A DNA stretch of 64,000 bases from a virus, in the IMG/VR virus record IMGVR_UViG_3300008448_000004, positions 1-64,000 of that record. The stretch is one strand, 5' to 3'. This document shows positions 1-64,000 of this stretch, one piece after another. Position 1 is the stretch's first letter; the number at the start of each line of letters is the position of its first letter. Below the pieces are notes generated by a model that searched no databases, had not been told where the DNA came from, and saw nothing but the letters and a program-made list of their open reading frames with translations. Made by a program: the position numbers and the translations under genes.

Positions 1-2645
1 GGTGTTTGAGTTACTGTGTTTGTAGGAGTGTTAGTAGGTGTACTAGTTTGAGTGGGGGTTTGTGTTGAAGTATTAGTTGGAGTTTGTGTTGCAGTCTGTG
101 TTGCAGTTTGAGTTGGTGTAGTTGTACGGGTAGGGGTTTGAGTAGGTGTCTGTGTAGGTGTGTTAGTTGGAGTTTGAGTACTGGTAGGAGTTTGAGTATT
201 AGTTTGAGTAGGGGTGTTTGTAGGAGTCTGTGTTGAAGTTTGAGTATTAGTAGGGGTCTGTGTAGTTGTATTGGTAGGAGTATTAGTAGGGGTTTGAGTA
301 GCTGTCTGAGTAGGGGTTTGAGTACCGGTTGGTGTATTTGTAGGAGTTTGCGTAGCTGTATTTGTAGGAGTACTGGTGGGAGTGATTGTACTGGTAGAAG
401 TCTGTGTAGGAGTCTGTGTTGCAGTTTGAGTTGGAGTTACTGTTGTAGTTGGAGTTTGGGTACTCGTTTGTGTCGGTGTATTTGTAGGAGTAGCTGTACC
501 GGTCGGTGTCTGTGTTGGTGTTTGAGTTCTAGTTTGAGTAGGAGTGATCGTATTAGTAGGGGTATTCGTTGGAGTTTGAGTAGAGGTACTAGTTGGAGTT
601 TGGGTATTTGTAGGAGTCTGCGTAGCTGTCTGGGTAGGAGTCTGTGTTGGAGTGTTTGTAGGAGTCTGTGTTGATGTCTGAGTATTTGTAGGGGTGTTAG
701 TAGGGGTATTAGTTGGAGTGTTTGTAGGAGTTGTAGTAGTAGTTGGTGTGTTGGTTGGTGTATTTGTGGGAGTTTGCGTAGCGGTATTGGTAGGTGTTAT
801 AGTATTGGTAGGAGTATTAGTTGGAGTTTGTGTAGGGGTGTTAGTTGAAGTGTTTGTGGGAGTTTGAGAAGGAGTCCTAGTTTGGGTTGGTGTCTGCGTC
901 GATGTACTTGTAGGAGTTTGCGTAGCGGTATTGGTAGGAGTTATAGTACCGGTAGGAGTATTTGTAGGGGTGTTAGTAGAGGTCTGTGTTGTAGTTTGAG
1001 TAGGAGTTGTAGTGTTGGTAGGAGTATTCGTCGGTGTCTGTGTCGGTGTGTTAGTGGGAGTTATAGTATTTGTAGGAGTGTTCGTTGGTGTCTGTGTTGC
1101 GGTATTAGTAGGTGTGACTGTATTAGTAGGAGTTTGAGTGGGAGTATTAGTTGGAGTTTGTGTAGGGGTAGTGGTACGGGTGGGGGTTTGGGTGCTAGTC
1201 TGTGTTGGAGTGTTCGTAGGAGTTTGTGTAGGAGTTATGGTATTAGTAGGTGTGTTGGTTGGAGTTTGGGTAGAGGTCTGTGTTGGAGTATTTGTAGGGG
1301 TTGTGGTATTAGTAGGGGTGTTAGTAGGAGTCTGAGTACTGGTTTGAGTAGGGGTATTTGTCGGGGTATTAGTTGGAGTCTGGGTAGAGGTCTGTGTTGC
1401 GGTATTAGTTGGAGTTATAGTATTGGTAGGTGTGTTAGTAGGAGTATTGGTTGGAGTGTTTGTTGGAGTATTAGTTGATGTTGCTGTATTTGTAGGTGTC
1501 TGTGTTGCAGTTTGAGTGGGAGTTTGAGTTGGAGTTTGTGTATTAGTGGTAGTATTAGTTGGTGTATTCGTAGGAGTTTGAGTAGATGTTTGAGTAGGTG
1601 TTACGGTATTTGTAGGAGTATTTGTAGGGGTTTGTGTTGCAGTTTGCGATGGTGTAGAGGTTTGAGTAGGAGTTTGAGTTGGAGTTTGGGTATTAGTTTG
1701 TGTTGGTGTTATAGTATTTGTAGGGGTGTTAGTAGGAGTTTGAGTACTAGTTTGAGTAGGAGTTACTGTGCTAGTAGGAGTTTGTGTACTTGTACTTGTA
1801 GGAGTGTTTGTAGGTGTTGCTGTCTGGGTAGGAGTCTGTGTACTTGTATTTGTAGGGGTATTAGTAGGAGTTTGAGTATTAGTAGGTGTCTGAGTGCTGG
1901 TTTGAGTAGGAGTTTGGGTTGGTGTAGTTGTTGGAGTCTCAGTAGCGGTAGGGGTTTGGGTAGAAGTCTGTGTTGGTGTTACAGTACCAGTAGGTGTTTG
2001 GGTAGGAGTTTGTGTTACGGTAGCTGTAGGTGTTTGAGTAGGTGTCTCTGTATTTGTAGGAGTTTGAGTAGGGGTACTAGTATTTGTCCGGGTTGGAGTG
2101 GGGGTTTCTGTGTTTGTAGGGGTGTTTGTAGGTGTTTGGGTGTTAGTAGGGGTTTGTGTAGGTGTCTCTGTATTTGTAGGAGTTTGAGTAGGGGTTTGTG
2201 TAAGTCCTACGGTTGGAGTATTGGTTGAAGTAGGTGTATTTGTTGGAGTAAAAGTAGGAGTTTTGGTAGTTGTAGGTGTCGGAGTAGCAGTGCGAGTTGG
2301 TGTAGGTGTTGCTTGAGCTGTTCTTGTAACAGTTGCAGTCGGTGTTGGTGTAATTAGTGAACCGATAACGAAGGTAAAGCTACAATCTAAGCCAGGAGTA
2401 GGCGTAGGCGTAGGTGTCGGTATAACAATAGGGATCGTAAATATATCAGTACATATGCCAACTCCATCTAATATAATATTTACTGCTGTATTCGGAAGAT
2501 TATTAACAGTGTATCCTGCTACTAGTTCTGTACAAGATACATTAGATGCGAGTAAGTTCGCAGGTGTAACACTATCGTAGTATAGGTCGAAAGGCCCTGT
2601 AGACGACCCGCAACTAGTGATTTGTATTACTGCTGATACTAACAT
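1..2645 (-). CDS. Very long Thr/Pro-repeat (mucin-like) virion protein, runs off the left edge of the window
   Basis: Missing from the ORF track because there is no stop in the window. ATG at 2645 gives [36 protein letters not shown]..., followed by continuous TPTQTPTNT repeats for at least 881 codons. A TATTTATA motif lies 16 nt upstream. Confidence 0.9.
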
Positions 2646-2660
2646 TCCTTATATTGTAAA

Positions 2661-2668
2661 TATAAATA
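2661..2668 (-). promoter_or_regulatory. Putative late promoter CTATTTATA
   Basis: 16 nt upstream of the Thr/Pro-repeat gene start. Confidence 0.65.
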
Positions 2669-2702
2669 GAATTTTTTAGGTTTTTAACTTAATTTTCACT
2701 GA

Positions 2703-3629
2703 TTAAAATTCATAGGCATTTACAGTTATAGACCCGTCACCTGTAGGATTATATGTGCCATAACTATTAACTGCGGTAGTAGGATCTGTTGCTGTATTGT
2801 TATATATAGTACTTCCGTTATCTACTACAGTTAAGCCGTTATATGCATCGTTAACCCCGTCACTTGTTGTGTAAGTATACACTGATATAGTATCTGCACC
2901 ATACGCGGTGAAATTGCCGCTACCGTTAGAAGTAAGAGTTACTACCGTATTTCCGTTCCTGCTAATTGCCATGTAAGCAGCGGTTGCAGTAGTCGTAAAG
3001 CTATAAGATATTGTAAACGATGTTGTCGGGGTAGGGGTCGGTGTTAGAGTATTAGTTGGTGTATTAGTTGGGGTGAGAGATATTGTTAAGGTAGGTGTTG
3101 GAGTAGGAGTAGGGGTTGCTAGTATGTTATTACAAGCATTTGCACCATTAGTTCCTCCTTGATCGTAAAGTGTTGTAGATAGCGGGTAAAGTCCTTTTAC
3201 GCTGTTTACCGAAGTTACTGGTGTGTTTGAATAGATGTAGTTAACATAGCAAGGGTAGGGAGTCTGCCCGGAAACAACTACACAATCTCCGTAATCTTTA
3301 TACCACCATTGGCTGTATGGTGTAAAGTTAGGATCGCTAGGAAAGTAGCCGTAAGCAACGGGTATATTTGAACCAGATTCGGTGAGTTCACCACTAGTAC
3401 AGTTTCTATACTTTGTAATTGCATAAATATCAGTACAGTCTATCCAGCTATCTATGTAACCGTTTTCTAAAACCGTAGCGCATTTTACTCCATCGGAATA
3501 CTGTCCAGCATTAACCGGTACGTACTGACTTGCTGAATAGGCATAGAGGTAGCAGCCTATGTTAAAGGTTGAACAGTTAGAGTACAGTGTCGATGAGGTA
3601 GCTTCGCAAAATCCAGGTCCAACAGCCAT
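2703..3629 (-). CDS. Putative virion protein: two beta-rich/Cys-rich domains joined by a TPTPT linker
   Basis: 308 aa ORF, Tyr/Cys/Thr-rich, with central [10 protein letters not shown]...TPTPTPTPT, located among structural genes. Confidence 0.7.
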   Translation of the reverse strand: MAVGPGFCEATSSTLYSNCSTFNIGCYLYAYSASQYVPVNAGQYSDGVKCATVLENGYIDSWIDCTDIYAITKYRNCTSGELTESGSNIPVAYGYFPSDPNFTPYSQWWYKDYGDCVVVSGQTPYPCYVNYIYSNTPVTSVNSVKGLYPLSTTLYDQGGTNGANACNNILATPTPTPTPTLTISLTPTNTPTNTLTPTPTPTTSFTISYSFTTTATAAYMAISRNGNTVVTLTSNGSGNFTAYGADTISVYTYTTSDGVNDAYNGLTVVDNGSTIYNNTATDPTTAVNSYGTYNPTGDGSITVNAYEF

Positions 3630-3643
3630 ATCTTAAAAAATTA

Positions 3644-6600
3644 TTATTCTTCTAATGCTACAAAACATAAGTATGTACAGAAACAAGAACTCAATCCTAC
3701 ATCATAGGTTAATGTTAATGGATAGTAAGTTACAGGGTAACAGTTGTTAACATCCACGCATAAGGTACCTAATCCTGTAGTATTAACAGCTACAGCATTT
3801 CCGGTTCCACACCCTCCATCTGCTGCTGAGATATTCCCGATTGTTCCTTGTCTGATACAAGCTTTTACAGTTTCGAAAGGTCCTATTGCAATACATCCAG
3901 TATTATTCTGCCTTGTAATATATGATGCATAGACTTCAAAACTGTTAGGGTTGTAAATCTCTGTACAATCTCCTAACTCTTCCGGTGTAGGAGTGGGTGT
4001 TCTGGTAGGAGTAAGAGTTGGTGTTTGAGTTGGAGTTTCTGTATTGGTAGGTGTAATAGTGTTAGTAGGAGTTGCTGTATTAGTTGGTGTTTGAGTTGGA
4101 GTTTCTGTATTGGTGGGGGTAAGGGTATTAGTAGGAGTTATTGTACTAGTGGGAGTTACTGTGTTAGTGGGGGTTCGAGTGGGAGTATTAGTAGGAGTTT
4201 GAGTTGGGGTATTTGTAGGGGTATTGGTAGGAGTATTTGTAGGAGTATTTGTAGGGGTGTTAGTAGGGGTATTAGTTGGAGTTTGAGTAGGAGTGTTTGT
4301 AGGAGTGGTGGTTCTAGTAGGGGTTTGAGTATTAGTTTGAGTAGGTGTCTGTGTTGGTGTATTGGTTGGTGTATTTGTGGGAGTTATTGTTCTAGTTGGA
4401 GTTTGAGTGGGTGTTTGTGTTGGCGTATTGGTTGGTGTATTTGTGGGAGTAGCAGTTCTAGTAGGAGTATTAGTAGGTGTCTGTGTCGGTGTATTTGTAA
4501 TGGTCTGTGTTGGTGTCTGTGTTGCAGTAGGTGTTTGTGTTGCTCCAGAAGTCTTAGTGGGAGTTTGAGTAGCCGTATTAGTTGGGGTCTGAGTAGGAGT
4601 ATTTGTAGGAGTAGTGGTTCTGGTGGGAGTTTGGGTAGAAGTGTTTGTTGGGGTATTCGTAGGAGTACTAGTTCTAGTAGGTGTGTTAGTACTAGTTTGA
4701 GTTGGGGTATTTGTAGGAGTTTGAGTAGCTGTATTTGTTGGAGTTTGCGTCGGTGTGGTAGTAGGAGTTGTGGTTTTTGTCGGAGTATTTGTGGGAGTTT
4801 GTGTGCTGGTTTGCGTTGGAGTATTAGTGGGTGTTTGTGTTGGTGTGTTTGTAGGAGTAGCGGTTCTGGTAGAAGTGTTGGTAGGAGTTTGAGTTAAGGT
4901 GTTTGTTGGGGTGTTTGTTGCTGTCGAAGTAGGGGTTTGAGTAGCTCCTGTAGTTCTAGTAGGAGTCTGGGTTGTGGTATTAGTAGGAGTTTGTGTGGGA
5001 GTTTGAGTGTTTGTAGCTGTATTTGTTGGAGTGTTTGTAGGTGTAGTTGTTTTAGTGGGTGTCTGTGTTGAGGTTTGAGTTGGTGTTTGAGTAGGGGATA
5101 ATGTTACAGTATTGGTAGGTGTTTGGGTTGTAGTTTGTGTAGGAGTTAATGTGGGAGTATTAGTAGGGGTTTTAGTACTTGTAGCGGTTTGTGTCGGTGT
5201 CTGCGTTGGTGTCTGTGTAGGTGTTCCGGTGTTGGTTGGAGTTTGAGTAGGGGTATTAGTAGGAGTTTGAGTTGCAGTTTCGGTAGGGGTCTGTGTAGGA
5301 GTTTGAGTTGCAGTTTCAGTAGGTGTTTGTGTTGAAGTTGCAGTATTAGTTGGAGTTTGAGTAGTTGTAGGTGTGTAGGTTGGTGTAATTGTGGGAGTGG
5401 GGGTATTTGTAGGTGTGTACGTAGGTGTTGGGGTGGGGGTAGAGGTTGCTGCTAAAGAACAGTTAACCGATACCGTATACTCTCCCCCGCAAGGAGCATC
5501 TATAATTAAAGTAGCTGTTGTAGGAAATGCGGCTGTCTTACTGAACGATAAAGTGCCGGTTCCTGCTGCGATCACTGGATCTCCTGATAGGCATGTAGCG
5601 TATGCAGCACAGCTTGTATTAAAGCAATCTCCTACATAGCCACTTGTGTAAGTGTTGCCGTCCCATATTAGAGTAAACCTATCCGGTATGAAGTTTGTTA
5701 TATAGTCTATGCCTACAGTACCCGTAACTGCGCCAATATTAATTGTATACTTTGCAGTGTAAGGGGGTGCTGTTCCTTGTAAAGTATCACCGCAGTTTAG
5801 TGTTCCTATAATAGCTAGATCTGTTGGTGTAGGTGTTGATGTTCTTGTAGGTTGTGGAGTTCGTGTAGGAGTCAGTGTAGTCGTAGGTGTTGTAGTGGGT
5901 GTAGAAGTTTCTGTAGATGTTGGCGTTACTGTCCTTGTGGGTTGTGGAGTTCTCGTTTCAGTAGGTGTAACTGTGTTGGTTGGAGTCTGGGTAGGAGTTA
6001 TTGTGTTAGTTGGGGTTTGAGTAGCAGTGGTTGTGTTAGTTGGAGTTTGTGTTGGGGTTTGGGTGTTAGTTAAGGTAGGAGTTGTTGTGTTAGTTGGGGT
6101 TTGAGTAGGGGTTTCGGTACTTGTAGGAGTTTGGGTAGGGGTTTCTGTGTTAGTCGGAGTTACTGTACTGGTAGGAGTATTAGTAGGTGTTTCGGTAGGA
6201 GTTATAGTATTTGTAGGTGTATTAGTAGGTGTCCTTGTAGGTGTTACAGATATTGTAACCGTTGGCGTAGGAGTTTCGGTACTTGTAGGAGTTTGGGTAG
6301 GGGTTTCGGTACTTGTAGGAGTTTGTGTAGGAGTACTTGTAGTAGTGGGAGTGGGGGTATTACTATTAACAGGAGTTCCACTCAATGTAGGTGTAGGGGA
6401 TTCAGTCGGCTGCGGTGTTCTTGTAGATGTTGTTGTAGGAGTAGGAGTAGGTGTGTTTGGGGTTATAGTTACGGTCGGAGTATTAGTAGGTGTTATTGTG
6501 TTAGTTGGAGTCTGTGTAGGCGTCTCCGTAGAGGTGGCGGTGGGGGTGTTTGTAGTTGTAGTAGTAGGTGATGGGGTTTGAAATGGTGTTTGGGTAGGAG

Positions 6601-7054
6601 TTTGGGTAGGAGACGAGGTTGGCTCGGGAGTTCTGGTTGGAGTTTGGGTAGGGGTTTGGGTTGCTGTGATGCTGGGTGTTGGTGAGTTACTAGGAGTGAA
6701 TGTAGGTGTTGGTGAGTTACTAGGAGTGAATGTAGGTGTAGGGGAATTACTCGGTGTAATGCTAGGAGTAATAGTGTTCGTAGGAGTGATAGAAGGTGTT
6801 ATAGTGTTTGTAGGAGTAGGAGTAGGAGTTGGCTGTCCAATGCCTGGAATCGGTTCTATAACTATGTTGTTACAGCCTGGTTGTATATTTTCTAATATAA
6901 TTAGAGTTGCTGTAGAGGGTAGATTGACTATGTAAGGAAAATCTACTAAAAATATATTAGCTGCAACTTGAGTTAGGGAAGAAACAGTATCGTAATATAT
7001 GTTAAAAGGTCCTTGTGCTCCACCTCCTGTTATCTGTATTGAGTAACTTGCCAT
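3644..7054 (-). CDS. Thr/Pro-repeat (mucin-like) virion protein with N-terminal, central and C-terminal globular domains
   Basis: 1136 aa ORF with two long TPT blocks. The N-terminus is similar to the ORF starting at 2645. No signal peptide. Confidence 0.85.
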
Positions 7055-7085
7055 TTTCCTTTCAGCATTTTATATGGTGATACTC

Positions 7086-8624
7086 TTAACATCCTGTACA
7101 GTTAGTGTTAGTACAATAAGCTCCTACAGCAAAAATTTGATTTCCGTTATTTGCAGGAGATACTGATACGCTAAATATTGAATTAACTCCATTCAAGTTG
7201 TAATTTAGGTTTGTTGCAGACGTACCGCCTGTATACTGTCCTGACTGTAATGTAACAGATTGGTTGCTCAGTAATACTGGGAATCCTGAGGTTGTATTTA
7301 GGTAAGCGCTAAATGTTACAGTAACGTTTGTGTTAGGTGGATATCCTCCGATAATATCACCTACTGTCTGCAGTCTGTAGTAAACTGTAGATTGATTTGC
7401 TCCTGTATTCTCATAGTACAGACATAGTGTCATGTATAGCATATTAACAGGAGTAACGGTTGGGGTAGGAGTAGGTGTTTGTGATTTCGTAACCGTAGGA
7501 GTTGGCGTGTTGGTAGGTGTTACGGTATTGGTAGGTGTTATAGACGGTGTTAGTGTATTAGTAGGCGTTACCGAAGGAGTTGTTGGTGGTGTTGCTGTTA
7601 TAGTAGGTGTTATAGATGGTGTTAATGTGACGGTTGGGGTTGGAGTAAGTGTTGCAGGAGGCGTCATTGTCGGTGTAGGTGATGGCTGAATAGTCACTGT
7701 TCCGCCTATAATTTCACAATTAATAATACTTACTATAATAGTAGATACGTTACTAGGGGCACAAGCAGAGCTTGTAACGCTGTAATTTATCGAATATACA
7801 CCTTCTGTACTTGATAAAGGATCTGCATTGTCTAACTCTACTTGTCCTGATATTACCGTATAGTCAGGGAAAAGGTTTCCAGGTATAGGCTGTAACTGTA
7901 AACTTGCTACATCGACTGCACTACAATCAGCAGTTGTCGTTATTAGCGGCTGTATAATTTTAGGATCATCGGTGGTTAAGAAGACTTCAAATACATCAGA
8001 TGTATTAGGTCCTGAATCAAAGAGGCAGCTGTAGTCTGGATTAGTTATTACAATTAATCCCTGGGGGTATAGTATATTACCTACTAAACTTCCTGATTCT
8101 ATACATCTATAGAGGAAATCTGAATTGTACAGTATTTCATCTGTATAGTCATTTGTATTGAAGGTTCCGACTGCGCAGTCTGCAACATCTACTAGATTAC
8201 CATTTCCGTCATCTACAATTAAAAAAGCGCTAGTAGTACTTCCTAATCTAAATGTTTTAGGGTGAATTGCTTCTCCATAAATTTCTTGAGGTACAGATAC
8301 TATCTTTATACTAGAAGTAGGAAGATTCCTTATATCAGCTTGATAAGAACCAGGTACTGCTGTTGATTGTAGGCTATCGTTATAAGCAGACGCAGATGTA
8401 AAAGAAGCTGATTGAGCTGCTCTATAGAAGAGATTCCTAATAGAAGAGTAATATAATCCTTCTTCAGGGAAAGAGCCGGTTATAGATTGTGCTGTATTAA
8501 CACCTTTGAAGACTTGTATTCCTGCATCGTAGAAAGAACAGTCTGTGTACTCCAGGTAATTTAATGCCCTGTATGGAATTACAGCTAGATCTGAAATCGA
8601 TAGTGTCTTGAATGCAGAACTCAT
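7086..8624 (-). CDS. Putative baseplate/tail structural protein with PT linker
   Basis: 512 aa ORF. The N-terminal part (GNLVD...[14 protein letters not shown]) resembles the neighbouring 8649..9713 protein (GYFLPDIGTIVLN). PT linker precedes the C-terminal domain. Confidence 0.6.
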
Positions 8625-8648
8625 TCTTCATTTTAGTTTTAAATTTAA

Positions 8649-9713
8649 TTACCAATCTAACTTAACTCTAAACAGTGCTTCTTTTGTGAAGTCCTTAACT
8701 AGAGGCTTAGATGTTTTTGCTACAGCTAGAAGCTCGTTATTATCATTGTATAAGCCGATAGTCGTCACATAGGTCTGTGGACTATTCACAAAATTAGGGT
8801 AGACGAAATCCCCGCTCCCGCTTATCATCGAAGGGTTAGTGGTGTAGTTAAAATCCTGGTTTCCTACTCTAACAAATATATAATCTGAAGCAATTGTCTC
8901 TTCGCTGTTCATTTGAAAATATCCTGAGCTACTAACTGCATTATATACTAATTGATAGTTATATGCTGCAACATCGGCTCCCTGGTTTGGAGTAGCAGAA
9001 ATACCGCCGTTTGCAAAAGTTAATGCTAGGGCTCTAGGATTTAGGACTATGGTTCCAATATCTGGGAGAAAATACCCGTAAGAGCCGGATGCTGTATATC
9101 CTGCTACGATACCAGCACCGACTGTTGAAGTTGTCGGAGTACCGTAAGAACCGCTTACGATATCAAATGCTCTACCACAATCTAGGTAAGTATTAACAGA
9201 AACTGTCTTACTATTATCTGATAGTTTTAGAACATTTCCTGAGTTATCTTTTAATTGCAGGTTAAAGCTACCGGGAAGTAGATGTTCTTTGTATCTAGTT
9301 CTCTCTACGTTTATGACGTAAATATCTGGTGAGTTAATGGGTGAGGTTGTACTTAAGCCGCAAGTCTGTGAAGTTGAGCCTAGTCCGAAACTAAAACCTG
9401 TGTTTTCATCTCCAAATACCAAGGTTCTGTATTGACCGTACACTGTCTTAGTAGGAGATACTCCAGGTACTAAATCATTGTAGTATGTTGAACCTGAGCC
9501 TGAGATGTGTCCGTATGCTACACTAAACTGAACTTCTGCATCCGCAGAGTTTGGGTTTGCTTGATATACATCTAGGTAAAATTCAGGAGCAGGAGAGTAT
9601 ACTGAAGAGGTGTAGTAAGAAGTTAGTACAGGCTCATTTCCTGTCCATGTCGGCACTGTTATTGAATCCGTACTTATTACGAAATCAGTAGGCTGTAATC
9701 TAGCGTAGCTCAT
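8649..9713 (-). CDS. Putative virion structural protein (baseplate region)
   Basis: 354 aa ORF whose C-terminus TYVTTIGLYNDNNELLAVAKTSKPLVK...RVKLDW resembles tail-collar/baseplate motifs; context supports a structural role. Confidence 0.6.
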   Translation of the reverse strand: MSYARLQPTDFVISTDSITVPTWTGNEPVLTSYYTSSVYSPAPEFYLDVYQANPNSADAEVQFSVAYGHISGSGSTYYNDLVPGVSPTKTVYGQYRTLVFGDENTGFSFGLGSTSQTCGLSTTSPINSPDIYVINVERTRYKEHLLPGSFNLQLKDNSGNVLKLSDNSKTVSVNTYLDCGRAFDIVSGSYGTPTTSTVGAGIVAGYTASGSYGYFLPDIGTIVLNPRALALTFANGGISATPNQGADVAAYNYQLVYNAVSSSGYFQMNSEETIASDYIFVRVGNQDFNYTTNPSMISGSGDFVYPNFVNSPQTYVTTIGLYNDNNELLAVAKTSKPLVKDFTKEALFRVKLDW

Positions 9714-9727
9714 ATGGTTATATTACT

Positions 9728-10387
9728 TTAAATATTCGTTTTTAGAATAGTAACCGGAACAGATACTCTTGCTCCAGAATCACGTCCTTCTATAACTAAC
9801 AAGGTAGTTAGTGACGGCTGTGATCCGAATAGGGTGTTAACTGTTGTTGCGGTTAGGTTTATAGTAGCACCAACAACTGTCTTTCCTACGTTGGTACCTA
9901 CTGTTGTTGTTGAGTTTAGAGCTTGTGCTTCTGCTGTATTAATTCCAGTTCCGTTAAAGCTACTTAAAACTCTAACATCGTTAATTGTTGCTATGTAACC
10001 AGATTGCTCAAAAGTAGAAGTAGCTCCTAGATAATTTAAGGTCTGTGGAGTTATAGATAATGAAGCACCTTGTCTTAAGCTTATACTACTATAACCGATA
10101 TCTAGTACCGGGAGTTTTGAAGTACCTCTGGGTAGAGTTATGAGTTTGTACTTCATAATCTGTTGATCATCAGGAAAGGCTTCAATTACGGGCATATTCT
10201 CAATTGCTTCACCGTAGTAAGCAGATCCGGACGGATGAGATGGGTTATATAAAGTATAGTCTATTTCATCATCAGACAAAGCAAACTGTGTAATACGGAA
10301 AGATCCGTCATTTCTAGCTAGAAGCTGGCGTCCTTTCTTTGTTAAGATAGCGTCTAATATTACAGACGTGTTATTTAGATATCCCAT
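9728..10387 (-). CDS. Putative virion structural protein
   Basis: 219 aa ORF (MGYLNNTSVILDAILTKKGRQLLA...ITQFALSDDEIDY) with a TATTTATA motif upstream at 10408-10415. Confidence 0.6.
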   Translation of the reverse strand: MGYLNNTSVILDAILTKKGRQLLARNDGSFRITQFALSDDEIDYTLYNPSHPSGSAYYGEAIENMPVIEAFPDDQQIMKYKLITLPRGTSKLPVLDIGYSSISLRQGASLSITPQTLNYLGATSTFEQSGYIATINDVRVLSSFNGTGINTAEAQALNSTTTVGTNVGKTVVGATINLTATTVNTLFGSQPSLTTLLVIEGRDSGARVSVPVTILKTNI

Positions 10388-10407
10388 TTTTTATGTAGTT
10401 TGACTAT

Positions 10408-10415
10408 TATAAATA
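10408..10415 (-). promoter_or_regulatory. Putative late promoter ATATTTATA
   Basis: About 20 nt upstream of 9728..10387. Confidence 0.65.
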
Positions 10416-10434
10416 TTAAATATAAGGATTTTAA

Positions 10435-13400
10435 TTAAATGAGTCCTTGACTTTTTAAAGATTTTATCACATTTCCTGCATTTTTCCTAACAGCTTCTTG
10501 TATATACTGCGGGTAAACTACTCCATTTTCTACGAGAGCCGGATTAATTGGATTGTATCTTAATATAAGATTTGTCTCATCCGGTATATGTTTAGCGATA
10601 ATATACTTGCATATTGTACCATCTGTAGTCGCGGTTGGCTGAGTTGTTAAGATGTTGCGGTTAATCGATCTATCTAATACAGCATAGAATCTTTGATTTG
10701 TTATGTTGCCTCCTACGGAACCTGAGAAGAAGGTTGTTACTATTCTATATTCTTCTTGCTCTGACCATCCTAGTGAAGAACTATAGAAGTGTATAGCATC
10801 ACCGGGAGCTAGAGTGAACGGTAGTTCTACTGGTTCAATAGGGGAAGTTGATGTAGCCGGGTCACTTGAGTCGTTAAATAGTATTTCTATCCCGTTATAT
10901 AGGGTATTTGAAATAAATTCTGAAAATTCTATTAGTCTGTTCGAATATGAGGGTTGCTCAGGTGATGTACCGGGATAGTTTAGACATACTTGAAGGTCTC
11001 TACCGGTACTTTCGTAGGTGACAAACTCAATAGGTGGTATATCTCCGCAACTATTACAGGTACCTGCTGCTGTATAAGTCACTCCGCCTCCGTTTGATGG
11101 TATAGATTGTAGCGGATGTAAACATATTGTAGTACGTCCAACCGGTAGAGTGTGGCTTGTTACGCTAGAATCACAGTAGCCTCTATAAGCTACTACCACC
11201 GGCGCTCCGGAAGCATTGTTGACGTTTACTGAATCACCTAACGGGTATCCAGCTGATATACCGGCGGCGAAGAACTGTATATAGCCTCCGGCGGTACTTG
11301 GTGAACATTGGAAACAATCACACTCGGTAAATATTTGTATATTTTGCGTAGTTGAGGTAGTACTTCCTAGGAAGGTAAATGGACCGTATGTTGAGTACGC
11401 GTCTAGATCTAAGTAAGAGTAACACATATAGCTATTTAGCCATCTATGCTGTATTCTAACGTATACTGATAAAGCACAGGTTGTTGGTAGGTCAGCAGCT
11501 CCGCCAGGACCTATGTATTGTACGTTTTGTATAATTAAAACTTTACCTACGTTAGGTATGGTCTGTGTTGTATAGTTTGCTATATAGTTTGCAGGATTTG
11601 ACCATCTTGCGTAGTTACCCTCCGTTGTACAGTCTACAGGCGTACCTCCTCCTCCTTGTCCGGGTATTAGTGTTACTGTACGTTGAGGTTGAGAATAACT
11701 CCAGCTAAAAGCTGTAGCAGTGCCGGCTATATTATGTAATATGGGCAGGTACCTATAACCTCCTTCGTAGAGTTGTATTTGCTTATTTGATAGTACCGTG
11801 GTTGACTGGTCTGTGTAGTCGAATAGTGAGATATTTACAGTCTCTCCTCCTTTATATAAGTTTTGTACCTCAAAAATATTATTATTTTCTTTAGTTAGAT
11901 CTAATACATTTTCGGTGTTATCTAGAAGATATTTTATTTGTGCATTACTTCTAGAGGGAAGTGTTAAGGATGCTGTGTATATATCTACTAGATAGGCGTA
12001 TTGATTTCTAATCTTGTCAATCGCTGCGGTTTTTCCATATGAAGAATCTCCTACAGAGTAAGTACTGTATAGTCTACTGATAGTTTTAGATCCTTCGTAT
12101 CTAGGAATAGTATATACTTTTGATTCGTAATTTGAATCTTGTATCTGTGCCCAAGGAACATAAGGACTACCGTATTGAGGATTATCAATAGATACTTCGT
12201 ACATGGACTGTGTTACTAATCCGTAGTTAACAGGAAGTACTTGGTTATAAGTGTAGTCTAGATCGTAGAACTGTGTAGAGCGTCTACTTTCGGTTACATT
12301 ATTGAAAAGAGGATCTAATGAATATGTTACGTAATACCAGCTTTCTCTATTTACAGATAGGCTTTCGGTGTTTATAGGAACTACGTTAGACACTTCTGTT
12401 TGTTCAAAAACAATCGGTGAATTATGAGGCATAGCTTCAAAACTAGAGCCTTGGTACTCTCCTGTAAATTGAGCTAAGTGATTAGGTTGGTACTTAGTTG
12501 TAGAACCGCTAGGAGTCATTATAGACATACTGTAAGCCGTTTCATACTCTACACCTTGCGGTACGCTAGCTGTTATAAAAGCTGTATCAATAGAGCCGGT
12601 ATATTCGTATCGAATAAGGTCCGGTTCGTGACGAGGATATTTAGGTCTCTCTAATATGTGAGGCTTTATGACTACCCCTGTTGATAGATTAGCTCTAGCA
12701 GGAGTAAAATCCTTTATCATCTTAAAGAGTGAATTGTCAATATACTTAAGTAATCTAACAAAATCAAAAAAGTTAAAACTTTTTAAATATTTCTCAAAGT
12801 ATAATTTCTGTAAATTATCTAAATCTCGATAACGAATCGTATACCTGTCTGTAGGCTTTCCAATATATTCATCTATATCAAACTTACCTAGTTGATCTAT
12901 AATATCTTCATCGATGAGATCCGTAGGAGAGAAAGCTACTTCTAGCTGTGGGCTAGATATCACTCTATCAGTATCAAATCTCTGGAGTGTTACGGCTGTA
13001 TCAAGTAATCTCTCAACTGCATAACTTCCAGTAATAGTTTCTTCAATTATAACTTTATTGTTTACCTTTTGAGAAATTCCTACAGTAGGGCTTGTAATAA
13101 GATCTGTAAATTCTTGAGGTATAAAATTTCTATAATTATCGGCAGAGAATAAACCGTAGCCGTATAATGGCCCGTTAAAAAAGGATTTTATGTCTACTAC
13201 CGTCTGTCCTGTTTCAGGTATATAAAAAGTACCGGATACTGCGGGGTGTATTGTATCTACAACTGCGTTAGGATCTATTGTGCTAACGTCGAGGAGGTAT
13301 AGGTCATAGTCTTTAGCATTTAGTTCATTATTGTTTTCGTCTAGGTACGGTACTGTTAGGTTGTTTCCTAAAGGAGCTCTAAAAATAAGATTAAATAGAG

Positions 13401-15945
13401 ATCCAGTTGCGTAGTCTAAAGAGTAGTCTGCAGAATTGAGTACGTGGCGGTCAAATACACTTTCCGGAATAGGTGATGTCCAGTATCTAAATTCTTGAAA
13501 ATATCCGTTAAAGTTTCGATCGTTAGGAGATATAACGCTGTTATTATTTGCACCTCCTAAGTAAGCCACAAAAGATGTTGCTTTAGAAGCATTAAAGGAA
13601 TTCCAAGAAGTATTATAGCTTGTTTGAGATGCTCCATTTATACTAATACTGGCAGAGCCTTGAAAGCCGACTCTGCTAATTCCTTCTTCGTTAAAATATG
13701 CATTTTTAACATAGACGGTATACTTGTTGTTAGCGGAAGGTGTAGCAGCTATACTACCGGTTTCGCGTTGTAGAAGAACAGTCCACCATTTTTCGTTATC
13801 AAAGAACGGTAAGTAGATTGGAGTAGTTTCTAGTACTCCGCTTCCTCCGTTTAGATAGAATGTTAGATAGCCGTAGTTTTCATAAGAGCTTGTTACAGTT
13901 GCTTTAGGAACTGTTGTAGATGGGTCGTAATGTAATCCTAATCCGAACTGTAAGTTAGCATCGCTTCCTACTTGAAATAAGGATTGCTCATAATATCCTG
14001 CTTCAGGTACTCCTTTTGTTTTAAACCTAAACTCTATTGCATCAGGTACAATATTTGCATTACCTGTTTTTAAGAAAGTATAGTAAGAAGGAGCCCAGGG
14101 AAATGCTATACTACTTGTAAAGTCGTTACTGTAAGCAAGGCTAAATCTATTTTCTTTATAACCACTGTATATACTATTTTTTATTACACCTCCGTATTCG
14201 TTAATTCTTAAAATAGTATCTGGAAGACCGTAGCAGTTGATAAGTGCGCGTAGGCCTCGTTCTGTTCCTTTGGTTTTTAAGAGATAAGGAAGGTTATGGT
14301 AGATTCTTTTATAATACTCTAGCGTTATATCCTCTGCTGCCATAGTGCTTTCTGAAGATGTAACGTAGTATTGTATTACTTCAGATCCTGTGGGCGGTAG
14401 TAGAGAACCGTCTGCGTTAAATCCTAAAATAGAATAGTAGACGTTATCTGAAATGTTGGTGTTGGTGTATAGGTTTATTCCTAAACCTTTAAGGGTGTTA
14501 GCTATCAGGTCTTTCGATATACCTCGAGTTAAGCTGTTGTTTGCATTAAACTTCTGCGTTACATCTTTTAAGTATATCCAGATATTGTCAAAATGTTGGC
14601 CTACCATATCTAGGAACGTCTCATAAGGTAGGTTATCGGAATCATCTCTGAGGTATGTAGGTATTGTATTTAAGAATAAATCTTTATTCTCATTATCATA
14701 CCTTGAAGCACTGTAGAGTATAGATAGTGAAGTAGCTGTCGGACTGTTGCTTGGAGCTCCTAGCCAATTAATTGCTTGTGAGCTTGTAACAGAGTATAGT
14801 TCGTATATTTTTTCAGAAGTATATTTAGGCCAGGTTGTTGATCCGGATTCATAGTAAAGGTAATATTCATAGCCGTCGAACTTCTCGATTATGTTATTTA
14901 TCTTAGACTGTATTACTTCTTTAGTACTTCCTAATATAGCCGTATTAGCGGTTGCTACTACGTTATTGTCTAAATTATAGAGATCTGCTGAATAGCTTTC
15001 AATAAGCTGTAGCTTGTATTTAAAATTATAAAGTCTCTCAGTTACAGAAGAAAAATGAGCAAAATTTTCAAATTGAGAATAGTCTACATTTATCTCTACA
15101 CCTTTTTCTTCTAATAAACTTTTTATTTGCTGGTAGGAAGAAGATATCGGAGCAGAGAATAAAGTTTCATACGAATATTCTTGAACGGTTTGATTGATTC
15201 TTTCGTTTACAGCTACTGAGAGGTTCGGACCTCTTAGCCTTAATGTTGTATCTGGTGCAGCTTCTTCAAAAACTTGTATGTTAACTGCAAAGCTTGCAGG
15301 CTCACTCAATTTCTCTACAAACCAGAAAGTGCTTTTATCTTCTAAGGCAAACGGTAGAGGTTCGTAGAGTTTTACATATAGTACAACATCATCATCAGTA
15401 TCTACTGCTGCTGCGAGATTAACTCCTATTAGAGTTATATTATTTCCAAAATTTAATAGAAAATCAGAAAAGTAAGCTCTTGTTGATGTCTTTATTTGAT
15501 AATCAGCAAATAGATTAAGTATCTCCTCAGAACCTAAATTTTGACTACTTACTTTAAGCTCGGTTCTATCTGTTGAAATTTCTTTTATCCAGTATGGACT
15601 AGCTTGATTACTTCCTAGTATGGTTGTAAAGAAGTTATAGGTTACCGTAGCGGTACCACGAGTTATACCTGCATTAGAGAGATCTCTTTTAGGATCTAAA
15701 TCTAAAGTAAAGGTAGTATCTTGAGCTGGGTTGTTGCCGGAAGGGTCTGGTTTATAGTCTAAACTGTTAAGGTTGCTAAAGATTAGTTTATTGTTTAAAT
15801 CATAGATGTGATATTCAATATAATCTTCAGGATTACCAAACTGAGTACTTACTTTGAACTGCTGTATTAGGTTCAAATCTTTTGAGCTATACTCTTGGAA
15901 CTCCTGTGGGTTATCTATGGAATTTATCGTAATCTTTTCGCTCAT
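10435..15945 (-). CDS. Large baseplate/tail protein, probably with a LamG-like domain and a Cys-rich variable region near the C-terminus
   Basis: 1836 aa ORF downstream of the gp25/gp6-like genes. KTKGTERGLRALINCYG is wedge-like. DAIEFRFKT...WWTVLLQR is concanavalin/LamG-like. Confidence 0.6.
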   Translation of the reverse strand: MSEKITINSIDNPQEFQEYSSKDLNLIQQFKVSTQFGNPEDYIEYHIYDLNNKLIFSNLNSLDYKPDPSGNNPAQDTTFTLDLDPKRDLSNAGITRGTATVTYNFFTTILGSNQASPYWIKEISTDRTELKVSSQNLGSEEILNLFADYQIKTSTRAYFSDFLLNFGNNITLIGVNLAAAVDTDDDVVLYVKLYEPLPFALEDKSTFWFVEKLSEPASFAVNIQVFEEAAPDTTLRLRGPNLSVAVNERINQTVQEYSYETLFSAPISSSYQQIKSLLEEKGVEINVDYSQFENFAHFSSVTERLYNFKYKLQLIESYSADLYNLDNNVVATANTAILGSTKEVIQSKINNIIEKFDGYEYYLYYESGSTTWPKYTSEKIYELYSVTSSQAINWLGAPSNSPTATSLSILYSASRYDNENKDLFLNTIPTYLRDDSDNLPYETFLDMVGQHFDNIWIYLKDVTQKFNANNSLTRGISKDLIANTLKGLGINLYTNTNISDNVYYSILGFNADGSLLPPTGSEVIQYYVTSSESTMAAEDITLEYYKRIYHNLPYLLKTKGTERGLRALINCYGLPDTILRINEYGGVIKNSIYSGYKENRFSLAYSNDFTSSIAFPWAPSYYTFLKTGNANIVPDAIEFRFKTKGVPEAGYYEQSLFQVGSDANLQFGLGLHYDPSTTVPKATVTSSYENYGYLTFYLNGGSGVLETTPIYLPFFDNEKWWTVLLQRETGSIAATPSANNKYTVYVKNAYFNEEGISRVGFQGSASISINGASQTSYNTSWNSFNASKATSFVAYLGGANNNSVISPNDRNFNGYFQEFRYWTSPIPESVFDRHVLNSADYSLDYATGSLFNLIFRAPLGNNLTVPYLDENNNELNAKDYDLYLLDVSTIDPNAVVDTIHPAVSGTFYIPETGQTVVDIKSFFNGPLYGYGLFSADNYRNFIPQEFTDLITSPTVGISQKVNNKVIIEETITGSYAVERLLDTAVTLQRFDTDRVISSPQLEVAFSPTDLIDEDIIDQLGKFDIDEYIGKPTDRYTIRYRDLDNLQKLYFEKYLKSFNFFDFVRLLKYIDNSLFKMIKDFTPARANLSTGVVIKPHILERPKYPRHEPDLIRYEYTGSIDTAFITASVPQGVEYETAYSMSIMTPSGSTTKYQPNHLAQFTGEYQGSSFEAMPHNSPIVFEQTEVSNVVPINTESLSVNRESWYYVTYSLDPLFNNVTESRRSTQFYDLDYTYNQVLPVNYGLVTQSMYEVSIDNPQYGSPYVPWAQIQDSNYESKVYTIPRYEGSKTISRLYSTYSVGDSSYGKTAAIDKIRNQYAYLVDIYTASLTLPSRSNAQIKYLLDNTENVLDLTKENNNIFEVQNLYKGGETVNISLFDYTDQSTTVLSNKQIQLYEGGYRYLPILHNIAGTATAFSWSYSQPQRTVTLIPGQGGGGTPVDCTTEGNYARWSNPANYIANYTTQTIPNVGKVLIIQNVQYIGPGGAADLPTTCALSVYVRIQHRWLNSYMCYSYLDLDAYSTYGPFTFLGSTTSTTQNIQIFTECDCFQCSPSTAGGYIQFFAAGISAGYPLGDSVNVNNASGAPVVVAYRGYCDSSVTSHTLPVGRTTICLHPLQSIPSNGGGVTYTAAGTCNSCGDIPPIEFVTYESTGRDLQVCLNYPGTSPEQPSYSNRLIEFSEFISNTLYNGIEILFNDSSDPATSTSPIEPVELPFTLAPGDAIHFYSSSLGWSEQEEYRIVTTFFSGSVGGNITNQRFYAVLDRSINRNILTTQPTATTDGTICKYIIAKHIPDETNLILRYNPINPALVENGVVYPQYIQEAVRKNAGNVIKSLKSQGLI

Positions 15946-16283
15946 TATGTCAGTTTACTTATATCTACTAAAGTTTGATTCGATTCAAGAAGCTGTTGTT
16001 TAAGAGTGTTAATCTCTTCTAACAACGCTCTTTCGTTGTCGCTAATTATATCTCCGCCAATATATTCACCGCTAGTCTTTACTAGGTATTCATGCGAATT
16101 AATTTCTCCGGTAACTGGTATTTGAAAAAATAGCTGTTCATAAAGTTGAAAGAATTTCTCCACTGTTACTTCTTCCTCCACTGGAGCGGAAGGCTTTATT
16201 AGTTGTGTGAATTGAGTATCTACTACTTTAGGGTAGGTACTCGCACCTAATACTTGCCTAATTAATTCGACTTTTTCGCTCAT
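15945..16283 (-). CDS. Hypothetical protein (baseplate cluster)
   Basis: 112 aa ORF, translationally coupled to its neighbours. Confidence 0.7.
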   Translation of the reverse strand: MSEKVELIRQVLGASTYPKVVDTQFTQLIKPSAPVEEEVTVEKFFQLYEQLFFQIPVTGEINSHEYLVKTSGEYIGGDIISDNERALLEEINTLKQQLLESNQTLVDISKLT

Positions 16284-17548
16284 TATCTTTCAATTTTAAA
16301 AACTAAGTCGTTATCAACTATAACCTCCTGATACGGTAGCTCGTCTAATTCAACGTCAGTATAGGTATTTAGTGCATCATATATCGCATCTTCACTATCA
16401 AATAAGGAAAGAGGTCCGAAAGATGTATAATAGATTCTAGCCTTAATTAATATCTTATAGAATCTCTCCGGTTGTAGTCCATTTGCATATAGGTTAAAAT
16501 AGTTGCCGTAGTAGTCAGCACTTACCTTTGTATACTCTGTATCAAAGTCTATAACCATCTCTTCAGTCTTATAGTCTTGAATAGCCCAGTATGTTTTTTC
16601 CGGTAAGTACTTCCAGTTTAAATACACTGAAGAGGTTGTGAATTGTCGTGTAGGGTACTTATCTCTTGCTTTAAGTCTGAAAGAGTATATTGATCCTTCT
16701 TTGTATTTTCCTACGTTGTTTTCACATAGAAGAACAAAGTCATTAGTTATAACATATCTGGTATTAGAAGGGCTTAGATTATAGTGAGAATCATCCCATT
16801 TAAACTCTATACATGGTGGGTAGATTGTATGGGTATCCATAGAGAAAAACTTAAGATCTATAAAAGATCCGGTGTTCAATTCTATAGAACCGGAATGTTT
16901 AACGATAAGTCCGTAATTGACAGATCCGGAAAACCATTGATCTACTATATCAGTAACATCTAAATTAACATCCTTGTTGCTAGTGTAGCTAAAAGACTGT
17001 GTTGTCAAGTAGTTGTCATTCCAAGAACCGCCGCCTGTAATAAAGAGGTATGACATATCTCCAAGAGAGGCTGTCCATCTAGGACTGTTATTAACTTGAC
17101 CTGTATAAATCCACGAAGTACCTGTAGTGTTGTAAGGGTAGTCTGCAAACTTACCTGTTCCCATATCCCAGCTTTGAGTTACAGGGTAACATTCTAGGCT
17201 ATAATCTTCAGATAAATTTTGAGCAAAAGCTAGATACATCCTCAAGTTAGCTTGAAATGAACTACTGTTGAGGTTTTTTAGTACTGAAATATCTCCTGAT
17301 GAGAAGGATATTAATGATCTACTGATGTCTTCGTAAGGAGTAGGTAATGTTGTATTATAATATTCGTTGTATGCGAAATCATAATTATAATAGGGGGAAG
17401 TTTCTATTGGTACTTTACCGGTATATCTCAAGTAGTCTTGAGAGTTTTTTACAGATACTTCCAATACTTCATCCCTACCTGTATTTTTTAAAGGTGTTCT
17501 TGAATATAGTGTTGCATCTTTATTTGGAAATATTTTATATACCGCCAT
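16283..17548 (-). CDS. Putative structural protein, possibly DNRLRE-like beta-sandwich N-terminus
   Basis: 421 aa ORF starting MAVYKIFPNKDATLYS...NTGRDEVLEV, in the baseplate cluster. Confidence 0.55.
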   Translation of the reverse strand: MAVYKIFPNKDATLYSRTPLKNTGRDEVLEVSVKNSQDYLRYTGKVPIETSPYYNYDFAYNEYYNTTLPTPYEDISRSLISFSSGDISVLKNLNSSSFQANLRMYLAFAQNLSEDYSLECYPVTQSWDMGTGKFADYPYNTTGTSWIYTGQVNNSPRWTASLGDMSYLFITGGGSWNDNYLTTQSFSYTSNKDVNLDVTDIVDQWFSGSVNYGLIVKHSGSIELNTGSFIDLKFFSMDTHTIYPPCIEFKWDDSHYNLSPSNTRYVITNDFVLLCENNVGKYKEGSIYSFRLKARDKYPTRQFTTSSVYLNWKYLPEKTYWAIQDYKTEEMVIDFDTEYTKVSADYYGNYFNLYANGLQPERFYKILIKARIYYTSFGPLSLFDSEDAIYDALNTYTDVELDELPYQEVIVDNDLVFKIER

Positions 17549-17569
17549 TGGATTAAGTTATATATTATT

Positions 17570-19453
17570 TTAAAAAGTTACAACTTTACCTTTTATATCT
17601 CTATCTGGGAATTTGACTTCGAAGATAGAGGGATCTAAAGAAGGGTATACAACTCCGTTTAAAGTAGCTGATGAAATATCGTAAGCATATGGAGAGTAAT
17701 CTCCTTCGTACTTATTCACAATCTCTACATTACGGACTGTTTGTACTCCCTGTACCTGGTCTATAACGTTATAAATATCAGAAAGTATTAAGGGTTGATT
17801 TATTTCCCATCTCTGAATATCGAAGTAAGCTTTTAGTTTAGTAATTGCTTCTGCGATAACTTCACGTCCTGCGTAGTTAGGTCTTAAAACTACCTCAAAG
17901 TTTACACCGATATTGACTATAAAGGCATCTCGTATATAAATCGTATCTGTAAGCATTCTATACTGAGTCAGATAGGTTTTAAGATTTTCTTTTAAGCTTA
18001 AAAGCGGTTGATCTAAATTTCCATCTGCGTCGTATCCTAATACGTAGATTGTAGCAGTATATGGATCTATAACTCCGGGTTGTTCTTGTAGTATGTTTTT
18101 AAATACTGCACTGTCTTTTGTAATATAGGCTTTAGCTATTTTACCGAATTGAGAAGGCATACTATAGGCATGAGCAATATAGTCTTGCTGAGTAACAGCG
18201 CGTAGCTGAGTTGGATACTGTAGTAGTGTGTTTAGTTTTATTTCTTCAACGGTATCACCGTCTCCACCTCCTGCTGCAGGTAGAGGGTTATTAACACTAA
18301 CTGAGTTCTGAATGATCTGTGCTAGATTATTATCTGTCGGTACTCCGACATAGAAGTTAGAGTTTAAGGTAGTTATGCTATTCAAAGAATTAGCAGGAAC
18401 ATTTGCTGATGCGCCGCCTCCTACTAGGTAGGTAACGGTTAAAGTTGTATTAGAGGGAGCAAGTCCGTAAGTGTAGGTTGTTGTAAAATTTGTAGGGTCG
18501 TAAGCTGTATTTAGTTTTGTTAAGCCGTCTAAAAGTCCTATTCCTGCTTTATTAGGATTAGGTATTACTGCTTCATCAGCTACTAAGTTTATACCTGGTC
18601 CGAATTGTAATTCGACTTTACTATCTGTTGTTATTCTACTTACAAAACGTCTGGGTACTTTTCTTACTTGTAAGAAGTACGGTACTTGTTCTGTATCGTT
18701 TCTATACTCTGGAACAGCTCCTTCTAAGTTAGCGACAGATTCTAAAATCGTATCTTGGGCTAAATAAGGGACTTCATACCATGTGTTATTATCACTATCT
18801 ACTACGCTTATCACCTGTATTACGTCAGAGTCTGTAATCGTTACTGTTGAAAACTTAACGGGTTCTGTGAATGTAAAAGTAGCAGTCTTAAGTGTACCGG
18901 ATAAAGCTTGAGTAGTCTTTTTGAGAAGGTAGTATTGAGGGTTACCGAATCCGTCTGTTGAATATACTGTAACCTCTGTAGGAGATGTTGAGCTTGATAC
19001 GGTAAAGTTAATTGACTGTGGTACGTAGAAATTAGTGGTGAGACCTGTATTACCGTTTATCTGCATTCCATCTTCGATTGTTAGACTGTAGTCGTAATCG
19101 GGGACATATACTCCGGAACCTGGTGAGTTTTCTTTAGATGGTAGAAGTTGATATACATCTAGATCAACGGTTGCTGCTGAGGTTAATTTTGGTTTATATC
19201 CTAGCATGTAAGCTAAGGCGTATACGTTAGATGGTTGTTTTGCATACTGTAGGAATGTTTCCTGTATCTGATTATCCAAATAAAAGGAGAGTACATCACC
19301 TACATAAGAAGCCATTTCAATAAACATACTACCAGGTGAAGCAGTTGTAAAGTCGTTATAGACTGTAGGGTAGTACGCTTTAGCATACTCGATTAAAGCT
19401 GCTTTAAAATCGGTGTAGTCTTTATTAAGATATTTTATATCTACGTTAGCCAT
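17570..19453 (-). CDS. Baseplate wedge subunit (T4 gp6 / baseplate-J-like)
   Basis: N-terminus KDYTDFKAALIEYAKAYYP...YNDF...SPGSMFIEMASYVGDVLSFYLD and the later RAVTQQDY motif are typical of gp6; adjacent to a gp25-like gene. Confidence 0.85.
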   Translation of the reverse strand: MANVDIKYLNKDYTDFKAALIEYAKAYYPTVYNDFTTASPGSMFIEMASYVGDVLSFYLDNQIQETFLQYAKQPSNVYALAYMLGYKPKLTSAATVDLDVYQLLPSKENSPGSGVYVPDYDYSLTIEDGMQINGNTGLTTNFYVPQSINFTVSSSTSPTEVTVYSTDGFGNPQYYLLKKTTQALSGTLKTATFTFTEPVKFSTVTITDSDVIQVISVVDSDNNTWYEVPYLAQDTILESVANLEGAVPEYRNDTEQVPYFLQVRKVPRRFVSRITTDSKVELQFGPGINLVADEAVIPNPNKAGIGLLDGLTKLNTAYDPTNFTTTYTYGLAPSNTTLTVTYLVGGGASANVPANSLNSITTLNSNFYVGVPTDNNLAQIIQNSVSVNNPLPAAGGGDGDTVEEIKLNTLLQYPTQLRAVTQQDYIAHAYSMPSQFGKIAKAYITKDSAVFKNILQEQPGVIDPYTATIYVLGYDADGNLDQPLLSLKENLKTYLTQYRMLTDTIYIRDAFIVNIGVNFEVVLRPNYAGREVIAEAITKLKAYFDIQRWEINQPLILSDIYNVIDQVQGVQTVRNVEIVNKYEGDYSPYAYDISSATLNGVVYPSLDPSIFEVKFPDRDIKGKVVTF

Positions 19454-19859
19454 TCTGCAAGTTTATAGTAATTTGATCTTCTTGATTTGTATTCAAAACT
19501 TTATAGCTTAACGTAACATTTACCGTATTTGTATCAGGTGAAGGAAGTATTTTTAAGTCTGTTATTTCTACTTGTGGAAAATAATTTTCAATTCCCGTAG
19601 TAATTAGATCTTGTAAACTCTCCTTAAATACTTCTGTTTGTTGATCGAAAAGTTTTCTTCGAAGTCCTAATCCGAACTCAGGTTCAAACACTCGTTCGCC
19701 TGGTTCGGTTAATATGTAGTTTATGAGGTTATATTGTAGCTGTTCTTGAGTTGTATAGACTGTTCTAAAAGCGGAAGGGTAGACGAATGGAATAGCCACT
19801 CCTACCCCTGTGCTTGCTCGTAGGTCTAATACGTTTATATTTTGTTCTCTATAAGCCAC
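19446..19859 (-). CDS. Baseplate wedge subunit (T4 gp25/GPW-like)
   Basis: NLINYILTEPGERVFEPEFGLGLRRKLFD is the gp25-family signature. Confidence 0.9.
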   Translation of the reverse strand: MAYREQNINVLDLRASTGVGVAIPFVYPSAFRTVYTTQEQLQYNLINYILTEPGERVFEPEFGLGLRRKLFDQQTEVFKESLQDLITTGIENYFPQVEITDLKILPSPDTNTVNVTLSYKVLNTNQEDQITINLQNG

Positions 19860-19860
19860 T

Positions 19861-20340
19861 TTATAAATTCATTTTTTTCATTAGATGAGAAAAGTCTGGG
19901 ACGGTTGTAATCTCTACGGATTCTTCTTTACTTCCTCTTCTGGCTGTATTTAGCATAGCATCTACGCTACCTACCGGTTCTGGGGCAGGTATTATACTGC
20001 TTTCGCCGAACATAGACATATTAGCGGTATTAGCGCTAAGTATCGATCTATACTCTTGTGATTCTGGCATGTTTAGATTTTTCATCATTTCAAGCCTTGT
20101 TTCTTCGAGGATACTAGAAGCACCACTATTTGCAGACGGTGTTACAGGTGCTGCAATTCCGTTACTAAGCGGTGTGGCTGTTTGCTGAAAAGAAGAGGTT
20201 TGCCCGGAAGGTTTGCTCTTTATTACTTCTAGTAATATGGGTACCATTTCTTCTCTAACGGCATTTTTAACTTCTTCTCTAATAAGTTTTCTTAAAACTT
20301 CTAAAGAATTCGGTTTTTTAGATGTAGTCTTTTGGTTCAT
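19861..20340 (-). CDS. Hypothetical late protein, possible internal head protein
   Basis: 159 aa with LRKLIREEVKNAVREE near the N-terminus; TATTTATA motif upstream at 20345-20352. Confidence 0.65.
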   Translation of the reverse strand: MNQKTTSKKPNSLEVLRKLIREEVKNAVREEMVPILLEVIKSKPSGQTSSFQQTATPLSNGIAAPVTPSANSGASSILEETRLEMMKNLNMPESQEYRSILSANTANMSMFGESSIIPAPEPVGSVDAMLNTARRGSKEESVEITTVPDFSHLMKKMNL

Positions 20341-20344
20341 ATGT

Positions 20345-20352
20345 TATAAATA
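20345..20352 (-). promoter_or_regulatory. Putative late promoter ATATTTATA
   Basis: Just upstream of 19861..20340 and the gp25/gp6 operon. Confidence 0.65.
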
Positions 20353-20368
20353 TTTGAGATACTTAAAT

Positions 20369-22660
20369 TTACCCTCCTTCTAAGCGTTCTCTTGCTGCAT
20401 CATCTTCTGCTAATCTTTTCTTAGCTTTCTCAGCTTCTTTTTGGATAAGAGGGTTTCTTGAGAACTTAGCTGCTGTTATAGTAGCTTTTAATTTAGCACG
20501 TTCTGCTTTAGTTAACAACTTCGCAGTTGTAGTCTCTGCGATTGAGCTAGAAGTGGTTCTTTCAATAGCATTTACTCCGGAAGTATTAGAACTTGTTGCA
20601 GCTATACCTTGATCCTGTATTTGAGATTTTGTCTTTGACACACTATCCTGTACTCTCTTTCTTACTTTCTTTTTCAACTTCTCTCCGTTCTTAAGACCTG
20701 TTATAAAATTATCAAGATCTTTTTGAGTCTCCGCTACATCTTCAGCAGCTCCGTCTTCATCAAAAGCATTATCATCCTCAAGAGTTAGATCTAAAGATCC
20801 AGCAACACTATCTAGTAGTTGTTGATCCTCTATTCCTAGAGAATTATCTGTACCTTGTACAAGCCCTCGACTTACAAGCTGTAATCTCAATTCTTCTACT
20901 AATACAACTGTGTTGGTAGCAAAGCTAAGATTACCTTCTAATACTAAAACACCTTTATCATCATATGCTACTGCTCTTCGTCTTTTTAAGGTCTTACCTT
21001 CATCTACAAGTTCTTCCTCGACAATACCGATAGTGTATCCAGGTATCTTAACCTTATTAAGTAAGTCTGCTTGAGCTTGTGCATAGTTGTTAGCAAATTG
21101 CTCTAGTTTTCGTTTAACATCTTTGAGATCTTCTAAAGCTCTTTGTGCTTCTTTAATAACTGGATTGTCTTTTAGCTGTTCGCAAGCAGTTAGCTTTACT
21201 AATAAGATTGTTATCTCTTGTTCAACGAGATTTATCTTCTCTAGCAAAAATAAGACGAAGTCGTAAACTAAAACTAAGAGTCTGTTTATTTGAGATAGTA
21301 CTTTAAGAATTGTCTCTTTTTGACGTTGGATTGTATTCTTTACTGTTTCTAGGGTAGAGTTAATTCCAAAAACAGTGAACATATTGGGTAGAGGTAGGGT
21401 ATGAAATAGCTTAACGATTATATCTAACACCTTCACTAAGGTTGTGACTAATCTAACAATGGTTCTCGCAAAAGTTATTATTTTTAAAATTTGAAGACCA
21501 GCTTGGGTTAAGCTCTTAACTGCTTTTAGTATGGATTTTACAGCAGGTATAAGTTGAGCTGGGTTTAGAGTTTTTTGCAGCTGTTCTACTTGCTTTTGTA
21601 TCTGTAGTAGGTTAACTAGGCCTTGGGCTGAATTTAAGGTAGAAATTGCTCCGAGTATTCCTTGGACGTCGTATAGTTTGTTAACGAGTTTTTGAATATC
21701 CTGATTAGGTATATCGGCGATAGTTCTATATTTGCCGAAGTATCCGGTCAAATCTTCTAAAGTACTTCTTAACTTTCCTGTTCCCGGTATCACGGATAAC
21801 AACGGTGTTACGGATTGAGTTATTTCCGGCCCCAGTCGTCTTAATTCAGTTAATACGTTAAGTAGTTTTTCTTTTTCAGCAGAACGATCTGCGTTTGTAG
21901 GTGCTGTTGTTGATACGGTTTCTTGAGTTCTAGCGTTGTTACTTATTGTTGAGAAAGCAGTATATTTTGTAATAGCTTCGTTTAGATTTGAAGCTTTTAA
22001 TTGAGCTTTCTTCAGCTGTTCTAAAGCTCTAGGATTATTTTTAAATACTTTATCTGTTGTAACTTTTGATAAGTAGTAATTTATGATATTACAGATATCT
22101 ATCTTATTGATAGCTTTAAGAGGTTTTAAGATAAACTTATCGAAAAAACTAGTAATCTTATCTTGATAGGATACCATCTTCTTAGCAGAAGTTAAAACAA
22201 ATTTCTCTAGTCCCTTTGCAGAAGGTGGCGGTACGGGCGGCGGTATAGGTGGAGGTGGTTTTGGTGTAAAGTTAGGAGTTATAGCAGTTTTAGCGATTGC
22301 AGGATTTTTTCTAGCAGCTCGGATTATTACTTCTCCTTCTTCTCCAGGCTGTGGCTCTAGAATTACCTCTCCTAAATCTGTCTTTTCAGTAGTTGTTGAA
22401 ATTGGCTTTAGGGCTGGTTTAAGGGAGACGTTCGTTATAGAAACGAACTCAGCAGGGACTTGAGCAGTATTTAGATTAAGCGTAAATTTACCTTGGCTAT
22501 CAGATGTCGTACCTACTGATGTCGGTTTTTGATTTTTATCAATAGCTAGAATAGATGCTCCTAATAGGGGTTGTCTTTTATTATCGTAAATAACTCCTGT
22601 TATAGTTCTCTTACCGGGGGGTAAGGCAGCTGGTGTAGTATTTGGTGTATTTTCTGCCAT
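20369..22660 (-). CDS. Large protein with an N-terminal carboxypeptidase-regulatory-like (CarboxypepD_reg) beta-sandwich and long helical/coiled-coil region
   Basis: ITGVIYDNKRQPLLGASI...GTTSDSQGKFTLNL fits the CarboxypepD_reg pattern, followed by a Pro-rich linker and amphipathic helices. Confidence 0.6.
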   Translation of the reverse strand: MAENTPNTTPAALPPGKRTITGVIYDNKRQPLLGASILAIDKNQKPTSVGTTSDSQGKFTLNLNTAQVPAEFVSITNVSLKPALKPISTTTEKTDLGEVILEPQPGEEGEVIIRAARKNPAIAKTAITPNFTPKPPPPIPPPVPPPSAKGLEKFVLTSAKKMVSYQDKITSFFDKFILKPLKAINKIDICNIINYYLSKVTTDKVFKNNPRALEQLKKAQLKASNLNEAITKYTAFSTISNNARTQETVSTTAPTNADRSAEKEKLLNVLTELRRLGPEITQSVTPLLSVIPGTGKLRSTLEDLTGYFGKYRTIADIPNQDIQKLVNKLYDVQGILGAISTLNSAQGLVNLLQIQKQVEQLQKTLNPAQLIPAVKSILKAVKSLTQAGLQILKIITFARTIVRLVTTLVKVLDIIVKLFHTLPLPNMFTVFGINSTLETVKNTIQRQKETILKVLSQINRLLVLVYDFVLFLLEKINLVEQEITILLVKLTACEQLKDNPVIKEAQRALEDLKDVKRKLEQFANNYAQAQADLLNKVKIPGYTIGIVEEELVDEGKTLKRRRAVAYDDKGVLVLEGNLSFATNTVVLVEELRLQLVSRGLVQGTDNSLGIEDQQLLDSVAGSLDLTLEDDNAFDEDGAAEDVAETQKDLDNFITGLKNGEKLKKKVRKRVQDSVSKTKSQIQDQGIAATSSNTSGVNAIERTTSSSIAETTTAKLLTKAERAKLKATITAAKFSRNPLIQKEAEKAKKRLAEDDAARERLEGG

Positions 22661-22664
22661 TAGG

Positions 22665-23180
22665 TTATTTAGTGTAAGATACTTGTGATTTTATATTATC
22701 AAGGCTACCGCTTATGTTAATGCAGGTACTTTTTAAGCTAGAAGCTTTACTTACTACATCTACTACTGCTTCTGCAAAATTTGAATCACTTAAATTAGAT
22801 AATGCATCTGCTGTTGCAGCTAATTTTGATAAAAGAAGTCCCAGGTCTTTTGCTAAGGTGTTTGCTTTAGTCACAGGCTCTCCTTCTGGTTTGGCTTGTA
22901 GTCCGAGCTCAATAATCGGAGCATTTATAGTCGTACCTGTCTTACTATCTATATTGACTGCTCCAGGCGATGATAACCCGATTGCATTCTTACCGAATAA
23001 AAAAATAGAATCTCCTTTGCTGTGTACTATTACTCTACCAGAGGTTAGTATAATCTGCTCTCCTTTGTAAGGGAATTGAGGTATGTAAGGAGTTTGTTGA
23101 ACTCTAGTGTTCTTATTTTGATCATCCTTAACTAAGGTTGAAACCAGTTCTTTAATACTATTTAAAGGTCTTGTTGCCAT
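22665..23180 (-). CDS. Putative baseplate spike/hub protein (gp5 C-terminal-like part)
   Basis: GEQIILTSGRVIVHSKGDSIFLFGKNAIGLSS...VNIDSK...APIIELG...EPVTKANTL is a beta-helix-like spike pattern; adjacent to the gp5 N-terminal-like gene. Confidence 0.55.
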   Translation of the reverse strand: MATRPLNSIKELVSTLVKDDQNKNTRVQQTPYIPQFPYKGEQIILTSGRVIVHSKGDSIFLFGKNAIGLSSPGAVNIDSKTGTTINAPIIELGLQAKPEGEPVTKANTLAKDLGLLLSKLAATADALSNLSDSNFAEAVVDVVSKASSLKSTCINISGSLDNIKSQVSYTK

Positions 23181-23182
23181 AG

Positions 23183-24040
23183 TTATTGGTTATTTCTTCT
23201 ATCTTGTTCTTTTCTTGAAATAGTATTATAACTAGTAGGTAGTACAGGTATACTTAATAACGTATCCTGACTAACATTAGGCTGTGTGTAAAATGATTCT
23301 AAACTAAAGTTATCTTTAATATCTTGAATTTCAATTTCCTGAGTTGTTGTAAGCCATATTGAGCTTTTATCCATATTTACATCTTCGACGAGAAGCATGA
23401 AAGGGTCACCACTTCCAGAGGGATGCCCATTAGTTATGATTGTTATAGGATCTCCTTCTGTACCGGATTTACTCCATGGATTAGTTGTTCCTGGTTTGCT
23501 GGTACTTCCAAATCTAATAGAGCTTCCCCATCTACTTTCCATTATGATATCTCCAAGGAAAGGTTTAAGTGACAATACAGAATCTTTCTCTGCAATGTCT
23601 GCAGTTGGTCGAGTTGCGCTTTTAGATTGAGGTATGCTTATTCCTTGTTCTATATCTCGTCTAGTCGGCGTTGTCTTTTTAGCTTTATTACCGTATGTAA
23701 TTAAATTAGGAAACTTATTGTGGTGAGTATTCACCCAAAGAGCGAAAGGAGAAAAGTAGTATTTAGATTGAGCAGTACTAGATTCATTTAAGTTATAACT
23801 AGGACCTGTTATGATAGCCACAATTTCATCTTCAACGGGAAATTGTTTAAAATTTACATTTAAAGGTCTAGCTTTATTATCTCCAGAAGAATTACCGAAT
23901 AGGGGAGTGTAGGTTATAAGGCCTAGATTTTTAGGATCGTCTAAAATAACAGAATCAACTCTACCTATAATAACTCCTTTTATAGAAGAGCTATTACCGG
24001 ATTTTACACCCCTGTTTACCTCTTGGTTATTCTCCAGCAT
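23183..24040 (-). CDS. Putative baseplate hub/spike protein (gp5 N-terminal/OB-fold-like part)
   Basis: ARPL...KQFPVEDEIVAII...YYFSPF and PFLGDIIMESRWGSSIRFGST fit gp5-like proteins of large myophages. Confidence 0.55.
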   Translation of the reverse strand: MLENNQEVNRGVKSGNSSSIKGVIIGRVDSVILDDPKNLGLITYTPLFGNSSGDNKARPLNVNFKQFPVEDEIVAIITGPSYNLNESSTAQSKYYFSPFALWVNTHHNKFPNLITYGNKAKKTTPTRRDIEQGISIPQSKSATRPTADIAEKDSVLSLKPFLGDIIMESRWGSSIRFGSTSKPGTTNPWSKSGTEGDPITIITNGHPSGSGDPFMLLVEDVNMDKSSIWLTTTQEIEIQDIKDNFSLESFYTQPNVSQDTLLSIPVLPTSYNTISRKEQDRRNNQ

Positions 24041-24372
24041 TACTTAGCTTCTAGCTGTTTAATTTCACTAAAAATAAGTTCCTTATCTCTTTCTGAAAGT
24101 AGACCTCCTTCTTGAGATTCGGTAGCGTTAGCCATAGCTTTTTGAACGATGCCTGCCATCTTAATTAAAGCTTCATCATTCTTAACAGCTACTTCCATGT
24201 AACCTTGTAATAGAGGTACGATTAGAACAGCATCGCCAGGTTCGTTTATCATATCTTTTAACTGTAAGATCATATCCTTAAGCTGCTTTTCTTTATTTCT
24301 ACTGTTTTTGTAGATATCTTCTAGCAACGAGGAGAAGGTCTTACCGTTAAAAACTTCTTGATTAAAGTCCAT
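24040..24372 (-). CDS. Hypothetical helical protein
   Basis: 110 aa ORF; TATTTATT variant of the late motif upstream. Confidence 0.7.
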   Translation of the reverse strand: MDFNQEVFNGKTFSSLLEDIYKNSRNKEKQLKDMILQLKDMINEPGDAVLIVPLLQGYMEVAVKNDEALIKMAGIVQKAMANATESQEGGLLSERDKELIFSEIKQLEAK

Positions 24373-24397
24373 GATCTTTTAAAATAAATAGTGAGCC

Positions 24398-25168
24398 TTA
24401 AAAAATATCTGAACTGTAACCGTATTCTAAGTATCTATTGTTTAGAGCTTTATATAATTTCTTTAGTCTCTTGATTATACTAGTTACAACCGGGGTTGGT
24501 GCGTCTGTAATCTCTCTGATGTATATATACAGGGCTTTTTTGGATAGTATATCTAGGTTTTCTCTTTTACGGAAGAGTTCTAATATAGCATCAGCTACTT
24601 TAGCGTCTCTCTCTTTAGGGAAGAATAAACTAAGATTACTCTCTACGTATTTAACAAATAAATCAAGTACGCTAGTTGTTTCAAGATTCTGTTCCTTATC
24701 TATACTATTTACTATACCAGCCAAGATTGTCTTATCTACATCAACATCTTCAAGAGGAGCTTTTTCTTTCTTTCTCTTATAGTTACGTTTATTGTAGTTA
24801 ATTAAATACCTCTTTGCTATAGTACCAAAGTAAGAGTAAGCTTTACCTTTTGATTGATCGTACAAATGTAACTTCTCTAGTAAGACTGCTACTACTTCAT
24901 GTTTAAGCTCATCTATCGTATTAACTTCTGTATAATAGAACTTAAAAGTGTGAATTATATTTTCTGCTAGTTTATGAAAAGCATAATTAATCTTTTCGTT
25001 AAAAAGTTTATTCCTGTGAATACTATTTGAACTAGCTAAATACTCTAAAATAGCATCTTCGGTTTCCTGTGTAAAATAGAGTATGGATTGTTTTGGTTTT
25101 CGTTTTCGGACTGTGCCTGCTTTTGTTAATTGTACTTCTACTTCATTCTCTACAAGTTCATGGTTCAT
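24398..25168 (-). CDS. Phage sigma factor (T4 gp55-like late sigma)
   Basis: Sigma region-2-like segment DELKHEVVAVLLEKLHLYDQSKGKAYSYFGTIAKRYLINY, comparable to gp55-family F-D-x3-K-x2-A-F-x-Y-F-T motifs. Confidence 0.7.
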   Translation of the reverse strand: MNHELVENEVEVQLTKAGTVRKRKPKQSILYFTQETEDAILEYLASSNSIHRNKLFNEKINYAFHKLAENIIHTFKFYYTEVNTIDELKHEVVAVLLEKLHLYDQSKGKAYSYFGTIAKRYLINYNKRNYKRKKEKAPLEDVDVDKTILAGIVNSIDKEQNLETTSVLDLFVKYVESNLSLFFPKERDAKVADAILELFRKRENLDILSKKALYIYIREITDAPTPVVTSIIKRLKKLYKALNNRYLEYGYSSDIF

Positions 25169-25440
25169 TTTCTAAAAAATTGGTTTAACAGTTTCTGTAT
25201 CTCCATAACTGTATTAAAGAACGTTCCGACCTCGTCATCGCTCTTAAAGATACCGCGCTTATCCATCTCTGATAGCATTTTATCAGATTGTTCTACGATA
25301 GCTTGCATATTCGTTATGAGCTGATTTTGATCTTCTACGATACGTTCGAGTTTAATATTCTTTTGGTAAAGGTTAAAAACAATATACCCTATGATCGTAA
25401 AAAACCATAGGGCTATATTTAAAAGTGTACTTACTGTCAT
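25165..25440 (-). CDS. Small membrane-anchored coiled-coil protein
   Basis: 91 aa with an N-terminal hydrophobic helix followed by heptad pattern. Confidence 0.7.
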   Translation of the reverse strand: MTVSTLLNIALWFFTIIGYIVFNLYQKNIKLERIVEDQNQLITNMQAIVEQSDKMLSEMDKRGIFKSDDEVGTFFNTVMEIQKLLNQFFRK

Positions 25441-25443
25441 AGT

Positions 25444-26226
25444 TTATAAGTTTTTTAATGCATTTAAAATACCTGGATTGTTTGATCCGAGGCGTTTTAA
25501 AGCTGTTTGAGATGCTTTAGGATTATTTGTTTTTACAGCTGGTTTTGGGGTAGCTGGTTTGGAGTTAGCTTTATTAAACTTTCCGTACCATTCATGTTCC
25601 CATTCTACTCTAGCTGCTAACATATCTGCTTGATGCACTAGGATAGGAAGGTAGCTTCTTAATCGAGATTCCGGTTGATAAGAAATTAGATAAGGTTTAT
25701 TAGATTCATCGTACAAGCCGTCATGTAACTTTATACCTAGGTATTCATTCTGAGAAATTACTATACCTTCAGCTTGTAGTATAAAGAGAGACCTGTCTGG
25801 AACAGTTGAGAAGGGTAGTGATGTGTTGTACTTATACATCCTTCCTAGCTTTTGAATCTCCCAGTCGTTATCGTTAGGGTGAGTACCTGGTGTTTCTGGA
25901 AGACCTAATTTACCGAGGTCATGGTTAATACAAACAAAAGCTAACTCTTCATCAGTAAAATCTGTCTTAGCTTCAAAAATTTCCCAAGTAGCTTTTAATT
26001 GAAAAGCAGCAGCAACTACTCTATTGATGTGATCAACATAGCCACCGGGTATACAGTTATGGTTAGATTTAGTGATAGCAGCAGGAGCTAGAACGATATG
26101 ATCTTCCATCTTCTTATACATCTCCATAAGCTTATCACCCCTTTCTCCAGTAATATACTTACCTATATTATCTTGAAATATGAACCAATTCTCTTGTATC
26201 TGCTCCGCGGATAATTCGTAACTCAT
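25444..26226 (-). CDS. HD-domain phosphohydrolase
   Basis: GGYVDHINRV...NHDLGKLG...LHDGLY...HQADMLA contains the HD-superfamily H...HD...H...D motifs. Confidence 0.85.
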   Translation of the reverse strand: MSYELSAEQIQENWFIFQDNIGKYITGERGDKLMEMYKKMEDHIVLAPAAITKSNHNCIPGGYVDHINRVVAAAFQLKATWEIFEAKTDFTDEELAFVCINHDLGKLGLPETPGTHPNDNDWEIQKLGRMYKYNTSLPFSTVPDRSLFILQAEGIVISQNEYLGIKLHDGLYDESNKPYLISYQPESRLRSYLPILVHQADMLAARVEWEHEWYGKFNKANSKPATPKPAVKTNNPKASQTALKRLGSNNPGILNALKNL

Positions 26227-26229
26227 AAA

Positions 26230-26400
26230 TTAATTTTCTTTATTGATTAAGGATTGTATTTCGGCAATAAGTTCTTTAGCCCTACTAATTACATTTCTAA
26301 TCTCATTCTTAGGCGCATTAATAGTAGTTAATGAATCAATAGTAACTTGTAAATTCGCTAACTGTTCTAACTTTTTATCAACTAAAGGTTTGTATTTCAT
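26230..26400 (-). CDS. Small hypothetical protein (56 aa)
   Basis: Translated by hand: MKYKPLVDKKLEQLANLQ...INKEN*. Fills the gap between neighbouring genes. Confidence 0.6.
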   Translation of the reverse strand: MKYKPLVDKKLEQLANLQVTIDSLTTINAPKNEIRNVISRAKELIAEIQSLINKEN

Positions 26401-26713
26401 CTCTATGTTTTTTAATTATTTCTATAATCTCGTCAACGGAGTTATAATACTCAAAGTAATTATCTCCTAATTGAGTAAGGTTATCATTTTTCCCCTTTTG
26501 AGGATTTATAAAGACAGATTTTGAATACCCTACTTCTAATATAAGCTTCGGATATCTTGTATCTTCAAAAAACTGTTCTAATTTATGAATTTGAGCCCTG
26601 TACTCGGGGTCGGAGACTTCTATAGCAGTAAACGGTATTTTACTCTTCTTTAGAATCTTGATGGTATCATCGCAGAAACCACACCCTTCCATTTTAAATA
26701 CTCTTACTTTCAT
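26378..26713 (-). CDS. Glutaredoxin-like protein
   Basis: MEGCGFCDDTIKILKKSKIPFTAIEV...RYPKLIL shows a CxxC motif and thioredoxin-fold pattern. Confidence 0.8.
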   Translation of the reverse strand: MKVRVFKMEGCGFCDDTIKILKKSKIPFTAIEVSDPEYRAQIHKLEQFFEDTRYPKLILEVGYSKSVFINPQKGKNDNLTQLGDNYFEYYNSVDEIIEIIKKHRDEIQTFS

Positions 26714-26783
26714 CTTTCATTCTTTTATCTTTCTTCTTACTTACTTTCTTTCCTTCTTTTCTTAAGAAGAAATGCTTATAGCA

Positions 26784-26814
26784 AAAAGCTAAGGTTTTTT
26801 TAGCAGAAAAACAA
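26784..26814 (-). promoter_or_regulatory. Early-type promoter (Bacteroidota -33/-7)
   Basis: TTG-N20-TAGCTTTT upstream of the glutaredoxin gene. Confidence 0.6.
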
Positions 26815-26834
26815 CTTTCTAGAAAAAAAATATT

Positions 26835-27107
26835 TTAACTGAGAGATCTTAAGATGAGAATACCTTCATCATACAATTCCCATAATTCCCATTCTACACA
26901 CAAATCAACGATTTTGGAAGTTTCGTTTAAGATAATTCGCTTCGTTTCTTCATCTAAAGAACTAATAAATTCCGAAGCATCTGCACTCTGTAATGTGCTA
27001 GATATAGCTAATATATATTCTGTAATACTAGAGAAGTACTGGTTTAGGATCTCTTCCGTAGCTTCTTCTAAACCCATTTCTAATGTTAATGCATCTAATT
27101 CAGTCAT
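26835..27107 (-). CDS. Acidic hypothetical protein
   Basis: 90 aa Glu-rich ORF downstream of an early-type promoter and hairpin. Confidence 0.65.
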   Translation of the reverse strand: MTELDALTLEMGLEEATEEILNQYFSSITEYILAISSTLQSADASEFISSLDEETKRIILNETSKIVDLCVEWELWELYDEGILILRSLS

Positions 27108-27118
27108 AGCTTCTTAAC

Positions 27119-27153
27119 AAAAAGCGGGCCCAGGTTACTCCTAACCCAGGCCC
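27119..27153 (-). terminator. Hairpin plus U-tract (terminator or attenuator)
   Basis: GGGCCTGGGTTA-GGAG-TAACCTGGGCCC then GCTTTTT. The 12-bp stem pairs fully only as minus-strand RNA (two G:U pairs). Confidence 0.65.
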
Positions 27154-27179
27154 TATATTTACACCCTAACCAACATTAA

Positions 27180-27210
27180 TAAATATACATGGTTTTCTAA
27201 AACAAACCAA
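27180..27210 (-). promoter_or_regulatory. Early-type promoter
   Basis: AAGTTG-N20-TATATTTA. Confidence 0.65.
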
Positions 27211-27247
27211 CTTTTCTTTAAATTTTTATTTTTTAATTTAGATGAAC

Positions 27248-27255
27248 TATTTATA
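27248..27255 (+). promoter_or_regulatory. Putative late promoter CTATTTATA for the plus-strand island
   Basis: Same motif, now on the plus strand in front of the only plus-strand genes. Confidence 0.65.
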
Positions 27256-27332
27256 ATGGATATAAACTCTTAAGCAACTAAGAGTAGGATTAACGTAACC
27301 CCTTTCTATGGACTCTGATGATAAACGACTAA

Positions 27333-27545
27333 ATGAAATCGAAATCCAGATTCTTAAGCAACGCTTCAACAGTCTGCCTCATGATCGCAGTCTTTCTAAA
27401 CCCTCTTGGGTTCGACGCCTTATTCAAACTAGTAATGAACTGGACAGGTTCTTACTGGCTTACGGATGCGATTTTTTATGGAGGTGCACTCCTATTTGCT
27501 GGGCTTTATATTTATTTCAAAAAATTAGCTAATAAAGATTTATAA
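27333..27545 (+). CDS. Small membrane protein
   Basis: Two hydrophobic segments (FLNPLGFDALFKLVM...TDAIFYGGALLFAGLYIYF). First gene of the plus-strand island; exact start uncertain. Confidence 0.6.
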   Translation: MKSKSRFLSNASTVCLMIAVFLNPLGFDALFKLVMNWTGSYWLTDAIFYGGALLFAGLYIYFKKLANKDL

Positions 27546-28099
27546 TGGTACATAACCTACAACTACGTGAGTATATAAAAAATCAAGTACTAGAGGTATT
27601 GAATGAAGAAGATAATCTAGAAGCTGAATTAGAATCCGGCTTAAAAGATATTGCTAAAGATATTGCTCAAGGAATTGAGAAAAAAGAAGACCAGTTAAAA
27701 GAAGGTCCGGTTGTTCTAGCTTTAAGCGTTGCATTTGCCATCCCAGCTGTTATTGATGGATTAGGAAGCCTTATGAAGCTGATAGGTAAAGTAACTAAAT
27801 CTAAAGGAGTAGAGAATGCCTCTGAGAAGGTACTTCATGCAGCTCATAAAGTACATTCGTGGTTTCTAAAACCTATTAAGTGGGTTCTTAAAAAGAAGAT
27901 GCCCGACACTCCTGAGGATAAGATTAGCGAATTAGCTGAAACAATTCACAAGTCTATCGTATTCTTATTATTCGTTGCATCCGGTATCGGACTTGCTGCT
28001 GCAATTAAAAAAGCGCAAATCGGACAGGCTGCTGCGGAAGCTGCTTTAACAGCTATAAAAGGAACTGAATTAGGAACATTCGTCGCAAGTAAATTATAA
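27545..28099 (+). CDS. Hypothetical protein with hydrophobic helices, possible head/ejection protein
   Basis: 184 aa with N-terminal LREYIKNQVLEVLNEED and Ala-rich hydrophobic C-terminal helices. Confidence 0.65.
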   Translation: MVHNLQLREYIKNQVLEVLNEEDNLEAELESGLKDIAKDIAQGIEKKEDQLKEGPVVLALSVAFAIPAVIDGLGSLMKLIGKVTKSKGVENASEKVLHAAHKVHSWFLKPIKWVLKKKMPDTPEDKISELAETIHKSIVFLLFVASGIGLAAAIKKAQIGQAAAEAALTAIKGTELGTFVASKL

Positions 28100-28104
28100 T
28101 TAAC

Positions 28105-29283
28105 ATGAAACTTATTAAACTACTATCACAAAGGTTACTAGAGGCTGAAGGAGATGAAGAACAGCAAGCAGTTGGTTCAGATCAAGAAGCAGCCGATCAA
28201 TTAAAACAAGCTTTTAAATCTACTAGCGTAGAGGACTTTGTAACTAAGTTTAAAAGCATAGCTTCTGATCCTAAAGTTCAAGCTGTTTTAAAAGCTGGAC
28301 AGACTGATGCAGACCCAAAAGATGAAGTTGTTAAGTACTCTACTAAGCAATTAAAAGTAACAGGTCTACTACCTACTCAGAATGAGATAGGATTTGACCA
28401 GAGTATTGAAAACATTATCACCGATCAATACGGTAGTTTAGAGAGCATATTAAAAGGAAAAGCTAACGTAGGAGGTCCTATCGTAACTTACCAAGGTAAA
28501 TATGTAATCGATGGACATCATAGATGGAGTCAAGTATATGCAGCTAATCCTAATGCTAGCATGGAAGCGATAGACCTTCAAGGTAATTTAAAACCTACCG
28601 AGATGTTAAAAGTTGTACATGCTGCTATCGCTGCTGATATCGGTAAAGTACCTTCTTCTAATCCTAAAGGTATTAACATCCTCAACGGTGTTAGTGAGAA
28701 GCAAGTAACAGATAAAGTAGATGAGAAGTTAACAGATAAAGCAAAGGGAGTATGGGCAGCTAACGGATACAAAGACAATAAAGCTATTGCTGATCACATA
28801 TATAAGAACTTACAATCCTTAATTAATAAGAACAAACCAGTCCCTGGAGCTCCTGGACGTAAGGACATGCCTCAAACAGATGCAGGCGGAACTAAGATTA
28901 CTGATAAGCTCGGACACATTGCACAAGGACAAGTTAACTTTAAAGATCCGGCTGCCGGTGATGTAAAGAAGGAAGCGAATCTAAATTTATTCGAGATGCT
29001 TGTCGATAGATTAGATGAAGCTGCTTACGCCGATTTATCCGGAATAGAGATAGGAAAGCAAGAGTATGATCCTAGAACAGGATCTAGAACAACTGTACAG
29101 GATATTAATCCGGAAACCGGAAAAGTAACTTGGGATGTTCAATACGATATAACTGCAAAAGAGGTTCATGAAAAACTAGACGATCTTGTAGAATTTATGG
29201 ATAAAGTGAAGCCCGGATCGGATCTTCATAAAGTCCTCCAGATTATAAAGTCGTTAAGAAGACAAGTAGCTAAGCAGATATAA
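28105..29283 (+). CDS. ParB/Srx-like domain protein
   Basis: GGPIVTYQGKYVIDGHHRW is the ParB-N/sulfiredoxin motif; N-terminus MKLIKLLSQRLLEAE. Confidence 0.75.
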   Translation: MKLIKLLSQRLLEAEGDEEQQAVGSDQEAADQLKQAFKSTSVEDFVTKFKSIASDPKVQAVLKAGQTDADPKDEVVKYSTKQLKVTGLLPTQNEIGFDQSIENIITDQYGSLESILKGKANVGGPIVTYQGKYVIDGHHRWSQVYAANPNASMEAIDLQGNLKPTEMLKVVHAAIAADIGKVPSSNPKGINILNGVSEKQVTDKVDEKLTDKAKGVWAANGYKDNKAIADHIYKNLQSLINKNKPVPGAPGRKDMPQTDAGGTKITDKLGHIAQGQVNFKDPAAGDVKKEANLNLFEMLVDRLDEAAYADLSGIEIGKQEYDPRTGSRTTVQDINPETGKVTWDVQYDITAKEVHEKLDDLVEFMDKVKPGSDLHKVLQIIKSLRRQVAKQI

Positions 29284-29355
29284 GACCTATTCTCAGACCT
29301 AATATCCCTTGCATCTCCCGGTTCTCTCTAAAAAACAATATCTATATATAGAAAT

Positions 29356-29380
29356 AAAAAACCCTTGGAGAAACCAAGGG
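29356..29380 (-). terminator. Rho-independent terminator at the convergent junction
   Basis: CCCTTGG-5nt-CCAAGGG followed by a T6 run on the minus strand. Confidence 0.65.
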
Positions 29381-29402
29381 AAAATAGGGGAGATTAAGGG
29401 GC

Positions 29403-29452
29403 TAACTACTTGAGAATGAATGAGTTATAACTAGTTGATAATCAATGATTTA
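29403..29452. repeat. Tandem 25-bp palindrome pair (locus A)
   Basis: TAACTACTTGAGAATGAATGAGTTA directly followed by TAACTAGTTGATAATCAATGATTTA. Confidence 0.85.
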
Positions 29453-29462
29453 CATATAATAG

Positions 29463-29490
29463 AAAAGCCCCATATCGGGGCTCTTTTTTT
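29463..29490. terminator. Probable bidirectional terminator
   Basis: AAAAGCCCC-ATATC-GGGGCTCTTTTTTT. Confidence 0.75.
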
Positions 29491-29565
29491 AGTTGAGTAT
29501 AATGATCGAGATCTCGTGAGGATAGCCGGGTAGTATTTGAACCGGCACTGATGTGATTTGCATAT

Positions 29566-29853
29566 TTAATTTTTAATTTCATCAAAATAGAAGGTTAACG
29601 CCTTATTGTACCCTGTTTCAATATTGACATAAGTACCACCGTACTCAACAACAGCACCTGATTCTACTAAGCGCTTTGCTCGCTTAAGACGCCTTGCTAC
29701 CAGCGAATCATTTACATCAGAACGAGGATCTTCCATGAATGAAGTGGCCGTATACTCACCTCCGCAACCACATCTGCAATGGTGATCTTTACCTAAATAG
29801 ACTTGAGAAATCTGATTGAGCGTAGCGCTCAGGAATTGTTCTTTGTTTAACAT
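29566..29853 (-). CDS. Hypothetical early protein
   Basis: Start moved to MLNKEQ (29853) after an A-rich leader; contains HHCRCGCGG. Confidence 0.7.
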   Translation of the reverse strand: MLNKEQFLSATLNQISQVYLGKDHHCRCGCGGEYTATSFMEDPRSDVNDSLVARRLKRAKRLVESGAVVEYGGTYVNIETGYNKALTFYFDEIKN

Positions 29854-29872
29854 AACTTTTATTTTTATTTGA

Positions 29873-30241
29873 TTAATAATCGTAAGACATAGCCTGTCTT
29901 TCAGCAACTTTACTAGTAGAAGGATGCGCGTAAACAAATCCTATTATACCAGTCTTTTTATCTTGACAAGAAACATACACAATTTCTGCTTTTTCAAATC
30001 CGGCTTCTAAAACTGCCGGCCAACCTCCGTTGAATTTGAATGTCTGCGTAAAGCCTGTATTATAACGCTCAGTTTCTGGTTTAAGATTGTAAAGATCTTT
30101 GCAAACTATAGAAATTTGTTTCATAATAGGATCATTGAAACTGTAAACAGGAACTCCATAATCACAAGCGTCATTGTATATGCGCTTTGATTTGCTTTTA
30201 ATTTCTTTAACTAAGTGACCCATCTCTTTGTAAACTGACAT
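29873..30241 (-). CDS. Hypothetical early protein
   Basis: Start moved to MSVYKEM (30241) after the A-rich leader AATCAAAAATAAAAGTT. Confidence 0.7.
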   Translation of the reverse strand: MSVYKEMGHLVKEIKSKSKRIYNDACDYGVPVYSFNDPIMKQISIVCKDLYNLKPETERYNTGFTQTFKFNGGWPAVLEAGFEKAEIVYVSCQDKKTGIIGFVYAHPSTSKVAERQAMSYDY

Positions 30242-30260
30242 AACTTTTATTTTTGATTGA

Positions 30261-30710
30261 TTAAGAAATTTTCCAAGCTTGATGAACACGACGCTTAAGC
30301 CTAGTACTGTTGTCGATAAGTACACCATCTTTAACAACTAAAGCATGACCTCTAACAAGCACATAGTAGGTACCGGAAGGATACTTCTTGATAAAGGTCT
30401 GCACATTCATACAACGCTTCCGCATCCAACCGCCAGGCTGTTTATATTCTTGAATAACAGTAACCTCAACAGTCATCTTACCAAAAGGAGTTGAGACTTT
30501 AAAATCGTTTACGATTGCTTTAGTCTTTGTACCTTTACCGTTAATCCGGCCCCAATTCTTCTGAGCATAAGCATGAGCTTGATCGTACGGTACATTACAG
30601 GCAACAGCGAGGGAATTTACAGCACAGTTGTTAGTATCCCCATTCTTAAGAATAGCATCACCGTTGTGTAGAACTTCTTTGTTAATATCCAGGACATCAA
30701 CTTTTAACAT
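30261..30710 (-). CDS. Hypothetical early protein with a papain-like peptidase pattern (C...H...D)
   Basis: DTNNCAVNSLAVA...YVLVRGHALVVKDGVLID. Confidence 0.6.
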   Translation of the reverse strand: MLKVDVLDINKEVLHNGDAILKNGDTNNCAVNSLAVACNVPYDQAHAYAQKNWGRINGKGTKTKAIVNDFKVSTPFGKMTVEVTVIQEYKQPGGWMRKRCMNVQTFIKKYPSGTYYVLVRGHALVVKDGVLIDNSTRLKRRVHQAWKIS

Positions 30711-30735
30711 AACCTATTTTTTTATTTTTGATTGA

Positions 30736-30972
30736 TTAGAGATAGTCGTAAATATCGTAAGAGTGAGTATCAGGATAAACCTCGATAATATCATTTTGAA
30801 AAAGCTCTAAGCATTTCTCATATGATTCACGCGACTTACAAGGATGGTCAATTGAACCATTACCTACTTTACGGTGCATACGAACGATATCGTAGCTATC
30901 AATGTAACCGGTTCTTTGAGCGGCGTAAAGCTCGTCATCTGTCTGGAAAGTGAATTTGTAATCTGTTGTCAT
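30736..30972 (-). CDS. Hypothetical early protein
   Basis: 78 aa ORF directly downstream of the early promoter at 30995-31025. Confidence 0.7.
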   Translation of the reverse strand: MTTDYKFTFQTDDELYAAQRTGYIDSYDIVRMHRKVGNGSIDHPCKSRESYEKCLELFQNDIIEVYPDTHSYDIYDYL

Positions 30973-30994
30973 AACTATTATTGATTGATATAAC

Positions 30995-31025
30995 TAAAGA
31001 TACGTACAATATCTCAGACGAGCAA
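30995..31025 (-). promoter_or_regulatory. Early promoter, consensus copy
   Basis: AAGTTGCTCGTCTGAG...TATCTTTAGTTATATCAATC; 20-nt spacer. Confidence 0.85.
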
Positions 31026-31056
31026 CTTTTTCTTAAAAAAAGATAAAAAAAGTTCC

Positions 31057-31110
31057 TAACCCGTTGATTCTCAATAAGTTAGACATAACTCGTTGATTTT
31101 CAATTAGTTA
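31057..31110. repeat. Tandem 25-bp palindrome pair (locus B)
   Basis: TAACCCGTTGATTCTCAATAAGTTA, 4-nt spacer GACA, TAACTCGTTGATTTTCAATTAGTTA. Confidence 0.9.
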
Positions 31111-31487
31111 GGAAACACCCAACGGTATATAAGATATCCAATGGTGAATATAGAAGCCCACACAAAGAGAAAAATCCATACATGCTTATTAGCTAGTCCA
31201 GCTTTAACCTTTTCACTTATGAACTTCTTTTTTACTACCGGCTTTTCTTCATGTATAACAGTAACAGTAGCACCTTCCATTTCAACAGGCTCTTTCTTAC
31301 TTCCCTTTAGACGTCCGTTGTATGTAATAAAAGCAGTATAGGTAGTTCTATTGTTATTATAGGGTGAAATGTAGACTGTTAAATTAGTATCTACAATATC
31401 ACGAGGTTCTTTATCCTTTAAAAACTCATCAAGGAGCCTATCTAGCTCCTGTAATGAATCCGCTTCTACTAAAAACGACTGTACCAT
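31104..31487 (-). CDS. Hypothetical protein with C-terminal transmembrane helix
   Basis: 127 aa; its stop codon lies inside the 25-bp palindrome at 31086-31110. Confidence 0.7.
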   Translation of the reverse strand: MVQSFLVEADSLQELDRLLDEFLKDKEPRDIVDTNLTVYISPYNNNRTTYTAFITYNGRLKGSKKEPVEMEGATVTVIHEEKPVVKKKFISEKVKAGLANKHVWIFLFVWASIFTIGYLIYRWVFPN

Positions 31488-31489
31488 TG

Positions 31490-31600
31490 TTAGTTGAGAA
31501 AGAGGTTAAACATCATCCTAAAAATCCAACTCCAAAAGAAATACCCTAGAGTCAGTATAAGAGCCCAGGTAATGATGAAGGGCCAGTTATACTTTTTCAT
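31490..31600 (-). CDS. Small membrane peptide (36 aa)
   Basis: Translated by hand: MKKYNWPFIITWALILTLGYFFWSWIFRMMFNLFLN*. Confidence 0.5.
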   Translation of the reverse strand: MKKYNWPFIITWALILTLGYFFWSWIFRMMFNLFLN

Positions 31601-31808
31601 CTTCATAAGTTTCAACCACGGCAATAACTGGTTCAAGGCTTTTACCGGCTTTGATCCAATCGAAAGTCTCTCTAGCTATCTTTTCATTATAGCTCAGTGA
31701 ATCGGGAACAAATCTACCATCCTTCTTAGTATACCACATAGAACGCTCTTGCATACCGGATAAAGTTTGTTCGATCTTTGTTTCTTTGATGAATTCAATT
31801 TTTGACAT
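31587..31808 (-). CDS. Hypothetical protein
   Basis: 73 aa ORF. Confidence 0.7.
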   Translation of the reverse strand: MSKIEFIKETKIEQTLSGMQERSMWYTKKDGRFVPDSLSYNEKIARETFDWIKAGKSLEPVIAVVETYEDEKV

Positions 31809-31813
31809 AACGT

Positions 31814-31966
31814 TTATTTTTTGTTGATTAAGAATTGCTTTAACAGGAGTGAAATTATATATGCTAGAGATGTTACTATAAAAGTAACAATAAAGAGATC
31901 GGACTTTATTGCAAAGATACTAATCAATACCATCAACGCAAAGAATAGGAAGACGTACTTGTACAT
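31814..31966 (-). CDS. Small membrane protein
   Basis: Start moved to MYKYVFLFF (31966); two hydrophobic helices. Confidence 0.55.
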   Translation of the reverse strand: MYKYVFLFFALMVLISIFAIKSDLFIVTFIVTSLAYIISLLLKQFLINKK

Positions 31967-31967
31967 A

Positions 31968-32108
31968 TTACTTTCTTTCATACCTATCCAATAACTGTTT
32001 AAGAATAGAATTCTCAAGCTTTAAATCTTGAATCTGTCCATGTTGCATAAAGGAATAAATTCCTAGACCAACAATAACAAGAACTAAAATTGCAACTAGC
32101 ATAACCAT
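31968..32108 (-). CDS. Small membrane-anchored protein (46 aa)
   Basis: Translated by hand: MVMLVAILVLVIVGLGIYSFMQHGQ...ERK*; directly after the promoter at 32118. Confidence 0.55.
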   Translation of the reverse strand: MVMLVAILVLVIVGLGIYSFMQHGQIQDLKLENSILKQLLDRYERK

Positions 32109-32117
32109 TGATTTAAC

Positions 32118-32147
32118 TAAAGATAGTAACTTAGCTTCTAACCCCAA
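32118..32147 (-). promoter_or_regulatory. Early promoter variant
   Basis: TTTG-N19-TATCTTTAGTTAAATCAAT. Confidence 0.7.
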
Positions 32148-32214
32148 ACTCTTTACAGATCGTCATGAAGAAGGTTTCCCGCGCGAGATAGCCTACTTTA
32201 TTTATATATTGATA

Positions 32215-32553
32215 TCACTTCCAATATATGTTAATCAAGATAATGATCAAGGAAAGTGTAATACAGATACCGGTCTTTACAGTAACCGGTTCACGGAAAA
32301 TGATCCAAGACATAACCGAAAACGTAATCACTCCCACTCCTTGTCCGATTAATCTCCCTTGCCAAGTAGCTCCAAAGTAGGCATTAATCAATTCAGTATA
32401 CTTGACAAGTAAAAAGCCAATCGGTATACTAACTATGGCTAGAACCCAATAAGACCCCTTTAGAATGGGAAATTTAGATGACCCTTGTAATTGAAGATAA
32501 GATATGACCTGGGCGATGGTCACCAAGAGGAGCGGGTATAAAAGCTTTATCAT
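32215..32553 (-). CDS. DMT/SMR-like (EamA half-repeat) membrane protein
   Basis: 112 aa with four hydrophobic helices; C-terminal FREPVTVKTGICITLSL matches the DMT F-x-E-x(5)-G pattern. Confidence 0.65.
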   Translation of the reverse strand: MIKLLYPLLLVTIAQVISYLQLQGSSKFPILKGSYWVLAIVSIPIGFLLVKYTELINAYFGATWQGRLIGQGVGVITFSVMSWIIFREPVTVKTGICITLSLIIILINIYWK

Positions 32554-32765
32554 ATGTATTCGATTAAAAGTTCTTCGGAGGGTAAAAGACGCTGGAGACC
32601 TAAAAACTTGTCCGGATGATCAAAGGGCTTGGCTTGAGATTGGTCCATAGTCCAAACCGGTCGACCGCCTTTCTCCAAACCGAGAAAAAACCCGTATTGG
32701 CTAAAGATCACAAACTCCCCCTTCCCGACCTCTCCATTAGTATTAGACGATACTCTTCGAGCCAT
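32550..32765 (-). CDS. Hypothetical protein
   Basis: 71 aa ORF, coupled to the next gene. Confidence 0.65.
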   Translation of the reverse strand: MARRVSSNTNGEVGKGEFVIFSQYGFFLGLEKGGRPVWTMDQSQAKPFDHPDKFLGLQRLLPSEELLIEYI

Positions 32766-32799
32766 AATAGGAAGTTAAAAAGTTTACCAAACATATTGA

Positions 32800-33123
32800 T
32801 TACTTGTAATTAGGTTCTACTAATGATCCATCTGCTTGCCTGGAAGCAAAATCTATCCAATAGGCTACATCTTCGGGTAGACAATGGCCTTTAACTGTAT
32901 CACCGCCCGGAAACTCAAACCAATTATTCTCTCCATCCCAAATAGCTATTTCGGCCGTAGGACAAGAGTAGATCGGATCACGTTTAATCCAATCAAGAGG
33001 ATCGATATCGGTTCTATTAAGAGAATGGTTATCACAATAGTTACTCGTACCCCACTGTACGGATATAGTCCAACCATTGACAAAACTGATCTGAAAGCCT
33101 TTATTAAATGTAGATTTGAACAT
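32800..33123 (-). CDS. Hypothetical protein
   Basis: 107 aa ORF (KGFQISFVNGWTISVQWG...YC...TAEIAIW). Confidence 0.7.
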   Translation of the reverse strand: MFKSTFNKGFQISFVNGWTISVQWGTSNYCDNHSLNRTDIDPLDWIKRDPIYSCPTAEIAIWDGENNWFEFPGGDTVKGHCLPEDVAYWIDFASRQADGSLVEPNYK

Positions 33124-33250
33124 AACTGAAATATTTATATATTTTACTTAATAGAATTTTTTCTTGGAATCTTGCGAGGCAAGTAACGTGAACTGATTGA
33201 TAAAAAGTAAGATAGGAATATATATTCCCTTAAGTGGTAGGATTTAGAAT

Positions 33251-33410
33251 TCCTTGCAGAGCTATCAAGCCCTTCGGGCTCCTAGTGTACTGCCTATGGG
33301 CTGTAATTACGTTGGTGTCAGACTGACAGCAGACTGCTCTTGACCGGGGGTAGGGTGCGGGCAGGCCACTCCTACATGACCACCCGCTAACCCACGGCTC
33401 CTGTGAGGGA
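33251..33410 (-). ncRNA. Candidate structured non-coding RNA (unidentified)
   Basis: Intergenic, 94/160 G+C by hand count; long hairpin GCGGGTGGTCAT-GTAGGA-GTGGCCTGCCCGC plus further stems; no family recognised. Confidence 0.35.
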
Positions 33411-33412
33411 TA

Positions 33413-33637
33413 TTAGGCGTTCATAGAGGCCAGCTTAGTAGCTAGTGTCTCACGGCGATACGCCATACGATAAGCAGTATTGGTGATAGTGTCGTTGAAA
33501 CGACGGCCAGCCAGTACATTGCTTACATGCGATGCAGAATAGTTCAACTCGCTTGCGATGTTAACGATGTCGCCACGCTTACGGCGTTGAGCTACCTTTA
33601 CCAGTTTAAATACCGGTGTCAATTTTTGGAATGCCAT
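33413..33637 (-). CDS. Small basic helix-turn-helix DNA-binding protein (Cro/XRE-like)
   Basis: GDIVNIASELNYSASHVSNVLAGRR fits an HTH; Arg/Lys-rich; TATTTATA motif at 33663-33670 upstream. Confidence 0.75.
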   Translation of the reverse strand: MAFQKLTPVFKLVKVAQRRKRGDIVNIASELNYSASHVSNVLAGRRFNDTITNTAYRMAYRRETLATKLASMNA

Positions 33638-33662
33638 GTTAAATGGTTTTGTTGTTAGTGAA

Positions 33663-33670
33663 TATAAATA
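33663..33670 (-). promoter_or_regulatory. Putative late promoter TATTTATA (HTH gene)
   Basis: 26 nt upstream of 33637. Confidence 0.5.
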
Positions 33671-33728
33671 AAAGATTTCTATTGTCTTATCTATATAAGG
33701 TAAGGACTTTATCTCTGACTACATACTC

Positions 33729-33992
33729 TTACCAGATCGAACCATCGAGTTCATTTGTATCACCATCCTCCAGGTTACCATCTTCATCGTATACATCTCT
33801 ATCATCAGCAGCATCCATAGAGGCGATCAGGTAATCTAGCTCAGTAAGCTCCTCTTGGAGGCCATATTGGATATCATTCCAATGATCGGATTCGGACTTA
33901 GATAGTTCTAGCTCATAGATCTCATCAGTGAGTTGAGCAATAAGGTCTACTAGTTCTTCTTTTAAGGTCTTAATTGTTTCTGTTCTTGACAT
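33729..33992 (-). CDS. Highly acidic small protein
   Basis: 87 aa, strongly Asp/Glu-rich; possible DNA-mimic-like protein (inference). Confidence 0.7.
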   Translation of the reverse strand: MSRTETIKTLKEELVDLIAQLTDEIYELELSKSESDHWNDIQYGLQEELTELDYLIASMDAADDRDVYDEDGNLEDGDTNELDGSIW

Positions 33993-34023
33993 AGTGATTA
34001 GTTAAAGAGTGATGAAAGAAAGT

Positions 34024-34062
34024 GGAGGGGGACCGGCCCGAAATGCCGGCCCTGCGACCTCC
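34024..34062 (-). terminator. GC-rich hairpin after the DUF932 gene
   Basis: GGAGG..GGGCCGGC-ATTTCGG-GCCGGTCC.CCTCC followed by ACTTTCTTT. Confidence 0.65.
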
Positions 34063-34076
34063 TATTTATCAATCAA

Positions 34077-34910
34077 TCAAACAAACTGCTCAGTTAATGC
34101 CCAGAGCTTCTGGTTCAGCTCAAGGTCTTTCAGCATATTAGTAATCTTACGCACCTTACGTGCACCGCCATTAGCGGTTGTAGTCTCAAAGCCACCTCCT
34201 ACGAGATGCTCTTGAACACGATTGAATACTTTCCAGAGAGTATTACCATCATCCTCTTTACGAGTAGACTGGAGTATCTGACGTACCTCATCATCGGTAC
34301 ACTCTCTTTCTTCACCCATACGGGTCTGCAAGGCTTGCTTAGCGAACTCGGTCTGCTCTTTAGCAGTCATTACCTTCTCAGACAAGACGTTAATCTTCTG
34401 AGTTACTTGAGGTAGAGCGGCCACGGCATCGTTAACCAGCTTCTTAAGCTCATCAAAGGAATAACCTAAGTGACGCATTACAAATGAACCCATATCTTTA
34501 TCCTTAACTACAAGGCCGTTTGAACATACAAGGCGGAATACTCCGATCTCGAATTTAAACTTACCCCAACCTCTGTGGTTGTTCATGATAACGATCTGAG
34601 GATAGGCCTCGATACCACCGTTAGCATCTTGGATGAAGATGGACGGGTTAAAGAACTTGACCAGATGTTTACCATACTTGGTCTGTACTTGATCGGAAGA
34701 CTTCATTGCCTTAGCATCACATACCTCCCAACCGAGGGTCTTCATATCCTCGATGATCTGATAGGTAGGGATGAAGGTATACTTCTTCGAAGTCTTATCG
34801 TAAGGCTCCTGGGTGTAGACCTGAGGTGCTGCTTCACGGATCTGATCGGCAGACATTACGGTCAATGATTTGAACTTAGCTGTTTTCTGTTCCTGTGTAG
34901 GTGTAGACAT
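34077..34910 (-). CDS. DUF932/DUF945-family protein
   Basis: TSKKYTFIPTYQIIEDM...YGKHLVKF...PQIVIMNNH...GVFRLVCSNGLVV...RH...NTLWKVFNRVQEHL...LNQKLWALTE. Confidence 0.85.
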   Translation of the reverse strand: MSTPTQEQKTAKFKSLTVMSADQIREAAPQVYTQEPYDKTSKKYTFIPTYQIIEDMKTLGWEVCDAKAMKSSDQVQTKYGKHLVKFFNPSIFIQDANGGIEAYPQIVIMNNHRGWGKFKFEIGVFRLVCSNGLVVKDKDMGSFVMRHLGYSFDELKKLVNDAVAALPQVTQKINVLSEKVMTAKEQTEFAKQALQTRMGEERECTDDEVRQILQSTRKEDDGNTLWKVFNRVQEHLVGGGFETTTANGGARKVRKITNMLKDLELNQKLWALTEQFV

Positions 34911-34938
34911 AACTTTTATTTTTTTTATTTGATTTATA

Positions 34939-34969
34939 TAAAGATAAGAACTTTATTTCATACTAGCAA
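34939..34969 (-). promoter_or_regulatory. Early promoter (DUF932 gene)
   Basis: AAGTTGCTAGTATGAA...TATCTTTA; 20-nt spacer. Confidence 0.85.
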
Positions 34970-34976
34970 CTTTATT

Positions 34977-35306
34977 TTAGAAGCAGATAGAATCTCTTTC
35001 GGCCCAATCCTGCTCCTCAAGCTTTTCAATAGCACTGGCCAGACCGGGGTACCACTTAGCTGTATAAGCCTCGTAGGAGAGCTCTTTTTCATCCTTCATC
35101 ATATTACGAGAAGGAATGTAGATACAATCGCCATTAGAAGCTGACATCGATACCTGACAGTCAGGCATCATATCGGCCATCGCCTCAGCATTAGCAACCA
35201 TGACATCAGCATTATAGTCCTGGATTGTGATCCCATCTCCATTATCGATTTCGATAACATCGGTGAGCTGATTGATTACTTTGATCTTGATTGATACTAC
35301 TGACAT
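34977..35306 (-). CDS. Hypothetical acidic early protein
   Basis: 109 aa ORF directly after the promoter at 35328. Confidence 0.7.
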   Translation of the reverse strand: MSVVSIKIKVINQLTDVIEIDNGDGITIQDYNADVMVANAEAMADMMPDCQVSMSASNGDCIYIPSRNMMKDEKELSYEAYTAKWYPGLASAIEKLEEQDWAERDSICF

Positions 35307-35327
35307 ATGATTGATGATTGATATAAC

Positions 35328-35358
35328 TAAAGATAGGAACTATTTCTCAGACTAGCAA
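35328..35358 (-). promoter_or_regulatory. Early promoter, consensus copy
   Basis: AAGTTGCTAGTCTGAG...TATCTTTAGTTATATCAATC; 20-nt spacer. Confidence 0.85.
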
Positions 35359-35366
35359 CTTTATTT

Positions 35367-35480
35367 TTAAAGCCTTACATCTTTTTCTGGCTTCATAAAC
35401 CTAGCCGCTACCAAGATACTTATACAAACTACCATTGCCAGACCGGCCTCCTGAAACATCTCTTTTAAAATCTCTATCAT
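35367..35480 (-). CDS. Small membrane peptide (37 aa)
   Basis: Translated by hand: MIEILKEMFQEAGLAMVVCISILVAARFMKPEKDVRL*; lies between two early promoters. Confidence 0.5.
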   Translation of the reverse strand: MIEILKEMFQEAGLAMVVCISILVAARFMKPEKDVRL

Positions 35481-35500
35481 ATTATTTGATTGACTATACA

Positions 35501-35531
35501 TAAAGGTAGATACTTTCTTTCAGACTAGCAA
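35501..35531 (-). promoter_or_regulatory. Early promoter
   Basis: AAGTTGCTAGTCTGAA...TACCTTTA; 20-nt spacer. Confidence 0.85.
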
Positions 35532-35540
35532 CTTTATTTA

Positions 35541-35618
35541 TAACTCATTGATTATCAATCGATTCGATATAGCCGGAATAAATATATATTTGCTAACTAA
35601 TTGATTCTGAAGGAGTTA
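35541..35618. repeat. Two degenerate 25-bp palindromes (locus C)
   Basis: TAACTCATTGATTATCAATCGATTC (35541-35565) and TAACTAATTGATTCTGAAGGAGTTA (35594-35618). Confidence 0.7.
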
Positions 35619-35799
35619 TCCCGCGCGGGGGAGTATCTTCTTTCCTATCCCAACACATTTCTCTATATTTTTATACACACAATCTAGATCCTAATCTATA
35701 TTCTATTACCTTATTAGCCTTTCATCTCCCCTGTCTTATTTTCTCTATATCTTTTATACACATTCTACTTTGCTTTAAATCTCCCTTATCTAATAGGGT

Positions 35800-36420
35800 C
35801 TAGAAGGGGTTTCTCGGTATGGGGACCGAATAGTATCTATCCAGCCACGTCCATACATCTTCAGCATCGGTAAACGGTCCTCCGAATACCGGATAGTTAT
35901 CTGCCATATATTCTTCTTCTATCTCTTTCCATCCTCTTTGATTATCAAATAGCCGTTCTCTTTCAAAGTGTATTCCTTCTATGAATCCTGATACCCATAT
36001 ATCTTCATCTGTATAATTTGGAAACAGGCCTTCATCTGGGATTCTATCTATGGCCTCTTTTCTTAATATGGTTTCTTGATACTTGGCAGCCGCCTTGACT
36101 AGTTCTTGACTTGGGGGAGGAGGTTCTTCTATCGCTTTTATCAATATATCTAGATCCTCTTTTGAATAAGATTCAACAGAAGGTAGTCCCGAATACTCAC
36201 AAGTATCTGTCTTATTATATGTTTCGTTGTAGTATTGTTCTCCATTTTCATTTGGTGGCAATATATTTTTGCCATTATTATGTGCCTCTATTATCTGCTC
36301 TTTCTCCATCTCTTTTGCTCTCTCTACTACTTCTAGCCATTCTCTACCTGTTAACTTTTCTTGATTCTCTTTACTCGATATCTGGTCTATCAACCAATTT
36401 ACTGCTGTTTGTTGTGCCAT
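35800..36420 (-). CDS. Mosaic hypothetical protein (TAVxWL...AKEMEKEQI module)
   Basis: 206 aa; N-terminus is paralogous to 36424..36627. Confidence 0.7.
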   Translation of the reverse strand: MAQQTAVNWLIDQISSKENQEKLTGREWLEVVERAKEMEKEQIIEAHNNGKNILPPNENGEQYYNETYNKTDTCEYSGLPSVESYSKEDLDILIKAIEEPPPPSQELVKAAAKYQETILRKEAIDRIPDEGLFPNYTDEDIWVSGFIEGIHFERERLFDNQRGWKEIEEEYMADNYPVFGGPFTDAEDVWTWLDRYYSVPIPRNPF

Positions 36421-36423
36421 AGT

Positions 36424-36627
36424 TTATTTGTTATATGTTTCTTTATAAAAAATTTCTGCTTCAATTAAAGCATCTTTTTTATCAATGTCTACTGTGCCAT
36501 TCCAATAAGCATCCATTATCTGCTCCTTCTCCATTTGTTTGGCATGATAAAACAAGTGAGCTTTTTCTAATCTATGCTCAAGAGGTAATCTTTGAAGTTC
36601 TGCAATCAACCATTCTACTGCTGTCAT
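36424..36627 (-). CDS. Hypothetical protein (TAVEWL...AKQMEKEQI family)
   Basis: 67 aa paralog of the N-terminus of 35800..36420. Confidence 0.7.
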   Translation of the reverse strand: MTAVEWLIAELQRLPLEHRLEKAHLFYHAKQMEKEQIMDAYWNGTVDIDKKDALIEAEIFYKETYNK

Positions 36628-36628
36628 T

Positions 36629-36763
36629 TTATTCTGATTTAGAAGTTAAATACCCTGTTACAAATCCATTAATCCACATCTGCTTGTCTGTCTCATTACA
36701 TCCATGACATCCTTCCCACATGCTTTCAGCTAGTTGTTTAATTTCTTCTAATGTTTGTGCCAT
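36629..36763 (-). CDS. Small hypothetical protein (44 aa)
   Basis: Translated by hand: MAQTLEEIKQLAESMWEGCHGCNETDKQMWINGFVTGYLTSKSE*. Confidence 0.55.
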   Translation of the reverse strand: MAQTLEEIKQLAESMWEGCHGCNETDKQMWINGFVTGYLTSKSE

Positions 36764-36776
36764 AGTTATTTGTTTT

Positions 36777-37019
36777 TTAACTCAATAATTCATCCATCGA
36801 TACCCCATGCTTATTTAATATCTGATAGAACTCCTCTCTTGCTCGGTCTAAAGCATCATAAGCTTCCTGGGTTAGATCTTCGTTATACTTTGTCTGCGAT
36901 CTTAGATACTGATCTACATCCCATAACGCTAGCACGATATCCAATGCCTTAACCGCTCTTAAATGTCCCTGACGGTCATCGGGTTCGTTTAAATCGAATT
37001 CAAGTATTCCTTTTGCCAT
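36777..37019 (-). CDS. Hypothetical protein
   Basis: 80 aa ORF starting MAKGILEFDLNEPDD. Confidence 0.7.
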   Translation of the reverse strand: MAKGILEFDLNEPDDRQGHLRAVKALDIVLALWDVDQYLRSQTKYNEDLTQEAYDALDRAREEFYQILNKHGVSMDELLS

Positions 37020-37020
37020 A

Positions 37021-37287
37021 TTATTTGTTATTTGTTATTTTCTTAATCATAAACTGTATTAGCTTTACTAATAGGATTACCGCCCCTACCCTGCCTACGA
37101 TCTCGCCCGGTTCCATCTCCTGGGTCTCGTCTGATATCAAAATCCATGTCACTCCTACCACTATCGATAATCCGTAGACATTAAATAGAATAGCTAAAGG
37201 AAGAGCAATTATGATACCTATCCATTCGGCTATCTTCAATAGTACTATTTCTAATAAGCTTTCACCACCGGGTCTATATTTTTTCAT
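37021..37287 (-). CDS. Membrane protein
   Basis: 88 aa with 2-3 hydrophobic helices. Confidence 0.65.
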   Translation of the reverse strand: MKKYRPGGESLLEIVLLKIAEWIGIIIALPLAILFNVYGLSIVVGVTWILISDETQEMEPGEIVGRVGAVILLVKLIQFMIKKITNNK

Positions 37288-37398
37288 CGATCTACTTTAT
37301 ACTTTTTCAAGCTAGGAACGAGAGCCGGGCGGCCGGCGCTATTTTTTCTCGCGCGCGTCACCGTCTTGGGATCGAGATCGGCGCCCCCTTTCTGCTTA

Positions 37399-37653
37399 CT
37401 AGTAGTGTACGGGTTCATAAGTCATTTCAAAAATATCTGGCTTGCAAGGATAGATCTCACCTTTAACGCCTTTTATTACCCAATCTCCTTTGTCTGCTTT
37501 CATTACTCCTTCTAGAGTTGCAATATACAGGCCTTCTTCTGAATTGTTAATTCCTAATCCATCTCCTTTCATCTCTATAATCTGCTTGACTGATTCTGGA
37601 TCTGTGTACTGAATTGCTTCTACGAAAACTTGTTTCTTTTGAAAAATTGGCAT
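37399..37653 (-). CDS. Conserved phage protein (PGDYG-like)
   Basis: IATLEGVMKADKGDWVIKGVKGEIYPCKPDIFEMTY. Confidence 0.75.
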   Translation of the reverse strand: MPIFQKKQVFVEAIQYTDPESVKQIIEMKGDGLGINNSEEGLYIATLEGVMKADKGDWVIKGVKGEIYPCKPDIFEMTYEPVHY

Positions 37654-37656
37654 ACT

Positions 37657-38211
37657 TTATAGTTTTACTTTTATATTATCTGATTCTGCAGTCCATAAAT
37701 GAACGCTTGAATCAACTGTTATATCGCTTCTGTTCGGATCTCTTTTCCAAAACTCATGTCTAATTACTTGAATGATATCAAATGCCACCCTGCATGATTC
37801 ATCTACACTTGGATTGTGTATACCGTAAGAAGCGTTGTGACTCATCATATCACTGAGAAGCATATTCCTTCCCATGCATAATGTTCTCACACCAGCATCA
37901 CGAATGAGATGAAACTTTTCATAATCAATAGATAATTTAACTTGATCTTTAGGAAACCATCTAAGTTCTTCTTTAGCTCCCCACCATCCTTTGGTCTGTA
38001 TCCTATTCTTAGTCACCTTAACTACTTCGCCTTGCTCTGTTCTGTCCCCAATCTCTATAGGCTTCTTAGGTCTGAGCTTCTCTCTTAACACACCTTCGTA
38101 GGTTGGGTGATCTTTGATAACGTCCATCTGTCCTATGCCTACTCTTGAATAGAAGTCTAAAGCTTTTTGAATAAGGCGTAATTGTTCTTCTGTAACCTCT
38201 AATGTTGCCAT
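37657..38211 (-). CDS. Hypothetical protein
   Basis: 184 aa ORF. Confidence 0.7.
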   Translation of the reverse strand: MATLEVTEEQLRLIQKALDFYSRVGIGQMDVIKDHPTYEGVLREKLRPKKPIEIGDRTEQGEVVKVTKNRIQTKGWWGAKEELRWFPKDQVKLSIDYEKFHLIRDAGVRTLCMGRNMLLSDMMSHNASYGIHNPSVDESCRVAFDIIQVIRHEFWKRDPNRSDITVDSSVHLWTAESDNIKVKL

Positions 38212-38280
38212 CTTGTAGTTTGTTTGTTCATTCTAAATATAGTAAATAAACTTCTAATAAACTACTCTATAAGGTTCATA

Positions 38281-38305
38281 AAAAAGCCGGCTACTAAGGC
38301 CGGCT
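38281..38305 (-). terminator. Rho-independent terminator
   Basis: AGCCGGC-7nt-GCCGGCT followed by a T run. Confidence 0.8.
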
Positions 38306-38329
38306 CTTATATGGCATGCAAGGGGTAAT

Positions 38330-38602
38330 CTAAATCGTCTGGTTAATTATAATATGGAGCTCTTCTTTATCTAGTCCGGCTTTATGGGCCGCTAGTACTG
38401 CTTCTTCGAATTCTAAGCGAGGGAAGCTATCTTCAGCTAGAAAATCCATCATCTCAGCATCTACCTCTGCTTCATCTTCCATTACCGGGATCTCTGTTCT
38501 CTGCCCATCTAAAGGTGAGCCAGCATCATCCCAGCATTCGAAACATTCTCTTGATTCGTTTATACCTGCTAGCTTCTGGAGTCTTTTTATTTCGCTTTTC
38601 AT
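38330..38602 (-). CDS. Acidic small protein with RLQKLAGINE motif, putative internal head protein
   Basis: Start moved to MKSEIKRLQKLAGINESRE (38602). Confidence 0.65.
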   Translation of the reverse strand: MKSEIKRLQKLAGINESRECFECWDDAGSPLDGQRTEIPVMEDEAEVDAEMMDFLAEDSFPRLEFEEAVLAAHKAGLDKEELHIIINQTI

Positions 38603-38613
38603 TCTTGTTTGTT

Positions 38614-39129
38614 TTAACGTCTGCAATAATGATCAGCAACTTGGTCTCTATTTCCTTCGTCATCTACACGGTAACATTTTCCATCATTACCTCTCATATA
38701 GATTACTTCATATTCATCTAGAACAGCTGATGATTCGTCTCCGGGTATTGCTGTTTCTACTCCTTTCTCATCTGTATCCGGATAGTCTGTTACTGCTTGA
38801 TCTTCTTCTATATCGTCTTCACCTCCTTCAGCAGCAGCTACTAAACTTAAGAATTCTTTATCCTGTAGCATAGCTGGGTTGTGAATATCTAGAGTAGCCA
38901 TTGTATCATCTCCATATTCAACCCATTCTACAGCATCAACTCCTTCTCCACCATCCCATTCGTGCTGGCCTACTACTTTATACTTAGATCTAATGTAATC
39001 AGATACTGCTTGTATAGCATCTAGATCATATCCAAAAAAGAAAGATTTAATTGGTTCTTTTTCCTCATTTAAAGAACGGATTCCAGCTAATTGTTGCATT
39101 CTAGCTGCTTCGTTAACGTATTGTTTCAT
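38614..39129 (-). CDS. Acidic protein with RMQQLAGI..LNE motif, putative internal head protein
   Basis: MKQYVNEAARMQQLAGIRSLNEEK, followed by a strongly acidic region. Confidence 0.7.
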   Translation of the reverse strand: MKQYVNEAARMQQLAGIRSLNEEKEPIKSFFFGYDLDAIQAVSDYIRSKYKVVGQHEWDGGEGVDAVEWVEYGDDTMATLDIHNPAMLQDKEFLSLVAAAEGGEDDIEEDQAVTDYPDTDEKGVETAIPGDESSAVLDEYEVIYMRGNDGKCYRVDDEGNRDQVADHYCRR

Positions 39130-39233
39130 ATATATTGTTTTAAAATTTCGTGATTTGCTTTTATTCTCTTGTCATTTTTTAACCCAGACTTCCTACTTTT
39201 CATAGGTTTGGGTTTAGGTTTTCTTCTTGCCAT
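39126..39233 (-). CDS. Small basic peptide (35 aa)
   Basis: Translated by hand: MARRKPKPKPMKSRKSGLKNDKRIKANHEILKQYI*. Its start overlaps the upstream stop and its stop overlaps the next ATG. Confidence 0.6.
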   Translation of the reverse strand: MARRKPKPKPMKSRKSGLKNDKRIKANHEILKQYI

Positions 39234-39535
39234 TATGGTACTAAACTAAAATGTATACGATCTGTGTCTATAAAACGAGACATAACATTGATCATAACGC
39301 TATCTATAGTAGATATATCAGGAAGAAGAGAAACGTTAACAGTCTGTTCAGTAGCTTCTACAGTCTGTACTAGATTACCGTTAAAGTAAAAGAATACAAC
39401 ACAGACCCAAGTGAATGTAGTTTGTGCTTGATTTGTATGACGGGTAATAAATCCTACGCGGTCTGTTCTTTCATACTCCTGTAAGATACTGCCAAACTTT
39501 TCTGCTTCTGTCCTAATTGCTTGAGTAATTGTCAT
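39233..39535 (-). CDS. Hypothetical late protein
   Basis: 100 aa; TATTTATA motif at 39539-39546. Confidence 0.7.
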   Translation of the reverse strand: MTITQAIRTEAEKFGSILQEYERTDRVGFITRHTNQAQTTFTWVCVVFFYFNGNLVQTVEATEQTVNVSLLPDISTIDSVMINVMSRFIDTDRIHFSLVP

Positions 39536-39538
39536 GTC

Positions 39539-39546
39539 TATAAATA
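39539..39546 (-). promoter_or_regulatory. Putative late promoter CTATTTATA
   Basis: Just upstream of 39535. Confidence 0.65.
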
Positions 39547-39549
39547 GTG

Positions 39550-40152
39550 TTAAAATTTTACAAAACTACAAAAAAGATTCTTAGATTGCTGCCAAGACTT
39601 AGTCGGTTTAGCATTTAAGAAATAATAGCACTCTTTCTTCTTAGAGATCTCCCAAAATATATGTTTATGAAAAGCAGTTGGTATAGTAGCACCGGCTGGT
39701 ACTCTTGTATTAGATTTAAACTCTAATATTATTTTGATCGTAAGCGGCTCTCTATCATCCCAAATTCTTTCTTGCTGTTCTAATAGTCTCCACTCTCCTC
39801 TATTCAAATCCTGTTGCTGTAGAGCACTATTAAGATAAGAAAAGGTCTGGTAGAGGTTCTCCATACTATCCGAAAAGGTAGCAGCGGGAGCTAGGTGTCC
39901 TTTATCCCAAGGATTACTATAATAGTCTTGTCCGTCTGATGTATGTATATCTCTCTCGGTGTGAAAGTCCATCGTACCTCTATTAACTTTAGTCTGTCTG
40001 TTTGTTGATCTGTATATCAACCATTTTGGTTGTTCTAAAACTTCGGAGTAAACTACTTCAAAGATTTTATTCTTCACGTAAACTGAATCGCGGTTCTGTG
40101 CTTGTGCTGATAAGCTGAAGCTAAATAGTACTAGTAGGAAAATGTTCTTCAT
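39550..40152 (-). CDS. Exported DNA/RNA non-specific endonuclease (His-Me finger, NucA/EndG family)
   Basis: Signal peptide MKNIFLLVLFSFSLSAQA; WDKGHLAPAATFS...TFSYLNSALQQQDLNRGEWRLLE...IPTAFHK. Confidence 0.9.
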   Translation of the reverse strand: MKNIFLLVLFSFSLSAQAQNRDSVYVKNKIFEVVYSEVLEQPKWLIYRSTNRQTKVNRGTMDFHTERDIHTSDGQDYYSNPWDKGHLAPAATFSDSMENLYQTFSYLNSALQQQDLNRGEWRLLEQQERIWDDREPLTIKIILEFKSNTRVPAGATIPTAFHKHIFWEISKKKECYYFLNAKPTKSWQQSKNLFCSFVKF

Positions 40153-40161
40153 TCCTTTTGA

Positions 40162-40169
40162 TATAAATA
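40162..40169 (-). promoter_or_regulatory. Putative late promoter CTATTTATA (exported nuclease)
   Basis: 10 nt upstream of 40152. Confidence 0.65.
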
Positions 40170-40172
40170 GCT

Positions 40173-40523
40173 TTACTCAGCATATTTACCGTCATCTATA
40201 TCTTTCAATACCTGTTTAATATGTTTACAATGTGATCGTCCTCCTCCAAAGGTAAACGCTTCACAACTACAAGACCATTTCTCATTTGAGTATCTAACAT
40301 CATATACTTTTCCTTTTGATCCAGGTACTTCAAAATCCATCTCTATATCTAGAGCAGGGTTTCTTTTCTGACCGTAATGCTTTCTAAACCAGAGTAGATC
40401 CTTATAGGTAGTCTCCATCGGAACTTCCTCCCACTTACCCTCGACGATCAGATACTTCTTGCCAGGCTCTTGAATTGATTCGAAGAGCACTGGCGGCATC
40501 ATACTGTGTATTATCCTAGGCAT
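40173..40523 (-). CDS. SWIM zinc-finger protein
   Basis: VPGSKGKVYDV...WSCSCEAF...CKHIKQV (CxC...CxH). Confidence 0.85.
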   Translation of the reverse strand: MPRIIHSMMPPVLFESIQEPGKKYLIVEGKWEEVPMETTYKDLLWFRKHYGQKRNPALDIEMDFEVPGSKGKVYDVRYSNEKWSCSCEAFTFGGGRSHCKHIKQVLKDIDDGKYAE

Positions 40524-40526
40524 GTA

Positions 40527-41414
40527 TTAAGCATTTTGGTTTTTAGTATACTCGGCGTAATGCGCTTCAGCTCGCTTAGTCTTCCAATCAGCTGTTTTAG
40601 TTTCCCATTCGTATACTTCTTCGATAAACTGATCAAGTCTCATAGCTGTTAATTCGTAAGTTCGAAGGCTCTTCGGACCACCTTCAACTTCTACGCGATA
40701 TTTTATACCGACTTTACCTATAATCTTATACGAATTAATATAGGTGTATTCGTAGTTACCACGTCCGTACTGAAGTTGTGCGGTGCCTGGCTTCTCTTCA
40801 AGTATACGTTTGTCTTCTTGCCAGTTAATCTCTTTGTAGGGCTTTAGGGTAAACTTAACACCTATCTTCCTATACTCTGCTTTCTTCTGTACTGCCATAT
40901 CTGACTCTACCTGACGAACACTTCGGTTGAGCGTTTGAATCTCTTCCCAGATAGGAGCTATTTCACTCTCTGTAGCATCGTAGGCATGGCTCCAGTTATT
41001 AAGGAATTCATTAGCTATGGCACTAAAGTTCTTTCCTACTTCTCCGACTAGCTTCATATAGGTAAGTTCAGCATTATAGCCGACTTGTATACTGCTCTCT
41101 CCATCAAACCGAAGATTACAGTACTCTTCATTTTTACCTTCGCTACGCCAGTTACGTTCTTTTCGAAGTTCTACCTGACGAGTCCATCGTGATTTGCTTT
41201 CCATATTAACTGAGATGTTAATTGCGGAAGAGTTGGACATCTCTACTTTCAAAGGTACGTAGATTAGATCACATTCAGTTCGCAACCAGTCGGTAATCTC
41301 GGCAACTAGTTTTTCTTTTGCCGGAATAACAACTTCGGTGTGCATAGTTTTAGCTTTAAGCTCGAGCGATTCGATCTGAGACTTAAGGGCGTTGAGGACA
41401 ATTTGATTACTCAT
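40527..41414 (-). CDS. Hypothetical early protein (coiled-coil rich)
   Basis: 295 aa ORF directly after the promoter at 41438. Confidence 0.75.
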   Translation of the reverse strand: MSNQIVLNALKSQIESLELKAKTMHTEVVIPAKEKLVAEITDWLRTECDLIYVPLKVEMSNSSAINISVNMESKSRWTRQVELRKERNWRSEGKNEEYCNLRFDGESSIQVGYNAELTYMKLVGEVGKNFSAIANEFLNNWSHAYDATESEIAPIWEEIQTLNRSVRQVESDMAVQKKAEYRKIGVKFTLKPYKEINWQEDKRILEEKPGTAQLQYGRGNYEYTYINSYKIIGKVGIKYRVEVEGGPKSLRTYELTAMRLDQFIEEVYEWETKTADWKTKRAEAHYAEYTKNQNA

Positions 41415-41437
41415 AACTTTTATTTAATTGATTTAAC

Positions 41438-41468
41438 TAAAGATAGGTGATGTTTTTCAGACTAGCAA
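41438..41468 (-). promoter_or_regulatory. Early promoter
   Basis: AAGTTGCTAGTCTGAA...TATCTTTAGTTAAATC; 20-nt spacer. Confidence 0.85.
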
Positions 41469-41475
41469 CTTTTTT

Positions 41476-41733
41476 TTAACAGCCAGCTTGACGTTCTAGC
41501 TCTTCATCGATTCGCATCTGATGGTATTTCCATTTCTCCCAAAACTCAGCATTAGTTTCTTTTTCGGGAGCAGGCCAGTTTTTATCATTAGACCAGCCTT
41601 CGGGAAACATCGGCTTAAAGTCCTCGTCTGTTAACTTAGGATTCATAAGCTCAAAAGTAGCTCTAAATCTAGAGTAATCTTTGTCTTCAAGACTCATTCT
41701 CACTAGCGTCTGTAACGCATTCTTCTTATTCAT
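41476..41733 (-). CDS. Hypothetical early protein
   Basis: Start moved to MNKKNAL (41733). Confidence 0.65.
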   Translation of the reverse strand: MNKKNALQTLVRMSLEDKDYSRFRATFELMNPKLTDEDFKPMFPEGWSNDKNWPAPEKETNAEFWEKWKYHQMRIDEELERQAGC

Positions 41734-41758
41734 AACTTTTATTTTTAACATGATTTGA

Positions 41759-41992
41759 TTAGCAGTAGATAGCGGTGGTTACGTTGGCTTTGAGCCTATT
41801 CCAAAACGTCTTATCTTTTCGTATGAACATTGTCATGCTCTTCTTAACATAAGACTCCTCAATCCAACCGTCGACAGTCACAGAGCTATTATACAGGCGG
41901 ACAAAGATCCCAGCACAGTAAGGCATATTATTATCTCTAAAGAAGTCTACAAGCTGGTCAAGGTTCAGTCTGTCTGTTAAATTCGTATTCAT
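41759..41992 (-). CDS. Hypothetical early protein
   Basis: 77 aa after the promoter at 42018. Confidence 0.7.
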   Translation of the reverse strand: MNTNLTDRLNLDQLVDFFRDNNMPYCAGIFVRLYNSSVTVDGWIEESYVKKSMTMFIRKDKTFWNRLKANVTTAIYC

Positions 41993-42017
41993 AACTTTTA
42001 TTTTTGATTGATATAAC

Positions 42018-42048
42018 TAAAGGTACGAGCTTTTTTTCAGGCCGCCAA
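42018..42048 (-). promoter_or_regulatory. Early promoter
   Basis: AAGTTGGCGGCCTGAA...TACCTTTAGTTATATCAATC; 20-nt spacer. Confidence 0.85.
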
Positions 42049-42174
42049 CTTTTTCCAAGATTTATTTTTACGAGAGTAAACCTTTTTAGAAGGCTTTACC
42101 TTCTGGATCATCTGACGGCGGATGATTTGAGCTACGTGTCGCTCTGAAAGTCCGTTAAAAGTATCGTTTGTCAT
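42037..42174 (-). CDS. Small basic protein (45 aa)
   Basis: Translated by hand: MTNDTFNGLSERHVAQIIRRQMIQKVKPSKKVYSRKNKSWKKLA*; lies between two early promoters. Confidence 0.55.
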   Translation of the reverse strand: MTNDTFNGLSERHVAQIIRRQMIQKVKPSKKVYSRKNKSWKKLAA

Positions 42175-42196
42175 AACTACTATTGATTGATATAAC

Positions 42197-42227
42197 TAAA
42201 GATACGGAGACTATCTCAGACGAGCAA
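42197..42227 (-). promoter_or_regulatory. Early promoter, consensus copy
   Basis: AAGTTGCTCGTCTGAG...TATCTTTAGTTATATCAATC; 20-nt spacer. Confidence 0.85.
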
Positions 42228-42251
42228 CTTTATTTTAAAAAGTACAAAAAA

Positions 42252-42301
42252 AAGCCCATTGAGAATCAATGGGTTATAACTTATTGAGAATCAATGAGTT
42301 A
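42252..42301. repeat. Tandem 25-bp palindrome pair (locus D)
   Basis: AAGCCCATTGAGAATCAATGGGTTA directly followed by TAACTTATTGAGAATCAATGAGTTA. Confidence 0.92.
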
Positions 42302-42526
42302 GAAAAGGCGGTTATTCCCTCTACCTGCTTGATGATTTTCTTTCATCAACCTATACCAGGTTAGGCTAATATCAATTGCTGCAAGAAGAGGAGCAAAGAT
42401 TATAATAGCTAAAGTCTCAAGTCCGGGAGTAGCGCCGATAACTCCGTCGAGGGTATACCTTTTATAACTCTTAAACGCTCTCCAAAGACAGTAGGTAATG
42501 CTTACAATGTAAATAATCCAAAACAT
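42299..42526 (-). CDS. Small membrane protein
   Basis: 75 aa with two hydrophobic helices; its TAA stop is supplied by the palindrome end. Confidence 0.65.
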   Translation of the reverse strand: MFWIIYIVSITYCLWRAFKSYKRYTLDGVIGATPGLETLAIIIFAPLLAAIDISLTWYRLMKENHQAGRGNNRLF

Positions 42527-42537
42527 ATGTTTAATTT

Positions 42538-43317
42538 TTAGTATATATCTAATGTTCTATCTGCTCTAATTTCAACCTCCCAAGGTTTGTTTACTGGGTT
42601 ATAGGCATGGTTACATATGCTTGCGTTTATGTAAGTAGTAAAGACATTCTCATCCCAGCCATGACTTTCATGTATATGTCCCGATAGGTGTAACAGAGGT
42701 GAAATACCTTCTACTTTCTTTCTAAGATCTTCACATCCTACATACTCTTGGGTAGACGGAATGTAGTCTAGTTTATAAGCAACCGGTCCATGAGTTATAA
42801 TTATGTCTGTATCTCTAGGAATCTCTTCCCAGATCTTAGCTATATCCGGACCTCGGTGAGCGTTAAACGCCCATCTATCTCCATGAAACCAGGGAGTATA
42901 TGGACTACCCCATATCTTTATCGTATTACTACCATCGCCTATTTCTATCGACGAGTTTTCCAAATAAGAAACGCCATAATCGCTAAGTTCAAAATCAGAT
43001 AGAGTATTACGAAGCCACGTTGGCTTTTTGCTATGCGATGTATCGTCCCAAAGATCGGAATCTTCATAAGTTCTAAAAAATTTTGGATCAAATGACTTAT
43101 CATGGTTGCCTGCAATAAATACAACTCCATAGGTAAATCTAGGAGCTTGTTTAATACACCATTCAAAGAAGTCCATAACCTCTCCTTTCTGTCCAACTCC
43201 GGAGAAGTCTCCTGCATGTAGTAAAACATCTCCATCAGGCAATGCATTAGGGAAGCGAGCTTTGCTTGTAAGGTGCTTATGCTGGTTGTGTGTGTCTGAT
43301 ATGCAGACTAGTTTCAT
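42538..43317 (-). CDS. Calcineurin-like metallophosphoesterase
   Basis: ISDTHN...DVLLHAGDFS...IAGNHD...IIITHGP...LHLSGHIHESHG. Confidence 0.9.
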   Translation of the reverse strand: MKLVCISDTHNQHKHLTSKARFPNALPDGDVLLHAGDFSGVGQKGEVMDFFEWCIKQAPRFTYGVVFIAGNHDKSFDPKFFRTYEDSDLWDDTSHSKKPTWLRNTLSDFELSDYGVSYLENSSIEIGDGSNTIKIWGSPYTPWFHGDRWAFNAHRGPDIAKIWEEIPRDTDIIITHGPVAYKLDYIPSTQEYVGCEDLRKKVEGISPLLHLSGHIHESHGWDENVFTTYINASICNHAYNPVNKPWEVEIRADRTLDIY

Positions 43318-43517
43318 GAAAGTATTGCTTTAAGCTTTAACATATCGTACTGTGCTAACATATCTTTAGCATTAAGTATCCCAGTCCTATCAGTATACAT
43401 ACGTGATACTTTTAATTCTTTAACCCATTTCTGGTAGTTAGCATCTAATTTCGTCTGTTCACGTTCCAGCTCAATCTCCTGTAAACGATCTAGATCTAGA
43501 GTTAATATACTATTCAT
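43314..43517 (-). CDS. Hypothetical protein
   Basis: 67 aa after the promoter at 43534. Confidence 0.65.
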   Translation of the reverse strand: MNSILTLDLDRLQEIELEREQTKLDANYQKWVKELKVSRMYTDRTGILNAKDMLAQYDMLKLKAILS

Positions 43518-43533
43518 AGAGGTTTATTTGAAA

Positions 43534-43564
43534 TAAAGATAGGGGTTATCTATCAAATATCAAA
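43534..43564 (-). promoter_or_regulatory. Early promoter variant
   Basis: TTTG-N19-TATCTTTA. Confidence 0.6.
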
Positions 43565-43769
43565 CTGATTCTTGTTCGTGAGAGTTATCTAAGGATCCTA
43601 CCGTCTGGTATGCATCCCATAGCTGCTCTAAAGCATGCTCTAGTTGAACTTTAACATTTCTATTCTGCTTCGATACTGGATGATTCATACAGTGCTCATC
43701 TAAGGTACACATCAGTATATGTAATCGATCCATAAGTTCAAGATAGTGTCCGGCATTAACTTTTTCCAT
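43560..43769 (-). CDS. Hypothetical protein
   Basis: 69 aa ORF. Confidence 0.65.
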   Translation of the reverse strand: MEKVNAGHYLELMDRLHILMCTLDEHCMNHPVSKQNRNVKVQLEHALEQLWDAYQTVGSLDNSHEQESV

Positions 43770-43774
43770 ATAAA

Positions 43775-44704
43775 CTAATTACTCAGAGGTGCTTTAATTG
43801 CTGGATGATATTGATAGTCTTCTAGTTGAAAGTTAACTTCACCGTTTACTGCTTCATCTAATCCCTTGTGTTCTAAGTTAGCTAAGAATATAGGATTCAT
43901 TTGTAACCTGGGTAGCTTATAAGGTGTTCTTTTAATTTGTTCTTTTGCCTGCTCAATATGGTTACTGTATAGATGTACATCGCCTAGATTACCTATTAGT
44001 TCATCGGGAACCATACCTACTGCTTTAGCGAGAATTTGAAGAAGTAATCCGTACGAAGCAATGTTAAACGGCAACCCTAGGAACGTATCTACTGATCGTT
44101 GATTCCACATTAGAGAGATTGCTCTTGTAGGTGCTGCATTATTTGCCGGGTAATAAGTTAGTCTTTCTTGTACGGTTAACTCTCTCGTATAGACTTGAAA
44201 TCCATAATGACAAGGAGGTAATACCATTTGATCTAACTCGGCTACATTCCAAGCATTGACCATCAATCTTCTACTATCCGGGTCTGTTTTTAGTTGATGT
44301 ATGAGCATTAGAATCTGATCATACCATACTGATCCTTTTGCTAAGTAGTGAACGTTCGGAAGATCTATCCATCCTTGCCATCTCCTCCATTGTTTACCGT
44401 AGATTGGTCCTAATTCACCATCTGTTCTTCCTGATTTAATATAGTCACCATCCCAAATATGGCAGTTATTATCATGTAGAAATTTAATATTAGTATCCCC
44501 TCTCAAGAACCAAACAAGTTCAGTCACCATAGTCTTGAATGCCATCTTCTTTGTAGTCAACAATGGAAATCCTTCTTTCATGTTGTGCCTAATTTGCCAA
44601 CCGAAGATTGATCTTGCCCCTGTACCTGTTCGATCTGCTTTATCGATGCCGAAATGTAGGATATGTTCTACTAACTCTTTGTACTGACGATCTATATTGT
44701 TCAT
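43775..44704 (-). CDS. thyA: Thymidylate synthase
   Basis: DRTGTG, FPLLTTKK, ELGPIYGKQWR, DPDSRRLMVNAWN, LPPCH, QRSVDTFLGLPFNIASY, GDVHLYSNH. Confidence 0.97.
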   Translation of the reverse strand: MNNIDRQYKELVEHILHFGIDKADRTGTGARSIFGWQIRHNMKEGFPLLTTKKMAFKTMVTELVWFLRGDTNIKFLHDNNCHIWDGDYIKSGRTDGELGPIYGKQWRRWQGWIDLPNVHYLAKGSVWYDQILMLIHQLKTDPDSRRLMVNAWNVAELDQMVLPPCHYGFQVYTRELTVQERLTYYPANNAAPTRAISLMWNQRSVDTFLGLPFNIASYGLLLQILAKAVGMVPDELIGNLGDVHLYSNHIEQAKEQIKRTPYKLPRLQMNPIFLANLEHKGLDEAVNGEVNFQLEDYQYHPAIKAPLSN

Positions 44705-44713
44705 TAATCTGGT

Positions 44714-45571
44714 TTAATCTTCACTAACAGCTCTACCTACTTGTTTTAGCCAATCTAGGTCTGTTCTAACTAAAGCATTCTTATTAATAGCTGCTGTAAG
44801 GATGGTTGTATCAACATCTAAAGACTTTGCTAGAAACTCTAGCGCTTTTATATCTTTAGGGAAGCAATGACCTCCGTACCCGTAATCACCATCCGGTCCA
44901 GGCACTGCCCAGTGAGAGTGTCCTAACCTATCATCGTATCGAGCATACTCAATAACCTTATCATAATCTATGCTCAATGCTCGACATAGCTCGTACATTT
45001 CGTTTGCAAAAGAAACTTTAGTTGCAAGGAAAGTATTAGTAACATACTTTATCATTTCAGCAGTTGTAGAATCTGTTTTAATGATATTAACTTTAGGAAA
45101 TACTTTTGAGAAGATATGTTTAACTCTAGAAGATACTTCTCTTTCTCCTCCTATAATTATCCTACTCTGATTTTTATAATCTTCTACTGCGTTAGCTTCT
45201 GTTAGAAACTCTGGGTTAAATGTTACCGTTAGGTTAGAGTACTCTCGATTAAGGCCTTTAGTAGTGCCGGGTGGAACAGTAGACTTTAGAATAACTACAA
45301 GATCTACTATACCTAGATTATAAGCGGCAAGGTCTAGCTCTCTCAGCACGCTTCGTACAATACTAAGATCACATTCGCCATTCTTTTTCATCGGAGTAGG
45401 TACACATAAGAAGATATCTCGAGTTAAAGATACCAGCTGGTCTACTGAGGATGTATTAGTTTGTTTTGTTTTATCTTTATCGTAGGTGTAGATATTGAAA
45501 TGATTCTTCATTCCTTCTCTAACGGCTGAACCTACAAAGCCTTGTCCTATAATACCTATTGATTCTTTCAT
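44714..45571 (-). CDS. UDP-glucose/GDP-mannose dehydrogenase family protein (short form without the C-terminal UDP-binding domain)
   Basis: IGIIGQGFVG Rossmann motif; FLCVPTP, KSTVPPGTT, FNPEFLTE, AEMIKYVTNTFLATKVSFANE, GYGGHCFPKD. Confidence 0.9.
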   Translation of the reverse strand: MKESIGIIGQGFVGSAVREGMKNHFNIYTYDKDKTKQTNTSSVDQLVSLTRDIFLCVPTPMKKNGECDLSIVRSVLRELDLAAYNLGIVDLVVILKSTVPPGTTKGLNREYSNLTVTFNPEFLTEANAVEDYKNQSRIIIGGEREVSSRVKHIFSKVFPKVNIIKTDSTTAEMIKYVTNTFLATKVSFANEMYELCRALSIDYDKVIEYARYDDRLGHSHWAVPGPDGDYGYGGHCFPKDIKALEFLAKSLDVDTTILTAAINKNALVRTDLDWLKQVGRAVSED

Positions 45572-45864
45572 TCTGTTTCTTCTGAGATGATTGTTGCGTA
45601 TTGATCTGCTGCTTTAGGGTTACGTTCGTTAAGTATTTGGAAAGCTACCTGGTAGCGTCCTAACTCTATCTGAGTAGGGAATAATTCACTGTAGAGAGAA
45701 TCAGCTTTACTTTCAATACTGTCTACGTGATGTGCTAGGCTATCTGCTCTTAGCTCTAGAGTGTAGAGTTTAGTTCTTAGCCTGCTTACTTTCTTGTAAT
45801 TAGAGAATTGAAGGATTGCCATACCTGCAACTAAAATTGCAGCTAACAAATAAGTCTTATTCAT
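45568..45864 (-). CDS. Exported or membrane-anchored coiled-coil protein
   Basis: N-terminal hydrophobic helix; RADSLAHHVDSIESKADSLY. Confidence 0.7.
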   Translation of the reverse strand: MNKTYLLAAILVAGMAILQFSNYKKVSRLRTKLYTLELRADSLAHHVDSIESKADSLYSELFPTQIELGRYQVAFQILNERNPKAADQYATIISEETE

Positions 45865-46019
45865 GATATATTATTTTTATCTTCTTCATCTGAATCCCAG
45901 TTTAGGAAGTCCTCTCCTTTATAGTCGGGATGATTCTTATGCATATAGGCTATACCTCCGGCCCATAGCCATGCAATACTTAATACGATTGCTAACATAA
46001 ACAGTATAAATCCTATCAT
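45861..46019 (-). CDS. Small membrane protein (52 aa)
   Basis: Translated by hand: MIGFILFMLAIVLSIAWLWAGG...DKNNIS*; overlaps both neighbours by 4 nt. Confidence 0.6.
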   Translation of the reverse strand: MIGFILFMLAIVLSIAWLWAGGIAYMHKNHPDYKGEDFLNWDSDEEDKNNIS

Positions 46020-46282
46020 TGTTCTATTATTTTTAATCCGTAATTTAAGTTAATCATAGCCATCTCAACTTGAGCTTGTTTCTTAGTTGTTCTCAAATAA
46101 TGCTTAATAAACCCCTCACCCCAATCCCGCCACTGCTTATTCTGTTCTGGAGTCATGGTATACTGCAAATACCATTCATCTGTTCGATTGAGTAGGTCTT
46201 CGTACACTACACTATGCCCTGCTATCTTAAACATCTCGTTTATTAAGGCTCTTATTACTTGAGTTCTATCTAATCGTCCCAT
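46016..46282 (-). CDS. Hypothetical protein
   Basis: 88 aa ORF. Confidence 0.7.
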   Translation of the reverse strand: MGRLDRTQVIRALINEMFKIAGHSVVYEDLLNRTDEWYLQYTMTPEQNKQWRDWGEGFIKHYLRTTKKQAQVEMAMINLNYGLKIIEQ

Positions 46283-46291
46283 AGTGTTAAG

Positions 46292-47416
46292 TTATGAATT
46301 TTCTTCTTTATTCCAAAATGGTTTCTGGTACTTAGGTTTAAGAAGTTTCCAAATAAGCTCAGTCTGCTTTACTCTATTACCGCTCCACATAGCATACATT
46401 ACCGGATGCAGTTCAGGAGGCATATTATTTTGAACGTATAAAGCATAATCTTTCTTAGAAGGTTCTGGATCTTTATCTCCATACTTGCCGTACTTAAACG
46501 AGTCGTGAGCTTTTCCACATCTTTCATATATGCTATAGAATGCATATTTAAACTCTCCTATCTTATACCTAACCCATTTGTCAAACTCATCCGGTACTTG
46601 TTGAAGAAGTTTAATAATGTCTTCCGATCTTCCTTCTTTTAACGCTTCCCAGATATCAGTTGTAGCAAAGTTAGTTAGTAGACTATGAAGTCTAACATAC
46701 TCTTCGAACTTAATCTTCATTCTAAAATTACCTGGCTGAAATCTTAAGATAAATCCTTCTTTATTTGCTTCGTTTTTAGCTTTTAAACTTCTATATAAAT
46801 CAGGGCCAAAAGCAAAGTGTTGTTCAGTCTTGACTAAATCTTCTTCCGGTATTCCGGACATATTAAAGATTGCTTTAGCAGTAGTCCAATGTACCTCTTC
46901 TCCGTTGATTGTTGCACTTAAAAAGACTACCTTTTCTTCTCCATTATAATCTACTACGATTCTATTTTCAGGGTATATTATCTCGCAGATATACGCTGTA
47001 TTAGTTTCAAAAGCTCTTAAGTTGTACTTAGATTTAATAATCTCCATACCTTTAATAGCTTGCTCTGATATAAATGATCCTTTAGTAGCTAAATGCCATT
47101 CGTTATTATAGTAGAATAAAGTACCTAAAGAGCCGTCTACTTTCTCTTGAACATAAACGTAATCTCCTTTTTCCGGTATTTGATTAGGCCGTAATAACTC
47201 TTCGTAGTTAAAAAACTTAGCAAAAGAACTAGCTATAACATTTCCTTCTTTATCTAGAATTAAACCTCTACAGTTTAAAGTTATATCATCCCACTTCTTC
47301 TCATACTGGCATGTCCTTGAGTAGTTGTAGATAGAAAGAGGAAGGGTTGGATGATCTTGTTTGACTATCCACCCTTCATCAATATAACTGTTTAGTATGC
47401 TTAGATCGTATCTCAT
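46292..47416 (-). CDS. RNA ligase (T4 Rnl1-like)
   Basis: LSIYNYS, CRGLILD, FAKFFNY, QEKVDGSLG (KxDG motif I), TKGSF, CEIIYPENRIVVDY, EGFIL, MKIKFEEYVRLH. Confidence 0.92.
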   Translation of the reverse strand: MRYDLSILNSYIDEGWIVKQDHPTLPLSIYNYSRTCQYEKKWDDITLNCRGLILDKEGNVIASSFAKFFNYEELLRPNQIPEKGDYVYVQEKVDGSLGTLFYYNNEWHLATKGSFISEQAIKGMEIIKSKYNLRAFETNTAYICEIIYPENRIVVDYNGEEKVVFLSATINGEEVHWTTAKAIFNMSGIPEEDLVKTEQHFAFGPDLYRSLKAKNEANKEGFILRFQPGNFRMKIKFEEYVRLHSLLTNFATTDIWEALKEGRSEDIIKLLQQVPDEFDKWVRYKIGEFKYAFYSIYERCGKAHDSFKYGKYGDKDPEPSKKDYALYVQNNMPPELHPVMYAMWSGNRVKQTELIWKLLKPKYQKPFWNKEENS

Positions 47417-47826
47417 AATTTGATCTCAAATCTATTTTTCATTTGCTCTAACTTCTCAGCAGGTACTCCATGCTCGTTAACTCCTCCATGCCTGTTCTCA
47501 ACTATTATACTAAAGACATGGTACCCGTACTCTTCTGCTAGCTTATAATACTCCTCCATTTCCCATTCCTGGGTAAAAGTATTCGATACTACAATCTCAG
47601 GATAGTACTGAGAGTTTAATTGATTATCTTTCATTCTCGTCTCTACTTCTCTCCTACACCAAGCATGAGCGTCTTTTATCTTAGATGGGTCAAAGTTATA
47701 GACTCCATCTGCTCCTATAAAATACTTATCTGCTTCACATACAGCATATTCATTCCAGATTAAATTAGCAAAAGTACTCTTACCTGCTCCTGGACAGCCT
47801 CTAACTAAAAATAGTGCTTTTATCAT
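47413..47826 (-). CDS. Polynucleotide kinase-like P-loop protein (Pnk kinase module / AAA_33)
   Basis: RGCPGAGKST Walker A; VCEADKYF, IVVSNTFTQEWE, HGVPAEKLEQM. Confidence 0.85.
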   Translation of the reverse strand: MIKALFLVRGCPGAGKSTFANLIWNEYAVCEADKYFIGADGVYNFDPSKIKDAHAWCRREVETRMKDNQLNSQYYPEIVVSNTFTQEWEMEEYYKLAEEYGYHVFSIIVENRHGGVNEHGVPAEKLEQMKNRFEIKL

Positions 47827-47832
47827 ACAGTC

Positions 47833-48495
47833 TTATTTTTCTCCTACTAAACGTTCTTCGTGGTGATCTTGAGGCAGTCTATTAGCTTGGACTGGACGGC
47901 CGGATAACATTCTAACAACATCTTCCATATCGTAAGGAGTTAGATCGTTTCCATCCATGCCTACGTCCATACTTCTACCTCCCATTTTCTTTTTAGATGA
48001 AGGCAGGTGTACGTGTCCAAATAGGTGAAACCTTCCCTTATTCATATTATGCCAACTACATAAAGGATAATGCATGAGCACAAACTCATAATTACCTTTC
48101 GGTGAGTAAACATTTAACACCAGGTATTCAAAAGTCTTTCTAAAGATACCTTGAATACCTTCGCGGTTATTCTCGATATGATGATCGTGATTCCCGTATA
48201 GAAGGAATATGTTCTGACATACAATTCGATCTCTAAATTCTTTGATTGATTCAAATCCTCCGAAAGACCAGTCCCCTAAGTGAAATAGTATATCATCCTG
48301 CCCCACTGTGTTATTGATACCGGCTACAATAGCGGCGTTCATCTTTTCGAGGTTAGCAAAGTCTCTAGTCTGAGAGATAGGAATATCTCCAGTTTGAGTT
48401 CTCCAGTCAGTTACTCCTCTACATATGTTTCTATGATTATAGTGCGTATCGGAAGTAAAGAACAGACGTTGTCCTTCTCTTAAAACCAGCTTCAT
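47833..48495 (-). CDS. Metallophosphoesterase, probable RNA end-healing module
   Basis: FTSDTHYNH, FHLGDWSFG, GNHDHH, LMHYPL, HLFGHVH, DVGMD. Confidence 0.9.
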   Translation of the reverse strand: MKLVLREGQRLFFTSDTHYNHRNICRGVTDWRTQTGDIPISQTRDFANLEKMNAAIVAGINNTVGQDDILFHLGDWSFGGFESIKEFRDRIVCQNIFLLYGNHDHHIENNREGIQGIFRKTFEYLVLNVYSPKGNYEFVLMHYPLCSWHNMNKGRFHLFGHVHLPSSKKKMGGRSMDVGMDGNDLTPYDMEDVVRMLSGRPVQANRLPQDHHEERLVGEK

Positions 48496-48498
48496 ATT

Positions 48499-48708
48499 TT
48501 ATTCTTTTGAGGTACTATTAGATCTTGTAAACAGGACTTGGAATAATGCAATTAACCCCAAAGCTTTCCAGAAAGTAATCTCATGTATACCTTCTACAGT
48601 ACCTACCAGGCAACTGTTCCAAAGCCACATAACCGGGTAGGCTAAAAGTATTGCTATTACTGCTATAAATACTATAGCTGTTACTACTACAACTAAAGTC
48701 TGTTTCAT
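48499..48708 (-). CDS. Small membrane protein
   Basis: 69 aa (PVMWLWN...EITFWKALGL). Confidence 0.7.
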   Translation of the reverse strand: MKQTLVVVVTAIVFIAVIAILLAYPVMWLWNSCLVGTVEGIHEITFWKALGLIALFQVLFTRSNSTSKE

Positions 48709-48728
48709 GTTTGTTTGATTGAGTATGT

Positions 48729-48965
48729 TTAGAATTCGCCTTTCATTTTTATTTTTGTCTTGCGAGAAAGATCTCTTCGCAGTTGATCCGATTCAAGTGT
48801 TTTCTCTAACTCTTCTTGATTTACTATATCAAGGATTTGTCGAGCGGCTTCTGCATCTACCCAAGGATTGCCATCAACGTCGTAGATGTCTCCTATGTAG
48901 TAGAGGTCGTCTACCATTTTAAGATCGGATAATTTTCTTTTGTAATAACCATAACTGAAGCTCAT
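48729..48965 (-). CDS. Hypothetical protein
   Basis: 78 aa after the promoter at 48996. Confidence 0.65.
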   Translation of the reverse strand: MSFSYGYYKRKLSDLKMVDDLYYIGDIYDVDGNPWVDAEAARQILDIVNQEELEKTLESDQLRRDLSRKTKIKMKGEF

Positions 48966-48995
48966 ACATCACATTTTACTTTTTAACGATATACC

Positions 48996-49026
48996 TTAAG
49001 ATAGGTAATTTGACTCAATTTACCAA
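48996..49026 (-). promoter_or_regulatory. Early promoter variant
   Basis: AAGTTG-N20-TATCTTAAGGTATATC. Confidence 0.7.
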
Positions 49027-49305
49027 CTTTACTTCTTTGATAAGGTTGGTATAAGTCTTCCCACAAATAGCAGGGTTAGAAGCTATTTCGCTAGCTATAG
49101 AATTTTTCTGGATCTTTTTAGTCCAGATTTGATTCTTGTAGTTAGCAACAGTACACTCGGTACCGTTATCTTCTAAAACAATCCACATCTCAGGATCATA
49201 ACTATGCCTACTTGTCATAGACATTCCCCAGGCAGATACAAAGTAGCAATATCCTACAAGGTTAATTTCTTTCAATTGATCGTAACTCTTCAATTTCATA
49301 TACAC
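49015..49305 (-). CDS. Hypothetical protein
   Basis: 96 aa ORF. Confidence 0.65.
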   Translation of the reverse strand: MYMKLKSYDQLKEINLVGYCYFVSAWGMSMTSRHSYDPEMWIVLEDNGTECTVANYKNQIWTKKIQKNSIASEIASNPAICGKTYTNLIKEVKLVN

Positions 49306-49322
49306 ATTTTTTGATTACTAAA

Positions 49323-49760
49323 TTAAGCGGCATTCTGTACGAATGCCATTGATGCCCAAGTCTTGGTATTTAAGCTCTTCCACATATTCCAGTCGACCAT
49401 TTTACTGAAAGCGCGGTGCATATCACCTACGGTTAAAGCTTCTAAGATACCTTTGTCAATACTAACCCATTTACCACCTTTAACACACAGTACGTGAAAC
49501 CAGTGGCCACCTATCTTTACTTCAACACCTCCGCAGTGCTTGGATAAGTTATGTACTAAGCTTCCAACTGTACCTTTCGCATCAGCAATAATTTGGAAAC
49601 CAGCTCTACATTTCGTAATCCAACGAAACTCATACTCGTCTGTTGCAGATTTTAAGTGGTTACTAACGCTTACATCTTTACCGTTGATTCTGATGTTACC
49701 GTAGAACACATCACCGCCACAAATACTTTTCTTGTCATTTACTGTGATCATACTTTTCAT
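49323..49760 (-). CDS. Hypothetical early protein
   Basis: Start moved to MKSMITV (49760); the longer ORF-track start would read through the promoter at 49791. Confidence 0.7.
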   Translation of the reverse strand: MKSMITVNDKKSICGGDVFYGNIRINGKDVSVSNHLKSATDEYEFRWITKCRAGFQIIADAKGTVGSLVHNLSKHCGGVEVKIGGHWFHVLCVKGGKWVSIDKGILEALTVGDMHRAFSKMVDWNMWKSLNTKTWASMAFVQNAA

Positions 49761-49790
49761 AACTCTTATTTTTGATTTGATTGATATAAC

Positions 49791-49821
49791 TAAAGATAGG
49801 AAACTTTTTTCAGACGAGCAA
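49791..49821 (-). promoter_or_regulatory. Early promoter, consensus copy
   Basis: TAGTTGCTCGTCTGAA...TATCTTTAGTTATATCAATC; 20-nt spacer. Confidence 0.85.
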
Positions 49822-49956
49822 CTATTTTTCTTGCTCTTCTTGAATTTTTTCCATAAACACCTCATACAGCTCTTCGAAGGTGAGGTCAGTCTGCCACATT
49901 CTGGTAATGATTAACCACTTGCTAAATTCGATTGCTCTTTCTTTTACGTAATCCAT
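49822..49956 (-). CDS. Small hypothetical protein (44 aa)
   Basis: Translated by hand: MDYVKERAIEFSKWLIITRMWQTDLTFEELYEVFMEKIQEEQEK*; lies between two early promoters. Confidence 0.55.
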   Translation of the reverse strand: MDYVKERAIEFSKWLIITRMWQTDLTFEELYEVFMEKIQEEQEK

Positions 49957-49978
49957 ATCCTTGATTGATTAATATACC

Positions 49979-50009
49979 TTAAGATAGGAATCTTTTTTCA
50001 GACGAGCAA
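49979..50009 (-). promoter_or_regulatory. Early promoter
   Basis: AAGTTGCTCGTCTGAA...TATCTTAAGGTATAT; 20-nt spacer. Confidence 0.85.
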
Positions 50010-50033
50010 CTTTTTCTTGAAAAATACAGAAAA

Positions 50034-50083
50034 AAGTTTATTGAGAATCAATGAGTTATAACCTATTGAGAATCAATGAGTTA
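50034..50083. repeat. Tandem 25-bp palindrome pair (locus E)
   Basis: AAGTTTATTGAGAATCAATGAGTTA directly followed by TAACCTATTGAGAATCAATGAGTTA. Confidence 0.92.
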
Positions 50084-50329
50084 TAGCTCTTCTAGTATAC
50101 TTAATACTTTTCTCCAATATGACTGGTAGTGCGGTTCTAAAGAAGCGTATGAGTTGAATTGTTGCCATTGAGCATCATCTTTCAGTAGAGGTATTATTTC
50201 CTCAACGCAGGCTTTAGCTGCTATCTTAGCATGATACTTTTCCTCTGAGGTGCCTGATTGTCCGTAGCAGTTATTTCTAAACTTATGTATAAGCTCTGCT
50301 GCTTTAGTTGTAGGTGTTGGGTATATCAT
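50081..50329 (-). CDS. Hypothetical protein
   Basis: 82 aa (KAAELIHKF...AKIAAKACVEEII); its TAA stop is supplied by the palindrome end. Confidence 0.7.
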   Translation of the reverse strand: MIYPTPTTKAAELIHKFRNNCYGQSGTSEEKYHAKIAAKACVEEIIPLLKDDAQWQQFNSYASLEPHYQSYWRKVLSILEEL

Positions 50330-50517
50330 TGTGCTCCTATTTCAGTTGTGCCTTTATGTCCATTTGTTCCTTCCCATTCAACAATTGCTTTAACATACTG
50401 CTGTCTAAGTCTCATGACCATAAAGGGGAGGGTTTGTTCTTCTAGAGAGATCTTCTTTACTTTTTCAATTCCGTGCGGGAACTTAATCTTGAAAGTGTAC
50501 AGTACTTCTTTTTTCAT
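50326..50517 (-). CDS. Hypothetical protein
   Basis: 63 aa ORF. Confidence 0.6.
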   Translation of the reverse strand: MKKEVLYTFKIKFPHGIEKVKKISLEEQTLPFMVMRLRQQYVKAIVEWEGTNGHKGTTEIGAQ

Positions 50518-50543
50518 AATCTTGATTTAAGGTATTTTAATTT

Positions 50544-51140
50544 TTAATCCCACCACCTCTCACTTCTCTCTTCCATGATCTTCCAGAGTAGCTTATTACT
50601 TCTCTGCTGGTTGAAACTAGCTACATAGTAAGATAAGGTTTGTTTTCCTTGCAAGCCACTAAAATCTTTTCCTGAGTATTTCTTCTTTACTCTTTTAACC
50701 GATCCTGGATACTTTGCTAAGTAGGCATCTAAGTTTTCTGATTTAGTTTCAAACGCTAGCTCAGTTACTTCCGGATTACCTTCGGCAGGTATAAATTTCA
50801 TATCTATATCCTGATAATCATGATGTTCTGTGCCGTAATATTCTTCGTGCTTACGTTCAATTAAATTTAGTACCCATGTCATATCTCTATTATCTCGTTC
50901 TATATCCATATGACGGTTATGGTGTACGAGATATGCTCTCTGATACTCTATCTTCTTTTGGAGTAGTTTTGTTATAAAGTAATCATCCCAGTCTTTATCC
51001 TTGTAGATGGTTGGGATCCACCTAATGATATTTTTTACACCATCCCAGAAGTTATTGAACCAGTAAGGAGTGTACCTTCTCCAAGTTCTTCTACCCCATG
51101 CTGAATCTTGCGGAAGTATCAGCTTTTTGTATTGTGTCAT
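50544..51140 (-). CDS. Hypothetical protein
   Basis: 198 aa (GVKNIIRWIPTIYKDKDWDDYF...ERWWD). Confidence 0.75.
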   Translation of the reverse strand: MTQYKKLILPQDSAWGRRTWRRYTPYWFNNFWDGVKNIIRWIPTIYKDKDWDDYFITKLLQKKIEYQRAYLVHHNRHMDIERDNRDMTWVLNLIERKHEEYYGTEHHDYQDIDMKFIPAEGNPEVTELAFETKSENLDAYLAKYPGSVKRVKKKYSGKDFSGLQGKQTLSYYVASFNQQRSNKLLWKIMEERSERWWD

Positions 51141-51597
51141 TTGTAACTGGTTTTAATATAATGTACTTATGTTTCTTGATAATGCTTTTAAGCTTTACAG
51201 TATAGTTTTTACCTTCAGAGTATGTTCTGTCTAACATTGACATATACTGTGTTCTTGTATACTCTTTTTTAGAGAACATATAATCTTGATAGAGCTTATA
51301 ATCATACACCGATTGAACCCAGTCTGTGTATTTGGCATACCCTTTACTTCCTTTCGTAGCTACAGTTTCTCGAAGCCTGGGTAGCTTCATACCGAATAGG
51401 TTATTGTTGTTTATGCAATTAGCGCTTTTAAAATGTCCTGTCTCTAGAACAGCTTGTGCAAATACTAAATCAGGATACTTTATATCCATCTGATTAATTA
51501 CTCGCCATAGGTTCTCTTTGGTTAGGAGCTTTCCTTCTCCGGGAAGGGCAAAGCTGAAGAATAGGACTCCAGCAAGTACCAGTAGTACTTTTTTCAT
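51091..51597 (-). CDS. Glucosaminidase (GH73-like) peptidoglycan hydrolase with N-terminal signal/anchor
   Basis: LVFAQAVLETGHFKS...NNNLFGMK...YAKYTDWVQSVYDY...YSE...YTVKL. Confidence 0.85.
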   Translation of the reverse strand: MKKVLLVLAGVLFFSFALPGEGKLLTKENLWRVINQMDIKYPDLVFAQAVLETGHFKSANCINNNNLFGMKLPRLRETVATKGSKGYAKYTDWVQSVYDYKLYQDYMFSKKEYTRTQYMSMLDRTYSEGKNYTVKLKSIIKKHKYIILKPVTNDTIQKADTSARFSMG

Positions 51598-51627
51598 TTT
51601 AAATAAGTTAAGTTAAGAAATAAGCTC

Positions 51628-51879
51628 TTACTTATAAGTCTGAGCTAGGTTTTGAAAGTCTGCAATTCTCATTGCTCCGTTTCTCCTACCTACTTCTTGT
51701 CCGTCTTTTATATAGATGAAAGTAGGGACACTTCTCACTCCGTATTGTCTAGTAAGATCCGGACTCATCTCAGCATCTACTTTCTCGATCGATAAAAACT
51801 GCTGAGCTTCTGCTACTACAGGTGCCATTGCTTTGCAAGGACCGCACCATGATGCTGTAAAATATAATACTTTAAACAT
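51628..51879 (-). CDS. Thioredoxin
   Basis: YFTASWCGPCK...YGVRSVPTF. Confidence 0.92.
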   Translation of the reverse strand: MFKVLYFTASWCGPCKAMAPVVAEAQQFLSIEKVDAEMSPDLTRQYGVRSVPTFIYIKDGQEVGRRNGAMRIADFQNLAQTYK

Positions 51880-51893
51880 AGATTGATTTTAAA

Positions 51894-51924
51894 TAAAGAT
51901 ACGGAGTTGCCTCCGTACCTCCAA
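51894..51924 (-). promoter_or_regulatory. Early-type promoter overlapping the endolysin terminator hairpin
   Basis: AAGTTG-N20-TATCTTTA; the spacer contains the hairpin TACGGAG-GCAA-CTCCGTA. Confidence 0.65.
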
Positions 51925-51945
51925 CTTGTTATGGTTCGTCTATAA

Positions 51946-52545
51946 TTACGCTAAGTAAGAATAGTACTCTTTAAAATGCTTAATTCGATCCGGAAGGCCG
52001 ATTGTACCTCCGTTTACTTTTTTGGTAACTGCTGTTACGACTGCATCGGTAGCTCCTTTATCTGCATCTAGATTTATCTTTCTACTATTCCAATACCATG
52101 CTGCAGAAAGGAGAGGGTACTTTGTTGATACTAAGTCCGGATTCTCGAGGATATTTTCTGTAACAATAACGTCAAAGGCTTTATAGTTATCTTTACCAGT
52201 AAGCTGAATATAACCACGACCACGATACTTCCAACCTTCACCAGATGCTTTATCACCATTTCCCATGCGAGACGCATAAACAATGTTAGCAATCTTCTCA
52301 GGCTTACGCTCATATAATTTAGCAGTTGCTTCATCGGGGAAGTATTTTTTGAAGGTAGTCAATAATCCTTTTGCTCCGTAGTTTAAATTTTCGTTAACTA
52401 CTTTGAAGCCTCCTGATTCATGTCCACATTGAGCTAGGAAATGGGCTAAACGTAGCGGGGTATTGATCTGAAACTTCGATATTGTGTCTGGTATTTGAGC
52501 TAAAACAGCTTCAGGTACGTGACCTTTTAGTTTATCTAAATTCAT
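51946..52545 (-). CDS. GH19 (chitinase-like) endolysin
   Basis: LAHFLAQCGHESGGF...ENLNY...YASRMGNGD...YRGRGYIQLTGKDNY...SAAWYW...VNGGTIGLPDR. Confidence 0.93.
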   Translation of the reverse strand: MNLDKLKGHVPEAVLAQIPDTISKFQINTPLRLAHFLAQCGHESGGFKVVNENLNYGAKGLLTTFKKYFPDEATAKLYERKPEKIANIVYASRMGNGDKASGEGWKYRGRGYIQLTGKDNYKAFDVIVTENILENPDLVSTKYPLLSAAWYWNSRKINLDADKGATDAVVTAVTKKVNGGTIGLPDRIKHFKEYYSYLA

Positions 52546-52940
52546 AGTCTAAATTGATTTTGATTATTTAATGTATCGATTACTTCTTCTACTGTACTAT
52601 CGGACTTAACTGAGGTAGTTGTTTTTGCTTTACCCCAGAAGTTCTTTTTAGTCTCTATATAAATAGTATCAGTCTTAGTGATAACTTTATTAGCTGTTAA
52701 TCTAGCTTCTGCTACCTCTTCTTTTAAAGTTTCGATCTTCTCAACTGTCTGTTCAATTTTCTGTGTAATTATTTTCTCGCTTACTTTATTGATACTATCA
52801 TTTACCAGTACGTGTTCTTGGCTGATCTGTATGATAGAATCTATTTCTGCATACTCTTGTTTAACTGCATCCTGTATTGAAGGTTCGTTTGTAGAGCATC
52901 CAGCTAAGAGCATTAATCCGACTAAGTGTACAACTTTCAT
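52542..52940 (-). CDS. Lipoprotein, o-spanin candidate
   Basis: Lipobox LAGC at residue 15; adjacent to the endolysin. Confidence 0.65.
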   Translation of the reverse strand: MKVVHLVGLMLLAGCSTNEPSIQDAVKQEYAEIDSIIQISQEHVLVNDSINKVSEKIITQKIEQTVEKIETLKEEVAEARLTANKVITKTDTIYIETKKNFWGKAKTTTSVKSDSTVEEVIDTLNNQNQFRL

Positions 52941-52941
52941 A

Positions 52942-53208
52942 TTATTTTATTTTACCGAGTTCTTGCAATACAGTTATCTTAGAAGCTAAAGCAGAAGCTG
53001 CACTATCTGATTTGCGAAGCTGTTCTGTAAGTTGAGATACTTTTGCTTCAAGTACTTCTATCTTAGCATCTTGCTTAGACTGTATATTACTGTTGGACAT
53101 TTTAATATCAACATAGAGGTATCCAACAGCAACTATGCAAATAAACATTAGACCCTTTACTGGGTCTTTTGAAAATTCTTTAAATGTTATAGGAGTTTTT
53201 ACTGGCAT
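52942..53208 (-). CDS. Single-TM coiled-coil protein, i-spanin or holin candidate
   Basis: One N-terminal TM helix, then a periplasmic coiled coil; directly upstream of the lipoprotein. Confidence 0.55.
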   Translation of the reverse strand: MPVKTPITFKEFSKDPVKGLMFICIVAVGYLYVDIKMSNSNIQSKQDAKIEVLEAKVSQLTEQLRKSDSAASALASKITVLQELGKIK

Positions 53209-53238
53209 TTTGTTTTAGATTTCGAGAGGTTGCTAATA

Positions 53239-53520
53239 TCACAACGCTGTCGTATCTACACTAGTATTAACTAGAGTATCAACAACTTGGTTTGCACTAT
53301 CTACAACAACAGGTTGTTCGAAAACTCCAGATACGTATTTAACTATTAGGTCTGGATTGAGAAACTCTTCGGGTATGTATCCGTAATGTACTCCTATTGC
53401 GGCTAGGATAAATACTCCGGTACATACTCCGACGATAGATAACTTCTTTCCTTTAAGCTTTTCAAGTAACGATACTGCTTTTTCAGTAAGGATAGCAGAG
53501 AGGGTCTTCTTTGTACTCAT
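53239..53520 (-). CDS. Membrane protein in the lysis cassette
   Basis: Start moved to MSTKKTL (53520); TM helix; C-terminal VDTLVNTSVDTTAL. Confidence 0.6.
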   Translation of the reverse strand: MSTKKTLSAILTEKAVSLLEKLKGKKLSIVGVCTGVFILAAIGVHYGYIPEEFLNPDLIVKYVSGVFEQPVVVDSANQVVDTLVNTSVDTTAL

Positions 53521-53545
53521 TCTATCTATTTTAATTATTAAGGGA

Positions 53546-53821
53546 TTATAGCTCTTCTTCGCCTTCTGCTTTTTCTTCCTGTGCAGCTTTCTTATTGATA
53601 AACTTATCAACAGAAGCAATACCGAAAGATCCTAGAGTTAACCAAAGGAACGCATTAAAGATAAAGTCGTTAATTACTAGATCTTTACCTAAGTACCCGG
53701 TTATAATATCAGCAATGGCGAAAATAACCATCATAAAAAAAGCTAAAAAGCCTATGACTGCTTTCTCGTTTATGTCATTGCTGTCTCTAAATAAAGCCCC
53801 TACCCACTCTTTGAATTTCAT
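53546..53821 (-). CDS. Two-TM membrane protein, holin candidate
   Basis: 91 aa with two hydrophobic helices and a charged C-terminus; first gene of the lysis cassette. Confidence 0.55.
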   Translation of the reverse strand: MKFKEWVGALFRDSNDINEKAVIGFLAFFMMVIFAIADIITGYLGKDLVINDFIFNAFLWLTLGSFGIASVDKFINKKAAQEEKAEGEEEL

Positions 53822-53843
53822 AAGGTTAAGTTAATTAGTACAT

Positions 53844-53877
53844 AAAAAAAGGCTACATATATTCCTATATGTAACCT
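53844..53877 (-). terminator. Rho-independent terminator after the TonB receptor/lipoprotein operon
   Basis: AGGTTACATATA-GGAA-TATATGTAGCCT followed by a T run. Confidence 0.8.
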
Positions 53878-53889
53878 ACCTTTTACATT

Positions 53890-53897
53890 TATAAATA
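53890..53897 (-). promoter_or_regulatory. Putative late promoter CTATTTATA (lysis cassette)
   Basis: Upstream of 53821 and also upstream of a terminator-like hairpin. Confidence 0.6.
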
Positions 53898-53921
53898 GTA
53901 AGGTACTGTTAAAAATAAAGC

Positions 53922-55109
53922 TTACTGTCCTTTTATAGGGAATCTAGTCCATCCATTAATCCAAGTAGGCATAGCAATCTCCGGAATCGTTATGCTAATC
54001 TCTTTATTTCCTTGAGTTAATGCTTTTACTTTTACGTCATCTGAAGTAATAACTGAAGACTTGCTTATAAAGTTTAAACTGGGTATAAAAGATCCTACCG
54101 AGTTATCTTCGAATTTAGACGTACCATCTTTATAAAAGGTAGCAGTCTCATTTGATTCTAAACTGAATCCTCCTTTCATATAGCCGAAGAATGTTGAGTT
54201 GGTAACAGTAAATTGTGTAGCTCTTCTGAATCTTAGAGCTAGGTTATGGTTAGTCAAAGCATCAGCGACGTTAGGGCCAATTAAAACTAACCCTATCAGC
54301 TTTGGATGAGTGAATGGTTGAGCTGTAGAGCCTACACCGTCGTTATCACACTCAACTCCGTTACCGGCATCTCCGTTATCTACAAACTGCGGATCACGTT
54401 TTGCTATACTATTACTAACAGTTCCAGTATAACCGAAATCAAAATCGTAATCATCATCTGCTGTAGCAAATGCATATAAATTTTTAGGCGATACAGTACC
54501 GCCGAAGAATTCAAATGCATCGTCGTTAGCGTAAACTGTTTGCACGTATTCAATTATAGTGCCTGAACCTACGGCGCCTAAAGTAAGTGCGTTAATTTCA
54601 GAGTTAGGTAAAGCAGCAATGCCGGCATATTCGATACGAACATACTTCAGTATACCGCTATTGTCGCTATCATCGGTACCTCCGTAAGGACGTCCCACGC
54701 CTCCTTCAATAGTTGGTTCAGATGAACGATTAGTTTTAGCTTTACCCAAAATAATAATACCGCCCCAGTCACCAGGAGATCTCTCGCCGGCGATTTTACC
54801 TGAAGTGAATATGATTGGCTTTTGAGCAGTTCCTTCAGCTAGTATCTTTGCTCCTCTTTCGATACACAAAGCACCTTTTTCTGCAATATCACTTTTGATT
54901 ACAGTACCTGGTTGGATGATAAGAGTAGCACCTTCTTTAACATAAACGTACCCTTTTAATGTCCATTCCTTATCTGATGTTAAAGTTGTGGTTGTTGTAA
55001 TATTACCTGTTATAATTTTGTCTATAGGTACATTGATTGGTTCATCCACAGGACTCTTTTTACATGCAAATAGACCGATAAGTACTAACAGCGATACTAG
55101 CTTTTTCAT
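53922..55109 (-). CDS. Bacteroidota-type surface lipoprotein with parallel beta-helix repeats, partner of the TonB receptor
   Basis: Lipobox LFAC followed by KKSPVDEP; GDWGGIIILGKA, DNSGILKYVRIEYAG, NDDAFEFFGG, DDDYDFDFGY, NGVECDND, WINGWTRF. Confidence 0.85.
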   Translation of the reverse strand: MKKLVSLLVLIGLFACKKSPVDEPINVPIDKIITGNITTTTTLTSDKEWTLKGYVYVKEGATLIIQPGTVIKSDIAEKGALCIERGAKILAEGTAQKPIIFTSGKIAGERSPGDWGGIIILGKAKTNRSSEPTIEGGVGRPYGGTDDSDNSGILKYVRIEYAGIAALPNSEINALTLGAVGSGTIIEYVQTVYANDDAFEFFGGTVSPKNLYAFATADDDYDFDFGYTGTVSNSIAKRDPQFVDNGDAGNGVECDNDGVGSTAQPFTHPKLIGLVLIGPNVADALTNHNLALRFRRATQFTVTNSTFFGYMKGGFSLESNETATFYKDGTSKFEDNSVGSFIPSLNFISKSSVITSDDVKVKALTQGNKEISITIPEIAMPTWINGWTRFPIKGQ

Positions 55110-57361
55110 AAATTAAAGTTTAATGATAGTGAAATTGTTTGTTCGTTATTTGTTTTAATTAGATCACCTCTTGATTTTTGATAGTAGATAGACGGTTGGG
55201 CTAGTATATCGCTTATCGCTAACTTAATCTCACCTTTACCTGCTTTACGTAGATAAACTACATCAACCACATCTCTTGAATTTTCAAAGATGTCTGAGTA
55301 GCCTTGAAAGCCTACAGCAGATATTCTATCTCCAGTTCTATTATAGGATACATTAAAAGTATTCTTATTCTTATGTATATTGACTCCGCTATTAACTACA
55401 TAATCAGATTGACCTTGTAACCTTCTCTTAAGTCCGGTACCGGTAACCTGAGAATGTATTAGGGAACTATTCGTATAGATTTCTAACCACTTGGTAACAT
55501 TCTTTCTCACTTCTACTTCTATACCTACTGTTACTGCTTTCTTGGGATTAGAAAATGTTAATAGTAGGTTAGAAGGTACAGAACCATCTGCTACAATCTG
55601 TTCAATAGGGTTAGTGAATTGTTTACCGAATAAACTAACAGATATATTCTCTCCAGCTTTAGGATAGTATTCCCATTTCAAGTCCAAGTTATAGATGTCT
55701 GTCTTTTTAAGATTAGGATTACCGAGCAGCTGAGCATTTCTTACAAAGTCGTAGTAGGCAAAGTTAGCTACCTCTCTAAATTCAGGACGTGCTAAAGTCT
55801 TTGAAGCTGAGAAGCGATACTTCACTTTATCTAAACTATAGGATAGGTTAATAGAAGGTAGTATATCTAGGTATACTCTATTGACGTTAAGTCTCTGTCC
55901 AGAAAAGTCTGCAGTATATAAATCAAATATATTATATTCACTTCTAAGACCTCCGGATACTTTTAATTTTTTAAATTGATTATCATATTGAATGAAGCTG
56001 CTTCCTAAAAAGAAATTAGCGGTATACCTGTCTGTATTATTTGTTATTTCCTCTAATAAGTCTTCTCTCTGGTATCTAAATATTCTTGCTTTAAAAGCTC
56101 TACCTCTTTGTAGGTAGTTTGCACCTACTTTAAAGTTACTCAACTCTTTAGATAAACCTAAGTTGAAACTCTCTTCGTTCATATCAGACCAAAACCTGTA
56201 TGTATCCCTCCACGCTACAGTGTATAGATCTTCTGTACCTAAAGATCTGACTTTAGGAGTTACTCTATAATCAGGCTGATCTCTTACCATAAGATTGAAT
56301 CCTGCTTGAGCATCCCAGGACTTTATTTTTGCTTCTATCTGTGAATTTAAAAATGTCTTGATAATATTATTTGTAGAAGTAGTACTAACTTGCTGTACGT
56401 TGTCGTAGTTTAGTCCTGATCTTGTTAGGTAAGATCTATCTATCTGTCTGTTGAAATTGGTCTTGAATGTATACTTGTTCTCTCCAAGGTAGGTTAGGTT
56501 TAAGAAACTATTTAAAAGAGAGGTGTTGGTGTAGACAGTATCTTTGTACTTGTACGCTAATTCAGAGCTTGATTGGTAATCTAACCTATCAATATAATTT
56601 AAAGTATAGTTGTTTCTAAAAGACGTATTAAACAATATTCCAAGTTTACCTCTTTTATTTCCTACTGTAAAGCTGCTATTAAGGTTAGGAAAGGATGTAA
56701 ACTTCTTTACGGGTGGAGTTTTTATAAGAGACGTGTACTGCTCTTTTTGAACATTGTTAGATACTCTATAAAGGTAAGTACTAGGAAACGTGGAGGGGAA
56801 CACCGCTTGGTGTACTAATTTAAAATCTCTCGCGGTTGAAATCGTCCCCCATCCACTTCCTATTCCTGCTGAAATAAAGTTACTTGTAACCTCTTTTAGG
56901 TTAACTTGAATTATGCCACCTGCAAAATCTCCCGGTAAGTTTGGGCTTGCTGATTTTAATACAATAATATTATCTATAAGTCCTGTAGGTATGATATCAA
57001 AAGAGAAAGCTCTTCTATCAGGCTCGGTAGAAGGTAGTACCGTTCTTCCTATCATTGCAACATTATACCTATCCGATAGACCTCTGACTAGTACATATTT
57101 ATCAGACTGTATCGTTACTCCGCTAACTCTCTTAAGAGCATCACTAACAACTCTGTCAGGTGTTCTTTTTAAAGCTTCAACAGAAACTCCATCCGAGATA
57201 GAAATATTGTTCCTAACTGTTGATATAACAGCTGAAATGTTTTCTTTCTTTGCGGAAGAACGAACTACTATTTTCGAAAGAGTCTGGTTAAATAAAGTGT
57301 CTTGTGAAAAACTAACTTGTGTTATGAAGAGACAAGCAGTAAGAAAAAGCCTAGCAACCAT
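55106..57361 (-). CDS. TonB-dependent outer-membrane receptor
   Basis: Signal peptide; plug domain SDALKRVSGVTI...VLVRGLSDRYN...FSFDIIPTGLIDNIIVLKSASPNLPGDFAGG; barrel segments SASKTLARPEFRE, GNPNLKK, DLKWEYY; C-terminal ISLSLNFNL. Confidence 0.93.
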   Translation of the reverse strand: MVARLFLTACLFITQVSFSQDTLFNQTLSKIVVRSSAKKENISAVISTVRNNISISDGVSVEALKRTPDRVVSDALKRVSGVTIQSDKYVLVRGLSDRYNVAMIGRTVLPSTEPDRRAFSFDIIPTGLIDNIIVLKSASPNLPGDFAGGIIQVNLKEVTSNFISAGIGSGWGTISTARDFKLVHQAVFPSTFPSTYLYRVSNNVQKEQYTSLIKTPPVKKFTSFPNLNSSFTVGNKRGKLGILFNTSFRNNYTLNYIDRLDYQSSSELAYKYKDTVYTNTSLLNSFLNLTYLGENKYTFKTNFNRQIDRSYLTRSGLNYDNVQQVSTTSTNNIIKTFLNSQIEAKIKSWDAQAGFNLMVRDQPDYRVTPKVRSLGTEDLYTVAWRDTYRFWSDMNEESFNLGLSKELSNFKVGANYLQRGRAFKARIFRYQREDLLEEITNNTDRYTANFFLGSSFIQYDNQFKKLKVSGGLRSEYNIFDLYTADFSGQRLNVNRVYLDILPSINLSYSLDKVKYRFSASKTLARPEFREVANFAYYDFVRNAQLLGNPNLKKTDIYNLDLKWEYYPKAGENISVSLFGKQFTNPIEQIVADGSVPSNLLLTFSNPKKAVTVGIEVEVRKNVTKWLEIYTNSSLIHSQVTGTGLKRRLQGQSDYVVNSGVNIHKNKNTFNVSYNRTGDRISAVGFQGYSDIFENSRDVVDVVYLRKAGKGEIKLAISDILAQPSIYYQKSRGDLIKTNNEQTISLSLNFNL

Positions 57362-57441
57362 ATGAGAGATTAAGTTTAATTAGTACTCTCATACCTAGTT
57401 GAAAAGCTTACTCTAACCTCAATTCTAGTATTAAGTATATA

Positions 57442-57789
57442 TTAAGATTCGCTCTCAGAATCCTGATCAGCTATTTGCTGCTTACCTTTTTCGGTTAAGA
57501 ATAACCACTCTACTCCTTCAGCATCTTCAACACTATCGGCATAACCTCTATCAACGAGAGAGTTAACAATCGACTCAGCTAACGATCGCATTATTAGATC
57601 TTGAGCTTCTTCTTCTTCCCATACTAGTTCTGCTCCATTAGTCCATTTTGTAAATAAGGACTCTGCTAGAACTCTCTCCAGTATGTCTCGATTAATCTCT
57701 TCTTCTTCCTGCCAGGACTCTACAATTATGCCTGCGGCTTGTTGAGCGACTTTCTTTACCTCTTCTGGGTAATGTTCTGCTGAAATCAT
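57442..57789 (-). CDS. Acidic hypothetical protein
   Basis: Start moved to MISAEHYPEE (57789); the ORF-track start lies inside the tmRNA 3' end. Confidence 0.7.
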   Translation of the reverse strand: MISAEHYPEEVKKVAQQAAGIIVESWQEEEEINRDILERVLAESLFTKWTNGAELVWEEEEAQDLIMRSLAESIVNSLVDRGYADSVEDAEGVEWLFLTEKGKQQIADQDSESES

Positions 57790-57804
57790 AACGTATGTTT
57801 TAAA

Positions 57805-58242
57805 TGGTGGAGATGACGGGAGTCGAACCCGTGTCTCCGAAAGAGACAATAACACCAACGTTTCACATGCTTAGTACTGCTTTCGGGCCCGTATGCTAAA
57901 CTTAGGCTAGCTGGGTCTGTCTACTGCACCGTAAGGGCTGACCGGTTATGGTCGAATCCACCACCTTGTTTTAATTGACTACAAGGAAAACTACGGCTCG
58001 CAATATGCGTCCGGATGCCGTCTCTATAGCGTACGACTCGCTGTTGTGTTCTGTTCCTAGGCTCTCTACCGCCCGATGCGGACTAGGCTGCTACAGCGTA
58101 GTCGGCGCCTACGAAAGACATTAAGTCTTCGAAGGTCATAGTTGACATTTCGTCATTTGTTGTTTAGTATCTTCTAAGGCAGTATACTCAAATGCCTGCA
58201 TGTGGTATTACCTCAACATTCGGATCAATACCAAACATCCCC
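57805..58242 (-). ncRNA. ssrA: tmRNA (ssrA), one-piece, 438 nt
   Basis: 5' GGGGATG pairs with CATCTCC-A-CCA-3' and gives the G3:U70 Ala determinant. T-arm GGGTTCGACTCCC. Pseudoknot 1 is GGCA/TGCC with AGTAT/ATACT. The tag frame ends ...DYAVAA-TAG (58083-58154). Confidence 0.96.
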
Positions 58243-58260
58243 ATATTGTAAAGAACTAAA

Positions 58261-58268
58261 TATAAATA
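58261..58268 (-). promoter_or_regulatory. Putative late promoter ATATTTATA (tmRNA)
   Basis: 19 nt upstream of the tmRNA 5' G. Confidence 0.65.
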
Positions 58269-58478
58269 TCACTTGCCTCTCGATTCATTCAAACGAGCAA
58301 CTTGTTTAGCAGTCTCTGGATCTCGTATGATGTTAATCCAGGTAGTTGATTTATGGTCAGCAACTACGTGTCCGGAAAAACGAGAAGTTGTAGAATGGTT
58401 TACGCAGGTATCTTTATACCCAAGCTCTACTCGTTTAGTTGGAATAGCACTCTTACAAACTTTGCAATAATATGTCAT
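58269..58478 (-). CDS. DksA/TraR-type zinc-finger protein
   Basis: CKVCKSAIPTKRVELGYKDTCVNH matches C-x2-C-x3-IP-x2-R-x(8-9)-C-x2-C/H. Confidence 0.7.
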   Translation of the reverse strand: MTYYCKVCKSAIPTKRVELGYKDTCVNHSTTSRFSGHVVADHKSTTWINIIRDPETAKQVARLNESRGK

Positions 58479-58501
58479 AACTGTTTATTTTAATATTAAA
58501 G

Positions 58502-58537
58502 AAAAAAAAGAGCCCCGAGCCTAGACAAGCTAGGGCG
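58502..58537 (-). terminator. Terminator-like hairpin
   Basis: CCTAG-CTTGT-CTAGG inside a GC-rich stem, followed by T8. Confidence 0.6.
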
Positions 58538-58543
58538 TTTAGG

Positions 58544-58945
58544 TTATGAAAACAATTCTTTAAAGCATCTTGTTCTATCTTTTCGAGCTATGATACGGGC
58601 TTCTACTTCTAACGGATCTCCATCTTCGAAAGCCATATCCAATTTACCTTCTTTAGCCATTGCTCGTAAATGACTTCTTAACGGCTGCTGGTAGTGTACC
58701 CATTCGTGAATCATAGTATCGATGATATCCATTATCGTCTTATTCTTATCTTTGCTTACGAAGATCGTATTTTCTATCCAATCATACTCTCCGTAAATTC
58801 CTTCAGTAAGGTAGTCTTCTTTTCGATACTGCAAGTCCGGATATGGTCCGTTTATCTTGCTCCTCCCGTAATTAGATACACACCACCAATACACTTTTTC
58901 GACATCTGCTCTAGTTGGCTTGCTCTGTTTAGTTCTCTTCTTCAT
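58544..58945 (-). CDS. HExxH zinc metallopeptidase-like protein
   Basis: GEYDWIENTIFV...IIDTMIHEWVHYQQ...PLEVEAR. Confidence 0.7.
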   Translation of the reverse strand: MKKRTKQSKPTRADVEKVYWWCVSNYGRSKINGPYPDLQYRKEDYLTEGIYGEYDWIENTIFVSKDKNKTIMDIIDTMIHEWVHYQQPLRSHLRAMAKEGKLDMAFEDGDPLEVEARIIARKDRTRCFKELFS

Positions 58946-59038
58946 AGTTATACCTTTTACGTGGTTAAAGATACAACCTATTTCTTAGAGTTAAAACTAT
59001 CCTCTGCTCCTAGCAGCAATTATAAATATAGAACTGCT

Positions 59039-59458
59039 TTACTTTTCGTTGAGAACTTCTTTAAGAGGCTTAGTCCATCCACCGTACTGTGAGGTAGCAA
59101 TCCAGCCTGTTTCGGGATCGTAAAGGTAGTTGAACTCCTCGGCGATCTTGTTACTGTAAAACTCTTCCAGGGTAGTGGTCTTAGCTTCTGAGTTTTTCTC
59201 GTTTCGATCTCGTCCGTAGAAGACGCAAACATCTTCTTGAGGATCATCAAAGGTATGAGTAGCGTCTGAAGAAGCGGTGATCTTCTCGTTTAAGGAACTA
59301 AGGTCTCCTAGTTCTAAAATCTGATCGATCAATTCTGGATCGGTATAATACTCTTGTAAGAGTACTCCGTTATGTTCAGGGTATCCGTCCCAGTGACAGT
59401 ATACAGAGGTTACTGAACCATCAGAATTTAACTTGCCAATTCGTGAACGTGTTGCCAT
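59039..59458 (-). CDS. Conserved phage early protein
   Basis: MATRSRIG...SVYCHWDGYPEHNGVLL...LGDLSSL...FYGRDR...EEFNYLY. Confidence 0.75.
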   Translation of the reverse strand: MATRSRIGKLNSDGSVTSVYCHWDGYPEHNGVLLQEYYTDPELIDQILELGDLSSLNEKITASSDATHTFDDPQEDVCVFYGRDRNEKNSEAKTTTLEEFYSNKIAEEFNYLYDPETGWIATSQYGGWTKPLKEVLNEK

Positions 59459-59483
59459 GTGTTTATATATTTTTGGTTAGGAA

Positions 59484-60332
59484 TTAAGCACGGGAGTAGG
59501 TTACTTGCTCCCGTGTGATGTTGAATGCGAGTCTTTCGCCAGCAGTTCCGAGACGGTTCTTACTGAACTCCATTATGCAACGATTCTCTTCTCTATCGCG
59601 AGACATTTCGAGCATTGCGGAAGTCATATGCTTAAGACGGTTGCTTCCTAAGAAGTCTCCGTTCTTAGTTACTTGCTGAATAATCAGGAAGCAGGTATAT
59701 AGGCTAGCTTGGTTGTAGCCTTCGTTATGCTTTTCCATAAGATCTAAAATCCAGCTCTCAGCTTGAGACTTAGACATTCCGGAGTAATCCTGAACGGTAC
59801 GGCACACCTCAGCCCAAGAGTCTATGAGCACAAGATCGTAACCGTTCTGCAAGATTCGTTCGATAGCTACAACAGGATTCGTCTTAGCATAGTCGGCCAG
59901 GAATAGGATATCCAGGTCAGCGAAAGCAGGGAAACGTTTACAGTAGCGGAACATATCTATTCGGCCCATCTCTCCGGAGATGAATAGAACTTTCTTACCA
60001 GATCGCTTCGCACGATCTACAAAGTCAAGACCTACAGTCGACTTACCTACACCGGGACTACCGATAAGGATTACGTTTGTAGCGGGCATAAAGCCGCCTT
60101 CGGAGGAAATAAACTGGTCAAGATTCTTATTACCAGTTCTGATTGGAGAGAAGATTTGCTGATCAAAATTTAGATCTTTAATCCTAACGGTGTTTACATC
60201 GAAGGTACCGTAGTTAGTTTCCATTTTAGGAACTGAAGGATTGTTGCTGATTAGTCCGAGAGTCTTTGCTCGAACATAACCTACCATCTTACCCGTAGCA
60301 GGGTTCAGGAATTTTTGTTGTGTTAGATTCAT
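59484..60332 (-). CDS. RadA/Sms-like RecA-superfamily ATPase (without Zn finger and Lon domain)
   Basis: NLDQFISSEGGFMPA, GSPGVGKST Walker A, VLFISGEM, LVLIDSW Walker B, IIQQVTKNGDFLGSNRLKHM, SKNRLG. Confidence 0.85.
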   Translation of the reverse strand: MNLTQQKFLNPATGKMVGYVRAKTLGLISNNPSVPKMETNYGTFDVNTVRIKDLNFDQQIFSPIRTGNKNLDQFISSEGGFMPATNVILIGSPGVGKSTVGLDFVDRAKRSGKKVLFISGEMGRIDMFRYCKRFPAFADLDILFLADYAKTNPVVAIERILQNGYDLVLIDSWAEVCRTVQDYSGMSKSQAESWILDLMEKHNEGYNQASLYTCFLIIQQVTKNGDFLGSNRLKHMTSAMLEMSRDREENRCIMEFSKNRLGTAGERLAFNITREQVTYSRA

Positions 60333-60366
60333 AACCTATTATTGTTTTACTTTTGACTGATATAAC

Positions 60367-60397
60367 TAAAGATAGATACTTTTTTTCAGACTAGCAA
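60367..60397 (-). promoter_or_regulatory. Early promoter (RadA-like gene)
   Basis: AAGTTGCTAGTCTGAA...TATCTTTAGTTATATCAGTC; 20-nt spacer. Confidence 0.85.
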
Positions 60398-60446
60398 CTT
60401 TTTGTTGATCTTTTTTTTCTATCTTTTGCTTTCTCATTAATATACC

Positions 60447-60477
60447 GAAAGATAGGAACTATTTTTCAGACTAGCAA
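60447..60477 (-). promoter_or_regulatory. Early promoter, tandem copy 80 bp upstream of the previous one
   Basis: AAGTTGCTAGTCTGAA...TATCTTTCGGTATAT; 20-nt spacer. Confidence 0.8.
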
Positions 60478-60496
60478 CTTTTTTTCAAACAAAAAA

Positions 60497-60550
60497 TAAC
60501 CCACTGAGAATCAATGAGTTATACCTAACTACTTGAGAATCAATGAGTTA
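60497..60550. repeat. Tandem 25-bp palindrome pair (locus F)
   Basis: TAACCCACTGAGAATCAATGAGTTA, 4-nt spacer TACC, TAACTACTTGAGAATCAATGAGTTA. Confidence 0.92.
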
Positions 60551-60838
60551 TGATTTCTTAAATTTTCCCTTGGTTTGAGGGCCAAATTCTTCAACCGATA
60601 TAGGTCCGTATGGGAACTTTTTTAGGTCGTATGTCCATCGACTATCTACGTTTCCTTCTTCGTCTTTGTATAGGACTACAAACTTTGTTTCTTTCTGAAA
60701 CTTTTCTTCTTTGGCTTCTCGAGGACCTCTTCTACTAGCTAGTACCTGTTCTACTTTTTGAGATATATCTTGCTCGGGGAGAGCATTATTGGTTTTGCCG
60801 TAGAGTTGTTTTTTCTTTTCCTTACTTGCCTTTGACAT
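60548..60838 (-). CDS. Hypothetical basic protein
   Basis: 96 aa; its TAA stop is supplied by the palindrome end. Confidence 0.7.
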   Translation of the reverse strand: MSKASKEKKKQLYGKTNNALPEQDISQKVEQVLASRRGPREAKEEKFQKETKFVVLYKDEEGNVDSRWTYDLKKFPYGPISVEEFGPQTKGKFKKS

Positions 60839-61163
60839 TCTTTGCTCCCTTTACTGCTGGTTTTTTAGTGCTCTTGTTCGCCGGAGCTTTCTTTGCAGTA
60901 GATTTCTTTTCAGATTTGATAGCAGGTAATGCGCTTGCACCTGCAGTCGGAGTGACTACCGGGAAGTTAGTCATTTCAAAATCGATCTTGTCAGATTCAA
61001 CGGGGAGGATTTCTTCGGCAACAGCTTCTTTGTTTCCTGTAAACCAGCTCTTAAGTTTTTTTAAAAGGCTCATTGTGTTTTGTTTTGCGTTTTGGATTGT
61101 GAAATTGTTTATGATAAAAATACTATACTCTTCTTCGGTAAATGGTCTTTTAAGGAGTCCCAT
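60822..61163 (-). CDS. Hypothetical protein with Lys/Ala-rich (histone H1-like) tail
   Basis: C-terminal KSEKKSTAKKAPANKSTKKPAVKGAKNVKGK; TATTTATA motif at 61182; the start may instead be the internal MSLLKK. Confidence 0.65.
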   Translation of the reverse strand: MGLLKRPFTEEEYSIFIINNFTIQNAKQNTMSLLKKLKSWFTGNKEAVAEEILPVESDKIDFEMTNFPVVTPTAGASALPAIKSEKKSTAKKAPANKSTKKPAVKGAKNVKGK

Positions 61164-61181
61164 TTCTTTTATCTAGTTTGT

Positions 61182-61189
61182 TATAAATA
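61182..61189 (-). promoter_or_regulatory. Putative late promoter CTATTTATA
   Basis: 19 nt upstream of 61163. Confidence 0.6.
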
Positions 61190-61252
61190 GTTTGTTTTTT
61201 ACTACCAAGCTCTTTTAATTTAGCGAATCTACTGTCCGCTTTTAAGATCTTA

Positions 61253-61462
61253 TTAGCTACTTTCTCTAACGCTTTTCTCTTTAGGGAGTCTTTCTTTTCT
61301 TCTTTCATCTACTAGTCTTTGAATTGCTGGTGTTAAATATCTGTTCCATGGGTTGGTATCTAACTCTACCTTTACTCTCGGTAACCTTGGATATTTAATC
61401 TTGTCTTGAAACCTTTCTTTGTAACCTGCTATTTTATTAGTTTGCATAAGCTGATCTTTCAC
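61253..61462 (-). CDS. Hypothetical basic protein
   Basis: 69 aa ORF. Confidence 0.6.
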   Translation of the reverse strand: MKDQLMQTNKIAGYKERFQDKIKYPRLPRVKVELDTNPWNRYLTPAIQRLVDERRKERLPKEKSVRESS

Positions 61463-61661
61463 ATAGAATTGATTTCCACTCTTTACAGGTTCCGATTATG
61501 GCTGTAATGCTATGCGGTATAGCTTCTTTATCTAACAGCCTAAGTATCAGAGTCTGCATAGTCTTTCTCCTATCAACATGAAGTAGAGGATCAATTCCAG
61601 CTGGCACATACCTGTCAACAAGCTCACTGACTATTAGTTCAGTATCCTTATCTACTTTCAT
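61437..61661 (-). CDS. Hypothetical protein
   Basis: Start moved to MKVDKDTE (61661). Confidence 0.6.
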   Translation of the reverse strand: MKVDKDTELIVSELVDRYVPAGIDPLLHVDRRKTMQTLILRLLDKEAIPHSITAIIGTCKEWKSILCERSAYAN

Positions 61662-61671
61662 TTTAACCAAA

Positions 61672-61992
61672 TTAGGCTTTTTTTGGCTTTTCAACAACTT
61701 GTTCTAGCTCCTTAATTAATCCTTGAATCTGGCTACACCTTTCATACATTTCATTTTCACTAAAAACTTCTAAGCATTTTGTTAGAGCAAAGCTCCATTG
61801 ATCTTTTTCAAGTTTAAACTTATATACGTTCAAAGGATCCTCTCTAAGCTGTACATCAAATACATTTACTGTCTTATACTTTTTAGTCATCCCTCTTTTT
61901 ATAGAAGCATATATTACTTCTGTTATCTCTAAGTCATTAGATTCTAACTTAGCTTTAAATTCACTCAAGGTACTTACAGCTATTTGTTTCAT
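61672..61992 (-). CDS. Hypothetical protein
   Basis: 106 aa; C-terminal ENEMYERCSQIQGL helix is UVR-like. Confidence 0.65.
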   Translation of the reverse strand: MKQIAVSTLSEFKAKLESNDLEITEVIYASIKRGMTKKYKTVNVFDVQLREDPLNVYKFKLEKDQWSFALTKCLEVFSENEMYERCSQIQGLIKELEQVVEKPKKA

Positions 61993-61996
61993 TTAA

Positions 61997-63013
61997 TTAT
62001 TTTAATTGTTCAAGGATACTTGTCATATACTTCAACCAAGGCTCTTTAATAAATAGCTCCCTAGCAGTAGTATAAGCCTGTTTACTGCAGTACGCCCAAT
62101 ACTCCTCGTCTGCCCATAAATCGTAAGCTTTGTTACTTCCGGCGGGTACATCGTCTGCAGCGACACTTAGTTCTGGATGGCATAAACGTTGAGTGTCAAC
62201 TTGTTCGTTACCTATTACTGGTATTCCTAGGTATGCACAGTTGAGGGAAAAGGTTCCAGCTGCAACTGTAGGCATCATATGAACTCCTATTTTAAAGGTA
62301 GAAAGTTCTTTCATCCAATCTATCCACGACAGATAGGGAAGGTGTTTAACTAGGATTTCTTCTCCAGGTCTTTTATTGTGCATAGAAGGTACCCAAGCCT
62401 CGTATCCTTTGTCAATTAAGTACTTAGATACTTTGTAGCTTTTCATACCTCCATACCACCTACAGAAGTTTCCTCCTATTATGAGCTTCTTCTCACGAAT
62501 AGGAACTTTATCGACAATCTGTTTTACACTGTCTTCTATGAGGAGAGTTCTCATAACAGCTACTTGTTTACCGTAGACCGAGTAGTATGCCTTGTCTGCT
62601 TCATTGTGGCAGAAAATAGCATCACTTTGATCTAATATAATCTCATGGTATATTTGTTCTGTTAGACTGTAGTCTTCCGGGAACCAACTTGGCCCTTCTT
62701 GAACGAAACATACTTTACCGTTCTGGCTCTTAAGTGTTGGAATAATTTTGTCTAGAGTTCCACTACTGCAGAACATATTATACAACCTAGGCGGCTGTGT
62801 ATTAGACAGTGTTAGCCCTTCAGCATTTAACTCAACATTTCCTTTAGGCCAGATTATAAAGACAAAATCAAACCCGGAGACGCTTTTGTAATTAAAGAGA
62901 GAGAAGTGTTCTGCGTCTAAGGCATGCATCCAGGCAAACTCAGTTCGCATATTAGGGTAGTTTGCAGGAATCTTACCTGTCATGCCCATTTCGGTTAGGA
63001 AAGCAATTTTCAT
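61997..63013 (-). CDS. Putative glycosyltransferase (GT-B-like)
   Basis: 338 aa; C-terminal TVAAGTFSLNCAYLGIPVIG resembles the GT-B nucleotide-binding motif; downstream of the GDP-fucose synthase gene. Confidence 0.55.
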   Translation of the reverse strand: MKIAFLTEMGMTGKIPANYPNMRTEFAWMHALDAEHFSLFNYKSVSGFDFVFIIWPKGNVELNAEGLTLSNTQPPRLYNMFCSSGTLDKIIPTLKSQNGKVCFVQEGPSWFPEDYSLTEQIYHEIILDQSDAIFCHNEADKAYYSVYGKQVAVMRTLLIEDSVKQIVDKVPIREKKLIIGGNFCRWYGGMKSYKVSKYLIDKGYEAWVPSMHNKRPGEEILVKHLPYLSWIDWMKELSTFKIGVHMMPTVAAGTFSLNCAYLGIPVIGNEQVDTQRLCHPELSVAADDVPAGSNKAYDLWADEEYWAYCSKQAYTTARELFIKEPWLKYMTSILEQLK

Positions 63014-63943
63014 TTATACAACCTGTTTCGTGATCAAATATTCGTATGTATGTTTAACTGCAGCTTCAAACGGTGTTAGTTTGAAATTAGGGAATACTTG
63101 TTTTAATTTTTCGTTACTAGCATCTTTTCTGTACTGCCCATCTAAATCTCCGGAGTATCTAATTTCAAAATGTTCTAATCCTAAAGCTTTTAACGTAGCT
63201 AATGTTAGTTCGTTTATAGATAAAACTTCCGAGGGGCATACGTTAAGGTTAGTATAGGTGTTAGTCTCTATCATCTCTACTATTAGCCTAGCTAAATCTT
63301 TTGCATACATAAACTGTCTAAGAGGCTTACCTGTTCCTAGTAATTCAATATAAGACCTGCCTTCTTTTTGAGCAACTATAATTTTTTTCAACAAAGCGCT
63401 TACAAAATGACTTCCTTTATCGTCGTACTTATCGTATTCGCCGAAAAGGTTACACGGTGTAAGGTAGCAGTAATTACTGTTGTTATTCGTAGCATTGATT
63501 ACATCTACGTGGACTCCCATAACCCTCTTTGCATATCCGTATCCGTAGTTGGTAGGAGTCGGAGGTCCGAAATGTAGATCTTCTTCTTTCATAGGGTATT
63601 GAAACTCTTCTATACGGTCAAAGTTATCCGGGAATACACAAGTACTGAGAGCTGTGATAAAATTGTTTACTTTAAATTCTCGACAAGCTCTGACAATGTT
63701 AAAGTTCATCATTAAGTTATCTTCGAAATAAACCAGCGGTCTTTCAATATTATCTCGAATACCTCCCACTACTGCAGCTAAGTGTATTACAATTTCCGGC
63801 TTGTACGACTGTACGTAGCTGTAAGTATGAGAAGGATTTAATAAATTAAGCTGATGTGAGGAGGGGTAATCTGCTTGTGGGAGTAGTTCTCTTAAGTACT
63901 TACCTACCATACCACTTCCGCCTGTAACTAGTATTCTTTTCAT
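63014..63943 (-). CDS. fcl: GDP-L-fucose synthase (Fcl/WcaG-like extended SDR)
   Basis: ILVTGGSGMVG, VIHLAAVVGGI, LSTCVFPD, PTNYGYGYAKR (YxxxK), PCNLFGEYD, SHFVSAL, GTGKPLRQFMYAKDLA, DGQYRKDAS. Confidence 0.9.
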   Translation of the reverse strand: MKRILVTGGSGMVGKYLRELLPQADYPSSHQLNLLNPSHTYSYVQSYKPEIVIHLAAVVGGIRDNIERPLVYFEDNLMMNFNIVRACREFKVNNFITALSTCVFPDNFDRIEEFQYPMKEEDLHFGPPTPTNYGYGYAKRVMGVHVDVINATNNNSNYCYLTPCNLFGEYDKYDDKGSHFVSALLKKIIVAQKEGRSYIELLGTGKPLRQFMYAKDLARLIVEMIETNTYTNLNVCPSEVLSINELTLATLKALGLEHFEIRYSGDLDGQYRKDASNEKLKQVFPNFKLTPFEAAVKHTYEYLITKQVV

Positions 63944-64000
63944 ATTTAGTATCTTGATATAAATTCAGATCCATCTCGATCAGGATCTGCTGTATATTGA

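Follow-up and report, generated by a model that had tools for sequence, protein, structure and literature searches.

Sites for the DNA-bending protein IHF include H' of lambda attP and others ahead of lambda pL and of Mu Pe, and in E. coli the RIP and RIB elements of BIMEs consist of REP palindromes flanking an IHF site. The IHF consensus, WATCAR-N4-TTR, spans 13 bp (PMC9452768), with T44 of the TTR 6 bp from the nearest kink and the kinks ~9 bp apart (PMC5829579); Bacteroidota have IHF-alpha-like proteins without IHF-beta, of untested specificity (bioRxiv 10.1101/2024.06.24.600358). T4-type phages carry promoter-early stem-loop (PeSL) cassettes (Arbiol et al., 2010, PMC2839356; Comeau et al., 2014, PMC4122927), whose published stems, short and rich in GC, differ between lineages and have not been proposed as protein sites; in RB49/phi1 these stem-loops have been demonstrated to end transcription (PMC2839356). 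Here, we describe a phage whose early region carries tandem palindromes in PeSL-type terminator-promoter cassettes, and we put at about one half the probability that a DNA-bending protein of the host, similar to IHF, binds these palindromes as tandem sites.

The region covers positions 29,403-60,550 of a window (the whole stretch of DNA that was analysed, 64,000 nt; IMGVR_UViG_3300008448_000004:1-64000) from a 100%-complete genome of 180,934 bp. The phage, presumably one of Bacteroidota, is T4-like, with Gp23 (PF07068) at G000:136692-138119 (E 6e-74) and a baseplate wedge gene at 17570-19453. Nearly all genes of the genome lie on the minus strand, those of 1-25 kb included, so the palindrome is read on that strand throughout. 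The 29-61 kb segment is a hyperplastic block of small, poorly conserved ORFs: only ~10 have any match in the T4-like relatives G004 or G005, and no paralogues were found. Rfam covariance models (E ≤ 1) matched only a tmRNA there, at 57805-58242.

The 25-bp palindrome is present as 12 copies in six pairs, where chance predicts none, at the loci given by the original prediction (copy starts 29403/29428, 31057/31086, 35541/35594, 42252/42277, 50034/50059 and 60497/60526). Its pattern, with up to 3 mismatches allowed, gave 22 strand-matches versus 0 in 100 shuffles, and the copies score 25-35 bits against a position weight matrix (PWM). A PWM scan of the whole genome found no further copy above 12 bits, which confines the palindromes to the early region; the original prediction, too, had noticed none in the structural block at 1-29 kb. 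Three pairs abut, two have a 4-nt spacer and the one at 35541 has a 28-nt gap; the prediction had this gap right but counted four abutting or 4-nt-spaced pairs instead of five. The 11-bp arms that it described are imperfect: in each of the 12 copies one or more positions, chiefly among arm positions 5-7, do not form a Watson-Crick pair. The invariant part of the window copies is four 4-bp blocks, TAAC / TTGA / TCAA / GTTA, and the wider conserved layout comprises only the blocks YAA, YTGAT-W-ATCAR and TTR with N4 spacers between them.

On the minus strand, each pair begins at or just past the TAA of the upstream gene, and the order runs from the stop codon through the distal copy and then the proximal copy to a T-run/A-run and the promoter. 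This stop codon-pair-promoter anatomy holds at five of the six loci, the exception being 29403, and the cassettes can be aligned over ~140 bp as direct repeats. The promoters are of the Bacteroidota -33/-7 type and consist of a block AAAGTTGCT-n-GTCTGA, ~11-12 nt, and a block TATCTTTAG. The -33 TTG follows the proximal copy at a distance of 31, 9, 24, 24 and 19 nt, which bears out the five promoter-linked loci of the prediction and adjusts its range of about 10-30 bp to 9-31 nt. This gap varies, the copies of a pair are spaced by 25 or 29 bp, and no constant helical phase results, which tells against an IHF-like site. Only 5 of ~11 early promoter copies have a pair.

The loci differ in what surrounds the pair and in how well it folds as RNA. 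Pair 1 (29403-29452, minus strand as for all features below), two abutting degenerate copies recognised by pattern and PWM, lies at a convergent junction, where the plus-strand block 27308-29283 meets the early block of the minus strand; it has no promoter after it, and its fold is no better than that of shuffles. It sits between two separate canonical terminator-like hairpins, each with a T-run: a GC-rich one just upstream (29463-29485), terminator-like on the plus strand as well (29466-29482), and another just downstream (29362-29380). Pair 2 (31057-31110, 4-nt spacer) has flipped centres, AAA/GAA on the minus strand, and forms with its flanks one long hairpin followed by a U-run (-22.5 kcal/mol, z -3.9); the -33 TTG of its early-type promoter (30994-31028) lies 31 nt past the pair. 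Pair 3 (35541-35618), found by pattern scan and degenerate in its outer blocks, has neither a U-run nor a fold more stable than shuffles, and its early-type promoter (35500-35534) lies 9 nt past it. The abutting pair 4 (42252-42301; fold z -4.6) has a proximal copy of good intrinsic-terminator shape, an 8-bp GC-strengthened stem followed by U8, with an early-type promoter 24 nt past it (42196-42230). Pair 5 (50034-50083; fold z -1.1), also abutting, shows a weak proximal hairpin and then a T-run, with an early-type promoter again 24 nt past it (49978-50012). Pair 6 (60497-60550, 4-nt spacer) forms one long hairpin with a U-run directly after it (-20.1 kcal/mol, z -4.3); an early-type promoter lies 19 nt past the pair (60446-60480) and a second promoter copy at 60366-60400. 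As predicted, the distal, outer copy holds the TAA of the upstream ORF at four loci: pair 2 (ORF 31104-31487), pair 4 (42299-42526), pair 5 (50081-50329) and pair 6 (60548-60838).

This stop-codon/stem-loop/promoter unit matches the published PeSL cassettes of T4-type phages: the genome is T4-like, the region is hyperplastic with small ORFs, at 5/6 loci the stem-loop occupies the stretch between a stop codon and the ATG that follows, immediately ahead of a strong host-sigma early promoter, and the cassettes are repeated in direct orientation. The relatives G004 and G005 carry three and two abutting pairs, respectively, in the same position, past stop codons and ahead of Bacteroidota-type promoters. 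The original prediction assigned the element to no named family; the cassette type does have a name, PeSL, while for the palindrome itself we found no description. Unlike PeSL cassettes as published, the stem-loop module here is a tandem pair of one specific imperfect palindrome that is conserved far outside the phage group and in host chromosomes, it accompanies 5 of the ~11 promoter copies, and these are -33/-7 promoters of the Bacteroidota type.

Hairpins followed by U-runs at three to four of the six loci recall Rho-independent terminators. That the palindromes are nothing else, plain PeSL RNA hairpins serving as terminators or 3' stabilisers and kept alike by descent and gene conversion with no protein recognition, is in our view unlikely. 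Such hairpins would explain the stable folds running into U-runs at 31057, 42252 and 60497 (z about -3.9 to -4.6), but not the shuffle-level folds at 29403 and 35541, the weak one at 50034, or the position of pair 1 between terminators of its own. At 42252 and in G004 the arms of the proximal copies are GC-strengthened and continue into T-tracts, in Riemerella phage RAP44 one related hairpin is flanked by an A-run and a T-run, and the termination known from RB49/phi1 fits as well; yet the pairs of other phages frequently lack a T-run, and mismatched arms are the rule, with perfect arms in just 15 of 225 phage copies. Several weak or mismatched stems, the conservation of specific blocks and the many relatives without a U-run set these elements apart from Rho-independent terminators.

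The palindrome is not private to this phage: it recurs in many phages and, as thousands of copies between genes, in some Bacteroidota genomes, and this wide spread is the new point. In IMG/VR we counted 69 motif pairs in 46 loci. The tandem pattern is nearly confined to Bacteroidota among bacterial genomes (74/80 among the matches listed), and three MAGs hold 2,181 (a Microscillaceae), 359 and 200 exact copies, with 0 for control patterns. In a sample of 200 Bacteroidota genomes, the majority hold 0-3 exact copies (~70 in total by hand tally versus ~22 for a control pattern), so a phylum-wide global regulator is not established. Of the exact copies in the Microscillaceae MAG, 86% lie outside ORFs; for 232 copies from one MAG the share is likewise 86%, with the motif in 70 of 97 intergenic regions and at like density in convergent, divergent and tandem spacers. 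The arms of the 232 copies do not covary, with Watson-Crick pairing at positions 4-7 at chance level, and their flanks carry no information beyond A/T richness; a logo of 228 bacterial copies is conserved only at contact positions, with the N4 spacer free and A/T-rich flanks. Chance-level pairing, bare A/T flanks, extragenic placement and orientation-independent density are together the signature of a protein site and not of a hairpin or MITE. A mere hairpin would, in addition, not account for the conservation of four particular blocks in phages and in hosts across phyla.

Short, extragenic, imperfect palindromes, sometimes in doublets and numbering hundreds to thousands per genome, are also found in REP/REPIN-RAYT systems, and the original prediction had offered recombination as one of its two options. 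We consider it very improbable that the palindromes are REP/REPIN- or MITE-like units which owe their mobility to a RAYT/Y1 transposase, or that a tyrosine recombinase excises cassettes at them. In some bacteria the motif is extragenic and high in copy number, and some bacterial pairs lie within repeated units with conserved flanks; most copies, however, lack conserved flanks, there is no whole-sequence identity, no stem selection and no GTAG-type head, the arms are non-complementary and the N4 is randomised. RAYT family membership was rejected, as neither arm complementarity nor a repeat-flanked RAYT gene was found; of three Y1_Tnp matches in a motif-rich MAG, two have no nearby copy and one is surrounded by copies at background density. 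In metagenome contigs, two joints (50058->31083 and 42302->31086) and one loose end (42259) touch palindromes, but they may be split alignments at repeated sequence, and other joints fall elsewhere. The shuffling of promoter-led cassettes that the prediction envisaged restates what has been published on PeSL (PMC2839356, PMC4122927) and agrees with the anatomy. Its tyrosine-recombinase idea finds no support: the 100%-complete phage genome has no match to Phage_integrase (PF00589). In record L288, the shared genes occur in a different order with cassettes between them.

The reading that we favour, a site for an IHF-like protein, builds on the motif itself: YAA-N4-YTGAT-W-ATCAR-N4-TTR is the classical IHF consensus mirrored about the two-fold axis of IHF. 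A perfect WATCAR-N4-TTR is present on at least one strand in 11 of the 12 copies of the window and in 188 of 225 from IMG/VR; in bacteria the unconstrained centre reads T-W-A in 73% of the copies, and Y/R at position 8/18 matches WATCAR. The kink geometry of IHF, combined with the H' numbering, would place the dyad on the W. All specified bases and the N4 gap of IHF sites are present, together with A/T-rich flanks and a location upstream of phage early promoters and beside replication elements. In contrast to known IHF sites, the element is two-fold symmetric with both halves matching the consensus, it is arranged in tandem pairs at 25/29/45-50 bp, and its Bacteroidota hosts lack the IHF alpha/beta heterodimer. 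RIP and RIB elements, likewise extragenic and repeated at the ends of genes, bring palindromes and an IHF site together, but there the two are separate modules, while here the palindrome itself would be the IHF-like site.

Since the motif is a symmetrised IHF consensus abundant in Bacteroidota chromosomes, the binder is most likely host-encoded. HU-family ORFs are present in four of five motif-bearing bacterial genomes. The phage genome, however, contains no HU/IHF gene, and the most motif-rich MAG, which is fragmentary, gave two weak HU-family matches only; both count against an IHF-like site. Two further observations tell against it: with DNA wrapped completely, as in the footprint of E. coli IHF, two dimers spaced by 25 bp would overlap, and the exact 19-nt left arm plus centre (window:42283-42301, minus strand) is identical in ~38 diverged viral contigs, which exceeds what IHF-type positions alone require.

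The conservation of this whole 19-mer among diverged phages, and the confinement of every copy to the early region, would suit pairs that act as operators, bound cooperatively by a phage protein that switches early cassettes. The prediction had named the HTH at 33413 for this role, and the product of this ORF (33413-33637, minus strand, 74 aa) is plausibly a small HTH protein, with a predicted helix-turn-helix core (AF2 model, pLDDT 84) and weak XRE/LacI-like fold matches, none at E ≤ 0.001, and no Pfam or PHROG match. Homologues lie 1.4 kb from a pair in G005 and 115 bp before a copy in L288, and occur in seven of 38 records with the exact 19-mer, a co-occurrence that shared ancestry can explain; they are missing from 91%- and 83%-complete records that have the 19-mer, from G004 despite its three pairs, and from bacterial genomes with hundreds to thousands of copies, and five homologue loci have no motif within 6-8 kb. 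Operators for this or another early protein are thus a highly doubtful explanation, and the 74-aa protein is a weak rival candidate for the binder, not an established part. Of the prediction's other option, sites for a regulator or nucleoid protein, we favour the nucleoid-protein half.

Under the IHF-like reading, each locus would be a PeSL-type boundary cassette: the stop of the upstream early unit, two tandem palindromes, a T/A tract and a strong, conserved early promoter. Each palindrome would bind, with high affinity, an IHF-like DNA-bending protein of the HU family supplied by the host, its mirrored form being the one expected for a homodimeric IHF-alpha-like protein as reported in Bacteroidota. 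Ahead of the promoter, a sharp bend at each of the two neighbouring sites (centres ~-55 to -105) may then organise or insulate it at the DNA level. At three to four loci the transcribed pair may also fold into a stable hairpin with a U-run and so end or stabilise the transcript of the upstream unit, and the cassettes, as ~140-bp direct repeats, could serve as substrates for homologous recombination and PeSL-style module shuffling. Elsewhere, crAssphage ZA carries one perfect copy 55 bp upstream of repL, beside iterons, and DnaA boxes adjoin pairs in two viral loci (L017 and L036), ori-like settings of the kind typical for IHF sites.

The 25-bp palindromes form a real, non-random element restricted to 29.4-60.6 kb of this T4-like Bacteroidota phage genome, because a degenerate pattern with up to three mismatches gave 22 strand-matches in the window, which resolve into 12 sites in six pairs (29403, 31057, 35541, 42252, 50034 and 60497), compared with 0 of 100 dinucleotide-preserving shuffles containing any match, and because a position weight matrix built from the 12 copies is empty elsewhere. 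Scored over the whole virus record (180,934 bp, rated 100% complete, with the window as its first 64 kb), this matrix gave 25-35 bits for its own copies and nothing further above 12 bits. The twelve palindromes in six pairs of the original prediction were thus recovered, and the whole-genome scan that it had proposed added no copy outside this interval. Every window copy (12/12) has at least one arm mismatch, and neither the spacing within pairs nor that from pair to promoter is phase-constant. Rfam holds no family matching the palindromes, no cultured phage matched 29-37 kb in a megablast, and a blastn of the 42252 cassette gave weak matches only (E 0.3), leading to RAP44 and crAssphage ZA. 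Searching the literature by motif text yielded just IHF site tables and unrelated primers.

The genome encodes a T4 Gp23 major capsid protein (136.7-138.1 kb, E 6e-74) and a baseplate wedge protein (17.6-19.5 kb). The 29-61 kb block qualifies as hyperplastic, as the term is applied to T4-type phages, because it carries numerous small ORFs and almost none of the proteins, only about 60 in total, that the phage has in common with its T4-like IMG/VR relatives G004 and G005. These two are too distant for breakpoint analysis, and a search for further relatives via the ATPase at 59484-60332 found none. In or near the block, all on the minus strand, lie an Rnl1-type RNA ligase (46292-47416), a thymidylate synthase (43775-44704), two sugar-nucleotide enzymes (a UDP-glucose/GDP-mannose dehydrogenase at 44714-45571 and an NAD-dependent epimerase at 63014-63943) and a phage-encoded 751-aa ORF with TonB-dependent-receptor Plug and outer-membrane beta-barrel domains (55106-57361), which has distant relatives in uncultured phage records. 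A full-length RF00023 match at 57805-58242 (minus strand; Rfam, 65 bits, E 2e-23) looks like a phage-borne tmRNA; ARAGORN did not call it. A tmRNA is curious in a genome where four genes upstream of the pairs end within a potential hairpin. At the other end of the window, positions 1-8000 show GC skew up to 0.78 and AT skew of -0.41; the minus-strand ORFs there are very large (881+, 1136 and 512 aa), share internal similarity and probably encode repetitive fibre-like proteins.

Since nearly all long ORFs of the genome lie on the minus strand, we read the loci in that direction. At four of them the distal copy opens with the TAA that stops the upstream ORF, in agreement with the earlier observation of stop codons inside the outer palindrome. 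Past the proximal copy come a T-run, an A-run and then a strongly conserved promoter, which consists of the block AAAGTTGCT-n-GTCTGA, 11-12 nt, the block TATCTTTAG and a conserved leader, and which we take to be of the Bacteroidota -33/-7 type. Eleven copies of this promoter lie in 31-60.5 kb (window 30994-60480) and two elsewhere (genome 92442 and 149933); five of the eleven sit 9-31 nt past a palindrome pair and the other six directly past coding sequence. About 140 bp can be aligned across five cassettes. A -33/-7 pair alone would call for a much shorter motif. Promoters of this type, which also occur in the contig L288, may represent a phage-specific class of early promoter. No promoter accompanies pair 29403, which lies at the junction of a minus-strand block with a short plus-strand block, flanked by two ordinary GC-rich terminators.

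This anatomy agrees with that of promoter-early stem-loop (PeSL) cassettes, small cassettes in the hyperplastic regions of T4-type phages in which a terminating stem-loop immediately precedes a strong early promoter (PMC2839356, PMC4122927), and which recombine with one another to give indels and mini-circles (Arbiol et al., 2010, PMC2839356; Comeau et al., 2014, PMC4122927). We consider it very likely that the loci are PeSL-type boundary cassettes, which carries over to Bacteroidota phages an idea based on T4 phages of enterobacteria and Vibrio. Terminator quality in silico differs among them: pairs 31057, 42252 and 60497 give stable folds (z -3.9 to -4.6) running straight into U-tracts, pair 50034 folds weakly, and pairs 35541 and 29403 fold no better than their shuffles. 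The cassette is of a known kind; the palindrome module within it is a widespread motif for which we found no earlier description.

The proposal that promoter-led cassettes shuffle, with a PCR for excised circles as its check, fits this anatomy but re-derives the published PeSL idea, and its further suggestion of a tyrosine-recombinase target finds no support, there being no such recombinase in the phage genome. Metagenomes from freshwater, lagoon and soil (12 studies) contain near-identical DNA, and relatives are present in many freshwater samples. When metagenome contigs of four runs were placed on 30901-50900, we observed, among the alignments listed, ORF replacements at a distance from the pairs (for instance at 41746-41974 and 46765-47199), two contig joints linking palindrome loci (50058 to 31083 and 42302 to 31086) and a loose contig end within the 42252 copy, which may be a repeat artefact. 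As the palindromes repeat within the stretch, the joints may be split alignments, and they count as a mere hint of cassette-mediated rearrangement at the palindromes. In L288, two shared genes stand in changed order with three motif-promoter cassettes between them.

The palindrome is also found in cellular genomes. A scan for the tandem form in 185,579 bacterial and archaeal species genomes gave at least 120 loci, and Bacteroidota, the hosts in which the original prediction had proposed to look, account for 74 of the first 80 matches listed; carriers among the matches listed include Microscillaceae, Bernardetiaceae, Saprospiraceae, Flavobacterium, Bacteroidales, Alistipes and Chitinophagaceae. 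The 6.8-Mb Microscillaceae MAG G023 (loci L243-L262) holds 2,181 exact copies of the 14-specified-base pattern, against 0 for the control, and the MAGs G228 and G225 hold 359 and 200, while 200 evenly sampled Bacteroidota genomes mostly hold 0-3 (about 70 in total by our own tally, against about 22 for the reversed control). Some Bacteroidota genomes thus carry a hyper-abundant intergenic palindrome, of which we found no description in the literature searched.

Within 180 kb of G023 we located 232 copies with up to two mismatches (1.3 per kb), 86% of them outside ORFs of at least 100 aa and at least one in 70 of 97 intergenic spacers (72%). Density is the same in convergent, tandem and divergent spacers (4.3, 3.6 and 3.7 per kb), A/T richness is the sole flank information beyond the 25 bp, and Watson-Crick pairing of arm positions 4-7, observed over expected from the product of base frequencies, is 0.27/0.26, 0.44/0.43, 0.41/0.33 and 0.31/0.33, so that the N4 positions are randomised. 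Chance arm pairing, intergenic placement, equal densities and A/T-only flanks together are what marks a two-fold-symmetric binding site for a protein. On the chance-level complementarity, bare flanks and equal spacer densities we rejected a selected stem, a recently copied MITE and a terminator for these copies. A RAYT/Y1 mobile element was likewise rejected: G023 has three Y1-transposase genes, and none is framed by the repeats.

The logo of the bacterial copies reads T-A-A, N4, Y-T-G-A-T, W, A-T-C-A-R, N4, T-T-A, and the Escherichia coli IHF consensus reads W-A-T-C-A-R/A, N4, T-T-R (PMC9452768). All specified bases, the length of the free gap and the R/Y degeneracy at position 18/8 agree; the palindrome is this consensus mirrored. 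Its centre is T-W-A in 73% of bacterial copies though the search pattern left the centre free, and such a centre makes a perfect 13-mer on both strands. One perfect 13-mer is present in 11 of the 12 window copies, and at least one in 188 of 225 IMG/VR copies among the matches listed. The asymmetric centres (GAA versus TTC) once read as flipped units are simply the consensus W-A on one or the other strand. In the numbering of the H' site, T-C-A-A occupies 35-38 and T-T-G 43-45. The two kinks of the IHF-H' complex are spaced about 9 bp, and 6 bp separate T44, in the TTR element, from the nearest of them (PMC5829579). With the H' numbering we infer a kink between the two A's, which would place the protein dyad on W, and the consensus mirrored about W would be exactly the 25-bp palindrome.

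The palindrome is thus best explained as a candidate symmetric IHF-type site for a host nucleoid protein, which would double as a terminator hairpin at some loci. To the full statement, PeSL-type cassettes with a host IHF-like binder, we assign a probability of roughly 0.5. A 2025 preprint describes IHF-alpha-like proteins as typical of Bacteroidetes, without IHF-beta, and leaves their sequence specificity for testing (bioRxiv 10.1101/2024.06.24.600358); a homodimer of such a protein is expected to prefer a symmetric site, and the predicted site would offer a sequence-level answer to the question of specific DNA binding by these proteins. A more tentative version specifies this homodimer as the binder: the symmetric IHF code would have multiplied between genes, reaching thousands of copies in some Cytophagales-like lineages, and T4-like, crAss-like and other Bacteroidota phages would have co-opted tandem pairs around early promoters and replication regions. 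Several observations count against a host IHF-like binder: the phage lacks an HU/IHF gene of its own, HU-family searches in motif-rich genomes brought out no single binder, the richest MAG, G023, giving no more than weak matches, and the spacings noted above are not phase-constant. The stem-loop module of the PeSL would gain a concrete, testable identity.

Viral contexts fit IHF-type biology. CrAssphage ZA (MK238400.1, L285) carries a single perfect copy (96697-96721; chance expectation about 0.007 per genome by our own estimate) 55 bp upstream of a putative repL, adjoining tandem iterons and a long inverted repeat, an arrangement that looks like a replication origin. Two IMG/VR loci have two adjacent DnaA boxes (L017 6459-6478, L036 399-418) directly beside a pair and a Bacteroidota-type promoter.

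Scanning IMG/VR with the four-block pattern (TAAC/TTGA/TCAA/GTTA) gave at least 117 loci, in T4-like and non-T4-like genomes. Most matches listed have a second copy at 25, 29 or 48-52 bp (at least 69 pairs in 46 loci), and 15 of 225 unique copies among them are perfect palindromes. As for related phages, where a scan had also been suggested, G004 has three abutting pairs and G005 two, and in each case the pair coincides with or closely follows a stop codon and precedes a Bacteroidota-type promoter. Taken as an exact 19-mer, the left arm plus centre found most often in the window recurs in 42 stretches spread over about 38 viral contigs. Such conservation goes beyond what the positions of an IHF-type site need, which counts against the host-binder reading and keeps in play, as a minority possibility, a phage-encoded reader of the pairs: the 74-aa ORF at 33413-33637 (minus strand), named as a candidate binder from the outset. 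A structure model (pLDDT 84) gives it four helices with a predicted helix-turn-helix, and homologues occur in G005, in L288 with its shared promoter type and in 7 of the 38 records with the 19-mer; homologues at 63-97% identity exist too. Yet the protein has no significant fold match and no family match, and 91%- and 83%-complete 19-mer records, G004 and all motif-rich bacteria tested lack it, a distribution that speaks against it as the binder.

A host IHF-like binder remains our preferred reading, and the motif may aid in assigning uncultured phages to Bacteroidota hosts and in marking early-gene cassettes. A PhoH homologue lies near the pairs at 16 of 46 IMG/VR loci among the matches listed. 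We rejected a link, because the phage's own PhoH-like ATPase gene (G000 135892-136575, minus strand) adjoins the gp23 capsid gene outside the window, 75 kb from the pairs, and the 16 loci represent about two lineages; the recurrence is probably a lineage effect, or an AMG effect. In a higher-GC contig group, a GC-rich spacer separates copies that are 50 bp apart, sigma-70-like promoters are close by, and a blastn of one such pair returned no match. At loci of this type such as L044, L068, L076 and L080 the spacer is 21-25 bp, the flanks are complementary A- and T-runs, and starts at the nearby promoters are near-leaderless; the unit of about 100 bp could fold as one long hairpin or a cloverleaf, and an Enterobacterales MAG (L162) has a unit resembling it.

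Follow-up and report, generated by a model that had tools for sequence, protein, structure and literature searches.

Organization of the operon and its products

Two genes are found next to each other on the minus strand of the window, that is, the whole 64-kb stretch of viral DNA that was analysed. The upstream gene (55106-57361, minus strand) encodes a TonB-dependent outer-membrane transporter of 751 amino acids, assigned on the basis of the ORF list, Pfam and alignment. The downstream gene (53922-55109, minus strand) encodes a surface lipoprotein of 395 amino acids, the predicted lid of this transporter, which belongs to the family PF28492 (Beta_helix_4) and was modelled with AlphaFold2. 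Both reading frames are intact in the ORF list and share the four nucleotides ATGA (55106-55109), in exact agreement with the lengths, the overlap and the intactness given in the original prediction. The operon had also been credited with its own terminator, and an intrinsic-terminator-like hairpin with a T run is indeed present (53843-53877, minus strand): a 12-bp stem with a 4-nt loop at 53877-53850, followed by T7, 45 nt past the stop codon. Scans for sigma-70-type promoters gave results no better than those obtained with shuffled sequence and were set aside.

The transporter starts with a signal peptide (approximately residues 1-20), of which the hydrophobic leader ends in SFSQ as seen in the alignment with longer relatives. 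A TonB-box-like segment, LSKIVVRS (residues 28-35), is joined directly to the signal peptide; its counterpart in the aligned long forms is LSEVVVRS. Furthermore, a Plug domain (PF07715, residues 57-148; 29.8 bits, with a Pfam cut-off of 23.9 bits) and a barrel of the PF14905 family (OMP_b-brl_3, residues 398-747, E 1.4e-25) are recognized, the latter extending to residue 751. TIGR01782 scores 164.6 bits, under its cut-off of 310 bits. Pfam and the alignment show no N-terminal CarboxypepD_reg extension (PF13715/PF13620) separating signal peptide and TonB box, and the frame ahead of the ATG stays open for just six codons, too few to accommodate one. This is the architecture that had been proposed: signal peptide, plug and barrel, and no N-terminal extension. 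The CarboxypepD_reg domain is kept in Aquirufa and in about half of the phage relatives, and in alignment and tree it is repeatedly absent among the phage copies.

The lipobox of the second protein, LFAC, ends at Cys16, a residue that is invariant in the family. This cysteine is followed by K-K-S-P-V-D-E-P. Of the claim that the lipoprotein carries a Bacteroidota-type surface-export signal, the lysine after the cysteine stands; the acidic residues are located only at positions +6 and +7, and the match to the signal is therefore weaker than claimed. Most relatives have a clearer C-x-K-D/E. In agreement with the proposed beta-helix lipoprotein, the AlphaFold2 model is a right-handed beta-helix (pLDDT 88.9, pTM 0.88). 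Its Foldseek neighbours are all beta-helix proteins, the matches being weak, and among these weak structural matches the fold resembles pectin-lyase-type carbohydrate binders. A precomputed PF28492.1 assignment (Beta_helix_4, the ElpS / FII / BT4056 type) exists for the lipoprotein, for all of its listed relatives and for the host homologues. A profile search with a library without PF28492 gave no match to other Pfam or NCBIfam families, no solved structure is sequence-related to the lipoprotein, and neither protein has a family in PHROGs. With no SusD match in Pfam and a beta-helix as its modelled fold, the partner is not a member of the SusD family, so that the pair is rightly described as a non-SusD one. 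Every family-invariant residue is retained, including the acidic cluster D196, D197, E200, D218-D224 and D247-N256.

The complex model of the two proteins has an ipSAE of 0.80, whereas the best of three controls gave 0.00. In a benchmark, 58 of 80 solved complexes scored at least as high, as did 2 of 110 mismatched pairs. At least 86% of the contacts are common to the runs, and the pLDDT is at least 90 for the partner and 86 for the barrel. The contacts are situated on regularly spaced barrel segments, a pattern expected of extracellular loops. The model thus supports a predicted binding of the lipoprotein to the transporter as a lid on the barrel.

Occurrence and evolution of the pair

The window is part of a virus contig of 180,934 bp with a CheckV completeness of 100%. 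Within this record, the operon lies between the endolysin and the genes of replication, with phage genes on both sides; those nearby include genes for a baseplate wedge protein, the endolysin, an RNA ligase, ThyA and a DnaB-like protein. The phage is a lytic-type freshwater phage, and no tyrosine integrase was found in its genome. It encodes phoH elsewhere; neither pstS nor homologues of the host genes PHO4, PhoU, Porin_O_P, Metalloenzyme and Metallophos were found in this phage. A tmRNA was detected by Rfam and missed by ARAGORN.

The pair is truly phage-borne: in independent contigs of related phages it stands beside homologues of further genes that this phage has. In loci fetched by means of the lipoprotein (65 viral and 80 bacterial), the two genes are adjacent wherever both are present, with the lipoprotein gene directly downstream of the transporter gene in all such viral and bacterial loci. 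Further genes of this phage recur around the viral pairs, their positions varying. In some related phages, a GT2 glycosyltransferase gene and a PlcP-like Metallophos (phosphoesterase) gene are found just downstream of the pair. Between phage copies, dN/dS is 0.055-0.145 for both genes; both are under purifying selection, the transporter over its whole length. No match to GenBank phages was obtained by megablast of the region, and tblastn revealed only distant copies, in a few human-gut fragments and in the huge phage LR745206, where the relatives of lipoprotein and transporter have 40% and 26% identity, respectively. In cells the family is common, with members in 198 of 301 sampled Bacteroidota genomes.

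A phylogeny of the host homologues had been suggested as a check, and the phage copies group with Aquirufa on both trees. The main phage clade together with Aquirufa has 100% SH-aLRT support. In the lipoprotein tree, Aquirufa and the phage clade are sister groups; in the transporter tree, Aquirufa branches from within the phage copies. The branch leading to the transporter of this phage is long (0.47), and the transporter has the faster evolution of the two proteins. The 4-nt overlap is common to the phage copies and missing in Aquirufa, and the phage copies also share a deletion junction.

Phosphate context and a candidate Pho box

The proposed link between such receptor-lipoprotein pairs and phosphate starvation is borne out by the host neighbourhoods and by three publications (PMC8115612, PMC2996285, 10.1101/2023.03.17.533168). 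Near the pair in the 80 bacterial loci, PHO4 occurs in 27, PhoU in 20, a kinase in 23 and a regulator in 18. The pairs of Aquirufa and of the Chitinophagales adjoin PHO4, PhoU, Porin_O_P and PhoB/PhoR-like genes, which is the type of neighbourhood that had been asked about. In Flavihumibacter, the order is PHO4, PhoU, one gene without assignment, transporter, Beta_helix_4, histidine kinase and PhoB-like regulator. In Aquirufa, it is transporter, Beta_helix_4, Metalloenzyme and PHO4, with PHO4 and Porin_O_P farther along. There are no phosphate genes near the homologues of S. salmoneum and Daejeonella.

In Flavobacterium johnsoniae, phosphate depletion strongly induces both the transporter Fjoh_0545 and the beta-helix lipoprotein Fjoh_0546 ("FII"), which are abundant in the exoproteome; the induction is phosphate-specific, with repression under nitrogen and iron limitation (PMC8115612). 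Fjoh_0545 has the Pfam domains of the phage transporter type, and Fjoh_0546 is part of the phoBR operon (PMC8115612). The phage pair appears to be of the same type, its relation to Fjoh_0546, BT4056 and ElpS being judged by the shared Pfam family, fold, pairing and context and by the descriptions in these papers.

A candidate Pho box, that is, a predicted PhoB-binding site, is located upstream of the operon (57429-57445, minus strand). It consists of two TTAATA direct repeats 11 bp apart (TTAATA-N5-TTAATA), 68-84 nt upstream of the transporter ATG, and conforms to the motif WTAAYA-N5-WTAAYA, a direct repeat with an 11-bp period. The strict motif has a single match in the 64-kb window and in the whole 180,934-bp genome, at this operon. 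In the Aquirufa locus, all sites are on the coding strand and mostly 50-80 nt upstream of their genes: the transporter gene (approximately 100 nt), both PHO4 genes, a DAO-family gene and a PlcP-like gene. The 2.6-Mb Aquirufa genome contains eight strict sites, of which five are upstream of such genes, one of them a regulator with PhoB as its best match. The other three, intragenic or unclear, were treated as chance occurrences. The motif precedes the transporter in 18 of 55 other bacterial loci, versus 0.7% of background windows. In 31 non-redundant phage promoters, the strict motif occurs in 13 (background 0.35%) and the relaxed motif in 25 (background 4.4%), counts that are not independent because these promoters are mutually related. 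Where a related phage promoter bears the motif, its position is mostly -66 to -86. Both the motif and the genome are AT-rich, and comparison of where the motif is placed is the sole basis for the predicted Pho box. Literature searches yielded no paper describing a Pho box in Bacteroidota. The site may be a control element of the host type.

Interpretation and comparison with known systems

On the basis of these data, it seems likely that a phage lineage took the two genes, as an auxiliary operon, from the Pho regulon of an Aquirufa-like (Cytophagales) host, and that they work as an importer. As the pair would stem from phosphate-starvation genes of the host and appears to have kept a host-type control site, infected cells probably scavenge phosphorus with it when this element is scarce. 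In a phosphorus-starved infected cell, host PhoB would bind the TTAATA-N5-TTAATA repeats and switch the operon on. The transporter would be exported through Sec and inserted by BAM, and the lipoprotein would be lipidated and then flipped to the cell surface, where it could serve as a lid on the extracellular face of the barrel. The invariant acidic patch of the lipoprotein might help to capture a phosphorus-containing substrate. By way of the TonB box that the transporter has kept, host TonB-ExbBD would drive this substrate into the periplasm. The uptake would then be completed by phosphatases and PHO4/Pst carriers of the host, providing phosphorus for phage DNA synthesis.

Some points count against this explanation, among them the weak acidic export signal of this copy. 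Deletion of the N-terminal domain abolished the function of the SusC protein Bt1763 (PMC7782687), and by analogy its absence here would argue against a working importer. Furthermore, the building of an outer-membrane machine may be slow compared with a lytic cycle.

It is unlikely that the importer works for another nutrient (a metal chelate or glycan, for example) and that its phosphate neighbourhood reflects co-regulation only. No substrate is known for the transporter-lid family, the lipoprotein has a fold like that of carbohydrate binders, and the S. salmoneum and Daejeonella homologues are without nearby phosphate genes. Yet many genomes have phosphate and PhoB/PhoR-like genes on the flanks of the pair, the F. 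johnsoniae genes respond specifically to phosphate and are repressed when nitrogen or iron is limiting (PMC8115612), and the cis motif is common to the promoters of the pair, of PHO4 and of PhoB-like genes.

TonB-dependent transporters are common phage receptors. Masking, a decoy function or superinfection exclusion could therefore be imagined, in which phage transporter and lid replace or cover a host receptor used by competing or sister phages and import is irrelevant. The long branch and fast evolution of this transporter would fit such a role, and the repeated absence of the N-terminal domain could fit a protein that has no need to transport. We regard it as quite improbable, however: the TonB-box-like segment and the plug are kept, and purifying selection acts over the whole length of the transporter. 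The lipoprotein retains all invariant residues of the bacterial family, for which masking gives no reason, and the Pho-box-like site and the PlcP and GT2 neighbours in related phages favour phosphorus economy. That the operon is a bacterial contig joined to phage DNA by the assembly could be suspected from the 73% and 58% identity of the closest cellular homologues, but is hardly credible, since dozens of independent viral contigs have the pair beside homologues of genes of this phage, GC content is even across the operon borders, no bacterial housekeeping genes flank the pair, and the phage copies form a clade of their own with a shared deletion junction and with the 4-nt overlap, the latter missing in Aquirufa.

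Starting from phosphorus scavenging with genes of the host Pho regulon, a more speculative extension can be put forward tentatively. A family of freshwater Bacteroidota phages of 160-240 kb would carry a complete energy-coupled outer-membrane importer, wired to host PhoB through an undescribed Pho box of the TTAACA type with an 11-bp period, with which they sense phosphorus starvation and expand the scavenging surface. Some relatives would in addition remodel host lipids by means of PlcP and the glycosyltransferase. Having lost the N-terminal domain repeatedly would be an adaptation peculiar to phages, which might serve to evade a TonB pairing specific to the host or a checkpoint in biogenesis. 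Since variants both with and without this domain occur naturally, they are a ready test of its role. The pair also provides a compact natural handle on an uncharacterised and very common transporter-lid family, and a Pho-box consensus for Bacteroidota that can be tested emerges from the motif analysis.

The systems that are most similar are Fjoh_0545/Fjoh_0546 and BT4055/BT4056, in which a Plug and OMP_b-brl_3 transporter is likewise followed by a lipoprotein with a pectin-lyase (beta-helix) fold. The former lie in a phoBR operon, and the bacterial relatives of the phage pair are also beside phoB/phoR-like and other phosphate genes. For the latter, the roles of transporter and lid were proposed (10.1101/2023.03.17.533168), and the complex model supports such a lid role for the phage lipoprotein. 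In contrast to both, the phage pair is carried by a lytic-type phage, its transporter lacks the PF13715 domain and its genes overlap by 4 nt. The gene for ElpS of Caulobacter crescentus, a surface lipoprotein induced by phosphate starvation and reportedly a distant homologue of the BT4056 family, is also next to that of a TonB-dependent receptor (PMC2996285). ElpS differs in being alphaproteobacterial and released by a type II secretion-dependent protease, and its putative kinship to the phage protein is drawn from the literature only. With the SusCD glycan importers, the pair has the architecture of a barrel with a lipoprotein lid in common, but it has no SusD-family partner, its barrel belongs to a different family (PF14905) and the N-terminal extension is missing.

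TonB-dependent receptors annotated as "SusC" are also encoded by the megaphages Mar_Mega_1 and LR745206 (PMC9723777). These were read as serving carbohydrate uptake, without a lipoprotein partner, phosphate link or regulation (PMC9723777); LR745206 does encode a relative of the lipoprotein, in a gene order unlike that described here. In literature searches, no transporter-lipoprotein pair of the Pho type was found described as encoded by a phage. The candidate Pho box, the loss of the N-terminal domain that relatives keep, and the addition of PlcP-like and glycosyltransferase genes in related phages emerged from the present analysis.

Most of what is known of phosphorus genes in phages concerns those of cyanophages (pstS, phoA and phoH), whose products act in the periplasm or the cytoplasm. 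Cyanophage pstS and phoA, with Pho boxes under the control of host PhoBR, are likewise Pho-regulon genes of the host carried by a phage, and the host-type PhoB site lets the phage respond to the phosphorus status of its host (e.g. PMC10976474). The site described here is a predicted one with a different sequence. If it is truly a Pho box, the reading of host nutrient status by phages extends past the cyanobacteria to abundant freshwater Bacteroidota. Whereas the cyanophage products are a phosphatase and a binding protein of the periplasm, this Bacteroidota phage encodes what is predicted to be a complete outer-membrane active-transport unit. The whole outer-membrane step is thereby phage-encoded, with the regulatory site of the host apparently kept.

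The gene pair and its phage surroundings

The IMG/VR virus record, of which the window covers the first 64 kb, measures 180,934 bp and is 100% complete according to CheckV. Its ORF list holds two overlapping minus-strand genes, a TonB-dependent transporter of 751 aa (55106-57361) with Plug and OMP_b-brl_3 domains in Pfam, and a lipoprotein of 395 aa (53922-55109), which have in common the ATGA that ends the first ORF and starts the second (4-nt overlap). A 12-bp hairpin with a T-run lies 3' of the lipoprotein gene; coordinates, sizes, overlap and terminator are all as the original prediction described them. The lipoprotein has no match in local Pfam, NCBIfam and PHROGs libraries; its precomputed family is PF28492 (Beta_helix_4).

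The pair is flanked by an endolysin gene (51946-52545) and a DnaB-like gene (59484-60332), and a baseplate wedge gene, an RNA ligase and ThyA are encoded at greater distance. The phage genome also encodes phoH, and neither pstS nor a tyrosine integrase was found in it. A tmRNA gene (57805-58242, minus strand) is located some 440 nt ahead of the transporter; it is a full-length match to Rfam RF00023 (65 bits, gathering score 47) for which ARAGORN gives no call; in three related loci (L016, L022, L036), a tmRNA-like 3' sequence (...TCCACCA) ends just upstream of the pair. Between tmRNA and operon, a small acidic minus-strand ORF (57442-57792, 116 aa counted from ATG) matches nothing in Pfam or PHROG, and the related loci examined contain no homologue of it. 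Elsewhere in the window, within 1-7054, two very long minus-strand ORFs (3-2645, which runs off the window, and 3644-7054) show extreme GC skew, reaching 0.78.

Lipoprotein relatives of 55-89% identity are encoded in 65 IMG/VR loci, and wherever both genes are present the transporter directly precedes the lipoprotein gene, in most cases with the same overlap of 4 nt. Many close homologues are located on contigs of 160-185 kb. The flanks of the viral loci hold homologues of genes from different parts of this phage's genome, which indicates that the position of the cassette varies within one related group of large phages. As GC content is also flat over the borders, the pair appears to be truly phage-borne, and its origin as an assembly chimera is very unlikely.

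Family, fold and history of the pair

The closest cellular copies are found in Aquirufa, a freshwater genus of the Cytophagales (73% identity for the lipoprotein, 58% for the transporter), with Chitinophagales and Sphingobacteriales next; of 301 Bacteroidota genomes sampled, 198 contain the family. Downstream of the pair, Aquirufa esocilacus encodes a Metalloenzyme-family protein, two PHO4 carriers and Porin_O_P, together with a Metallophos-glycosyltransferase gene pair. In Flavihumibacter petaseus, PHO4-PhoU lies on one side of the pair; on the other are a histidine kinase and a regulator that NCBIfam matches best to PhoB. Within about 8 kb of the pair in 80 bacterial loci, PHO4 occurs in 27, PhoU in 20, a kinase in 23, a regulator in 18 and Porin_O_P in 10, while two inspected bacterial genomes have no phosphate-gene context around it.

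Fjoh_0545 of Flavobacterium johnsoniae shares the Pfam domains of the phage transporter and has PF13715 in addition, and Fjoh_0546 has a pectin-lyase fold; both are encoded in the phoBR operon and rank among the genes and exoproteins most strongly induced by phosphate depletion (PMC8115612). The phosphate-starvation link in the original prediction is borne out by these neighbourhoods and by the published work. BT4055/BT4056 have been proposed as a transporter and its lid, conserved across 621 genera (10.1101/2023.03.17.533168), and Caulobacter ElpS is a phosphate-starvation surface lipoprotein (PMC2996285). By family, fold, pairing and context, we infer that the phage pair belongs with these systems. 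Beside this phosphate context, an importer for a substrate other than phosphorus seems less likely.

The lipoprotein is confidently modelled as a right-handed beta-helix (pLDDT 88.9, pTM 0.88). No solved structure related by sequence was found, and its PDB structural neighbours are all weakly matched beta-helix proteins. The phage copy keeps every residue of an invariant acidic set (D196, D197, E200, D218-D224, D247, N250, E253, D255, N256) and the GDWGG motif. When barrel residues 150-751 are modelled with the mature lipoprotein, the complex reaches an ipSAE of 0.80, whereas none of three controls exceeds 0.00; 58 of 80 solved complexes attain this mark, as do 2 of 110 mismatched pairs, counts that apply only roughly since our own alignments were used. 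At least 86% of contacts are common to the runs, with partner pLDDT of at least 90. The barrel contacts involve segments about 55-60 residues apart, and those of the lipoprotein include 244-248 and 257-263, adjoining the acidic patch. The model supports, but does not prove, a lipoprotein acting as a lid on the extracellular face of the barrel. Receptor masking by the phage-made pair is a less likely role than uptake of phosphorus.

Phage copies group with Aquirufa. For the lipoprotein, the main phage clade comprises 47 rows of the tree (95% SH-aLRT) and has Aquirufa as its sister (97%), the two being jointly 100% supported, and a second, more distant phage clade falls outside them. In the transporter tree, on which the window's copy forms a long branch, Aquirufa is nested among phage copies beside one phage subclade (100%), so that phage-host exchange may have occurred more than once. 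The dN/dS values, 0.055-0.145 between phage copies for both genes and 0.03-0.05 among Aquirufa species, point to strong constraint, slightly relaxed in phages.

In Aquirufa, and in about half of the phage copies, a CarboxypepD_reg domain separates signal peptide and TonB box; it is missing from the window's transporter and many others. In the alignment, the short forms have a common junction (...SFSQ-DTLF...) and keep the TonB-box-like strand. On both trees the long forms are intermixed with the short ones, requiring at least 4-6 changes, and because very close relatives differ (L045 versus L035 and L037, all phage loci), allele exchange by recombination is suggested. In the SusC protein Bt1763, deletion of the N-terminal domain abolishes growth (PMC7782687).

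A candidate Pho box

Direct repeats of (T/A)TAA(C/T)A, whose period is 11 bp, are common to the upstream regions of the transporter in phages and hosts. No published description of a Bacteroidota Pho box was found in the literature, and such TTAACA-type repeats are a candidate for its consensus. Phosphate genes have them at their promoters, as does the gene for a PhoB-like regulator (A. esocilacus C6:142955-151360 and C7:585043-585059; compared locus L152:5653-7099). In the 21-kb Aquirufa locus, all sites are on the coding strand, each upstream of a gene (the transporter, both PHO4, a DAO-family gene and the PlcP-like gene), mostly 50-80 nt before the start codon and about 100 nt for the transporter. 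The strict form (WTAAYA-N5-WTAAYA) has eight matches in the whole 2.6-Mb Aquirufa genome, versus six for a reversed control pattern; four fall in the phosphate locus, and one immediately precedes the gene of a regulator that is matched best by PhoB models.

Of 55 further bacterial loci, 18 show the motif ahead of the transporter, versus 0.7% of background windows. Among 31 non-redundant phage promoters, which are mutually related, 13 have the strict form (background 0.35%) and 25 a relaxed form (background 4.4%). All these counts were made in the sequences from which the motif itself was derived. Most motif-bearing phage promoters have it at -66 to -86. In this phage, the single strict match in 180,934 bp (57429-57445, minus, coding strand) is a candidate Pho box 68-84 nt before the transporter ATG. 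With about 0.9 matches per 64 kb expected by chance, its mere presence is unremarkable, and it is the position that carries the weight.

Probable phosphorus scavenging and comparison with known systems

Taken together, the pair is fairly likely to be an auxiliary operon for phosphorus scavenging, which host PhoB, by predicted binding, probably activates. The overall interpretation of an intact, phage-borne and phosphate-linked unit holds.

Related phages add further parts of the host regulon. Directly downstream of the pair, L035 (7545-8977) and eight other phage loci (L014, L016, L019, L021, L032, L034, L037, L062) carry a GT2 glycosyltransferase and a calcineurin-like (PlcP-like) Metallophos gene, the latter 44-47% identical to the one in the Aquirufa Pho locus; this module is absent from the present phage's genome. 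L035 has a class-3 lipase upstream. These genes suggest that, under phosphorus stress, the phages drive a remodelling of lipids, and the first two resemble the known PlcP-glycosyltransferase lipid-remodelling module (PMC4796936). Distant relatives (transporter 26%, lipoprotein 40% identity) occur in a 635-kb huge phage (GenBank LR745206.1:77475-81048), with the lipoprotein match upstream of the transporter match, an order opposite to that seen here. Megaphage 'SusC' genes (PMC9723777) and Pho-box control in cyanophages (PMC10976474) are precedents for the phage pair.
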